A DNA stretch of 64,000 bases, taken from Macrostomum hystrix. Taxonomy: Eukaryota > Animalia > Platyhelminthes. The stretch spans positions 3,224,001 through 3,288,000 of the forward strand of contig CATNEN010000038.1 in NCBI GenBank assembly GCA_950097015.1, read 5' to 3'. The translations under genes and the position numbers were made by a program. Every line of letters starts with the position of its first letter. Position 1 is the first letter of the stretch. A model generated the notes under the pieces. It did not search any database. It was given only the letters and a program-made list of their open reading frames with translations, and was not told the origin of the DNA. Positions 1 to 64,000 of this stretch are shown here, in pieces.

Positions 1-710
1 TTTAGCTATGAGCCATGATTCAGACTCTGGTGTAGCAATGATTCAGACTCTGGTTTAGTCATGATTCAGACTCTGGTTTAGCTATGATTCAAACTCTGGT
101 TTAGCCATGATTCAGACTCTGGTGTAGCCATGATTCAGACTCTGGTGTAGCAATGATTCAGACTTTGGTTTAGCCATGATTCAGACTCTGGTTTAGCCAT
201 GATTCAGACTCTGGTTTAGCCATGATTCAGACTCTGGTGTAGCCATGATTCAGACTCTGGTTTAGCCATGATTCAGACTCTGGTTTAGCCATGATCCAGA
301 CTCTGGTTTAGCCATGATTCAGACTCTGGTGTAGCCATGATTCAGACTCTGGTTTAGCCATGATCCAGACTCTGGTTTAGCCTTGATTCAGACTCTGGTT
401 TAGCCATGATTCAGACTCTGGTTTAGCCATGATTCAGACTCTGGTTTTGCCATGATTCAGACTCTGGTGTAGCCATGATTCAGACTCTGGTTTTGCCATG
501 ATTCAGACTCTGGTGTAGCCATGATTCAGACTCTGGTGTAGCCATGATTCAGACTCTGGTGTAGCCATGATTCAGACTCTGGTTTAGCCATGATTCAAAC
601 TCTGGGTTAGCCATGATTCAAAATCTGGTTTAGCCATGATTCAAACTCTGGGTTAGCCATGATTCAAGCTCTATTTTTGCCATGATTCAAAATCAGGTTT
701 GCTATGATTT
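1..710. repeat. 23-bp minisatellite (TTAGCCATGATTCAGACTCTGGT)n inside Helitron A
   Basis: Directly visible tandem 23-mers. Confidence 0.95.
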
Positions 711-1279
711 ATGATATTTTATTTACGAAATAAAAAAAAAATCAAAATAATCTTCAATCACTACTGGCTGAAAATTAGTCTAAATGATTTGACGCAGTGC
801 AGAATCGAACCCTAGCCTAGCCTATAACCTATTCCTAGTGCCTACACATCGGCTATTCCGACTGTTGGTTAGTGGGTGCAAAAATCAGCCTTATAAAATG
901 AATTCTTAAAGTTCTGGCTTTGTACAATGAAGTGAGAAAATAGAGTACACTCAGTCTCGCGGTTGGTTGTGTACATTTATTTCCAATTTGTCTCCAGAGT
1001 GCAGGCTTCTAACTCAGTCAGCGAGGGGGTGTTGCGCAATTTGACGATGCAATTCCAATTCAGCGGCAGTGAGTAAAATTCTCAATAGGCCAAGATGGTT
1101 TGACCTTTGAAAAATCATGTTTTTCGAATATTTAATCCCTTTAGCAATAAAGTTAAGCTTAATAAAAATACGTGTAAAATTGTCCCCATATTTGGCATCT
1201 TTTGGTGAAGAAATGGTGAAAATCGGTTGAGCGGTTCGGGAGAAAATCAATTACAACCAAGCAAGCATTTCATTTTTAG
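1..1279 (-). mobile_element. Non-autonomous Helitron type A, 5' part only (cut by the window edge; head tip deleted)
   Basis: 700-1279 closely matches 6660-7260 and, inverted, 50335-50940. It joins the next unit through a shared TAG (catttttag|ctgcc), with loss of the terminal ~10-15 nt. Confidence 0.85.
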
Positions 1280-2619
1280 CTGCCTTCGCTACCCTCTGGG
1301 TAGCCTCCCTGTGAGTTCTTATCAGTACGCGCGTGCGTTATCAAAACTGGCTCTGATGCAATCATTAAAATTGGCACTGGAGGCCTCACTGTGCACAAGC
1401 TGAAAACAAGAATGCATTAGAAAAGCCTATTTAAAACTGTTTTTCGAATATTTAATCCCCTTGGCAATGGAATTAAGCTTAATAAAATTACGTGTACCGA
1501 TTCCGGCCCATTTGTGATCTTTTGGCGAAGGAATTTTGAAAATCGGTTGAGCCGTTCGGGAGCTAGTCGATTGCAAACATACAAGCAAGCAAGATTTTCA
1601 TTTTTAGTATAATAGACTAGCTGCCTTCGCTACCCTCTGGGTAGCCTCACTGGAGTTCTTATCAGTTCGTTATCAAAACTGGCTCTGATGCAATCATTAA
1701 AGTTGGCACTGGAGCCTCACTGTGCACAAGCTGAAAACAAGAATGCATTAGAAAAGCCTATTTAAAACTGTTTTTCGAATATTTAATCCCCTTGCCAATG
1801 GAATTAAGCTTAATAAAATTACGTGTACCGATTCCGGCCCATTTGTGATTTTTTGGCGAAGGAATTTTGAAAATCGGTTGAGCCGTTCGGGAGCTAGTCG
1901 ATTGCAAACAAACATACAAGATTTTCATTTTTAGTATATAAGAAGACTAGCTGCCTTCGCTACCCTCTGGGTAGCCTCACTGGAGTTCTTATCAGTTCGT
2001 TATCAAAACTGGCTCAGATGCAATCATTAAAGTTGGCACTGGAGCCTCACTGTGCACAAGCTGAAAACAAGAATGCATTAGAAAAGCCTATTTAAAACAG
2101 TTTTTCGAATATTTAATCCCCTTGGCAATGGAATTAAGCTTAATAAAAATACGTGTACCGATTCCGGCCCAATTGCGATCTTTTAGTGAAAGAATTTTGA
2201 AAATCGGTTGAGCCGTTCGGGAGCTAGTCGATTGCAAACATACAAACATACAAACATACAAACAAGACTTTCATTTTTAGTATATTAACTAGCTGCCTTC
2301 GCTACCCTCTGGGTAGCCTCCCTTGAGTTCTTATCAGTGCCTTATCAAAATTGGCTCTGATGCAATCATTAAAATTGGCACTGGAGCCTCACTGTGCACA
2401 AGCTGAAAACAAGAATGCATTAGAAAAGCCTATTTAAAACAGTTTTTCGAATATTTAATCCCCTTGGCAATGAAATTAAGCTTAATAAAAATACGTGTAC
2501 CGATTCCGGCCCATTTGTGATCTTTTGGCGAAGGAATTTTGAAAATCGGTTGAGCCGTTCGGGAGCTAGTCGATTGCAAACATACAAACATACAAGATTT
2601 TCATTTTTAGTATATTAGA
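1277..2619 (-). mobile_element. Four ~330-340-bp mini-Helitrons (type B) in tandem
   Basis: Each has a minus-strand 3' end GCTACCC-AGA-GGGTAGC hairpin + GAAGGCAG + CTAG and a ~300-bp 5' part shared with the autonomous element. Confidence 0.9.
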
Positions 2620-2712
2620 CTAGCAAGTTTTGCCCCCCTTCGGGGAGCAGAAATACTTTTAATTCGTCTAGTATATACTTTTTAGCAGCTGAATTTACAG
2701 CTTTTTAAAGCT

Positions 2713-4818
2713 ACAATGAACCCCCAGTTGACAATGATCCCCCAGTTGACAATGATCCCCCACTTGACAATGAACCCCCAGTTGACAATGAACCCCCAGT
2801 TGACAACGATCCCACAGTTGACAATGATCCCCCATTTGACAATGATCCCCCAGTTGACAATGATCCCACAGTTAACAATGATCCCCCAGTTGACAAAGAT
2901 CCCCCAGTTCACAATGATCACCCAGTTGATGATGATCCCCCAGTTGATGATGATCCCCCAGTTGACAATGAACCCCCAGTTGACAATGAACCCCCAGTTG
3001 ACAACGATCCCACAGTTGACAATGATCCCCCATTTGACAATGATCCCCCAGTTGACAATGATCCCACAGTTGACAATGATCCCCCAGTTGACAAAGATCC
3101 CCCAGTTCACAATGATCACCCAGTTGATGATGATCCCCCAGTTGATGATGATCCCCCAGTTGAAAATGATCCCCCAGTTGACAATGATCCCCCAGTTGAC
3201 AATGATCCCCCAGTTGACAATGATCCCCCAGTTAACAAAGATCCCCCAGTTCACAATGATCCCCCAGTTGATGAAGTCTCCCCATTGATGATGATCCCCA
3301 GTTAACAATGTTCCTCCATTTGACAATGTTCCCCCAGTTGACAATGATCCCCCAGTTGATGATGATCACCCAGTTGACAATGATCCCCCAGTTGATGATG
3401 ATCCCCCAGTTGACAATGAACCCCCAGTTGACAATGAACCCCCAGTTGACAACGATCCCACAGTTGACAATGATCCCCCATTTGACAATGATCCCCCAGT
3501 TGACAATGATCCCACAGTTGACAATGATCCCCCAGTTGACAAAGATCCCCCAGTTCACAATGATCACCCAGTTGATGATGATCCCCCAGTTGATGATGAT
3601 CCCCCAGTTGAAAATGATCCCCCAGTTGACAATGATCCCCCATTTGACAATGATCCCCCAGTTGACAATGATCCCCCAGTTAACAAAGATCCCCCAGTTC
3701 ACAATGATCCCCCAGTTGATGAAGTCTCCCCATTGATGATGATCCCCAGTTAACAATGTTCCTCCATTTGACAATGTTCCCCCAGTTAACAATGATCCCC
3801 CAGTTGATGATGATCACCCAGTTGACAATGATCCCCCAGTTGACAATGATCCCCCAGTTGACAATGATCCCCCAGTTGACAATGATCCCCCAGTTGACAA
3901 TGATCCCCCAGTTAATGATGATCCCCCAGTTGAAAATGATCCCCCAGTTGACAATGATCCCCCAGTTGAGAATGATCCCCCAGTTGACAATGATCCCCCA
4001 GTTAACAAAGATCCCCCAGTTCACAATGATCCCCCAGTTGATGAAGTCTCCCCATTGATGATGATCCCTAGTTAACAATGTTCCTCCAGTTGACAATGTT
4101 CCCCCAGTTGACAATGATCCCCCAGTTGATGATGATCCCCCAGTTGACAATGATCCCCCAGTTGACAATGATCCCCCAGTTGACAATGATCCCCCAGTTG
4201 ACAATGATCCCGCCGGTTGACAATGATCCCACAGTTGACAATGAACCCCCAGTTGACAATGATCCCCCAGTTGATGATGATCCCCCAGTTGACAATGATC
4301 CCCCAGTTGACAATGATCCCCCAGTTGACAATGATCCCCCAGTTGACAATGATCCCGCCGGTTGACAATGATCCCACAGTTGACAATGAACCCCCAGTTG
4401 ACAATGATCCCCCAGTTGATGATGATCCCCCAGTTGACAATGATCCCCCAGTTGACAATGATCCCCCAGTTGACAATGAACCCCCAGTTGACAATTATCC
4501 CACAGTTGACAATGATCCCCCAGTTGACAAAGATCCCCCAGTTCACAATGATCACCCAGTTGATGATGATCCCCCAGTTGATGATGATCCCCCAGTTGAA
4601 AATGATCCCCCAGTTGACAATGAACCCCCAGTTGACAAAGATCCCCCAGTTGACAATGATCCCCCATTTGACAATGATCCCCCAGTTGACAATGATCCCC
4701 CAGTTGACAATGATCCCCCGGTTGACATTGATCCCCCAGTCGACAATTATCCCCCAGTTTACCATGATCCCCCAGTTCACCATGATCCCCATTTTGATGA
4801 TGACTCCCCAGTTGACGT
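2713..4818. repeat. 18-bp minisatellite (GTTGACAATGATCCCCCA)n
   Basis: Tandem 18-mers with higher-order blocks. These produce the MIPQLT / NWGIIV / QLGDHC repeat ORFs. Confidence 0.95.
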
Positions 4819-4879
4819 TGATTTTTCAAACAGGTTAGCCAAGATTCAAACTCAGGTTTCGCCATGTTTTAAACCCTGG

Positions 4880-6680
4880 TGGGCTATGATTCAAACTCTC
4901 GTTTTGCCATGATTCAGACTCTGGTTGGCTATGATTCAAACTCTGGTTTAGCCATGATTCGGACGCTGGTTTAGCCATGATTCAGACGCTGGTTTAGCCA
5001 TGATTGAAACTCTGGTTTAGCCATGATTCAAATTCTGGTTTAGCCATGATTCAGACGCTGGTTTAGCCATGATTCAGACGCTGGTTTAGCCATGATTCAG
5101 ACTCTGGTTTAGCCATGATTCAGACTCTAGTTTAGCCATGATTCAGACTCTGGTTTAGCCATGATTCAGACTCTATTTTAGCCATGATTCAGACTATGGT
5201 TTAGCCATGATTCAGACTCCAGTTTTGCCATGATTCAGACTCTGGTTTAGCCATGATTCAGACTCTGGTTTAGCCATGATTCAGACTCTGGTTAAGCCAT
5301 GATTCAGACTCTGGTTTAGCCATGATTTAAATTCTGGTTAAGCCATGATTCAGACTCTGGTTTAGCCATGATTCAAACTCTGGTTAAGCCATGATTCAAA
5401 CTCTGGTTTAGCCATGATTCAAACTCTGGTTTAGCCATGATTCAGACGCTGGTTTAGCCATGATTCAGACTCTGGTTTAGCCATGATTCAGACTCTGGTT
5501 TAGCCATGATACAGACTCTGGTTTAGCCATGATTCAAACTCTGGTTTAGCCATGATTCAAACTCTGGTTTAGCCATGATTCAGACGCTGGTTTAGCCATG
5601 ATTCAGACGCTGGTTTAGCCATGATTCAGACTCTAGTTTAGCCATGATTCAGACTCTGGTTTAGCCATGATTCAAACTCTATTTTAGCCATGATTCAGAC
5701 TATGGTTTAGCCATGATTCAGACTCCAGTTTTGCCATGATTCAGACTCTGGTTTAGCCATGATTCAGACTCTGGTTTAGCCATGATTCAAACTCTGGTTT
5801 AGCCATGATTCAAACTCTGGTTTAGCCATGATTCAGACTCTGGTTTAACCATGATTCAAACGCTGGTTTAGCCATGATTCAAACTCTGGTTTAGCCATGA
5901 TTCAAACGATGGTTTAGCCATGATTCAAACTCTGGTTTAGCTATGATTCAAAATCTGGTTTAGCCATGATTCAAACGATGGTTTAGCCATGATTCAAACT
6001 CTGGTTTAGCCATGATTCAAACTCTGGTTTAGCCATGATTCAAACTCTGGTTGGCCATGATTCAAACTCTGGTTTTGCCATGATTCAAACTCTGGTTTAG
6101 CCATGATTCAAACGATGGTTTAGCCACGATTCAAACTCTGGTTTAGCCATGATTCAAACTCTGGTTGGCCATGATTCAAACTCTGGTTTTGCCATGATTC
6201 AAACTCTGGTTTAGCCATGATTCAAACGATGGTTTAGCCATGATTCAGACTCTGGTTTAGCCATGATTCAAACTCTGGTTTAGCCATGATTCAAACGATG
6301 GTTTAGCCATGATTCAAACGCTGGTTTAGCCATGATTCAAACTCTGGTTGGCCATGATTCAAACTCTGGTTTTGCCATGATTCAAACTCTGGTTTAGCCA
6401 TGATTCAAACGCTGGTTTAGCCATGATTCAAGCTCTGGTTTAGCCATGATTCAGACTCTGGTTTAGGCATGATTCAAACTCTGGTTTAGCCATGATTCAG
6501 ACTCCAGTTTTGCCATGATTCAGACTCTGGTTTAGCCATGATTCAGACTCTGGTTTAGCCATGATTCAGACTCTGGTTTAGCCATGATTCAAACTCTGGT
6601 TTAGCCATGATTCAGACTATGGTTTAGCCATGATTCAAACTCAGGTTTGCTATGACAAACTCAGGTTTGCTATGATTTAT
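4880..6680. repeat. 23-bp minisatellite (TTAGCCATGATTCARACTCTGGT)n
   Basis: Tandem 23-mers. Confidence 0.95.
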
Positions 6681-7273
6681 GATATTTTATTTACGAAATG
6701 AAAAAATAAATTAAAATAATCTTCAATCACTACTGGCTGAAAATTAGTCTAAATGATTTGACGCAGTGCAGAATCGAACCCTAGCCTAGCCTATAACCTA
6801 TTCCTAGTGCCTACACATCGGCTATTCCGACTGTTGGTTAGTGGGTGCAAAAATCAGCCTTATAAAATGAATTCTCAAAGTTCTGGCTTTGTACAATGAA
6901 GTAAGAAAATAGAGTACACTCAGTCTCGCGGTTGGTTGTGTACATTTATTTCCAATTTGTCTCCAGAGTGCAGGCTTCAAATTCAATCAGCTAGGGGTTG
7001 TTGCGCAATTTGACGACGCAATTCTAATTCAGTGGCTGTCAGTGAAATTCTCAATAGGCCAAGATGGTTTGACCTTTGAAAAAATCATGTTTTTCGAATA
7101 TTTAATCCCTTTAGCAATAAAGTTAAGCTTAATAAAAATACGTGTATAATTGTCCCCATATTTAGCATCTTTTGGTGAAGAAATGGTGAAAATCGGTTGA
7201 GCCGTTCGGGAGAAAATCAATTACAAGCAACCAACCAACCAACCAAGCATTTCATTTTTAGTATAGTGGAAGA

Positions 7274-10200
7274 CTAGCAATGCTGAGCCTAGTTATCTAT
7301 AAAAGTGTTGAGCCTAGATAACTATCAATGCTGAGCCTAGTTTTCTATCGATTCTGACCCTTGGAACCTATCAATTCTGAGCTTGGATATCTATCAATGC
7401 TGAGCCTAGATATCTATCAATGTTGAGCCTAGATAACTATCAATGCTGAGCCTAGTTATCTATAAAAATGTTGAGCCTAGATAACTATCAATGCTGAGCC
7501 TAGATAACTATCAATGCTGAGCCTAGATAACTATCAATGCTGTGCCTAGATAGCTATCAATGCTGAGCCTAGATAACTATCAATGCTGTGCCTAGAGAAC
7601 TATCAATCCTAAGCCTAGATAACTATCAATGCTGAGCCTAGATAGCAATCAATGCTGAGCCTAGGTAACTATCAATGCTGAGCCTAGGTAACTATCAATG
7701 CTAAGCCTAGGTAACTATCAATGCTGAGCCTAGGTAACTATCAATGCTGAGCCTAGGTAACTATCAATGCTAAGCCTAGATAACTATCAATGCTCAGCCT
7801 AGGTAACTATCAATGCTGAGCCTAGGTAACTATCAATGCTGAGCCTAGGTAACTATCAATGCTGAGCCTAGGTAACTATCAATGCTGAGCCTAGTTATCT
7901 ATAAAAATGTTGAGCCTAGATAACTATCAATCCTAAGCCTAGATAACTATCAATCCTAAGCCTAGATAACTATCAATGTTGAGCCTAGGTAACTATCAAT
8001 GCTGAGCCTAGGTAACTATCAATGCTGAGCCTAGTTATCTATAAAAATGTTGAGCCTAGATAACTATCAATCCTAAGCCTAGATAACTATCAATCCTAAG
8101 CCTAGATAACTATCAATGTTGAGCCTAGATAACTATCAATGCTGAGCCTAGGTAACTATCAATGCTGAGCCTAGTTATCTATAAAAATGTTGAGCCTAGA
8201 TAACTATCAATGCTGAGCCAAGATAACTATCAATGCTGAGCCTAGATAACTATCAATGCTGTGCCTAGATATCTATCAATGCTGAGCCTAGATATCTATC
8301 AATGTTGAGCCTAGTTAACTATCAATGCTGAGCCTGGATAACTATCAATGTTGAGCCTAGATAACTATCAATGCTGAGCCTAGATATTTATCAATGTTGA
8401 GCCTAGATAACTATCAATGCTGAGCCTAGATAACTATCAATGCTGAGCCTAGAAAACTATCAATGCTGAGCCTAGATAACTATCAATGCTGTGCCTAGAT
8501 GACTATCAATGCTGTGCCTAGTTATCTATAAAAATGTTGAGCCTAGATAACTATCAATGCTGAGCCTAGTTTTCTATCAATTCTGAGCTTGGATATCTAT
8601 CAATGCTGAGCCTAGATAACTATAAAAATGTTGAGCCTAGATACTATCAATGCTGAGCCTAGTTATCTATAAAAATGTTGAGCCTAGATAACTATCAATG
8701 CTGAGCCTAGGTAACTATCAATGCTAAGCCTAGGTAACTATCAATGCTGAGCCTAGGTAACTATCAATGCTGAGCCTAGGTAACTATCAATGCTAAGCCT
8801 AGATACTATCAATGCTGAGCCTAGTTATCTATAAAAGTGTTGAGCCTAGATAACTATCAATGCTGAGCCTAGTTTTCTATCGATTCTGACCCTTGGAACC
8901 TATCAATTCTGAGCTTGGATATCTATCAATGCTGAGCCTAGATATCTATCAATGTTGAGCCTAGATAACTATCAATGCTGAGCCTAGTTATCTATAAAAA
9001 TGTTGAGCCTAGATAACTATCAATGCTGAGCCTAGATAACTATCAATGCTGAGCCTAGATAACTATCAATGCTGTGCCTAGATAGCTATCAATGCTGAGC
9101 CTAGATAACTATCAATGCTGTGCCTAGAGAACTATCAATCCTAAGCCTAGATAACTATCAATGCTGAGCCTAGATAGCAATCAATGCTGAGCCTAGGTAA
9201 CTATCAATGCTGAGCCTAGGTAACTATCAATGCTAAGCCTAGGTAACTATCAATGCTAAGCCTAGGTAACTATCAATGCTGAGCCTAGGTAACTATCAAT
9301 GCTGAGCCTAGGTAACTATCAATGCTAAGCCTAGATAACTATCAATGCTCAGCCTAGGTAACTATCAATGCTGAGCCTAGGTAACTATCAATGCTGAGCC
9401 TAGGTAACTATCAATGCTGAGCCTAGGTAACTATCAATGCTAAGCCTAGGTAACTATCAATGCTGAGCCTAGGTAACTATCAATGCTGAGCCTAGGTAAC
9501 TATCAATGCTAAGCCTAGGTAACTATCAATGCTGAGCCTAGGTAACTATCAATGCTGAGCCTAGTTATCTATAAAAATGTTGAGCCTAGATAACTATCAA
9601 TCCTAAGCCTAGATAACTATCAATCCTAAGCCTAGATAACTATCAATGTTGAGCCTAGATAACTATCAATGCTGAGCCTAGGTAACTATCAATGCTGAGC
9701 CTAGTTATCTATAAAAATGTTGAGCCTAGATAACTATCAATGCTGAGCCTAGTTTTCTATCGATTCTGACCCTTGGAACCTATCAATTCTGAGCTTGGAT
9801 ATCTATCAATGCTGAGCCTAGATATCTATCAATGTTGAGCCTAGATAACTATCAATGCTGAGCCTAGATAACTATCAATGCTGTGCCTAGATAACTATCA
9901 ATGCTGAGCCTAGATAACTATCAATGCTGAGCCTAGATAACTATTAATGCTGAGCCTAGATAACTATCAATGCTGAGCCTAGTTATCTACAAAAATGTTG
10001 TGCCTAGATAACTATCAATGCTGTGCCTAGTTTTCTATCGATTCTGACCCTTGGAACCTATCAATTCTGAGCTTGGATATCTATCAATGCTGAGCCTAGA
10101 TGTCTATAAAAATGTTGATCCTAGATATTTATCGATTCTGAGCCTAGTAATCTATCAATTCTGGGCCTAGATTTATATCAATGCTGAGCCTAGTTAACTA

Positions 10201-11094
10201 TCAATGCTGAGCCTAGATAACAATTGATGCTGTGCCTAGATATCTATAAAAATGTTGAGCATAGATAACTATCAATGCTGTGCCTAGATAACTATCAATG
10301 CTGAGCCTAGTTAACTATCAATGCTGAGCCTAGTTAACTATCAATGCTGAGCCTAGATAACAATTGATGCTGTGCCTAGATATCTATAAAAATGTTGAGC
10401 ATAGATAACTATCAATGCTGTGCCTAGATAACTATCAATGCTGAGCCTAGATATCTATCAATGCTTTTGCAAGTAAGTAAGCAAGTAAGCAAGTAGGTAA
10501 GCAAGTATAATCAAGAAATGTTACTTGCTGCCAAGAAAGGCCGATCACTTGAATCAATGCAGTTCTCAGCTGTTGCCTTTGGAGTATGCTGTGATGTGAA
10601 TGAATCTGCTATAATTGAAATCTGCTATATCTGCTAAATGAGTTTGAATAAAACTCAATAAATAAAAATAAAAAAATATCTCAGTGCCGAACAGATAACA
10701 GAAGCCAGCTCAGCCTGTGCACATTGGACAGTAATTATCTCGCCAGTGGGGTTGACACAGCTATGCACATTTGGGTGAGAAATTCCTTATCAGTACGCTC
10801 GCCTAACAAAACTGGCTCTGATGCAATCATTAAATTTGGCACTGGAGGCCTCACTGTGCACAAGCTGAAAACAAGAATGCATTAGAAAAGCCTATTTAAA
10901 ACAGTTTTTCGAATATTTAATCCCCTTGGCAATGGAATTAAGCTTAATAAAAATACGTGTACCGATTCCGGCCCATTTGTGATCTTTTGGCGAAGGAATT
11001 GTGAAAATCGGTTGAGCCGTTCGGGAGCTAGTCGATTGCAAACATACAAGCAAGCAAGCAAGCAAGCAAGATTTTCATTTTTAGTATATTAATA
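7274..11094 (-). mobile_element. Non-autonomous Helitron type C, copy 1 (5' ~560 bp like the autonomous element + expanded 23-bp satellite)
   Basis: 10535-11094 is homologous to 20655-21185. The element ends at a CTAG inside the satellite. A near-identical copy lies at +27034. Confidence 0.88.
7278..10465. repeat. 23-bp minisatellite (TCAATGCTGAGCCTAGATAACTA)n
   Basis: Tandem 23-mers; the variant series starting at 7278 recurs at 8810 (higher-order duplication). Confidence 0.95.
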
Positions 11095-11351
11095 CTAGCA
11101 ATTTGTGCCCCCCTTTGGGGAGCTTAAACCTAAAGGCAACTTTGAAATTATGAAACAATTTTGGTTAGTCAATAAAAAAATGTATAGCAGCTAACGAAGT
11201 TCAGTATTTAAACAAACAAAAATGTAAACTTTTATTGACGACCTAATAAAATGAAATAAAATAAAATCTCTTTTATTGATGCTCCTTTGTCCTTTACCAT
11301 ACAAATCTAGACAGTCCCTTGTCCAAATATATACTGATTTAGGTGCTGATT

Positions 11352-11970
11352 CAGATGCATCTGCAGAAATCGCCACCAGCAAGACCAGAAACCCTGCACA
11401 GTTTGATCAACTGGATCTATTCCCAGGTGTCAGTCTTTCTACTTGCTGGCTTCAAGTCCGCATGGGAGATTGAATTTGAGAAGTCAATAATAGTAAAATA
11501 AGAAATGTAGCAATCAATCCACTTTAGGCCAGTTAATAACTGCAAACTCATTCTCACATATTTCAGTGACAATAAAATTAGTAGTGAGGTGGGGGTTGGG
11601 CAGATGCTTCTGCAGAGTTTGCCACCAGCAAGACCAGAAACCCTGCACAGTTTGATCAAATTGATCTATTCCCAGGTGTCAGTCTTTCTACTTGCTGGCT
11701 TCAAGTCCGCATGGGAGATTGAATTTGAGAAGTCAATAATAGTAAAATAAGAAATGTAGCAATCAATCCACTTTAGGCCAGTTAATAACTGCAAACTCAT
11801 TCTCACATATTTCAGTGACAATAAAATTAGTAGTGAGGTGGGGGTTGGGCAGATGCTTCTGCAGAGTTTGCCACCAGCAAGACCAGAAACCCTGCACAGT
11901 TTGATCAAATGGATCTATTCTCAGGTGTCAGTCTTTCTGCTTGCTGGCTTCAACTCCGCATCGTGGGAGA
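11352..11970. repeat. ~2.5 copies of a 249-bp tandem repeat in the Helitron 3' region (also at +12127)
   Basis: GCCACCAGCAAGACCAGAAACCC recurs at 11372, 11621 and 11870. Confidence 0.9.
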
Positions 11971-12222
11971 CATGCATGGGGGCTAAGCAATGCACTCAGC
12001 ACACTCAGCAGCTGGGAACAGCTGTTTACTCTCGAATTAAGCATCACAAGGAGCCTACAGGTCTGCTAAGGCTACTTCAGACCATGGTTGCATAGTCTCT
12101 CCAGTTTAAGCAGAAGAAAGTATGGATCATGAAAGTAGCGAACATGTACTTTTCAACTGCTTCTCAGGGCCCACACTATGCAGCCAACCTGCTCTCACTA
12201 CAGTGGCACGAAACCTTACAAT

Positions 12223-12511
12223 GCTAATCTATATTTGTCTACATTTTATTTTCAAGCTTTTGCTTGCAATTTTCGCACATGAAGTGCTCAATTATTTCTA
12301 GCTAATCTATATTTGTCTACATTTTATTTTCAAGCTTTTGCTTGCAATTTTCGCACATGAAGTGCTCAATTATTTCTAGCTAATCTATATTTGTCTAATT
12401 TTTTTCAAGCTTTTGCCTGCAATTTTCGCACATGAAGTGCTCAATTATTTCTAGCTAATCTATATTTGTCTAATTTTTTTCAAGCTTTTACTTGCAATTT
12501 TCGCACATGAA
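12223..12511. repeat. ~3.7 copies of a 75-78-bp tandem repeat (also at +12127)
   Basis: GCTAATCTATATTTGTCTA recurs at 12223, 12301, 12379 and 12454. Confidence 0.9.
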
Positions 12512-12779
12512 TGAGTAATTCTTTTCTATAATAGCTAGAATTATGTTTGTATCTGTTTGTTAATTAGCGAGCTTGAGTAGCATCGCATTTTTTCAAAATT
12601 TTATATGCTTCAGCTTTTGGCTGGTAATAATCTGACTAAATGGCTTTAACTATGGTGGTGCACTTGTTTTTAAGGTTTTTAGTGCCACTGTAACAGGATT
12701 TGAACTGATATGCCTTCCATGGGCCCATGGTGTTAAACACCATTTACATATCAGGTGGCTCAACTTGTGATACCGAGGT

Positions 12780-15700
12780 TCAGTCACTCAGCACCTCAGG
12801 GTACACGACATTTCTCGTCCGCTCACCGGAGATCCGGACGCGCACGCTGTCGACATTCTTGGCCCGGGACAGCGCCGTGTACAGCTGGCCGTGGGCGAAG
12901 CAGCCGACAGCTAGGTCGATGCCCACGGTGTCGAGCGACTGGCCCTGCGACTTGTGGATCGTCAGGCAGAAGCTCGGCTTGACTGGGAACTGCAGCCGCT
13001 TGAAGCAGACTGGCAGGTCAGCATTGTTGGGCTCCAGTGGAATCCGCGGCAGCAGGATCTCATCTCCAGTGAACTGGCCGGCAGCGACTTTGCAGCGCAG
13101 CACATTCTCGCCCAGCTCCAGGATGATCAGCCGGGTGCCGTTGCACAGCCGTGGCGGATTCAGATTCCGCAGCAGAACCAGCGGCATGCCCACCTTGAGC
13201 TTCAGCAGGTGAGCAGGGAAGTTCGGAGCATCCAGCTGATTCAGCAGCTCCGGAGGAAAGTGCGTGGCCGCTTCCTCGTCAGCCACGCTGTCCACTGAGC
13301 GATACTCGCGCAGTTGGCCTGGGAACATGGCCAGGCACTCGTTGTTGATCGCGTCAACCGCATCGTTGTAGGGCGCCAGAATGGCTCGGCTGGCAAAGTA
13401 GCCGTCGCGCTCCGCTGACGCCTCGAACGAAGGGTACACGAACTGGATCAGCTCGGACAGCGGTGCCTCCGTCGGAATGATGATCTTGGCAGGAAGGCAG
13501 ACCGTGTCGTCTGACTGATCGGCTACCCCAGAGCCGATCTGTGTGGGGTTGGCAGGTAAATGCACGAGAACTGCAGCCTGTGAGGTTATCTAAAAACAGC
13601 AAGAACAAAGCTTACCTGCATGAGCAGCTGCATATAGCGATGGTACAGCTCAGCATCAGCACAGCTCTGCAGCCGGATGTTCTTGGATAGGCGGTGCCTC
13701 CGGAACAAAGACCACAGCGGGGACTTGCTAACACACGCCAGGATGTTGTTAGCGCGCGTGCCATTTTTCACCACCGGCAGCAGCTGGCGAAAGTCTCCAG
13801 CGCAGACCACGACGATTCCGCCGAACGGGCAGTCCTGCTTCCGCAGGTCTCGCAGACTGCGGTCGACAGCCTCCAGGTCCTTCCGGTTTGTCATGGAGAT
13901 CTCGTCCCAGACGATCAGCCGTACAGTGCGAAAGACTGCGGCCAGCTTAGACTGCGCTCGGACAGAACACACGTCCTTGTCAGAGCGAACCAGCCGCACT
14001 GGGATCTTGAATCTGGCGAAAAATGTAGATTGAGACTGAATGAGCAGGAGAACATTAAGTGTGAATTTGATTTCCATTAAAAAACGCACGTTGAATGCGC
14101 CGTCTGCCCGCCTGGCAGCAGGGTGGCTGCGATTCCCGACGACGCAACAGCCAGGGCGACTTCCCCTCGACTCCGCACAAACGCCAGCAAAACCTCCAGC
14201 AGGAAGGTCTTGCCAGTGCCTGCCGGAGCGTCAATGAAATGCAGGCCGCCCGAGCCAGCGACAAGATCCACAGTCACAGCCTCGTAGATGGCCATCTGCT
14301 CGGCCGTGAGCATTGGCAGCCGCATCTCGGTGATCTCCGCCTGTTCGACCGTGTCAAACTGCAGCGGCCCGACTTGCGGCATTGCAGAGGCAGCAGGCAG
14401 TCCGTACTCTTGCAGACTGCGGCCGCCCATTGACGTCAGCATGCTCTGCAGCTCCCGCAGAGCCAGGTCGCTGACTTCCTCGGCGCTTAAGTCCGGTTGG
14501 TGGAAGCGCAGGTCTTCGCAGAGATCCTCTGCAAACCTGCTCCACAGATCAGCGCCGTCGTCTGGCTCGCCCCAGATGAGAACGACAGCCAGCAGGTGCC
14601 TCAGAGCTCGCGGCATTCGGCTCTGGACAGCCTCAGTCATGCAGCGATGCCAGTGATCATCACGCTGCAGCAGGCCGAGAGCCATGCAGGCGGCCTTGGC
14701 GCTGGCACAATGCACGCCGGCCACGGTCTGCAGCGACTCGAAGCTGGTCGGTCCTCGCACGTGCAGCAGCAACAGCCGCAGGTAGAACAGGTCACCAGCT
14801 CTAGGACTGACCGTGTACATCCGCGCAATGTTGGTGTTGCGCTTCACGCCGGGATGTCCTTCGACATCGACGCCCTGCTTGGCTCGACGCCACTCTCTCG
14901 CACTCGGGTGCCACACGAAGAAGGTGGGCACCTCTGTGTAGAGTAGCAGGCGGGCGAACTCGTCAGTGCGGCACAGCTTGAAGAAGGCCGTCAGTGTCGA
15001 GTCTCGTGGCGCCTTTGCTCTGGCGCCCGCGGTCTGCTCGTTGAAGTACACGAGCTGCTCTTCCGACTTGTGCACACAGAGTCGGATGACCGCTGGGAAC
15101 CTGTTGTGCACCTGGGCAAAGGTGAGGATATTTTTTGAGCATCAGAGCTGCTGAAAAAAACGTAATGCAGTACTAAAAGCACAGGCAATGAAAGCAGAGC
15201 AGAGCAATTACCTCAAAGGCCAAGATGGTGTTAACAGCTTCCATCGGACCAATGTAGCGTGCAGACAGGTACTCGGAGATTTCATCACGGGGCTTCTCCG
15301 GCTGCTCAGATTGAGCACTCGGCTGAGCTTCAGCAGCTCCTGCGGCGGCGGCGACTTTGAAAACCGCCATGTCGCCATTCTTCATCAAGTACTTGATCAC
15401 GTACTTGACAGACTTGACAGTGGCACAAACCTCTACGTTCAAATGGCACGCGAACTGTAGCAGCAGGTCAGGGTTGTATGGCACCACCCACCTGGTGATT
15501 GGAGGGAAGCAGCGGCTTGCAGAGCACAGAAATGCTATGGCCACGCAGCTACTGACTCACCTGTTGTCCATTTGGATGCTGCGACCCTTGAACAGTTTGT
15601 CCACCGTGAAGCCTCCCATCTCAGGGGAGCGCCTCCTGTAGAACGGATAGCCGCTGTCGCTCGTCAGCGTCACCGGCTGGAAGTCCTTCGGGAAGCTCTT

Positions 15701-18700
15701 GCTGCACTTGCCGTTCTCCATGCAAGGGCAGGCCGGGTTCAGCTCGCCACACGGCCCGTGGATCATGTGGGTCTTGACCAGCTCGTGCAGCACTGGCTGC
15801 CGCTGTGGGTCTGGGATCTCCGCAGACACGATGGCATCGTAGCGATCCGGGGTGACTCGACTCCCGTTCGCCAGCCAGAGCAGGAAGTGCACATGGGGAA
15901 GGCCTGAGGCGAGTTGATAAAAGCATGCGGACTCGTTATTCCAGGCTGTTAATATTGCCAATGTCTGCATGAAAATCTGATTTTACTCACCGCGCTTCTG
16001 GTACTCCAAGGAGCACACATGCGCAGCCTCCTTGCCAAAACGCTTCCTGAGCACTTCAAGCAGAGCCTTTTTCTTCAGTTCAAAGACTCGAGTCACAATG
16101 TCCGGGCGGTCCTCTGCCCGCTGACCGGGCAGCAGCTGCACGCTGATTTCCGGCCACTTCGGGTTGCATGTGGCTGTGACAAACAGGTCCGGCTTGCCGA
16201 ACTTGTGCACGTAGGCCATTGCATCTTGCAGCCGCTCCATCAGGTACCTGGGTCCACCTACAAAGCTGGAAGACAGGTACACATGGGCAGGCTTACCAAT
16301 CTCATTGGGGTCTCTCTCGGTGCTCCTGCCATCAGCAGCGAACAGAGCGTCTCGCAGGCCGCTGTAGGTCTCGCTGCGCAGGTCGTTCTGATGAGTGCGC
16401 AGGTACAGCAGCCTCTCGGACTCGATCTTGGCAGCCATGTCAACCAGGTACTGCTGGAAGAGGCGCCTGCCGTGGTGCAGCACGTTGAACTGGCCAGCTC
16501 GCACCATGATTTCGCTGGCGTAGTACTTCATGGGCGTCAGCTTCCGCCCATTCGCCATCTGCAGCTCTGGGTGCCAGCCGTCCTCGCCATTCGGGAACAG
16601 CAGCACGTACTCCAGAGGGTCGTAGGACCGGTGGGTCTCGGATATGCGCTGGACTTCGCCTCCGCGCAGTCGAATCACAACGTCACGGCTTGTCGGTGCG
16701 TCCTCGGAACCACCGACAACCAGGATGCCAACCTCATTGGCAGTAGGGAGATTGTAACGCCTGGGAATGAACAGGAATGGAATTGGTACAGCAGGTACTT
16801 CACAGAATCAACTGCACAGACTGAACAGTATAAGTGCAGGCGAAATAGGATCCCAACCAGCAGCTCCATAACACAGCTCACTCACCGAATGTGCTCCCCA
16901 GCTGGTCGTCGGTCCGGGTGAATCACAATTCGCGCATCTCCCAGCTCAGGGTCGCCACTGATCCGCTGAGCAGCAGCTCGCAGGCTCTGCACATAGCCGT
17001 TGCACTCGTGCAGCACAGTTTGCAGCAGCTCCAGCAGCTCCGGCTTCACCTTCTGGCTGAGGCTCAGGCGGCTCTCCAGCTCGCGGTCCGTGAAGTACAC
17101 CTGCCAGCCATGCGGCACGGCTGAGGTGTCGGCAAGCAGCGGCCCCATGTTGTGATGCAGCTGGCCGCTGATGATGAAGCTGGGACTCCAGCCAGGCACC
17201 AGTCTGAGCCTCGCACCCAGAGATGTCAGGTGCAGCACAGAGTTGTAGCTCCTGATGTTAGCCAGGAACTCTGCACTGAGGCGGTGCTGCCCCGTGTACA
17301 GATCTGCCAGGACCTGCGGCATGGAACGGGTGGGCAGCTTCACCTTGCCCTTGGCGCAGCAGAAATTGCTCGTCTCCTTGGCCCACAGCAGGGCGCCGCA
17401 GTCATTGCAGGCGCGGTTCATTGGGCCGCATTGGTGAGCCGGGGCTTCTGGCATCACCGGCTCGGCATGCCTGTGAGCAGGGTTTGAGTAGGGGTTGAGC
17501 AGAGTTTATTAAGAGGGTACATTGATTTGATTGACATTGCTTTCCATGCTAGTGATTTATTTGTGTCAGCAGATTAAACTGATTTAAACGAATAAATGCA
17601 AAATAACAAAAGCAAGTTACTCACATCTGCTCAGCCTGTGCTCCAGTGTCAGCACATGAGCTGGGGCTGTCAGCTGGCATCGCTCTCGGGCCCTTGGCTT
17701 TCTTGGCCCTCTTGGCAGGAGTTTTGCTTGCTGCCAAGCTTGGAAACTCTGCATCTGAAAGGGCTTGCAAAGGCTCTCGAAGTCTCAGTGACTCGTAATG
17801 CTCATGGCGCAAGAGCACGCGCACAATCGCATTAGGAGGATAGAGATTAGCCCTGAAATACTGCATCACATTACCATTGGCCTGGTAAATGACCAGGTCC
17901 ACATTAAAGCAGCGGCTCAACAAAGAGGCAACTTCGTCTGAAACATAAGTGCCTGTTTGAAAAGAGGAACTCACAATGTCATCAGCACTCTCAGGTGCGA
18001 TGAGGCCATCTGCAACCAACTGTGGCATGAGTTCTGCAACACGGCAAGACAAATCCTGCCGCAAGGAGGCTGCGTCAGTTTCTAGCGGGGTTCCACGCAG
18101 CTGATCACACACAGCATAAAAGAAGCAATTGCCATCACCAATAATAGGGATTACCTGCAACTGCTCAAATGGTACAATAGCTTCCATACATTGCTGCTGG
18201 GTGTCCGACCTAAGTTGGCAATGCAGTGAAAATAAAGCACAGCTGCATTTACAGAATTTTTAAACCAATTGTTGGACTGCAGGTTAAGTTACTCAAATCT
18301 ACAGCAAAAAAATCAACACTTATGAGGCGATTTAGAAAAAAACTAAATAAAACCATAATTATGTTATGTAACGTTATTTTATAGAGCCTCATAAAACTCA
18401 CTTGGAAACCAAAGCTCCACGGCGACGAATCTGCTCGGCTTCCAGTCGGGCAGCCCGCTCTGCCTCAGTCTCAGCATCTCTGCGCTGAGCATCCCGCTGC
18501 TGCTGTTCCTCCAGTCGGGCAGCTCGCTCTGCCTCAGTCTCAGCATCTCTGCGCTGAGCATCCCGCTGCTGCTGTTCCTCCAGTCGGGCAGCTCGCTCTG
18601 CCTCAGTCTCAGCATCTCTGCGCTGAGCATCCCGCTGCCGCTGTTCCTCCAGTCGGGCAGCTCGCTCTGCCTCAGTCTCAGCATCTCTGCGCTGAGCATC

Positions 18701-19087
18701 CCGCTGCCGCTGTTCCTCCAGTCGGGCAGCTCGCTCTGCCTCAGTCTCAGCATCTCTGCGCTGAGCATCCCGCTGCCGCTGTTCCTCCAGTCGGGCAGCT
18801 CGCTCTGCCTCAGTCTCAGCATCTCTGCGCTGAGCATCCCGCTGCCGCTGTTCCTCCAGTCGGGCAGCTCGCTCTGCCTCAGTCTCGACATCTCTGCGCT
18901 CAGCGATCCGCTGCCGCTGTTCCTCCAGTCGGGCAGCTCGCTCTGCCTCAGTTTGAGAGGCTCGCTTCTCAGCCATTCGCTGACGTCGTTCTTCCAAACG
19001 GACCTCGCGATCGGCCTCGGATTCAGCTTGTCGCCGTCGCTTGGCATCGCGACTTTTCTTCAAACTGCTTGCGCCGCGTCGAACCAT
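12780..19087 (-). CDS. Helitron RepHel transposase, 9 exons, ~1808 aa (STPR-like repeats, OTU-like protease, Zn motif, HUH/Y2 Rep, PIF1-family SF1B helicase)
   Basis: Exons 19087-18402, 18209-17625, 17470-16886, 16760-15991, 15903-15561, 15491-15212, 15111-14090, 14012-13616, 13538-12780. All introns are GT-AG and frame-consistent (5427 nt). Motifs: CNDC...CCAKG, RRYNLPTANEV, DLFVTATCNPKW, EYQKRGLPHVH (HUH), DNRWVVPYNP, KYVIKY, DAPAGTGKT (Walker A), IVWDEISM, GDFRQLLPV, LRNLNPPRLCNGTRL, TIHKSQGQS, HGQLYTALSR. Confidence 0.95.
17625..18209 (-). other. OTU-like cysteine protease exon of RepHel
   Basis: IIGDGNCFFYAV (Asp/Cys loop) and HEHYE (His loop); in frame with both neighbouring exons. Confidence 0.85.
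18402..19024 (-). repeat. Coding 69-bp tandem repeat: 8 full + 1 partial 23-aa STPR-like repeats (ETEAERAARLEEQRQRDAQRRDA)
   Basis: 23-aa period with ETxxERAARL, resembling the STPR DNA-binding repeat of silkworm FMBP-1. Confidence 0.8.
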
Positions 19088-19207
19088 GATTGAGAACTGA
19101 AAAGTAAAATGAAATGATAAGTTGAGAGATAATGAAAGGCTTGAAAGAGAGATAGGTTGTGAAATTTGGATTTGAATTTCGATGTCTGAAGAATCAGATA
19201 AGGAGCC

Positions 19208-19213
19208 TTTATA
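19208..19213 (-). promoter_or_regulatory. Possible TATA box of RepHel
   Basis: TATAAA on the minus strand ~120 nt upstream of the ATG at 19087; motif match only. Confidence 0.3.
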
Positions 19214-19689
19214 AACCACACTAATTTGCAAGCTATATATCATCACAGTGGGCTGAATCGGATATTATCTTAAGACCTAGGGTAAAAATCGATAAAACGG
19301 ACCTCTGACCGCTTGAAATCTTAAAAACCGATGGAATGGGGTGAGGGCTCTCCAGCCCGTGCGTGCACATTTGGGGGCAAGAGGGGGAATAATGTACATT
19401 GCCTGCGCCAGCCTAGAATAGCCGGTAAGGACTTGGATTGGGTAGGCCAGTGCGCCCAAATTTCAATATGATAGCGTCTAAGTTATCTCAAAGGCCTTTC
19501 ACGTCTCTAAACTCTCAACTCTAAATTGATGTGAAAAAATGCGTCCACTGACCGATTACCACACGATGATAGTCTTGAGTCTTGATGAAACTTGTATGTC
19601 ACTGTTGTGCCTTGAAATCTGACAGTGCTGTGCTTTCGAATCAGTCATTATTGTCTTAAATAAATATCATTGTATATTTACAAATTCGG

Positions 19690-20582
19690 AGCCTATGTAT
19701 CTATCAATTCTAATTTCTGAGCCTAGATTTCAATCGATTCTGTGCCTAGATACCCATCGATTCTCAGCCTAGATTTCAATCGCTTCTGGGCTTAGATATC
19801 TTTCAATTCTGAGCCTAGACATCTATACGTGTATTCTGAGCCTTGATTTCAATTGATTCTGAGCTTAGATATGTATCGATTCTGAGCCTAGATTTCTATC
19901 GATTCTGAGCCTCGATAACTATCAATGCTAAGCCTAGATTTCTATCGATTCTGAGCCTCGATAACTATCAATGCTGAGCCTAGATATCTATAAAAATGTT
20001 GAGCCTAGATATCTATAAAAAATGTTGAGCCTAGATATCTTTCAATACTGAGCCTAGATAACTATCAATGCTGAGCCTAGATATCTATAAAATGTTGAGC
20101 CTAGATATCTATAAAAATGTTGAGCCTAGATATCTATAAAAATGTTGAGCCTAGATAACTATCAATGCTGAGGCTAGATAACTATCAATGCTGAGCCTAG
20201 AAATCTATCAATGCTGAGCCTAGATAATCATAAAAAATGTTGAGCCTAGATAACTATCAATGCTGAGCCTAGATATCTATCAATGATGAGCCTAGATATC
20301 TATCAATGCTGAGCCTAGATATCTATCAATGCTGAGCCTAGATATCTATCAATGCTGAGCCTTTAGATATCTATCAATGCTGAGCCTAGATATCTTTCAA
20401 TGCTGAGCCTAGATATCCATAAAAATGTTGAGCCTAGATATCTATCTTCTATCTATGCTGAGCCTAGATAACTATCAATGCTGAGCCTAGATATCTATCA
20501 ATGCTGAGCCTAGATATCTATCAATGCTCAGCCTAGATATCTATCAATGCTCAGCCTAGATATCTATCGATTCTGAGCCTGG
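19690..20582. repeat. 23-bp satellite (TCAATGCTGAGCCTAGATATCTA)n upstream of RepHel (also 31817-32709)
   Basis: Same family as the type C satellite; becomes degenerate toward 19690. Confidence 0.92.
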
Positions 20583-21185
20583 ATTTGTATTTATGCTATT
20601 TGGCTGTGTCATTGTTGTGCCTGGGATTCGGTTCGGTTCGCTTCGCTCTGCTAGAAAAAGGCCGATCACTTGGATCAATTCAGTTCTCAGCTGTAGCCTT
20701 TTGGTGTATGATGTGAATATGCTATTTGATTGAAAAAAACTCAATAAATAAATAAATAAAATAATAAAATATCACACTGCCAGCAGTTAACAGAAGCCAG
20801 CTCAGCCTGTGCACATTGGGCAGTAATTATCTCGCCAGTGGGGTTGACACAGCTATGCACATTTGGGTGAGAAATTTCTTATCAGTACGCTCGCCTAACA
20901 AAACTGGCCCTGATGCAATCATTAAAAATTGGCACTGGAGCCTCACTGTGCACAAGCTGAAAACAAGAATGCATTAGAAAAGCCTATTTAAAACAGTTTT
21001 TCGAATATTTAATCCCCTTGGCAATGGAATTAAGCTTAATAAAATTACGTGTACCGATTCCGGCCCATTTGTGATCTTTTGGCGAAGGAATTTTGAAAAT
21101 CGGTTGAGCCGTTCGGGAGCTAGTCGATTGCAAACATACAAGCAAGCAAGCAAGCAAGCAAGATTTTCATTTTTAGTATATTAGA

Positions 21186-23221
21186 CTAGCTGCCTTCGCT
21201 ACCCTCTGGGTAGCCTCCCTGTGAGTTCTTATCAGTACGCGCGTGCGTTATCAAAACTGGCTCTGATGCAATCATTAAATTTGGCACTGGAGGCCTCACT
21301 GTGCACAAGCTGAAAACAAGAATGCATTAGAAAAGCCTATTTAAAACTGTTTTTTGAATATTTAATCCCCTTGGCAATGGAATTAAGCTTAATAAAAATA
21401 CGTGTACCGATTCCGGCCCATTTGTGATCTTTTGGCGAAGGAATTGCGAAAATCGGTTAAGCCGTTCGGGAGCTAGTCGATTGCAAACAAACATACAAGA
21501 TTTTCATTTTTAGTATATTAGAAGACTAGCTGCCTTCGCTACCCTCTGGGTAGCCTCCCTGTGAGTTCTTATCAGTACGCGCGTGCGTTATCAAAACTGG
21601 CTCTGATGCAATCATTAAAATTGGCACTGGAGGCCTCACTGTGCACAAGCTGAAAACAAGAATGCATTAGAAAAGCCTATTTAAAACAGTTTTTCGAATA
21701 TTTAATCCCCTTGGCAATGGAATTAAGCTTAATAAAAATACGTGTACCGATTCCGGCCCAATTGCGATCTTTTGGCGAAGGAATTGCGAAAATCGGTTGA
21801 GCGGTTCGGGAGCTAGTCGATTGCAAACATACAAGCAAGCAAGATTTTCATTTTTAGTATATTACTAGCTGCCTTCGCTACCCTCTGGGTAGCCTCCCTG
21901 TGAGTTCTTATCAGTACGCGCGTGCGTTATCAAAACTGGCTCTGATGCAATCATTAAATTTGGCACTGGAGGCCTCACAGTGCACAAGCTGAAAACAAGA
22001 ATGCATTAGAAAAGCCTATTTAAAACAGTTTTTCGAATATTTAATCCCCTTAGCAATGAAATTAAGCTTAATAAAAATACGTGTACCGATTCGGGACCAA
22101 TTGTGATCTTTTGGCGAAGGAATTGCGAAAATCGGTTGAGCCGTTCGGGAGCTAGTCGATTGCAAACAAGCAAGCAAGATTTTCATTTTTAGTATATTAG
22201 ATTAGACTAGCTGCCTTCGCTACCCTCTGGGTAGCCTCCCTTGAGTTCTTATCAGTGCCTTATCAAAATTGGCTCTGATGCAATCATTAAAATTGGCACT
22301 GGAGCCTCACTGTGCACAAGCTGAAAACAAGAATGCATTAGAAAAGCCTATTTAAAACAGTTTTTCGAATATTTAATCCCCTTGGCAATGAAATTAAGCT
22401 TAATAAAATTACGTGTACCGATTCCGGCCCAATTGTGATCTTTTGGCGAAGGAATTGTGAAAATCGGTTGAGCCGTTCGAGAGCTAGTCGATTGCAAACA
22501 TACAAACATACAAACAAGATTTTCATTTTTAGTATATTAGACTAGCTGCCTTCGCTACCCTCTGGGTAGCCTCCCTGTGAGTTCTTATCAGTACGCGCGT
22601 GCGTTATCAAAACTGGCTCTGATGCAATCATTAAAATTGGCACTGGAGGCCTCACTGTGCACAAGCTGAAAACAAGAATGCATTAGAAAAGCCTATTTAA
22701 AACTGTTTTTCGAATATTTAATCCCCTTGCCAATGGAATTAAGCTTAATAAAATTACGTGTACCGATTCGGGCCCATTTGTGATCTTTTGGCGAAGGAAT
22801 TTCGAAAATCGGTTGAGCCGTTCGGGAGCTAGTCGATTGCAAACAAGCAAGCAAGCAAGCAAGCAAGCAAGATTTTCATTTTTAGTATATTAGACTAGCT
22901 GCCTTCGCTACCCTCTGGGTAGCCTCACTGGAGTTCTTATCAGTTCGTTATCAAAACTGGCTCTGATGCAATCATAAAAATTGGCACTGGAGCCTCACTG
23001 TGCACAAGCTGAAAACAAGAATGCATTAGAAAAGCCTATTTAAAACTGTTTTTCGAATATTTAATCCCCTTGGCAATGGAATTAAGCTTAAAAAAAATAC
23101 GTGTACTGATTCGGGCCCATTTGTGATCTTTTGGCGAAGGAATTGTGAAAATCGGTTGAGCCGTTCGGGAGCTAGTCGATTGCAAACAAACATACAAGAT
23201 TTTCATTTTTAGTATATAAGA
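21186..23221 (-). mobile_element. Six type B mini-Helitrons in tandem
   Basis: Starts at 21186, 21526, 21865, 22207, 22542 and 22895. Confidence 0.92.
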
Positions 23222-26200
23222 CTAGCAATTTGTGCCCCCCTTTGGGGAGCTTAAACCTAAAGGCAACTTTGAAATTATGAAACAATTTTGGTTAGTCAAT
23301 AAAAAAATGTATAGCAGCTAACGAAGTTCAGTATTTAAACAAACAAAAATGTAAACTTTTATTGACGACCTAATAAAATGAAATAAAATAAAATCTCTTT
23401 TATTGATGCTCCTTTGTCCTTTACCATACAAATCTAGACAGTCCCTTGTCCAAATATATACTGATTTAGGTGCTGATTCAGATGCATCTGCAGAAATCGC
23501 CACCAGCAAGACCAGAAACCCTGCACAGTTTGATCAACTGGATCTATTCCCAGGTGTCAGTCTTTCTACTTGCTGGCTTCAAGTCCGCATGGGAGATTGA
23601 ATTTGAGAAGTCAATAATAGTAAAATAAGAAATGTAGCAATCAATCCACTTTAGGCCAGTTAATAACTGCAAACTCATTCTCACATATTTCAGTGACAAT
23701 AAAATTAGTAGTGAGGTGGGGGTTGGGCAGATGCTTCTGCAGAGTTTGCCACCAGCAAGACCAGAAACCCTGCACAGTTTGATCAAATTGATCTATTCCC
23801 AGGTGTCAGTCTTTCTACTTGCTGGCTTCAAGTCCGCATGGGAGATTGAATTTGAGAAGTCAATAATAGTAAAATAAGAAATGTAGCAATCAATCCACTT
23901 TAGGCCAGTTAATAACTGCAAACTCATTCTCACATATTTCAGTGACAATAAAATTAGTAGTGAGGTGGGGGTTGGGCAGATGCTTCTGCAGAGTTTGCCA
24001 CCAGCAAGACCAGAAACCCTGCACAGTTTGATCAAATGGATCTATTCTCAGGTGTCAGTCTTTCTGCTTGCTGGCTTCAACTCCGCATCGTGGGAGACAT
24101 GCATGGGGGCTAAGCAATGCACTCAGCACACTCAGCAGCTGGGAACAGCTGTTTACTCTCGAATTAAGCATCACAAGGAGCCTACAGGTCTGCTAAGGCT
24201 ACTTCAGACCATGGTTGCATAGTCTCTCCAGTTTAAGCAGAAGAAAGTATGGATCATGAAAGTAGCGAACATGTACTTTTCAACTGCTTCTCAGGGCCCA
24301 CACTATGCAGCCAACCTGCTCTCACTACAGTGGCACGAAACCTTACAATGCTAATCTATATTTGTCTACATTTTATTTTCAAGCTTTTGCTTGCAATTTT
24401 CGCACATGAAGTGCTCAATTATTTCTAGCTAATCTATATTTGTCTACATTTTATTTTCAAGCTTTTGCTTGCAATTTTCGCACATGAAGTGCTCAATTAT
24501 TTCTAGCTAATCTATATTTGTCTAATTTTTTTCAAGCTTTTGCCTGCAATTTTCGCACATGAAGTGCTCAATTATTTCTAGCTAATCTATATTTGTCTAA
24601 TTTTTTTCAAGCTTTTACTTGCAATTTTCGCACATGAATGAGTAATTCTTTTCTATAATAGCTAGAATTATGTTTGTATCTGTTTGTTAATTAGCGAGCT
24701 TGAGTAGCATCGCATTTTTTCAAAATTTTATATGCTTCAGCTTTTGGCTGGTAATAATCTGACTAAATGGCTTTAACTATGGTGGTGCACTTGTTTTTAA
24801 GGTTTTTAGTGCCACTGTAACAGGATTTGAACTGATATGCCTTCCATGGGCCCATGGTGTTAAACACCATTTACATATCAGGTGGCTCAACTTGTGATAC
24901 CGAGGTTCAGTCACTCAGCACCTCAGGGTACACGACATTTCTCGTCCGCTCACCGGAGATCCGGACGCGCACGCTGTCGACATTCTTGGCCCGGGACAGC
25001 GCCGTGTACAGCTGGCCGTGGGCGAAGCAGCCGACAGCTAGGTCGATGCCCACGGTGTCGAGCGACTGGCCCTGCGACTTGTGGATCGTCAGGCAGAAGC
25101 TCGGCTTGACTGGGAACTGCAGCCGCTTGAAGCAGACTGGCAGGTCAGCATTGTTGGGCTCCAGTGGAATCCGCGGCAGCAGGATCTCATCTCCAGTGAA
25201 CTGGCCGGCAGCGACTTTGCAGCGCAGCACATTCTCGCCCAGCTCCAGGATGATCAGCCGGGTGCCGTTGCACAGCCGTGGCGGATTCAGATTCCGCAGC
25301 AGAACCAGCGGCATGCCCACCTTGAGCTTCAGCAGGTGAGCAGGGAAGTTCGGAGCATCCAGCTGATTCAGCAGCTCCGGAGGAAAGTGCGTGGCCGCTT
25401 CCTCGTCAGCCACGCTGTCCACTGAGCGATACTCGCGCAGTTGGCCTGGGAACATGGCCAGGCACTCGTTGTTGATCGCGTCAACCGCATCGTTGTAGGG
25501 CGCCAGAATGGCTCGGCTGGCAAAGTAGCCGTCGCGCTCCGCTGACGCCTCGAACGAAGGGTACACGAACTGGATCAGCTCGGACAGCGGTGCCTCCGTC
25601 GGAATGATGATCTTGGCAGGAAGGCAGACCGTGTCGTCTGACTGATCGGCTACCCCAGAGCCGATCTGTGTGGGGTTGGCAGGTAAATGCACGAGAACTG
25701 CAGCCTGTGAGGTTATCTAAAAACAGCAAGAACAAAGCTTACCTGCATGAGCAGCTGCATATAGCGATGGTACAGCTCAGCATCAGCACAGCTCTGCAGC
25801 CGGATGTTCTTGGATAGGCGGTGCCTCCGGAACAAAGACCACAGCGGGGACTTGCTAACACACGCCAGGATGTTGTTAGCGCGCGTGCCATTTTTCACCA
25901 CCGGCAGCAGCTGGCGAAAGTCTCCAGCGCAGACCACGACGATTCCGCCGAACGGGCAGTCCTGCTTCCGCAGGTCTCGCAGACTGCGGTCGACAGCCTC
26001 CAGGTCCTTCCGGTTTGTCATGGAGATCTCGTCCCAGACGATCAGCCGTACAGTGCGAAAGACTGCGGCCAGCTTAGACTGCGCTCGGACAGAACACACG
26101 TCCTTGTCAGAGCGAACCAGCCGCACTGGGATCTTGAATCTGGCGAAAAATGTAGATTGAGACTGAATGAGCAGGAGAACATTAAGTGTGAATTTGATTT

Positions 26201-29200
26201 CCATTAAAAAACGCACGTTGAATGCGCCGTCTGCCCGCCTGGCAGCAGGGTGGCTGCGATTCCCGACGACGCAACAGCCAGGGCGACTTCCCCTCGACTC
26301 CGCACAAACGCCAGCAAAACCTCCAGCAGGAAGGTCTTGCCAGTGCCTGCCGGAGCGTCAATGAAATGCAGGCCGCCCGAGCCAGCGACAAGATCCACAG
26401 TCACAGCCTCGTAGATGGCCATCTGCTCGGCCGTGAGCATTGGCAGCCGCATCTCGGTGATCTCCGCCTGTTCGACCGTGTCAAACTGCAGCGGCCCGAC
26501 TTGCGGCATTGCAGAGGCAGCAGGCAGTCCGTACTCTTGCAGACTGCGGCCGCCCATTGACGTCAGCATGCTCTGCAGCTCCCGCAGAGCCAGGTCGCTG
26601 ACTTCCTCGGCGCTTAAGTCCGGTTGGTGGAAGCGCAGGTCTTCGCAGAGATCCTCTGCAAACCTGCTCCACAGATCAGCGCCGTCGTCTGGCTCGCCCC
26701 AGATGAGAACGACAGCCAGCAGGTGCCTCAGAGCTCGCGGCATTCGGCTCTGGACAGCCTCAGTCATGCAGCGATGCCAGTGATCATCACGCTGCAGCAG
26801 GCCGAGAGCCATGCAGGCGGCCTTGGCGCTGGCACAATGCACGCCGGCCACGGTCTGCAGCGACTCGAAGCTGGTCGGTCCTCGCACGTGCAGCAGCAAC
26901 AGCCGCAGGTAGAACAGGTCACCAGCTCTAGGACTGACCGTGTACATCCGCGCAATGTTGGTGTTGCGCTTCACGCCGGGATGTCCTTCGACATCGACGC
27001 CCTGCTTGGCTCGACGCCACTCTCTCGCACTCGGGTGCCACACGAAGAAGGTGGGCACCTCTGTGTAGAGTAGCAGGCGGGCGAACTCGTCAGTGCGGCA
27101 CAGCTTGAAGAAGGCCGTCAGTGTCGAGTCTCGTGGCGCCTTTGCTCTGGCGCCCGCGGTCTGCTCGTTGAAGTACACGAGCTGCTCTTCCGACTTGTGC
27201 ACACAGAGTCGGATGACCGCTGGGAACCTGTTGTGCACCTGGGCAAAGGTGAGGATATTTTTTGAGCATCAGAGCTGCTGAAAAAAACGTAATGCAGTAC
27301 TAAAAGCACAGGCAATGAAAGCAGAGCAGAGCAATTACCTCAAAGGCCAAGATGGTGTTAACAGCTTCCATCGGACCAATGTAGCGTGCAGACAGGTACT
27401 CGGAGATTTCATCACGGGGCTTCTCCGGCTGCTCAGATTGAGCACTCGGCTGAGCTTCAGCAGCTCCTGCGGCGGCGGCGACTTTGAAAACCGCCATGTC
27501 GCCATTCTTCATCAAGTACTTGATCACGTACTTGACAGACTTGACAGTGGCACAAACCTCTACGTTCAAATGGCACGCGAACTGTAGCAGCAGGTCAGGG
27601 TTGTATGGCACCACCCACCTGGTGATTGGAGGGAAGCAGCGGCTTGCAGAGCACAGAAATGCTATGGCCACGCAGCTACTGACTCACCTGTTGTCCATTT
27701 GGATGCTGCGACCCTTGAACAGTTTGTCCACCGTGAAGCCTCCCATCTCAGGGGAGCGCCTCCTGTAGAACGGATAGCCGCTGTCGCTCGTCAGCGTCAC
27801 CGGCTGGAAGTCCTTCGGGAAGCTCTTGCTGCACTTGCCGTTCTCCATGCAAGGGCAGGCCGGGTTCAGCTCGCCACACGGCCCGTGGATCATGTGGGTC
27901 TTGACCAGCTCGTGCAGCACTGGCTGCCGCTGTGGGTCTGGGATCTCCGCAGACACGATGGCATCGTAGCGATCCGGGGTGACTCGACTCCCGTTCGCCA
28001 GCCAGAGCAGGAAGTGCACATGGGGAAGGCCTGAGGCGAGTTGATAAAAGCATGCGGACTCGTTATTCCAGGCTGTTAATATTGCCAATGTCTGCATGAA
28101 AATCTGATTTTACTCACCGCGCTTCTGGTACTCCAAGGAGCACACATGCGCAGCCTCCTTGCCAAAACGCTTCCTGAGCACTTCAAGCAGAGCCTTTTTC
28201 TTCAGTTCAAAGACTCGAGTCACAATGTCCGGGCGGTCCTCTGCCCGCTGACCGGGCAGCAGCTGCACGCTGATTTCCGGCCACTTCGGGTTGCATGTGG
28301 CTGTGACAAACAGGTCCGGCTTGCCGAACTTGTGCACGTAGGCCATTGCATCTTGCAGCCGCTCCATCAGGTACCTGGGTCCACCTACAAAGCTGGAAGA
28401 CAGGTACACATGGGCAGGCTTACCAATCTCATTGGGGTCTCTCTCGGTGCTCCTGCCATCAGCAGCGAACAGAGCGTCTCGCAGGCCGCTGTAGGTCTCG
28501 CTGCGCAGGTCGTTCTGATGAGTGCGCAGGTACAGCAGCCTCTCGGACTCGATCTTGGCAGCCATGTCAACCAGGTACTGCTGGAAGAGGCGCCTGCCGT
28601 GGTGCAGCACGTTGAACTGGCCAGCTCGCACCATGATTTCGCTGGCGTAGTACTTCATGGGCGTCAGCTTCCGCCCATTCGCCATCTGCAGCTCTGGGTG
28701 CCAGCCGTCCTCGCCATTCGGGAACAGCAGCACGTACTCCAGAGGGTCGTAGGACCGGTGGGTCTCGGATATGCGCTGGACTTCGCCTCCGCGCAGTCGA
28801 ATCACAACGTCACGGCTTGTCGGTGCGTCCTCGGAACCACCGACAACCAGGATGCCAACCTCATTGGCAGTAGGGAGATTGTAACGCCTGGGAATGAACA
28901 GGAATGGAATTGGTACAGCAGGTACTTCACAGAATCAACTGCACAGACTGAACAGTATAAGTGCAGGCGAAATAGGATCCCAACCAGCAGCTCCATAACA
29001 CAGCTCACTCACCGAATGTGCTCCCCAGCTGGTCGTCGGTCCGGGTGAATCACAATTCGCGCATCTCCCAGCTCAGGGTCGCCACTGATCCGCTGAGCAG
29101 CAGCTCGCAGGCTCTGCACATAGCCGTTGCACTCGTGCAGCACAGTTTGCAGCAGCTCCAGCAGCTCCGGCTTCACCTTCTGGCTGAGGCTCAGGCGGCT

Positions 29201-32200
29201 CTCCAGCTCGCGGTCCGTGAAGTACACCTGCCAGCCATGCGGCACGGCTGAGGTGTCGGCAAGCAGCGGCCCCATGTTGTGATGCAGCTGGCCGCTGATG
29301 ATGAAGCTGGGACTCCAGCCAGGCACCAGTCTGAGCCTCGCACCCAGAGATGTCAGGTGCAGCACAGAGTTGTAGCTCCTGATGTTAGCCAGGAACTCTG
29401 CACTGAGGCGGTGCTGCCCCGTGTACAGATCTGCCAGGACCTGCGGCATGGAACGGGTGGGCAGCTTCACCTTGCCCTTGGCGCAGCAGAAATTGCTCGT
29501 CTCCTTGGCCCACAGCAGGGCGCCGCAGTCATTGCAGGCGCGGTTCATTGGGCCGCATTGGTGAGCCGGGGCTTCTGGCATCACCGGCTCGGCATGCCTG
29601 TGAGCAGGGTTTGAGTAGGGGTTGAGCAGAGTTTATTAAGAGGGTACATTGATTTGATTGACATTGCTTTCCATGCTAGTGATTTATTTGTGTCAGCAGA
29701 TTAAACTGATTTAAACGAATAAATGCAAAATAACAAAAGCAAGTTACTCACATCTGCTCAGCCTGTGCTCCAGTGTCAGCACATGAGCTGGGGCTGTCAG
29801 CTGGCATCGCTCTCGGGCCCTTGGCTTTCTTGGCCCTCTTGGCAGGAGTTTTGCTTGCTGCCAAGCTTGGAAACTCTGCATCTGAAAGGGCTTGCAAAGG
29901 CTCTCGAAGTCTCAGTGACTCGTAATGCTCATGGCGCAAGAGCACGCGCACAATCGCATTAGGAGGATAGAGATTAGCCCTGAAATACTGCATCACATTA
30001 CCATTGGCCTGGTAAATGACCAGGTCCACATTAAAGCAGCGGCTCAACAAAGAGGCAACTTCGTCTGAAACATAAGTGCCTGTTTGAAAAGAGGAACTCA
30101 CAATGTCATCAGCACTCTCAGGTGCGATGAGGCCATCTGCAACCAACTGTGGCATGAGTTCTGCAACACGGCAAGACAAATCCTGCCGCAAGGAGGCTGC
30201 GTCAGTTTCTAGCGGGGTTCCACGCAGCTGATCACACACAGCATAAAAGAAGCAATTGCCATCACCAATAATAGGGATTACCTGCAACTGCTCAAATGGT
30301 ACAATAGCTTCCATACATTGCTGCTGGGTGTCCGACCTAAGTTGGCAATGCAGTGAAAATAAAGCACAGCTGCATTTACAGAATTTTTAAACCAATTGTT
30401 GGACTGCAGGTTAAGTTACTCAAATCTACAGCAAAAAAATCAACACTTATGAGGCGATTTAGAAAAAAACTAAATAAAACCATAATTATGTTATGTAACG
30501 TTATTTTATAGAGCCTCATAAAACTCACTTGGAAACCAAAGCTCCACGGCGACGAATCTGCTCGGCTTCCAGTCGGGCAGCCCGCTCTGCCTCAGTCTCA
30601 GCATCTCTGCGCTGAGCATCCCGCTGCTGCTGTTCCTCCAGTCGGGCAGCTCGCTCTGCCTCAGTCTCAGCATCTCTGCGCTGAGCATCCCGCTGCTGCT
30701 GTTCCTCCAGTCGGGCAGCTCGCTCTGCCTCAGTCTCAGCATCTCTGCGCTGAGCATCCCGCTGCCGCTGTTCCTCCAGTCGGGCAGCTCGCTCTGCCTC
30801 AGTCTCAGCATCTCTGCGCTGAGCATCCCGCTGCCGCTGTTCCTCCAGTCGGGCAGCTCGCTCTGCCTCAGTCTCAGCATCTCTGCGCTGAGCATCCCGC
30901 TGCCGCTGTTCCTCCAGTCGGGCAGCTCGCTCTGCCTCAGTCTCAGCATCTCTGCGCTGAGCATCCCGCTGCCGCTGTTCCTCCAGTCGGGCAGCTCGCT
31001 CTGCCTCAGTCTCGACATCTCTGCGCTCAGCGATCCGCTGCCGCTGTTCCTCCAGTCGGGCAGCTCGCTCTGCCTCAGTTTGAGAGGCTCGCTTCTCAGC
31101 CATTCGCTGACGTCGTTCTTCCAAACGGACCTCGCGATCGGCCTCGGATTCAGCTTGTCGCCGTCGCTTGGCATCGCGACTTTTCTTCAAACTGCTTGCG
31201 CCGCGTCGAACCATGATTGAGAACTGAAAAGTAAAATGAAATGATAAGTTGAGAGATAATGAAAGGCTTGAAAGAGAGATAGGTTGTGAAATTTGGATTT
31301 GAATTTCGATGTCTGAAGAATCAGATAAGGAGCCTTTATAAACCACACTAATTTGCAAGCTATATATCATCACAGTGGGCTGAATCGGATATTATCTTAA
31401 GACCTAGGGTAAAAATCGATAAAACGGACCTCTGACCGCTTGAAATCTTAAAAACCGATGGAATGGGGTGAGGGCTCTCCAGCCCGTGCGTGCACATTTG
31501 GGGGCAAGAGGGGGAATAATGTACATTGCCTGCGCCAGCCTAGAATAGCCGGTAAGGACTTGGATTGGGTAGGCCAGTGCGCCCAAATTTCAATATGATA
31601 GCGTCTAAGTTATCTCAAAGGCCTTTCACGTCTCTAAACTCTCAACTCTAAATTGATGTGAAAAAATGCGTCCACTGACCGATTACCACACGATGATAGT
31701 CTTGAGTCTTGATGAAACTTGTATGTCACTGTTGTGCCTTGAAATCTGACAGTGCTGTGCTTTCGAATCAGTCATTATTGTCTTAAATAAATATCATTGT
31801 ATATTTACAAATTCGGAGCCTATGTATCTATCAATTCTAATTTCTGAGCCTAGATTTCAATCGATTCTGTGCCTAGATACCCATCGATTCTCAGCCTAGA
31901 TTTCAATCGCTTCTGGGCTTAGATATCTTTCAATTCTGAGCCTAGACATCTATACGTGTATTCTGAGCCTTGATTTCAATTGATTCTGAGCTTAGATATG
32001 TATCGATTCTGAGCCTAGATTTCTATCGATTCTGAGCCTCGATAACTATCAATGCTAAGCCTAGATTTCTATCGATTCTGAGCCTCGATAACTATCAATG
32101 CTGAGCCTAGATATCTATAAAAATGTTGAGCCTAGATATCTATAAAAAATGTTGAGCCTAGATATCTTTCAATACTGAGCCTAGATAACTATCAATGCTG

Positions 32201-33311
32201 AGCCTAGATATCTATAAAATGTTGAGCCTAGATATCTATAAAAATGTTGAGCCTAGATATCTATAAAAATGTTGAGCCTAGATAACTATCAATGCTGAGG
32301 CTAGATAACTATCAATGCTGAGCCTAGAAATCTATCAATGCTGAGCCTAGATAATCATAAAAAATGTTGAGCCTAGATAACTATCAATGCTGAGCCTAGA
32401 TATCTATCAATGATGAGCCTAGATATCTATCAATGCTGAGCCTAGATATCTATCAATGCTGAGCCTAGATATCTATCAATGCTGAGCCTTTAGATATCTA
32501 TCAATGCTGAGCCTAGATATCTTTCAATGCTGAGCCTAGATATCCATAAAAATGTTGAGCCTAGATATCTATCTTCTATCTATGCTGAGCCTAGATAACT
32601 ATCAATGCTGAGCCTAGATATCTATCAATGCTGAGCCTAGATATCTATCAATGCTCAGCCTAGATATCTATCAATGCTCAGCCTAGATATCTATCGATTC
32701 TGAGCCTGGATTTGTATTTATGCTATTTGGCTGTGTCATTGTTGTGCCTGGGATTCGGTTCGGTTCGCTTCGCTCTGCTAGAAAAAGGCCGATCACTTGG
32801 ATCAATTCAGTTCTCAGCTGTAGCCTTTTGGTGTATGATGTGAATATGCTATTTGATTGAAAAAAACTCAATAAATAAATAAATAAAATAATAAAATATC
32901 ACACTGCCAGCAGTTAACAGAAGCCAGCTCAGCCTGTGCACATTGGGCAGTAATTATCTCGCCAGTGGGGTTGACACAGCTATGCACATTTGGGTGAGAA
33001 ATTTCTTATCAGTACGCTCGCCTAACAAAACTGGCCCTGATGCAATCATTAAAAATTGGCACTGGAGCCTCACTGTGCACAAGCTGAAAACAAGAATGCA
33101 TTAGAAAAGCCTATTTAAAACAGTTTTTCGAATATTTAATCCCCTTGGCAATGGAATTAAGCTTAATAAAATTACGTGTACCGATTCCGGCCCATTTGTG
33201 ATCTTTTGGCGAAGGAATTTTGAAAATCGGTTGAGCCGTTCGGGAGCTAGTCGATTGCAAACATACAAGCAAGCAAGCAAGCAAGATTTTCATTTTTAGT
33301 ATATAAGAAGA
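23222..33311 (-). mobile_element. Autonomous Helitron type D, copy 2
   Basis: The ORF track is identical to copy 1 at offset 12127; by eye it differs only in the head tip. Confidence 0.95.
24907..31214 (-). CDS. Helitron RepHel transposase, copy 2 (same 9-exon structure, +12127)
   Basis: All translated segments are identical to copy 1. Confidence 0.95.
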
Positions 33312-34307
33312 CTAGCTGCCTTCGCTACCCTCTGGGTAGCCTCACTGGAGTTCTTATCAGTTCGTTATCAAAACTGGCTCTGATGCAATCATTAAAATTG
33401 GCACTGGAGGCCTCACTGTGCACAAGCTGAAAACAAGAATGCATTAGAAAAGCCTATTTAAAACTGTTTTTCGAATATTTAATCCCCTTGCCAATGGAAT
33501 TAAGCTTAATAAAATTACGTGTACCGATTCCGGCCCATTTGTGATCTTTTGGCGAAGGAATTTTGAAAATCGGTTGAGCCGTTCGGGAGCTAGTCGATTG
33601 CAAACATACAAGCAAGCAAGCAAGCAAGATTTTCATTTTTAGTATATACTAGCTGCCCTTCGCTACCCTCTGGGTAGCCTACCTTGAGTTCTTATCAGTG
33701 CGTTATCAAAATTGGCTCTGATGCAATCATTAAAATTGGCACTGGAGGCCTCACTGTGCACAAGCTGAAAACAAGAATGCATTAGAAAAGCCTATTTAAA
33801 ACGGTTTTTCGAATATTTAATCCCCTTGGCAATGGAATTAAGCTTAATAAAAATACGTGTACCGATTCCGGCCCATTTGTGATCTTTTGGCGAAGGAATT
33901 GTGAAAATCGGTTGAGCCGTTCGGGAGCTAGTCGATTGCAAGCAAGCAAGATTTTCATTTTTAGTATATTAGACTAGCTGCCTTCGCTACCCTCTGGGTA
34001 GCCTCCCTTGAGTTCTTATCAGTGCCTTATCAAAATTGGCTCTGATGCAATCATTAAAATTGGCACTGGAGCCTCACTGTGCACAAGCTGAAAACAAGAA
34101 TGCATTAGAAAAGCCTATTTAAAACAGTTTTTCGAATATTTAATCCCCTTGGCAATGAAATTAAGCTTAATAAAAATACGTGTACCGATTCCGGCCCATT
34201 TGTGATCTTTTGGCGAAGGAATTTTGAAAATCGGTTGAGCCGTTCGGGAGCTAGTCGATTGCAAACATACAAACATACAAGATTTTCATTTTTAGTATAT
34301 TAGAAGA
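33312..34307 (-). mobile_element. Three type B mini-Helitrons
   Basis: Starts at 33312, 33649 and 33974. Confidence 0.92.
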
Positions 34308-37300
34308 CTAGCAATGCTGAGCCTAGTTATCTATAAAAGTGTTGAGCCTAGATAACTATCAATGCTGAGCCTAGTTTTCTATCGATTCTGACCCTTGGAA
34401 CCTATCAATTCTGAGCTTGGATATCTATCAATGCTGAGCCTAGATATCTATCAATGTTGAGCCTAGATAACTATCAATGCTGAGCCTAGTTATCTATAAA
34501 AATGTTGAGCCTAGATAACTATCAATGCTGAGCCTAGATAACTATCAATGCTGAGCCTAGATAACTATCAATGCTGTGCCTAGATAGCTATCAATGCTGA
34601 GCCTAGATAACTATCAATGCTGTGCCTAGAGAACTATCAATCCTAAGCCTAGATAACTATCAATGCTGAGCCTAGATAGCAATCAATGCTGAGCCTAGGT
34701 AACTATCAATGCTGAGCCTAGGTAACTATCAATGCTAAGCCTAGGTAACTATCAATGCTGAGCCTAGGTAACTATCAATGCTGAGCCTAGGTAACTATCA
34801 ATGCTAAGCCTAGATAACTATCAATGCTCAGCCTAGGTAACTATCAATGCTGAGCCTAGGTAACTATCAATGCTGAGCCTAGGTAACTATCAATGCTGAG
34901 CCTAGGTAACTATCAATGCTGAGCCTAGTTATCTATAAAAATGTTGAGCCTAGATAACTATCAATCCTAAGCCTAGATAACTATCAATCCTAAGCCTAGA
35001 TAACTATCAATGTTGAGCCTAGGTAACTATCAATGCTGAGCCTAGGTAACTATCAATGCTGAGCCTAGTTATCTATAAAAATGTTGAGCCTAGATAACTA
35101 TCAATCCTAAGCCTAGATAACTATCAATCCTAAGCCTAGATAACTATCAATGTTGAGCCTAGATAACTATCAATGCTGAGCCTAGGTAACTATCAATGCT
35201 GAGCCTAGTTATCTATAAAAATGTTGAGCCTAGATAACTATCAATGCTGAGCCAAGATAACTATCAATGCTGAGCCTAGATAACTATCAATGCTGTGCCT
35301 AGATATCTATCAATGCTGAGCCTAGATATCTATCAATGTTGAGCCTAGTTAACTATCAATGCTGAGCCTGGATAACTATCAATGTTGAGCCTAGATAACT
35401 ATCAATGCTGAGCCTAGATATTTATCAATGTTGAGCCTAGATAACTATCAATGCTGAGCCTAGATAACTATCAATGCTGAGCCTAGAAAACTATCAATGC
35501 TGAGCCTAGATAACTATCAATGCTGTGCCTAGATGACTATCAATGCTGTGCCTAGTTATCTATAAAAATGTTGAGCCTAGATAACTATCAATGCTGAGCC
35601 TAGTTTTCTATCAATTCTGAGCTTGGATATCTATCAATGCTGAGCCTAGATAACTATAAAAATGTTGAGCCTAGATACTATCAATGCTGAGCCTAGTTAT
35701 CTATAAAAATGTTGAGCCTAGATAACTATCAATGCTGAGCCTAGGTAACTATCAATGCTAAGCCTAGGTAACTATCAATGCTGAGCCTAGGTAACTATCA
35801 ATGCTGAGCCTAGGTAACTATCAATGCTAAGCCTAGATACTATCAATGCTGAGCCTAGTTATCTATAAAAGTGTTGAGCCTAGATAACTATCAATGCTGA
35901 GCCTAGTTTTCTATCGATTCTGACCCTTGGAACCTATCAATTCTGAGCTTGGATATCTATCAATGCTGAGCCTAGATATCTATCAATGTTGAGCCTAGAT
36001 AACTATCAATGCTGAGCCTAGTTATCTATAAAAATGTTGAGCCTAGATAACTATCAATGCTGAGCCTAGATAACTATCAATGCTGAGCCTAGATAACTAT
36101 CAATGCTGTGCCTAGATAGCTATCAATGCTGAGCCTAGATAACTATCAATGCTGTGCCTAGAGAACTATCAATCCTAAGCCTAGATAACTATCAATGCTG
36201 AGCCTAGATAGCAATCAATGCTGAGCCTAGGTAACTATCAATGCTGAGCCTAGGTAACTATCAATGCTAAGCCTAGGTAACTATCAATGCTAAGCCTAGG
36301 TAACTATCAATGCTGAGCCTAGGTAACTATCAATGCTGAGCCTAGGTAACTATCAATGCTAAGCCTAGATAACTATCAATGCTCAGCCTAGGTAACTATC
36401 AATGCTGAGCCTAGGTAACTATCAATGCTGAGCCTAGGTAACTATCAATGCTGAGCCTAGGTAACTATCAATGCTAAGCCTAGGTAACTATCAATGCTGA
36501 GCCTAGGTAACTATCAATGCTGAGCCTAGGTAACTATCAATGCTAAGCCTAGGTAACTATCAATGCTGAGCCTAGGTAACTATCAATGCTGAGCCTAGTT
36601 ATCTATAAAAATGTTGAGCCTAGATAACTATCAATCCTAAGCCTAGATAACTATCAATCCTAAGCCTAGATAACTATCAATGTTGAGCCTAGATAACTAT
36701 CAATGCTGAGCCTAGGTAACTATCAATGCTGAGCCTAGTTATCTATAAAAATGTTGAGCCTAGATAACTATCAATGCTGAGCCTAGTTTTCTATCGATTC
36801 TGACCCTTGGAACCTATCAATTCTGAGCTTGGATATCTATCAATGCTGAGCCTAGATATCTATCAATGTTGAGCCTAGATAACTATCAATGCTGAGCCTA
36901 GATAACTATCAATGCTGTGCCTAGATAACTATCAATGCTGAGCCTAGATAACTATCAATGCTGAGCCTAGATAACTATTAATGCTGAGCCTAGATAACTA
37001 TCAATGCTGAGCCTAGTTATCTACAAAAATGTTGTGCCTAGATAACTATCAATGCTGTGCCTAGTTTTCTATCGATTCTGACCCTTGGAACCTATCAATT
37101 CTGAGCTTGGATATCTATCAATGCTGAGCCTAGATGTCTATAAAAATGTTGATCCTAGATATTTATCGATTCTGAGCCTAGTAATCTATCAATTCTGGGC
37201 CTAGATTTATATCAATGCTGAGCCTAGTTAACTATCAATGCTGAGCCTAGATAACAATTGATGCTGTGCCTAGATATCTATAAAAATGTTGAGCATAGAT

Positions 37301-38127
37301 AACTATCAATGCTGTGCCTAGATAACTATCAATGCTGAGCCTAGTTAACTATCAATGCTGAGCCTAGTTAACTATCAATGCTGAGCCTAGATAACAATTG
37401 ATGCTGTGCCTAGATATCTATAAAAATGTTGAGCATAGATAACTATCAATGCTGTGCCTAGATAACTATCAATGCTGAGCCTAGATATCTATCAATGCTT
37501 TTGCAAGTAAGTAAGCAAGTAAGCAAGTAGGTAAGCAAGTATAATCAAGAAATGTTACTTGCTGCCAAGAAAGGCCGATCACTTGAATCAATGCAGTTCT
37601 CAGCTGTTGCCTTTGGAGTATGCTGTGATGTGAATGAATCTGCTATAATTGAAATCTGCTATATCTGCTAAATGAGTTTGAATAAAACTCAATAAATAAA
37701 AATAAAAAAATATCTCAGTGCCGAACAGATAACAGAAGCCAGCTCAGCCTGTGCACATTGGACAGTAATTATCTCGCCAGTGGGGTTGACACAGCTATGC
37801 ACATTTGGGTGAGAAATTCCTTATCAGTACGCTCGCCTAACAAAACTGGCTCTGATGCAATCATTAAATTTGGCACTGGAGGCCTCACTGTGCACAAGCT
37901 GAAAACAAGAATGCATTAGAAAAGCCTATTTAAAACAGTTTTTCGAATATTTAATCCCCTTGGCAATGGAATTAAGCTTAATAAAAATACGTGTACCGAT
38001 TCCGGCCCATTTGTGATCTTTTGGCGAAGGAATTGTGAAAATCGGTTGAGCCGTTCGGGAGCTAGTCGATTGCAAACATACAAGCAAGCAAGCAAGCAAG
38101 CAAGATTTTCATTTTTAGTATATTAGA
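34308..38127 (-). mobile_element. Non-autonomous Helitron type C, copy 2
   Basis: Same satellite variant order and 5' region as 7274-11094. Confidence 0.9.
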
Positions 38128-41100
38128 CTAGCTGCCTTCGCTACCCTCTGGGTAGCCTCCCTGTGAGTTCTTATCAGTACGCGCGTGCGTTATCAAAACT
38201 GGCTCTGATGCAATCATTAAATTTGGCACTGGAGGCCTAACTGTGCACAAGCTGAAAACAATAATGCATTAGAAAAGCCTATTTAAAACAGTTTTTCGAA
38301 TATTTAATCCCCTTGGCAATGGAATTAAGCTTAATAAAATTACGTGTACCGATTCCGGCCCATTTGTGATCTTTTGGCGAAGGAATTTTGAAAATCGGTT
38401 GAGCCGTTCGGGAGCTAGTCGATTGCAAACATACAAGCAAGATTTTCATTTTTAGTATAATAGAAGAAGACTAGCTGCCTTCGCTACCCTCTGGGTAGCC
38501 TCACTGGAGTTCTTATCAGTTCGTTATCAAAACTGGCTCTGATGCAATCATAAAAATTGGCACTGGAGCCTCACTGTGCACAAGCTGAAAACAAGAATGC
38601 ATTAGAAAAGCCTATTTAAAACAGTTTTTCGAATATTTAATCCCCTTAGCAATGAAATTAAGCTTAATAAAAATACGTGTACCGATTCGGGACCAATTGT
38701 GATCTTTTGGCGAAGGAATTGCGAAAATCGGTTGAGCCGTTCGGGAGCTAGTCGATTGCAAACAAGCAAGCAAGATTTTCATTTTTAGTATATTAGAAGA
38801 CTAGCTGCCTTCGCTACCCTCTGGGTAGCCTCCCTGTGAGTTCTTATCAGTACGCGCGTGCGTTATCAAAACTGGCTCTGATGCAATCATTAAATTTGGC
38901 ACTGGAGGCCTCACAGTGCACAAGCTGAAAACAAGAATGCATTAGAAAAGCCTATTTAAAACAGTTTTTCGAATATTTAATCCCCTTAGCAATGAAATTA
39001 AGCTTAATAAAAATACGTGTACCGATTCGGGACCAATTGTGATCTTTTGGCGAAGGAATTGCGAAAATCGGTTGAGCCGTTCGGGAGCTAGTCGATTGCA
39101 AACAAGCAAGCAAGATTTTCATTTTTAGTATATTAGACTAGCTGCCCTTCGCTACCCTCTGGGTAGCCTACCTTGAGTTCTTATCAGTGCGTTATCAAAA
39201 TTGGCTCTGATGCAATCATTAAAATTGGCACTGGAGGCCTCACTGTGCACAAGCTGAAAACAAGAATGCATTAGAAAGCCTATTTAAAACTGTTTTTCGA
39301 ATATTTAATCCCCTTGGCAATGGAATTAAGCTTAATAAAAATACGTGTACCGATTCGGGCCCATTTGTGATCTTTTGGCGAAGGAATTGTGAAAATCGGT
39401 TGAGCCGTTCGGGAGCTAGTCGATTGCAAACAAGCAAGCAAGCAAGCAAGCAAGCAAGATTTTCATTTTTAGTATATTAGAAGACTAGCTGCCTTCGCTA
39501 CCCTCTGGGTAGCCTCCCTTGAGTTCTTATCAGTGCCTTATCAAAATTGGCTCTGATGCAATCATTAAAATTGGCACTGGAGCCTCACTGTGCACAAGCT
39601 GAAAACAAGAATGCATTAGAAAAGCCTATTTAAAACAGTTTTTCGAATATTTAATCCCCTTGGCAATGAAATTAAGCTTAATAAAAATACGTGTACCGAT
39701 TCCGGCCCATTTGTGATCTTTTGGCGAAGGAATTTTGAAAATCGGTTGAGCCGTTCGGGAGCTAGTCGATTGCAAACAAGCAAGCAAGCAAGCAAGCAAG
39801 CAAGATTTTCATTTTTAGTATATTAGAAATTACAAGCAACCAAGCAAGCAAGCATTTCATTTTTAGTATAGTGGACTAGCTGCCTTCGCTACCCTCTGGG
39901 TAGCCTCCCTGTGAGTTCTTATCAGTACGCGTGCGTTATCAAAACTGCAGGCTCTGATGCAATCATAAAATTTGGCACTGGAGGCCTCACTGTGCACAAG
40001 CTGAAAACAAGAATGCATTAGAAAAGCCTATTTAAAACTGTTTTTCGAATATTTAATCCCCTTGGCAATGGAATTAAGCTTAATAAAAATACGTGTACTG
40101 ATTCGGGCCCATTTGTGATCTTTTGGCGAAGGAATTGTGAAAATCGGTTGAGCCGTTCGGGAGCTAGTCGATTGCAAACAAACATACAAGATTTTCATTT
40201 TTAGTATATTAGACTAGCTGCCTTCGCTACCCTCTGGGTAGCCTCCCTTGAGTTCTTATCAGTGCCTTATCAAAATTGGCTCTGATGCAATCATTAAAAT
40301 TGGCACTGGAGCCTCACTGTGCACAAGCTGAAAACAAGAATGCATTAGAAAAGCCTATTTAAAACAGTTTTTCGAATATTTAATCCCCTTGGCAATGAAA
40401 TTAAGCTTAATAAAAATACGTGTACCGATTCCGGCCCATTTGTGATCTTTTGGCGAAGGAATTTTGAAAATCGGTTGAGCCGTTCGGGAGCTAGTCGATT
40501 GCAAACATACAAACATACAAGATTTTCATTTTTAGTATATTAGACTAGCTGCCTTCGCTACCCTCTGGGTAGCCTCACTGGAGTTCTTATCAGTTCGTTA
40601 TCAAAACTGGCTCTGATGCAATCATTAAAATTGGCACTGGAGCCTCACTGCGCACAAGCTGAAAACAAGAATGCATTAGAAAAGCCTATTTAAAACTGTT
40701 TTTCGAATATTTAATCCCCTTGGCAATGGAATTAAGCTTAATAAAAATACGTGTACCGATTCCGGCCCAATTGTGATCTTTTGGCGAAGGAATTGTGAAA
40801 ATCGGTTGAGCCGTTCGGGAGCTAGTCGATTGCAAACAAGCAAGCAAGATTTTCATTTTTAGTATATTAGAAGACTAGCTGCCCTTCGCTACCCTCTGGG
40901 TAGCCTCACTGGAGTTCTTATCAGTGCGTTATCAAAACTGGCTCTGATGCAATCATTAAAATTGGCACTGGAGCCTCACTGTGCACAAGCTGAAAACAAG
41001 AATGCATTAGAAAAGCCTATTTAAAACAGTTTTTCGAATATTTAATCCCCTTGGCAATGGAATTAAGCTTAATAAAAATACGTGTATATGTGTCCCCATA

Positions 41101-41202
41101 TTTGGCATCTTTTGGTGAAGAAATGGTGAAAATTGGTTGAGCCGTTCGGGAGAAAATCAATTACGAACAAGCAAGCAAGATTTTCATTTTTAGTATATTA
41201 GA
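38128..41202 (-). mobile_element. Nine type B mini-Helitrons plus a 48-bp type A head stub (39828-39875)
   Basis: Starts at 38128, 38471, 38801, 39138, 39485, 39876, 40214, 40545 and 40875. The last unit has an A-like head interior. Confidence 0.9.
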
Positions 41203-42839
41203 AGAAGAAAGAAGAAGTATTGTGCTTAGAGGATTCTGCTTTTCACACTTATATGAACCTCTGGCTAGAATATCTAAAAACAGCCTTGACAAATGCCGGT
41301 GGACTCTGAATGTCTAGGGGTCTAGGGTGCTGAGTGGGGACTGGGGCAGAGGGCGCAATAAATAGTGTACATTACTGCGCGCTTTGACTGCATGTACATT
41401 GATACTGTCCAGAGGGGTGGGTGCCTTGCTGTCTATTAGTTAAATGTACGCTAATCGGCAAGAAAATAAATTAGCCCAGATAGGGTGAACAAGATTTGCA
41501 CTATTTCAGGTTTTATTGCGTTCGTCAAAACAATGATTTTTTATTTCGCTTGAATTCCTGACTAGGCACGGTTCGCTTTCCGCTTCAAGAAAGAATTTTT
41601 TGTAAAGGATGTAAAAACCTGCGTCACTTTGTGGAATGAAAATAAAATATTTTATCTTTTTTTCTGACGATAAGAAAGATTGCAACATTTCATTCTAGCA
41701 AGACTGCATGGAAACAATCATTGTACCTACGCCTTGACAGTAGAAGTAGAAAGACTGCATTAGAAGCTAATTTTGCGCCTGGGGAAAGAACACGGGGGTA
41801 TTACAAATTCCCACTGCCTATTTCACAATAGCTCCCAAACCGAATGACAGATTTTCGTGAAAGTCCACCATCTGGATCATAATTTTCCTCCCTTTACGAT
41901 GAACGACTTTCAAAGCTGTACGAGCCAGCATCGTCGAGATATTCAGCAAATCTTGTCGAAAGCCCTGGTGACAAGGACAAGTAACATTGCTCTGTAAACC
42001 TCTTTGGCAAATCCATAAACTCTTGTGAACAAAATCGTAGAGCCTGGAGGCAACAAGACGAGCTGCTGCAGGAGCTCTTTCTACGGAAAGTCTGACGGTC
42101 TACTTAATTGTTCTTGTCCGGAGTCATTTCTCATTTCGATTAGGAGTCTGATCGAGCTGGTGCAGCTATAGAAGTCATTGTCAACAAGTTGTCAGCACGA
42201 AATTTTAATGACTTGCAGAATTCTTTCGGTCACCCATGATTGGAGTCCGCAGTTGCTGCATCCCATACTCGTATTAATGCGTTTCTGCTGATGTAATCGG
42301 CCGAGAACGAGACTGTATTCAGTAACGCCATCAGTTTTACTGGTAATAGTGATTTCAACGTACCTTATTAACTGATAAAGTAACTCGAAGGGGTCATGAT
42401 GATGTCATGTTTGAATGTCCGCGCGATCGGACGAGTAGACATATTTGATTTATCTAATATCTAAACTAAATTCTTCCCTTCCTCAGGGTGATTGGTGCTT
42501 AGAGGTTTTGCCCGGCACATCGCAGAATAGAGGGTGACTGGCAGGGCGGTTTTCAGTAGATATACCACGGGGTTATTTCATACCCTCATTTTACTTTTTT
42601 CTGTTTCTGCTAAAATATTCAACCAATTCAACCAAATATTCCGCGACCTTCAGGCTGCCATCAGGCTGGCACTTGCCCAGGTAAAAACGGTGAGCCGCGC
42701 TCTCATAACGCGGATGCTGTGGCTGCTAATAGCGGCGGGAAAGGCAGCCGACAAGGCAAACGAAGTCTTTAGGCGAGGCGAGGGTGGCTGCAAGGTCGTC
42801 TTCGCTAGTCTGCACGTCTCCTTGCCCCAACCCAATCTG

Positions 42840-43180
42840 TTTTGCCTGGTGACCGTGAGGCTGGGTCACGAGGCTCGCCACTGCATGAGGTAGCCCGCGT
42901 GGTGAAGGATGTCCTCTCTGGAGGTGCCGCGCCCCGCGAGTGGACAACAGCGCACATCGTTGTGATTCCGAAGAAGCCAGTCACGACATGGAAGGAAGAG
43001 CACAGAGGGATCTCGCTCATGTCCTGCGCCGCGAAGCTGTTCAACCGCGAGCTGCTAACAGCCCGTGCTGTAACAGTTCCTGCGCCCTGAGCAGAACGGG
43101 TTCTGCCCACATCGCGGTACACTTACGCAGATCGTTGCCTTCCGCCGCATAATCGAGGAGACGCGCATCCATCAGACATT
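42840..43180 (+). pseudogene. Degenerate non-LTR retrotransposon (LINE) reverse transcriptase fragment
   Basis: PREWTTAHIVVIPKK...HRGISLMSCAAKLFNRELL, then after a frameshift EQNGFCPHRGTLTQIVAFRRIIEE: the N-terminal RT subdomains, truncated before the YxDD motif. Confidence 0.8.
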
Positions 43181-44223
43181 GGATACATCAGTCAACGAAG
43201 ATCATCGTAGTGATCCTGTGCTCCTCTCTTTGATGTAGCACGCTGTTGACCTCAAAACCTAGTTTGTAGAATGAACTAACAGGGAATGTTAAAGCTATTA
43301 TTGCATACAAAAGAGGCAAAAACTTTCAGGCCAAAAGGATTCTACTCGCTGAAAAGAATCTCATGCAGTGAAAAGAGAATTCGCTGCACAATGCAGGGTG
43401 TGGACACTGCGTGGGCAGTTGCAAGATGTGGGTTGAAAATTGGTCGTGAGCCCAGCTGCCCCTTGTTTAGTGAAAGATGTGCAGCTCGTGGTTTTTTATC
43501 GCTATTCATCTTAACTTGATTTATGCCTCATTTATGGCTTCACAGCCACTCTGCCAGCGCTGCATCCAGTTGAATTTAATTTAAAGCATGCGTCTTCACT
43601 CTTATAAAGTAAAGTTAGCCTAAAGATAGAAACACGATGCTATCAACATCAAATCTTAGGCACTAATATGACTGTCTATGGCCACAACTTGCTGCATCTG
43701 CTTTGCTGAACTACCCAAAGCTTTTGGCCATAGACTTTTGGAGCGCGTACCTATAATGCATTGCTGTACCCTCTGACTACATCAAAATTGGTGGCTATGA
43801 ATTCGAACGCATGGTGTGATGCACTATACTTTTATTTTTACCTCTACGTTTCTTTAATCGGCAAGTCAATTTAAATTTAAATGATGTGCATGCAAAGTTA
43901 TCAAAGCTATCTACAGAGCGACAGAGATAAAGTTGCTCTGAGAGCCAAGATTTAGGCGATAATAAAACACAGTCAAAGTTTCATCAGCGTCAAGTATGTC
44001 ATGGGTTACAAAATATCAAAAGCGCACAAAGTGTCGCGGTAAAAAGGACTAATGAAGGAATTCAAGTAGAATAAAAAGCTGCCGAACAGAAGGGAAACGG
44101 ACAATTGGGGGCTCTTTTGAATGGAAGGCAGCCAAGCGTTTACTGTCCACGCGCCCGAGTCGACCCTCTGAATGGACCCCGCGCAACTTATTCGAGTTGA
44201 GGTGAATGCGGAGCAAGTTATTG

Positions 44224-44230
44224 TATATAA
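44224..44230 (+). promoter_or_regulatory. Candidate TATA box of the mucin-like gene
   Basis: TATATAA ~210 nt upstream of the proposed ATG at 44437. Confidence 0.4.
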
Positions 44231-44436
44231 GGGCTTAGACTTTGATGCTGACCCACAACAGTAAAAAATTCATTTTTTTGTCAGAAGAATTCCTAAAGAA
44301 ACTTTAACTGGTTTTCTTGCCACAGACCATCTTCATTGCCAGAAATATTATTCAAAAGTTTACATCGAAAGTTTTAAAACTCTGAGTAAAAATACCTGCT
44401 ACAGCTTCCGAAAGGGTATTCCGAATCTTCATCGCA

Positions 44437-47400
44437 ATGCCAGGTGGGTGTTACAATTTGACTTCAATTTAAATTAGGATAGGATACAAAGAGTTACCTT
44501 GAAGTCACAAGTTAACCTTATTCTGTAATAAAAAGAAAAATTTTATTACAGAATTGCAACCTTGTTACATTATTACAAGAGTATGTCTGGAGCATTTGAA
44601 GAGTAAGCATATATGTAATTGTTTCTTGAGTTTCACAATACATAGAGTTGCAAAAAATAGTACGTCTATTCTGTTCAAAAATCATTAGAAACATTCACAA
44701 ATAAATTATTGTGCTTGACGTAGTACCCTATATGCTGGATGAAAATGTCCTATAGGATTTAATCGACTGGCTCCAGGTCACTCGGTTGCTGCCCTGTGCC
44801 TGGTACTAGCATGTCAGGCCGCCCAGTCGTTCGGCATGACCACCCCTGACCCATTCTGCTCCTGCGTGCCGCTCACCACTAAATACTTTTTCACAACACC
44901 GGGGCCAACGACAACTTTGACGACAACTACGGCTCAGTCAACAACGACTCCAGGTGAGTCAGTTTTCGATGATACATATTCGTAGGTTAATGCAATCTTT
45001 GGCACTCCCGAAAAAACTACCCAAAATGACTGTGGTCTCGCCGCGGAATCGAGCTCAGGGACCTTGCCACGAGAGCTAGGCAGACGCATTTTAACCGGTC
45101 TGTCATTGATCCCCACTACTTCGAGTAAACTGCTAGATAAAGGATTCTGTATAATTTTATTTTCTAGTCTGTGCCTACGTCAACGGCCTGTCACAGCAGT
45201 CGTACATTCCTGACAAATCCATATCTGGCGTTCGCCCCGGAGCCTCTGGGGACTTTCTCATTAGCTTGACCGACCAGATGACCGTCAATTTCTTGATTGA
45301 CGGCTGTCGTTCAGCTCAGATCTACATCAATAGAGTTTGCGTGAACGGAAACGTGATGCAGGCTCGGATCACCTACGTTCCGTCTGTCGGCGATAGGTTC
45401 GTTGTGTTTGAGCCATCTGTAAATTTTACGGCAGAGGGTGTTGGCGCCCAGCTGTGCTACGAGTTACGCACTCGCATGGTGGAACTGGCTATTCGTCCGC
45501 TGAACCTCAAGCCGAGCGCATCCACCGCGATAGATTACCAAGCTTTCGTCAGCATTGAGGGCTGCTTCACGGCTCTAAGCCCAGCATGTCTGACTACTTC
45601 CACCAGCACCAGCACCAGTACTAGCACCAGCACTAGCACCAGCACCAGCACCAGCACCAGCACCAGCACCAGCACCAGCACCAGCACCAGCACCAGCACC
45701 AGCCCTAGCACTAGCACTACATCCAGAACCGGCACCAGCACTTCTACAGCCGCAACAATGACCACAAGGTTGAGTTCCACAACAGGTGAGTATTTTTTGG
45801 AAAGATTGTTACTAATAAAAGTAATAATTACGAAGCGCTCCAAACCGGCAATCAAGTGGGAGATGCGTAGCCAGGTAAATTACGAGGGGAAGGCATCAAA
45901 GTCATCGATGTAGAGCTCCGATGGACCCTATCCACAACTGCGCAGTACTCGCAGAGTTTATTTGTTTATGAGCGTGTAGCAATGGAATCCAAACAAAGAA
46001 AACATGTTTGTTTAGGATACTCTAGAGTACTCCATTAAAATCAAGAATCGAATACTAGAATTCAACTAAGATTGTACTCAACTCAACTAGCATTATAAAA
46101 AACGAAAACGCGCAAACAGGAAACACGCCTGCAGCTCAGGAGTCTACGACCACATCAACTGGAACCTCATCAGCAACAACAACATCCGCGTCTTTTGCAA
46201 CATCGACATCGACCACGCGAGTTTCAAGCCAAACTTCGAAAATTGCTACTTCTTCTCCGGCAGGTACCACGACAAGTTCTACTGGTACCATGGCCTCTTT
46301 CATGTCAACAACAGCACCTACGCCAACCACTGGAACAACAGCAACAATCGCGTCATCCGTAGGTTCAATGACAACGTTGAATGCCTCCATCGTCTCCAGA
46401 ACACCAACTACCGTCTCCACTCGCACAAGTACACAGAGTACCGCTGCTGTCACTATAGGGACTTCCACCCAGTATTCAGCGAAGACGACGAATGGGGAGC
46501 TGGCGTCAACGACTACGACTACTGCAACAGCTACAAATACTTCGCCATCAACAGCGACAACAATTCAAGCAAACATTTCAGAAGCAACAACTACAATGAC
46601 AACGGCAGCAAGCCCAACAACAACGCCAACTACGAAAACGCTGACAACCCAAACTATTCCAACCCCGGCGATCACAGCAGCTAGCACGCTGCCAGCTTCA
46701 ACCTCAACGACAACAATCACAGCGTCGACTCTACCGCCAAGCACCATCAAGCCGACTGTTTGTCCGGCCGTGAACGGTCTGTCAGACACTCGCTACATTC
46801 CCGATTGGGCCATCACCGGCGCCAGTATGAGGTTTGGGCAGTTTGAAATCCTTGTTGGGTCCCGTGCAGCAGTGCAGGTGGACTTGACGGCAGGTGGCTG
46901 CAGAGCGTCGCCGACCTACTTGACGAGAGTCTGTCTAACAGGAAACGTTGCTCAAGCGTCAATCTACACACAGACCGCATACCCAACTGGACGATTTGAC
47001 CTCGTGTTCGAGTCGAGCACTATCTCCGTCTCATCGCCGCTGACGCCCCTATGCATTCCCCTCGGGATCAATGTTACTGGGATTATTGTATCGCCAAAGG
47101 AACTGCTGAATCGCACATCAACCGAGGCTTACTTCTCGTTTTATTTAAGCATTGAAGGCTGCTTTTCAACGTTATCTTCAGCGTGCCTTACCCAGACGAC
47201 AACAAGCTTAACTGTGTCAACTGCATCAACTTCAACCACACTCAGCACTTCTACCAGCACCACTCCTTCAACAACAACAACATGTGTGGTGAACGGCCTC
47301 TCTAGTGAATCGTACATACCGAGCTACGCCATAGACGCACCGGGCTACAGCTCGATGCTGGGCTTTAGCGTCAGCAAGGGTTCGGTACTCGGAGTGTACA

Positions 47401-50400
47401 TTGATGTCTCAGTACGAGGCTGCCGCAGTCCGCTATATATTTACAAAGTAAGCTGCTCTGTATTCTCCTTCATGCTAATACTTGTATAAGTATTTACTTT
47501 TTGCTACAAAGTATAGACGATTTCTTTTTAGATTTGCTTGTTCGGTGGCAATCTGAGAAGAGCCAATGTGCTTATCAAGCAGGGACCGTCTCTTTCTTGG
47601 GAGTTTTTTCAACCGTCTCTGACAAGCATAAGTGACACCACAGTACCAATTTGCTATACTCCTCTGTTACCAATTGCGGAGCTGCGAGTCGTACCCCAAG
47701 AGTTTAAAAGTGGCGCTTCCGACACTGTAAATTATCAGTTTTTTATGACGATTGAAGCTTGCTTCACATCAGTGCCAACGTCTTGCGCAACAACGTCAGG
47801 TTCTACGACTGGAACTACTCCATCAACTACTGCTACTAACACGACTTCTTCAACATCGCCGATCACATCTACAACTACGACACCGACGACCAGCATAGCT
47901 GTGAGCACAAGTACAACGGCCGCTAGTACAACTGCTTCCTGCATTGTTGACGGCATGACAGATGAAAGATTCATCCCCCAATTCGCTATCAGTGGTGCAA
48001 GTTTGACAGTATCAGGGTACTTAATACCATTGGGTGGCTTGTACGCCATTACAATTGATATTTCAGTATATGGCTGTCGGCCGCCAATCGCGATTGAGAG
48101 TGTAGGCACATTTACTTTCTTTTGTTCTGGTTGTACAAGGAAAGCATATTTTATTTTAAATTGTTAATGGAACAAACGATTCCTAATTTTTCAGATATGC
48201 CTGCTAGGCAACATTCAGAGAGCTTACATGCTTTATCAGACCTCTTTCGGAGGAGCTTTCAGCCCAGACATAAATTCAGCCAACATGGTTGCCTCTGGGA
48301 CAACAGACCCATTGTGCTTTTCTCTACCAGTTGGCATGAGGATCACAGGGGTGCGAGTCGCACCACAACAATTGAAGAATACTTTCAGCACTGACACTAC
48401 GTACAGGACGTTCTTAATTATCAAGGCTTGCTTTACTTTTCTGAACACTACGTGTCTTACAACCACGACAACGACTACAACTACTCCTACAACAACGACA
48501 GCAACAACTACTACAGCAACGACAGCCACTTCGACAACGACTTCAACTTCAACAACGACAGTTCTCACAACAAGTAAGTATTTTGAGCAGAAGAACTGCA
48601 ACAGAAAAATATTTGAGCTTTTTTGTGCTTTTAAAACATTACTTTATTCGCATTTCAGTTTGTCCTATAGTAAACGGCATGTCAAGCCCTGTGTTTCTGC
48701 CTTCTTTTACTATCACTGGAGCGACACTGAATGGCGCAACTGGCTGGAATATTCCAGTGTCCAGTTTCGGCTACATCTCCGTTGATTTAACCGCTGGCGG
48801 TTGCAGAGGGGCTGTGGTTGTTGATCAGGTACGTCAATAAAATTACGCCAACTAATCAAATTAGATTTTTAGGTAACTTGGCAAAAGTAGACAATGAAAC
48901 ATGATAAATTAAAATTCAGCTTTTTCACGACCATGTAATTCCTTTAAAAAACGTATAAATTGCAGGTTTGCCTATTTGGCAACGTCAAGAGCGCAAACGT
49001 GGTATATCGCAGAAGCGTCAGTGATTTTCCAACCCTGCACAAAGATTCTTCACTTGAAACGAGCACACCAGAGCTTTGCTATAAGCTGAACACAGAGATG
49101 GTGCAGTTGGAGATCGCTCCTAGAGCCCAGCTAGCCTCAGCGCCGAACTATCAATTCTTTCTTTCTATCTATGCTTGCTTCATCGCATTAAATTCCACCT
49201 GTCAACTGGCTCCGACAACGGCAGCTACAGCCTCAGCAACAGCTAGAACCACGATAGCGACTAGTACTATAGCGGTACCTTCGGGTTCTTCCACGATGCA
49301 ACCGATGACAAGCACATCGACTCCAATTTTGACAACGGCAACAACGCAAACAACGACGTGTGAGTATTTGAAAGTTTTATTCGAAAATTGATTTATCGGA
49401 ACTGCTTTTTGTACTGATAAAAATATATTTCAGCTTGTCTGGTAGACGCTATGAGTCGTTCAGATCTTCTCCCTTCGTTTGCAATCACCGGTGGCGAGTA
49501 CAGACCGCTTAGCGGCTACATCTTACCCCTGAATTCTTCAGGCCTGCACATTGACCTTACCGTTCGAGGGTGCCGCTCAGCTGTAATCGTCACGCGGGTA
49601 TGTTCAGTATTTTACATTCTTTCAAGTCCGTCTCTAGGAGAAAAAACACTTTTCACTACTAAAGATTGCTGGAAAAACGCACCTCTCTAAATTTCACAGC
49701 TGTGCCTCTCTGGAAACGTATACAGCGCCCAGATACTGATTCGAGAGCCAACTAGTGACAAGCTCGTGCTCGACTTCAGCACTCCTGGAAAGACTTCCTC
49801 CACCGGTGATCCAATCTGTTATGATCTCAATCGTCTCACCTCTGAGCTGATGATTCTTCCCATGGGAACGAAGCCTGGCTATATCTCCACCGAGTATCAG
49901 TTCTTCGTGTCCCTAATGGCCTGCGTGTACCCACTGAATTCGATATGCCTGACAACCCCAACCACGACCACCAGTACTAGCACCACAACGACATCGACCA
50001 CATCAACAACGACACCAACAACTACTACCACGACAACAACACCGACAACAACTACGACCACAACTCCGACGACTAGTAGAACTACATCAACCACGACCAG
50101 GACTACACCAACCACCACTTTGGAGACCACAACCACATGCCTGATCGATGGCTTCTACCAGTCAAATCTGATTCCATCCTTTGCCGTATCTGGTGGAGAA
50201 TACGACCCGTTCTATGGCTACAGGTTGCCTCTGAGGAATGGGAGCTTGGTAATTGACCTCACCGTCAATTCGTGCAGGCCGCCAGTTGCTGTCGATCGGG
50301 TTCGTTAATATTGTTTTGTTGATAATCCACTATACTAAAAATGAAATGGTTGGTTGCTTGTAATTGATTTTCTCCCGAACGGCTCAACCGATTTTCACCA

Positions 50401-53400
50401 TTTCTTCACCAAAAGATGGACAATTAATATAGGGACAATTATACACGTATTTTTATTAAGCTTAACTTTATTGCTAAGGGGATTAAATATTCGAAAAACA
50501 TGTTTTTTGACCATTTCAAAGGTCAAACTATCTTGGCCTATTGAGAATTTCATTCACTGACTGCCACTGAATTAGAATTGCATCGTCAAATTGCGCAACA
50601 ACCCCTAGCTGATTGTATTTAAAGCCTGCACTCTGGAGACAAATTTGAAATAAATGTACACAACCAACCGCGAGACTGAGTGTACTCTATTTTCTCACTT
50701 CATTGTACAAAGCCAGAACTTTGAGAATTCATTTTATAAGGCTGATTTTTGCACCCACTAACCAACAGTCGGAATAGCCGATGTGTAGGCACTAGGAATA
50801 GGTTATAGGCTAGGCTAGGGTTCGATTCTGCACTGCGTCAAATCATTTTAGACTAATTTTCAGCCAGTAGTGATTGAAGACTATTTTAATTTATTTTTTT
50901 CATTTCGTAAATAAAATATCATAAATCATAGCAAACCTGAGTTTGAATCATTGCAAAAATAGAGTTTGAATCATGGCTAAACCAGAGTCTGAATCATGGC
51001 TAAACTAGAGTTTGAATCATGGCTAAACCAGAGTTTGAATCATGGCTAAACCAGAGTTTGAATCATGGCTAAACTAGAGTCTGAATCATGGCTAAACTGG
51101 AGTCTGAATCATGGCTAAACCATAGTCGGAATCATGGCTAAAATAGAGTCTGAATCATGGCTAAACCAGAGTCTGAATCATGGCAAAACTGGAGTCTGAA
51201 TCATGGCTAAACCATAGTCTGAATCATGGCTAAAATAGAGTTTGAATCATGGCTAAACCAGAGTCTGAATCATGGCTAAACTAGAGTTTGAATCATGGCT
51301 AAACCAGAGTTTGAATCATGGCTAAACCAGAGTTTGAATCATGGCTAAACCAGAGCTTGAGTCATGGCTAAACCAGAGTTTGAATCATGGCTAACCCAGC
51401 GTTTGAATCATGGCTAAACCAGAGTTTGAATCATGGCTAAACCAGAGTTTGAATCATGGCTAAACCAGCGTTTGAATCATGGCCAAACCAGAGTCTGAAT
51501 CATGGCTAAACCAGAGTTTGAACCATGGCTAAACCATAATCTGAATCATGGCTAAACCAGAGTTTGAATCATGGCTAAACCAGCGTTTGAATCATGGCTA
51601 AACCAGAGCTTGAGTCATGGCTAAACCAGAGTTTGAATCATGGCTAACCCAGCGTTTGAATCATGGCTAAACCAGAGTTTGAATCATGGCTAAACCAGAG
51701 TTTGAATCATGGCTAAACCAGCGTTTGAATCATGGCCAAACCAGAGTCTGAATCATGGCTAAACCAGAGTCTGAATCATGGCTAAACCAGAGTTTGAACC
51801 ATGGCTAAACCATAATCTGAATCATGGCTAAACCAGAGTTTGAATCATGGCTAAACCAGAGTTTGAATCATGGCTAAACTAGAGTCTGAATCATGGCTAA
51901 ACTGGAGTCTGAATCATGGCTAAACCATAGTCTGAATCATGGCTAAAATAGAGTCTGAATCATGGCTAAACCATAGTCTGAATCATGGCTAAACCAGAGT
52001 CTGAATCATGGCTAAACTAGAGTTTGAATCATGGCTAAACCAGAGCTTGAATCATGGCTAAACCAGCGTTTGAATCATGGCTAAACCAGCGTTTGAATCA
52101 TGGCTAAACCAGCGTTTGAATCATGGCTAAACCAGCGTTTGAATCATGGCTAAACCAGCGTTTGAATCATGGCTAAACCAGCGTTTGAATCATGGCTAAA
52201 CCAGCGTTTGAATCATGGCTAAACCAGCGTTTGAATCATGGCTAAACCAGCGTTTGAATCATGGCTAAACCAGCGTTTGAATCATGGCTAAACCAGAGTT
52301 TGAATCATGGCTAAACCATAGTCTGAATCATGGCTAAACCATAGTCTGAATCATGGCTAAACTAGAGTCTGAATCATGGCTAAACCAGAGTCTGAATCAT
52401 GGCAAAACTGGAGTCTGAATCATGGCTAAACCATAGTCTGAATCATGGCTAAAATAGAGTCTGAATCATGGCTAAACCAGAGTTTGAATCATGGCTAAAC
52501 CAGAGTTTGAATCATGGCTAAACCAGAGACTAAATCATGGCTACACCAGGGTTTGAATCATGGCTAACTAGATTCTGAATCATGGCTAAACCAGAGTTTG
52601 AATCATGGCAAAACCAGAGTTTGAATCATGGCTAAACCAGAGACTAAATCATGGCTACACCAGGGTTTGAATCATGGCTAAACCAGAGTTTGAATCATAG
52701 GTAAACCAGCGTCTGAATCATGGCTAAACCAGAGTTTGAATCATGGCTAAACCAGAGTTTGAATCATGGCTAAACCAGAGTCTGAATCATGGCCAAACCA
52801 TAGTCTGAATCATGGCTAAAATAGAGTCTGAATCATGGCTAAAATAGAGTCGGAATCATGGCTAAACCAGAGTCTGATCATGGCTAAACCATAGTCTGAA
52901 TCATGGCTAAAATAGAGTCTGAATCATGGCTAAAATAGAGTCTGAATCATGGCTAAACCAGAGTCGGAATCATGGCTAAACCAGAGTCTGAATCATGGCT
53001 AAACTAGAGTCTGAATCATGGCTAAACCAGAGTCTGAATCATTGCAAAACTGGAGTCTGAATCATGGCTAAACCATAGTCTGAATCATGGCTAAAATAGA
53101 GTCTGAATCATGGCTAAACCAGAGTCTGAAACATGGCAAAACCAGAGTTTGAATCATGGCAAAACCAGAGTTTGAATCATGGCTAAACCAGCGTTTGAAT
53201 CATGGCTAAACCAGAGCTTGAGTCATGGCTAAACCAGAGTTTGAATCATGGCTAACCCAGCGTTTGAATCATGGCTAAACCAGAGTTTGAATCATGGCTA
53301 ACCCATCGTTTGAATCATGGCTAAACCAGCGTTTGAATCATGGCCAAACCAGAGTCTAATTCATGGCTAAACCAGAGTTTGAACCATGGCTAACCCAGCG

Positions 53401-56400
53401 TTTGAATCATGGCTAAACCAGAGTTTGAATCATGGCTAAACCAGAGTTTGAATCATGGCTAAACCAGCGTTTGAATCATGGCCAAACCAGAGTCTGAATC
53501 ATGGCTAAACCAGAGTCTGAATCATGGCTAAACCAGAGTTTGAACCATGGCTAAACCATAATCTGAATCATGGCTAAACCAGAGTTTGAATCATGGCTAA
53601 ACCAGAGTTTGAATCATGGCTAAACTAGAGTCTGAATCATGGCTAAACTGGAGTCTGAATCATGGCTAAACCATAGTCTGAATCATGGCTAAAATAGAGT
53701 CTGAATCATGGCTAAACCATAGTCTGAATCATGGCAAAACTGGAGTCTGAATCATGGCTAAACCATAGTCTGAATCATGGCTAAAATAGAGTCTGAATCA
53801 TGGCTAAAATAGAGTCGGAATCATGGCTAAACCAGCGTTTGAATCATGGCTAAACCAGCGTTTGAATCATGGCTAAACCAGCGTTTGAATCATGGCTAAA
53901 CCAGCGTTTGAATCATGGCTAAACCAGAGCTTGAGTCATGGCTAAACCAGAGTTTGAATCATGGCTAACCCAGCGTTTGAATCATGGCTAAACCAGAGTT
54001 TGAATCATGGCTAAACCAGAGTTTGAATCATGGCTAAACCAGCGTTTGAATCATGGCCAAACCAGAGTCTGAATCATGGCTAAACCAGAGTCTGAATCAT
54101 GGCTAAACCAGAGTTTGAACCATGGCTAAATCATAATCTGAATCATGGCTAAACCAGAGCTTAAATCATGGCTAAACCAGAGTTTGAATCATGGCTAAAC
54201 CAGAGCTTAAATCATGGCTAAACCGGAGTTTGAATCATGGCTAAACCAGAGTTTGAATCATAGTCAACCGGAGTCTGAATCATGGCTAAACCAGAGTTTG
54301 AATCATAGTCAACCGGAGTCTGAATCATGGCTAAACCAGAGCTTGAATCATGGCAAAACCAGCGTTTGAATCATGGCTAAACCAGAGTTTGAATCATGGC
54401 TAAACCAGAGTTTGAATCATGGCTAAACCAGAGTTTGAATCATGGCTAAAAACCAGAGTTTGAATCATGGCTAAACCAGCGTTTGAATCATGGCTAAACC
54501 AGAGTTTGAATCATGGCTAAACCAGAGCTTGAATCATGGCTAAACCAGAGCTTGAATCATGGCTAAACCAGAGTTTGAATCATGGCTAACCCATCGTTTG
54601 AATCATGGCTAAACCAGCGTTTGAATCATGGCTAAACCAGAGCTTGAATCATGGCTAAACCAGAGTTTGAATCATGGCTAAACCAGAGCTTAAATCATGG
54701 CTAAACAGGAGTTTGAATCATGGCTAAACCAGCGTTTGAATCATGGCAAAACCAGAGTTTGAATCATAGTCAACCGGAGTCTGAATCATGGCTAAACCAG
54801 AGTTTGAATCATAGTCAACCGGAGTCTGAATCATGGCAAAACCAGAGCTTGAATCATGGCAAAACCAGCGTTTGAATCATGGCTAACCCAGAGCTTGAAT
54901 CATGGCTAAACCAGAGCTTGAATCATGGCAAAACCAGAGTTTGAATCATAGCCAACCAGAGTCTGAATCATGGCAAAACGAGAGTTTGAATCATAGCCCA
55001 CCAGGGTTTAAAACATGGCGAAATCTGAGTTTGAATCTTGGCTTACCCAGCGTTTGAAAAATCAACGTCAACTGGAGAGTCATCATCAAAATGGGGATCA
55101 TGGTAAACTGGGGGATAATCGTCAACTGGGGGATCATGGTAAACTGGGGGATAATTGTCAACTGGGGGATCATTGTCAACTGGGGGGTCATTGTCAACTG
55201 GGGGATCATTGTCAACTAGGTGGTAATGGTCAACTGGGGGATAATTGTCAACTGGGGAATCATCATCAAATGGGGGATCATGGTCAACTTGGGGATCATT
55301 GTCAACTGGGTGATCATCATCAACTGGGGGATCATCATCAACTGGGGGATCTTTGTCAACTGGGGGATAATTGTCAACTGTGGGATCATTGTCAACTGGG
55401 GGATCATTGTCAACTGGGGGATCATTGTCAACTGGTGGATCGTTGTCAACTGGGGGTTTATTGTCAACTGGGTGATCATCATCAACTGGGGGATCATTGT
55501 CAACTGGGGGAACATTGTCAACTGGAGGAACATTTTCAACTGGGGATCATCATCAATGGGGAGTCATCATCAACTGGGGGATCATTGTGAACTGGAGGAT
55601 CATTGTCAACTGGGGGATCATCATCAACTGGGGGATCATTGTCAACTGGGCGTTCATTGTCAACTGTGGGATCATTGTCAACAGGCGGGATCATTGTCAA
55701 CTGGGAGATCATCATCAACGGGGGATCATCATCAACTGGGGGATCATTGTCAACTGGGGGATCATTGTCAACTGGGGGATCATTGTCAACTGGGGGATCA
55801 TTGTCAACTGGGGGTTCATTGTCAACTGGGGGATCATTGTCAACTGGGGGATCATTGTCAACTGGGGGATCATTGTCAACTGGGGGATCATTGTCAACTG
55901 GGGGATCATTGTCAACTGGGGGATCATTGTCAACTGGGGGATCATTGTCAACTGGGGGATCATCATCAACTGGGAGATCATCATCAACGGGGGGATCATT
56001 GTCAACTGGGGGTTCATTGTAGCTTTAAAAAGCTGTAAATTCAGCTGCTAAAAAGTATATACAAGCCGAATTAAAAATATTTCTGCTCCCCGAAGGGGGG
56101 CAAAACATGCTAGTTAAAGTTCTAAAAATGTGCGCAAAATTGAAAAATCTGCATATTTTTTCAGGTTTGTCTTATCGGAAATGTTCGGGAAGCGAATCTG
56201 CTCTACGCTAGATTAAAAGGAGACAGATATACACCTGATACGTCAGCAGCCAGTATTTCTGTCGACACTGGAAGTCCTTGGTGCTACACTGTGGGAGGAA
56301 GGGAGACTATTGCACAGTTGGCGATTGTACCCCTTCGACTAAAGTCAGCTGCTGCAGCTGACACCTCATTTTTGTTCTTTGTTAGGGTCGATGCCTGCTT

Positions 56401-59400
56401 CACGCCCCTCACAAGTGCCTGTCTCACAACTCCGACCGCCAGCTCAACCACAACTACTGCTCAAACCACGGTATCAACATCAAGCTCAACAACGACGACT
56501 CCAACCACTACAACTTCAACGACAACCACAGCAGTTACATCTACATCTACTGTAAAACCCACAGGTATATGATCGTTTTCAAGTTAAAGGTTTGGTACGC
56601 CTGCTGTTCTCCAAATTTAACATTCTACGTTTTTCAGTCTGCTCGAGTGTTGATGGAATTGCTGATACCAATCTGATTCCTTCTTGGGCAATCAGTGGCG
56701 CAACCTTCTCACCTTTTGCTGGCTACATTGTGTCTTTTTCGCCTGGACAGGGTCTCATTATCGACATGACTCTGAACAGGTGTCGGCAATCAGAATACAT
56801 CACTCAGGTAAAGAAAATATAAGGCCAAGACTTTGGAGCTTTGCGATTATTGCTGTCTCTGGGCAGTAAAGCTGCTAATTGAAGTCGTTTACAAACTGCG
56901 CCATTATTTTCATACGAAGTTTGAATGCGCGAGCCGAAGTACAAGTAGAAAGGAAACAGTAGAAAGAACACGGGGTATTCTTTAACTAACGAACCAATTA
57001 GCCGATGCTTTAGCCCGTACACTCCAGTTGAAAACAAATTTGGAAAAACGACTGAAATGGATCGTTTATTAAAAAAAGCTCATTCAAGCCATTTTTGCCT
57101 ATACCTGTTTAGGTGTGCTTATTAGGTGGGAATGTCAGGCGAGCGGACCTCGTTTACCAGACATCGCCAACTCAGTCTTATCAATTACTAGCCCAGTCTC
57201 TTAGCCTCGTTCAAGACGGCCTAGGCAGCTTCTGTTACAACCTGAACTTCAATGTCAGCTCTGTCGTCATAGCGCCAAAAGAGTTGAAGACTTCGGCTGG
57301 TGCATCGACTTCATACCAGTTTTTCCTCTCCGTATTTGGCTGCTTTGTGTCGGCTTCTAGTTGCACAACTACAACAGCGTCTGCATCAGCAACAACAACA
57401 GCATCCACAAAAACAACAACAACAGCTAGCACGACAGTTGGTACAACTTGTAAGCAGCATTGTAAAGCCTATCTTAATATTATAAAACTATTAATTAATA
57501 ATTGCACGAGGGGCTGCGGGCAATGGCTCGAGTCGAGGCCCTCAAGGGCGTGAATTGCATGACAAGCCAAATTAATATGGCTTCGCCGCGGAATCGAAAT
57601 CAGGGACCTTGTTGCGAGAGGCAAACGCGTTAAACGCTCTGCCACTCACCCCATGGCCCATGTTAATGGAAGAGCAATATAAAGCAACGCCCTTAAATGC
57701 CTGAGCCCATCACTGTAGCGAATGAAAGCAATAAAACCTGCTTTAAAAGTAGCCACGTCCAAAAATTTCAGTCTGCCCAATGGTTAACGCCTTGTCTAGC
57801 CCTGCCTACTTACCACTGGAGTACATTTCTGGAGCAAGCAGCTACAATGACGCCACAGGCTTCAACATTCGCGTTGGTACAGACGGCTATCTCCTAGTCG
57901 ATTTGACAATCGGCAATTGTAAACTCGCTACTTATATTGATACGGCAAGTAACGAACCAATATGAAAAATGCAATCAACTCGAACTTAGCATAGTTTAAC
58001 TTAATTGCAACTCTCAAATTCAGATCTGTCTCTCGGGCAACGTCAAGGAGGCAACGATTCGCTACAAGCAAGTGTACGCGGCATCATTCCAGACCTTGAG
58101 CGCGTCCCTTACAGTTTCGTCCGACAGCCCGACAGACCTATGCTTTAGCCTCGGCTTCCCAGTTGCTCAGTTTATCGCCTTTCCTCGCTCCCTGAAAACT
58201 GCGTCTTCATCAAGCAGCAATTTTAGGATGCACCTCATAATCTATGGGTGCTTTACTCCTGTGTCAGGCAGCTGCTTAACAACATCGACGACAACAAGCA
58301 CCACCACGACAACTTTGACATCGTCAACAGCAACAACGGCTTCAACTACGAAAACTACGCCAACAACAACAGGCGAGTATTGAGTGTAACCCATCGCTTT
58401 TTATTATATGAACCTGCTCGTATCTATGTGAATGAATATTCACACTTTGCTGCGGATGAAAACCGAAGACCATTATTTCTCGCCGCTTTCAGTTTGTCCT
58501 GCAATCAATGTTCTGTCCAGGGATGATTTAGTTCCACAGTCATCAATTGTCGGTGGCACATACAGTCCTATATTTGGCTATGCACTTTCTGGTGACAATA
58601 CAGAAGCTCTTATCATTGACTTGACGGTCTTGGGTTGCAGAGCATCGATATACATTGATCGGGTGAGTTCCTAATAAATTGGGTCAATTCAATACAACCA
58701 ATTGAGTAAAAATGAACAAAGCAGCAATAAAATAATTTTTTCTTTTCAGATTTGTCTCACTGGAAACATTCAGCGCCTAATCATCAGATATAAATATTCG
58801 ACAACAGAAAACTATGTTAATCTGGCGAGCGTGTCCTCGATAACAATCCCAAACAGTAGCCAGTATTGTTTAACAGTTGGGATCAACATGACAAACCTCA
58901 TCATACTTCCACAGACTATGCAGCCCCCAACAGCTTCCAAATATCTGTTTTATCTTGAGTTGTATGCATGCGCTGCTCCACTACCAATAGGCTGCGGGAC
59001 AACCTCAAGCACAAATTCAACTCTAACCACTACGGCAACAATAACACCAACTTCTGCAACGTCCTCAACAACCACAAATTCAAAAGTGACCACAATGCCT
59101 GTGATAACAGAAACAACTTCCATTACAATGACTTCAACAACTACGACCCTGGCGCCAGCTGCAACGACAACTGCTACGACATCTACAACGGCAGCCACGA
59201 CTCCATCGACAGTTACAACTGCATCAACGACCGCTGCAACTTCAACCGCAACGCCAACCACGCCAACTGCTCGTACAACAGCAGACACCTCAACCGCAAC
59301 GCTAACAACGACCGCAGAAATTTTAAACGCAACGCCAACTACTACAACTCCCGCAACTTCAACTGCAACTCCAACTACGGGAGCAGCCACTTCAACACCA

Positions 59401-62400
59401 ACTCCAACTTTGACCGAAGCAACTTCCACCGCAACTCGAACTACGGCCGCATTAACTTCAACACCAACTCCAACTTTGACCTCAACAGCAACTTCAACTA
59501 CGGCAACATCGACCGCAGTCACTTCAACCGCAACTCCATCAACGACAGCGGCAACTTCAAACGCAACTCCAGCTTTGACAGCAGCAAACTCAACAGCTAC
59601 TTCAACTCCAACTACGGCAACTTTACCGGCAACACAAACTTCGACCGCAGCCACTTCAAGCGCTACTTCAACAACGGCCGCAAGAATCTCAACAGCAACT
59701 CAAACTACGGTCGCAACCACATCATCCGCAACTCCAACTACGAGTACGATAGCGGCAACTTCAACTACAACTCTAACTAGGACAGCGGCAATTTCAACCA
59801 TGACTGCAACTTCGACCGCAGCCACTTCAACCGCAACTCCAGCTTCGACTGCAGCCACTTCAGCCGCAACTACAACTTCGACCGCAGCCACTTCAACCGC
59901 AACTCCAACTTCGACCGCAGCCACTTCAACTGCAACTCCAACTTCGACCGCAGCTACTTCAACCGCAACTACAACTTCGACCGCAGCTACTTCAACCGCA
60001 ACTACAACTTCGACCGCAGCTACTTCAACCGCAACTACAACTTCAATCATGACTGCAACTTCGACCGCAGCTACATCAACTGCAACTCCAACTTTGACCG
60101 CAGCCACTTCAACCGCAACCCCAACTTCGACCGCAGCCACTTCAGCCGCAACTACAACTTCGACCGCACCTACTTCAACCGCACTTCCAACTTCAATCAT
60201 GACTGCAACTTCGACCGCAGCTACATCAACTGCAACTACAACTTCGACCGCAGCCACTTCAACCGCAACTACAACTTCGACCGCAGCCACTTCAGCCGCA
60301 ACTACAACTTCGACTGCAGCCACTTCAATCGCAACTCCAACTTCGACCGCACCTACTTCAACCGCACTTCCAACTTCAATCATGACTGCAACTTCGACCG
60401 CAGCTACATCAACTGCAACTACAACTTCGACCGCAGCCACTTCAACCGCAACTACAACTTCGACCGCAGCCACTTCAGCCGCAACTCCAACTTCGACTGC
60501 AGCCACTTCAATCGCAACTCCAACTTCGACCGCACCTACTTCAACCGCACTTCCAACTTCAATCATGACTGCAACTTCGACCGCAGCTACATCAACTGCA
60601 ACTCCAACTTCGACCGCAGCCACTTCAGCCGCAACTCCAACTCCGACTGCAGCCACTTCAGCCGCAACTCCAACTTCGACTGCAGCCACTTCAATCGCAA
60701 CTCCAACTTCGACCGCAGCGACTTCAACCGCAACTACAGCTCCGACGACAAATAAGACGATGACCACAACTATTACGAACAGCACAACACTAAAGACGAG
60801 CACAAATCCAACCACAGCAGCAACCATGGCTCAAGCAACACCTACGACTCTAGCGTCGACCACAATTCCAACGGCAGATACAACTACTCATAAAACAACA
60901 ATAACGACTTCAACAAAGACTTCTCTTCCTGTAACCCCAGACACTTCAACAGCAAGCACAGCGGCTTTAACGAACACTCAAATAGCGACTACTACAGCGA
61001 CAACCCCAACAGCAAACGCAACAACAAGCTCTGCAGCACTTACGACTGCAACCACAGCCGCCTCAGAAACTTCGTCTACTTCGATTACCACAACTTTAAA
61101 CACTTCTAGACCAACAAGTACTTCAACAACTTCGAACCCAATCGCAACCTCTACTCTAATATCAGCCCCAAGTAGTATGGATTCAAGTACAACCACCACA
61201 ACTAAGACAGCAGAAGCGACGACATCCTCAGATACACCGACGTCGACCAGTAATACAACTATCACGGCTCAAATGGCAACAGAAGTAAGCGCCATGAGTT
61301 CAACAACAATAAATTCAAGTCCTTCTACATCGACTAATCCAGCAAGTACTGCAACAAGCGCACAGTCAACAGCGAGCAGTTCTACAGCGACGTCATCGCC
61401 TTCAAAGACGGAGACAACAACAAGAGCGACCACTGCCACAACATCCTGCATTTGCCCGACTAACTATCAGCCAGTGTTTAAAAGAGTAAAGGCCATTCCG
61501 GTCTCATTTAGATTCGCTAATCTTCAATGGTTCGAGGACTATAAGGATTCTAGCACCTGGCGTTATAAACAGCTTGCCAATTATGCATTTGAAACAATCA
61601 TGAAAGTGGCCAGGTCCACATGGCTCTACGGAGAGCTCCAAAATGTGATCAACATTCAGTTTGTCAGCGGAAGTGTCGTCGTGTCTGGCAGCCTTTTGGT
61701 GAACGATGCCGAAAAGAACACAGTGTCAGCGATTCTCAGCGCCTTGGAAACCGGATTCATGACCACAGACCTGGGCGGCATTATTGTTGACAGCTTTGGA
61801 TTCAATTGTAAGTAAATAAATGCTATAACCGGATTGTCAAGATGACGTGGTGTAAGGGCACAGGCATGGAAAACAAAAAACTGGCTTTTAATGCACTTAT
61901 TTACATGTTACTCTTACAGTCCAACCAAAATTCATAACTTCAGCGTCCGCAAATGCAACAACAGTTGAAGTATTGCTCAAGACCACCACAGCGCTTCCTG
62001 TAACGCAAGAGTACACAGCTCTCATCGCCGCTCTCATCACTGTTGGAGCCGTCCTAGTGCTCTCCGTCGTTGTGTTCACTGTGGTAAATTGAACCGTTGA
62101 TCATTGTGGCGCTTAGAGGTCAAAGTTGACAATTAAGGGCTCCTAGTTGGATAGAGAGCAGGGCAGAAGGGCCGTCAGTGGAACAGAGGGTGGATGACAG
62201 ATCCAGATGGTGGATGGCAGATGCAGATGGTGGATGGCAGATCCAGATGGTGGATGGCAGATGCAGATGGTGGATGGCAGATGGTGAATGGCAGATGGTG
62301 GATGGCAGATGGTGGATGGCAGATGGTGGATGGCAGATGGTGGATGGCAGATGGTGGATGGTGGATGGCAGATGGTGGATGGCAGATGGTGGATGGCAGA

Positions 62401-63250
62401 TGGTGGATGGCAGATGGTGGATGGTGGATGGCAGATGGTGGATGGCAGATGGTGGATGGCAGATGGTGGATGGCAGATGGTGGATGGTGGATGGCAGATG
62501 GTGGATGGCAGATGGTGGATGGCAGATGGTGGATGGTGGATGGCAGATGGTGGATGGTGGATAGCAGATGGTGGATGACAGATGGTGGATGGTGGATGAC
62601 AGATCGTGGATGGCAGATGGTGGATGGCAGATGGTGGATGGTGGATGGCAGATGGTGGATGGTGGATGGTGGATGGTGGATGGCAGATGGTGGATGGCAG
62701 ATGGTGGATGGTGGATAGCAGATGGTGGATGGTGGATGGTGGATGACAGATGGTGGATGGCAGATGGTGGATGGCAGATGGTGGATGGCAGATGGTGGAT
62801 GGCAGATGGTGGATGGCAGATGGTGGATGGCAGATGGTGGATGGCAGATGGTGGATGGCAGATGGTGGATGGCAGATGGCAGATGGTGGATGGCAGATGG
62901 TGGATGGTGGATGGCAGATGGTGGATGGCAGATGGTGGATGGTGGATGGCAGATGGTGGATGGCAGATGGTGGATGGCAGATGGTGGATGGGATGGTGGA
63001 TGGCAGATGGTGGATGGCAGATGGTGGATGGCAGATGGTGGATGGCAGATGGTGGATGGCAGATGGTGGATGGCAGATGGCAGATGGTGGATGGCAGATG
63101 GTGGATGGTGGATGGCAGATGGTGGATAGTCGAGTAGATACTGGCAAAGCAAATAAACCCCGTGCCCCATTCCAGATCTACGTGCTTCTCCTTCGGCGAC
63201 TAAGGAATAAAGAGGGCGGCATGACCGACGGGGCTGAGAGACTGAGCTAA
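44437..63250 (+). CDS. Giant type I transmembrane mucin-like protein (~3102 aa): signal peptide, 10 Cys-rich modules, PTS tracts, SEA domain, TM
   Basis: Frame-consistent exons 44437-44443, 44756-44953, 45168-45785, 46135-47447, 47532-48101, 48195-48573, 48659-48828, 48966-49359, 49434-49597, 49700-50299, 56165-56564, 56638-56807, 57113-57449, 57772-57944, 58024-58372, 58493-58662, 58750-61807, 61920-62083, 63176-63250. N-terminus [27 protein letters not shown]; SEA motif FVSGSVVV; [30 protein letters not shown] followed by RRLRNK. The first micro-exon is the least certain part. Confidence 0.85.
45033..45115 (-). mobile_element. tRNA-derived SINE-like relic in an intron
   Basis: Shares TCGCCGCGGAATCGA..TCAGGGACCTTG..CGAGAG..GGCA.ACGC with 57578-57652. 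Confidence 0.55.
45601..45720 (+). repeat. Coding (ACCAGC)n Thr-Ser microsatellite
   Basis: Directly visible. Confidence 0.9.
50935..54995. repeat. 23-bp minisatellite (AAACCAGAGTYTGAATCATGGCT)n, ~4 kb
   Basis: Reverse complement of the 4880-6680 satellite. Confidence 0.95.
55067..56020. repeat. 18-bp minisatellite (TGGGGGATCATTGTCAAC)n
   Basis: Reverse complement of the 2713-4818 satellite. Confidence 0.95.
57578..57652 (-). mobile_element. tRNA-derived SINE-like relic in an intron
   Basis: The minus strand has an A-box-like TGGCAGAGCG and a B-box-like TTCGATTCC and ends in CCA; no proper cloverleaf. Confidence 0.55.
59800..60740 (+). repeat. Coding 33-bp ([12 protein letters not shown]) mucin tandem repeat with a 183-bp higher-order unit
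   Basis: The ATCATGACTGCAACT marker recurs at about 60047, 60197, 60380 and 60563. Confidence 0.85.
61447..61807 (+). other. SEA domain with GSVVV motif
   Basis: Juxtamembrane ~110-aa domain ([23 protein letters not shown]...FVSGSVVV), as in MUC1-type membrane mucins. Confidence 0.8.
62205..63127. repeat. Intronic 7/14-bp simple repeat (GATGGTG GATGGCA)n
   Basis: Directly visible; lies in the last intron (62084-63175). Confidence 0.95.
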
Positions 63251-64000
63251 ATTCAACAAAGACCTGATCCAAATCTGAGAAAAAATCGACTCTTTCACTC
63301 TTGGTTTTTCCTAACTAGCTCAGTTTCTAATGCCGTATGTATGAGTAGTTTTTTTCGTTTGTTTACGATACGTAGGCTATAACAGGGTCATTTTGGTACT
63401 TTTAAATTATCTGTGCTTTGCAAATGAAATTAACCAAGGCAACTTCTGAAAGACTGGAGGCCGTATAAAAGTTGCAAATTTTTCGCTGTTCTTACATTTT
63501 CCTTAATTGTGATCAATTTTGAGCTCAAGAACTTTGATTCGTTATCTTTTCCGTTTGGCCCTTTGGTACGAGTATCTTTTGACAACGCAACAGATCTATT
63601 ATACCCTTCTCGCGATCTGTGGAATAAATAAATCACTGCCCACTTGTTTAAATTATGAATGGTCGTAAGCGACCTCGGACTACTTATTTTAAGATTTTAA
63701 GGCTAATAAGACTTAAACGTTAGAAAGACCATGGAGGTTATTTCCAATACCTTGTTTTCTTTTTTTTGTGTCTTCTAAGATATTGAACCGACCACCAAGA
63801 AAATCCAGTACACACGTTAAACTTCTCCGCTTCATCATATATAACAGCTTCCAGGGTCTTTGACAAGAATCGCTGACTATCTCTACGACGCTGACTCGAA
63901 CGGCATTGAAAATTAGTTCATCGTAAAGGACGGATAACTTTTTCGATATGGTGGACTTTCACGAAAATCGGTCATTCGGTTTGGGAGCTATCGTGAAAAG

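Follow-up and report, generated by a model that had tools for sequence, protein, structure and literature searches.

The window analysed in this work (the whole stretch of 64,000 nucleotides from Macrostomum hystrix) carries a mixed head-to-tail train of Helitrons, the reality of which is confirmed, and the sequence organisation of this train suggests that it probably grew mainly by the precise integration of new copies at the 5' termini of resident elements. The whole train is 51.3 kb long and consists of 29 units of four related kinds of Helitrons, viz. D, which is a 10.1-kb element, and C, B and A, which are non-autonomous relatives with the 5' head of D.

Structure of the train

The elements of the train are on the minus strand, and the co-oriented train is uninterrupted over positions 1-41217 of the window. 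A preliminary description of this DNA had given these same limits, and it was correct as to the continuity of the train but not as to its left start at base 1, as the train extends 10.1 kb beyond the left window edge. Its left (3') end is at window coordinate -10112, where CTAG/T (the slash marks a junction) is followed by host DNA in a clean 3' flank. On the right, near 41217, TCT remnants make the border indistinct, and host DNA is found from about 41218. The units of the locus are as follows.

1..1279, continuing left to -6254, minus strand: unit A' (U28), a non-autonomous Helitron with 23-bp and 18-bp satellites, the first 12 nt of its head being lost
Ending at -10112, outside the window, beyond A' on the left: a further A unit
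1280..2619, minus strand: B4, four non-autonomous B units of 330-342 nt (U27-U24)
2289-2619, minus strand: U24, a B unit 100% identical to U3 and U11
2620..7273, minus strand: unit A (U23), 4654 nt, with an A-type head (TC..CCACT ATAC..), a body of ~570 nt, 23-bp (4835-6677) and 18-bp (2713-4816) satellites, and a hairpin and CTAG tail at 2620
7274..11094, minus strand: unit C1 (U22), 3821 nt, a D-derived non-autonomous element made up of the D head and a 3.2-kb 23-bp satellite, within which its 3' end (..CATTGCTAG) is newly formed
11095..21185, minus strand: unit D1 (U21), 10091 nt, a putatively autonomous Helitron, the first ~300 nt of which are the head common to B and C, with a 23-bp satellite at 19717-20584 and a hairpin and CTAG tail at 11095
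12783..19264, minus strand: RepHel gene of D1, split into about 9 exon-like pieces
21186..23221, minus strand: B6, six B units (U20-U15)
23222..33311, minus strand: unit D2 (U14), 10090 nt
33312..34307, minus strand: B3, three B units (U13-U11)
33974-34307, minus strand: U11, a B unit identical to U3 and U24
34308..38127, minus strand: unit C2 (U10), 3820 nt
38128..39827, minus strand: B5, five B units (U9 to the B part of U5)
39828..39875, minus strand: stub, the first 48 nt of an A-type head, abutting the next B head without CTAG
39876..41217, minus strand: B4, four B units (U4-U1), U1 being chimeric, with an A-type head on a B body, and having about four TCT remnants in its 5' linker
40214-40544, minus strand: U3, a B unit identical to U24 and U11
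50326..56113, plus strand: solo A-family Helitron, outside the train and in opposite orientation

A SEA-domain mucin-like ORF is also present, as are putative short introns with GTGAGT, and tRNA genes were looked for but none were found.

The minus strand carries each of the 28 heads in 1-41217 as well as the RepHel pieces, and 26 of the 28 internal joints have the form tail-CTAG/T-head, with no foreign DNA separating the units. The two exceptions are the joint of the stub and a B unit at 39827/39828, which lacks CTAG, and the joint at 1279/1280, which reads ..GGCAGCTA/AAAATG.. and where 1+12 nt have been lost. The left-to-right order of the units (A, B4, A, C, D, B6, D, B3, C, B5, stub, B4), their co-orientation, their CTAG/T joining and the absence of host DNA between them are thus as reported earlier for 1-41217, this order resting on a single assembly in which 10-kb exact repeats are found 12 kb apart. 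CTAG is palindromic and a plus-strand CTAG/TC is also present inside each B unit; a parsing of the units on the plus strand was considered and rejected, as the unit order and borders match the minus-strand parsing instead.

Class of the elements and the RepHel gene of element D

The canonical target of Helitrons is A/T, and their choice of target is commonly given as any A/T. A reference for the true termini of the elements is provided by the solo A copy, which reads host A/TCCACT... at one end and ...GCTAG/T host at the other; due to these canonical flanks (A/TC...CTAG/T), the termini are genuine Helitron termini. The 5' TC and 3' CTRR of canonical Helitrons are seen in this copy and at the 26 joints CTAG/T(C). 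The tails of B, A and D have a hairpin (7-8-bp GC stem, 3-nt loop) whose end is 12 nt from the terminus, and this hairpin is absent from the C tail, which has arisen anew inside the satellite. The flanks of solo copies and of train ends indicate A/T insertion without target-site duplication: a host A precedes about 30 of 40 sampled solo heads, and train 3' flanks read CTAG/T. Homology in the head (~190-300 nt) is common to all units, and A, C and D have internal arrays of 18-, 23-, 69-, 75- and 249-bp repeats. The locus does not show the Helentron/Helitron2 characteristics (APE-type endonuclease, short terminal inverted repeats and T-T insertion); the scanned ORF pieces contain no endonuclease domain, and the termini TC...CTAG and the A/T flanks of solo copies contradict this class. 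The elements of this locus are canonical Helitrons of one superfamily sharing a RepHel, which consists of the autonomous D and the non-autonomous C, B and A. The train also differs from a single-element rolling-circle array in that it has four unit types in aperiodic order, and the mutual likeness of neighbouring B units is only 85-98%.

The minus strand of D encodes the Pfam domains Helitron_like_N, PIF1, Pif1_2B and UvrD_C_2, with LPHVH as the HUH motif and KYVIKY containing the tyrosine pair, and it matches Helraiser (7LCC) with an E value of 1e-45. The characteristics of a RepHel, viz. HUH, two tyrosines and a PIF1-like SF1B helicase, are therefore present on the TC->CTAG strand, in a reading frame that is split. 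An exact GTGAGT donor is present at the end of five RepHel pieces, which suggests that the frame is split by introns, and the intron-split gene is apparently intact and looks functional. About 9 copies of D are present genome-wide and, as judged from their mutual identity of 99-100%, D is young throughout the genome. All 8 of the D copies examined are located in co-oriented trains, directly behind a B tail, and a comparison of the 5' borders of D indicates that the B tails upstream of it are strongly conserved across loci.

Identical copies with different neighbours

In a per-base alignment, D1 and D2 show zero differences over unit positions 28-10091, but their flanks differ, with about 21 mismatches over the upstream 300 nt and other units on the downstream side, and the two sequences diverge 2-3 nt past the D terminus. 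C1 and C2 likewise show zero differences over unit positions 4-3821, inclusive of the 3.2-kb satellite, and their identity ends within 6 nt of both termini. U3, U24 and U11 are the same from terminus to terminus, and each of them is behind another tail (B, A and C, respectively). The identity borders that were checked (D, C and U3/U24) are in 6 of 6 cases within about 30 nt of the unit termini, most of them within 6 nt, and the probability of four such co-oriented insertions at unit borders, if A/T insertion were random, is about 3e-10. As the identity of D, C and these B units is confined to their own termini while the flanks differ, they are to be interpreted as products of transposition at CTAG/T joints and not of unequal crossover. 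The D and C copies had earlier been described as near-identical, which is right as to their likeness but understates it, the identity being 100% within the termini. These results agree with the contention that the order cannot be explained by concatemers of one circle or by a simple segmental duplication.

Several other sources of the identical copies were considered. A BLAST search at >=96% identity indicated two segmental duplications of ~99% identity crossing unit borders; however, in per-base alignment the units are 100% identical internally and the identity falls off at their termini, and these apparent duplications are an artefact of homologous flanks. Gene conversion as the source of the identity of D1 and D2 was rejected, as the D copies found on other contigs are no less identical and local homogenisation is unnecessary to explain it. 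Copying of the SDSA type from homology at both ends was also rejected, since the copy would be expected to enter the downstream head of the donor, whereas D1 and D2 diverge 2-3 nt past the terminus. An artefact of assembly, in which a mis-join or over-expansion of a repeat graph has produced the aperiodic order and the duplicated exact D and C, is conceivable in that exact repeats of 10 kb and 3.8 kb within 27 kb are difficult to assemble. However, the duplicated segments stop exactly at biological termini, the same joint types are present at dozens of loci on many contigs, and the D and C copy pairs differ in the 5' linker and in (CTTG)n, so that they are not simple graph duplicates; this explanation is very unlikely.

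It may also be asked if recombination by itself, i.e. the shuffling of a rolling-circle tandem (or satellite-like) array by unequal crossover, segmental duplication and gene conversion between heads, could have produced the train with no targeted insertion. The homologous head of all units offers a substrate for this, U1 is a chimera of A and B, and a block of five units is duplicated at the locus L001-L003. However, this explanation predicts breakpoints inside the 300-nt heads and duplicated neighbours, whereas the borders are at or close to termini and the neighbours differ; further, a single tandem duplication cannot give the order C-BBB-D-B6-D-C, and the equal identity of D on other contigs leaves no need for local homogenisation. 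Recombination as the sole cause is accordingly quite unlikely, although a contribution of unequal crossover to these trains is clear from the duplicated block in L001-L003.

Joints and stubs across the genome

The preliminary description had proposed that family members land at existing heads and that CTAG/TC joints be counted genome-wide. The count agrees with what is seen in this train: 582 of 1011 exact heads (58%) have CTAG 1-14 nt upstream, compared to 0-1 matches for the control pattern. At least 80 joints genome-wide, on >20 contigs, are between families, with 33 from a B tail to an A head and 47 from an A, C or D tail to a B, C or D head. Stubs (27-141 nt) and 1.7-kb 5' fragments of D always end exactly at the start of a full head. 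For the stubs, a matching 3' remainder after a CTAG was sought and none was found, due to which their origin from insertion inside heads was rejected.

Age of the units along the train

If new copies were added only at the outermost head, by canonical insertion at host A/T, then the train would be chronological, with its left (3') units the oldest and its right (5') units the youngest. Such growth needs just the canonical A/T rule and has been put forward for a pair of Helitrons in maize (PMC2267711); further, host A/TC is found at the train 5' borders of two other loci, B units are on the 5' side of every D copy examined, and the outermost head of this train has more TCT remnants than any other. 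However, the divergence from the B consensus does not correlate with position along the train (rho 0.24, p 0.35), and identical B units (U3, U24 and U11) are present at both train ends and in the middle. In addition, no close siblings were found for the units on the 5' side of the young D2 and C2 copies, the best matches in the genome being 98% for U9, 97% for U18+U19 and 93-94% for the B6 block, in contrast to D with about 8 siblings at 99-100%. For the B units around young copies as a whole the best siblings are at 93-98%, and these searches used multi-unit queries and give lower bounds, the argument from age resting on the lack of close siblings. Growth at the outermost head alone is thus unlikely.

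The presence of young copies between B units without close siblings, together with the absence of a gradient, indicates instead that some insertions occurred into internal G/T joints, and due to this the position of a unit in the train is no record of time. The suggestion that the train is an ordered log, growing in the manner of a leader end, is therefore not upheld, and neither addition at one end nor an age gradient, by which an end-directed, order-recording array would be recognised, was seen. The B arrays are probably older than the D and C insertions, and rolling-circle tandem formation and unequal crossover have probably also expanded them; the train is therefore a mosaic and not a dated log. 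The unequal ages bear also on a one-shot origin, in which a mixed multimer of ligated circles, or a multi-unit circle from another train, was integrated once at one A/T. The single host site and the clean 3' flank CTAG/T accord with this, but it predicts equal ages, whereas D, C and the identical B units match their siblings fully and other B units differ by 2-7% from their nearest relatives; moreover, no close match to the B6 block was found elsewhere in the genome (best 93-94%). A one-shot origin is highly improbable.

Proposed mechanism

For the integration of new copies at resident 5' termini two target sites are envisaged, viz. the CTAG/TC joint between residents (G/T) or the host-A/TC border of the outermost head. 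RepHel would bind the resident head and nick 5' of its T, which is the usual reaction at the start of transposition, and an incoming single-stranded copy would use this nick as its target in strand transfer. Its 3' end (as a rule CTAG, sometimes a premature terminus) would then be joined to the resident head, and its 5' TC to the upstream 3'-OH. Such strand transfer would give seamless co-oriented joints without target duplications, and it would account for the head stubs. Helraiser circles with a precise CTAG-TC joint serve as transposition donors (PMC5876387), which suggests that RepHel can process a G/T joint. More tentatively, it is possible that the RepHel considered here prefers resident 5' termini, the internal CTAG/TC (G/T) ones included, as a site-specific target, and that this leads to self-nesting trains as a safe harbour; the joint may act as a recombination site for incoming single-stranded circles, with premature strands captured likewise to give stubs. 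The variation of the 5' linkers among otherwise identical copies (TCTAAT, TCTTCTTAT, TATTAAT) is not accounted for by insertion at joints.

Relation to known systems

Tandem Helitrons are known. Homotypic arrays have been described for Helibat (Myotis), in Arabidopsis and for Helitron-1_DPe (Drosophila pseudoobscura Y), and have been explained by rolling-circle replication (PMC5876387; bioRxiv 10.1101/2021.06.02.446622). The B arrays resemble them in their seamless CTAG-TC head-to-tail joints and co-orientation; however, this train contains four families, from 0.33 to 10 kb, in aperiodic order, and its identical single units between unrelated neighbours cannot be produced by concatemerisation of one circle. 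In the maize r1 region, two adjacent heterologous Helitrons are joined CTAG/TC at a G/T junction (Du et al. 2008, PMC2267711), and the authors argued for consecutive insertions, either at a non-canonical G/T or at the canonical site formed by a host A and the resident 5' T. The recreation of A/T by a host A and a resident 5' T is thus already a known proposal (PMC2267711). While the maize case concerns one pair at one locus, here there are 29 units, at least 80 inter-family joints genome-wide and indications that internal G/T is used. The targeting of joints is the new part of this work, and in the literature found it has been proposed only for the one maize pair.

HUH transposons and relaxases (IS608 TnpA, IS91, TrwC and AAV Rep) choose their targets by recognition of their own ends, integrating where the enzyme recognises its usual cleavage sequence. 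The logic proposed for this train is similar, although here it is drawn from genome structure; to our knowledge, targeting of this kind has been demonstrated for no eukaryotic RepHel. IS91 and IS608 are also covered in PMC5876387. The telomeric HeT-A/TART/TAHRE elements and leader-end CRISPR growth likewise give co-oriented head-to-tail arrays from repeated targeted addition. However, these systems add at one end only and so record order, whereas the train described here is situated inside a 35-Mb contig, lacks an age gradient and contains internal-joint insertions. Satellite-carrying rolling-circle elements, viz. the Helentron-associated HINE in Crassostrea (PMC7492417) and DINE-TR1 in Drosophila, are similar in being non-autonomous, in having internal tandem repeats and in being mistakable for satellite DNA, but the elements described here are canonical Helitrons (TC...CTAG, hairpin, A/T) and not Helentrons, and the ~335-bp satellite of this train consists, unlike theirs, of whole elements.

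Significance

If RepHel prefers the ends of its relatives, this would account for the turning of Helitrons into satellite-like arrays, and it would explain the origin of compound and chimeric Helitrons and of substrates for end-bypass. It would also account for the ability of an active DNA transposon to multiply while seldom hitting genes, and it would offer a concrete, testable substrate for RepHel, viz. the head or the CTAG/TC joint. With a young, apparently intact autonomous element and three non-autonomous partners, the genome of Macrostomum hystrix appears to be a natural test system.

Organization of the Helitron train

Examination of the window by Tandem Repeats Finder and self-BLAST shows that several modules, viz. 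23-bp and 18-bp satellites, a repeat of ~335 bp and a 10-kb GC-rich segment that occurs twice, recur across 1-41.2 kb. At all module boundaries the minus strand carries the same unit border, in which a hairpin is followed by 8-9 nt, CTAG, T(C), a short linker and the head motif ATACTAAAAATGAAA, the head being the 5' end region common to the units. The co-orientation and CTAG|T joining of the units noted in the preliminary description are thus borne out, as this border form is seen everywhere and 28/28 heads in the train region lie on the minus strand; the only plus-strand head in the window is that of another element, at 50.3 kb. The window contains 28 units (U1-U28, numbered right to left), comprising D, a putatively autonomous Helitron with a RepHel gene, and its non-autonomous relatives A, B and C. 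In the 5'->3' direction of the minus strand (right to left) their sequence is B x4, [48-nt A-head stub + B], B x4, C, B x3, D, B x6, D, C, A, B x4, A', which when read left to right agrees with the order described earlier. Of the extent reported for the train (1-41217), the filling of 1-41.2 kb by repeat modules is correct, but flanking genome sequence places its start 10.1 kb further left, beyond the window, and the full train measures 51.3 kb, with 29 units and the stub. The main elements are as follows.

21185->11095, minus strand: D1 (base-by-base alignment)
33311->23222, minus strand: D2 (base-by-base alignment)
-6254 (window coordinate), minus-strand train: left end of A' (U28; flanking genome sequence)
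-10112: end of one further A unit, the leftmost of the train, with CTAG|T into host DNA (flanking genome sequence)
50326-56113, plus strand: solo A copy with host flanks A|TC and CTAG|T

The joint at 1279/1280 reads ..GGCAGCTA|AAAATG..., where the B tail lacks its final G, the A head lacks its first 12 nt, and there is a CTA microhomology at the break. To the right of the train, the plus strand has a 1037-aa open frame at 58702-61815 that resembles a host mucin gene; it contains Thr/Ser-rich repeats of 33 nt and gives a weak SEA-domain match. A tandem array of 7/14/35 bp (GATGGCA-type, ~0.9 kb) is present at 62193-63127; its GC skew is strong, and it overlaps long ORFs on both strands.

Identity of the elements and the RepHel gene

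By every feature tested, the elements of the train are Helitrons. A host A precedes ~30/40 non-joined heads sampled on another contig, and the tails of B, A and D contain GC hairpins of 7-8 bp ending 12 nt before the terminus. The minus strand of the GC-rich segment codes for Helitron_like_N, PIF1, Pif1_2B and UvrD_C_2 domains. The coding region of D consists of about nine open pieces, five of which run exactly up to a GTGAGT donor and have an acceptor of compatible frame downstream. The Rep piece, which stops at ..QKRG, matches Helraiser (PDB 7LCC, residues 316-590; E 1e-45), while the HUH motif (LPHVH) is found on the piece after it and the tyrosine pair (KYVIKY) on the following one. Based on this predicted splice model, in which the pieces were read singly, D is probably an intact, intron-containing autonomous element.

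Within the first exon-like piece of RepHel, a 69-bp repeat (7.4 copies, 98% alike) is present in frame at 18441-18952 and 30568-31079; this repetitive N-terminal region shows a weak match to Pfam STPR. The 3' untranslated part of D contains 249-bp and 75-bp tandem repeats (11352-11961 and 12223-12511, and the D2 equivalents). The copy number of the 249-bp array differs strongly among the D copies of other loci, and the length of D varies between 9.5 and 13.4 kb.

In terms of kinship, C has in common with D the first ~440 nt and the 23-bp satellite, within which a new CTAG forms its end without a hairpin. B shares the first ~300 nt of D, the hairpin tail being its own, and A combines a related head with a D-like tail. 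A C variant that has retained the hairpin tail is present at another locus (L001-L003).

Identical copies are bounded by element termini

Base-by-base alignment of D1 and D2 reveals zero differences between unit position 28 and the final base (10091), and their divergence is confined to the 5' linker (TCTAAT vs TCTTCTTAT) and one (CTTG) repeat. Their flanks, however, show ~21 differences across 300 nt upstream, and the downstream neighbour is C in one case and B in the other. Likewise, C1 and C2 show zero differences over positions 4-3821, inclusive of the 3.2-kb satellite, and their identity is lost within 6 nt beyond either terminus. The B units U3, U11 and U24 (B*) are also identical terminus to terminus, although the tails preceding them are from B, C and A, respectively. 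Hence the D and C copies, earlier described as near-identical with differing neighbours, do differ in their neighbours but are without any difference over these spans. A first-pass BLAST impression of two ~99% duplications across unit borders was overturned by these alignments.

If the D, C and B* copies had arisen by unequal crossover, segmental duplication, gene conversion or templated repair, then breakpoints in the homologous heads of 190-300 nt, or co-copied neighbours, are expected, and neither is seen. Segmental duplication had already been discounted for D and C in the preliminary description, and the unlike neighbours and the stopping of identity at the termini support this. Because all six identity borders checked (6/6) coincide with element termini, the identical D, C and B* copies are transposition products, each placed exactly at a joint and co-oriented with the residents. 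For random A|T insertion into a pre-existing array of ~37 kb, with ~3100 A|T sites and ~25 unit borders, the chance of four such joint hits is P ~3e-10.

Evidence against a chronological log

The preliminary description had suggested that the train may be an ordered log of insertions and had proposed plotting unit divergence against position. However, the divergence of B units from the B consensus does not change systematically with position (rho 0.24, p 0.35), and the identical B* copies are sited near both ends as well as in the middle. Further, in sibling searches, which provide lower bounds only, exact siblings are present for D, C and B*, whereas B units around or 5' of these young copies lack close siblings (best U9, 98%; U18+U19, 97%), and for B6, the block of six units separating the identical D1 and D2, the best genome match is 93-94%. 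By this evidence the train is not a chronological log. It follows from these observations that at least D2 entered an internal CTAG|TC joint (G|T site) of an older B array, and other copies probably did likewise.

Recombination and stubs

These trains are also subject to recombination. U1 (40875-41217) is a chimera, in which a B-like head start is followed by ~100 nt of A-type and then by a B body, indicating recombination or template switching between families. At L001-L003 (G000:C2:8013001-8043000) a five-unit block (341, 45, 141, 344 and 338 nt) is duplicated; after the first copy comes a 1.7-kb D 5' fragment, and after the second a complete D. Block duplication thus likewise contributes to the shape of such trains.

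Across all trains, stubs are found as head fragments of 27-141 nt and as 1.7-kb D 5' fragments, which end exactly at the start of a complete head with no CTAG; no 3' remainder matching them was found in any train.

39828-39875: stub
L001:4271-4456, L007:9059-9174 and others: stubs elsewhere
L001, L004: 1.7-kb D 5' fragments

Proposed mechanism

Transposition by RepHel normally starts with a nick 5' of the TC of the head. Helraiser circles in which the CTAG-TC joint is precise can act as donors (PMC5876387), and because of this we infer that RepHel processes such G|T joints. The nick at a resident head could then serve as the target, where the 3'-OH of the incoming strand would be joined to the resident 5' T and the incoming 5' TC to the upstream 3'-OH. 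Such nick-targeted joining would explain the seamless joints, the co-orientation and the absence of target duplications. The stubs may represent prematurely terminated strands captured by heads, which fits fragments ending at complete heads without a remainder.

Between CTAG and the head motif, the linker is highly variable (3-19 nt; all joints in 1-41217 and loci L001-L018), even among otherwise 100% identical copies. It is often a partial head (TCT, TCTA, TCTAA) followed by the full linker, and linkers cut short after CTAG (TAAT, TAT) are found much less often; at the outermost head (41197-41217) about four TCT remnants are present. This 5' linker variation among identical copies is left unexplained by the joint-insertion model.

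Heads and joints in the genome and in other species

Tandem arrays of single Helitrons have been described from bats, plants and flies (PMC5876387; bioRxiv 10.1101/2021.06.02.446622), and Helitrons are reported to propagate locally in the subtelomeres of cnidarians (bioRxiv 10.1101/2024.11.21.624632). In maize, one pair of unlike elements with a G/T joint led to the idea of consecutive insertion, and the option of a 'non-canonical' G|T insertion was raised for it (Du et al., PMC2267711). No description of long mixed-family trains with evidence of joint-targeted integration was found in the searchable literature.

In the M. hystrix genome the exact head motif occurs 1011 times, vs 1 for a reversed control. 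In the count of joined vs solo heads called for earlier, CTAG lies 1-14 nt upstream of 582/1011 heads (58%), vs 0 for the control, and solo host insertions also occur. Inter-family joints, viz. 33 from B tail to A head and 47 from A/C/D tail to B/C/D head, are distributed over >20 contigs. About nine D copies are present at 99-100% identity; all eight whose surroundings were examined (8/8) lie directly behind a B tail within co-oriented trains, and their 3' end, where resolved, adjoins another head, while that of the ninth is joined to a B head. As a rough estimate, assuming that inter-family joints are insertion events, heads would be preferred thousands-fold per site, since their number is only ~10^3 and that of A|T sites is estimated at 10^7. 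Canonical insertion into host DNA by the same family is also present alongside the joint insertions, and therefore both kinds of target, host DNA and resident heads, are in use.
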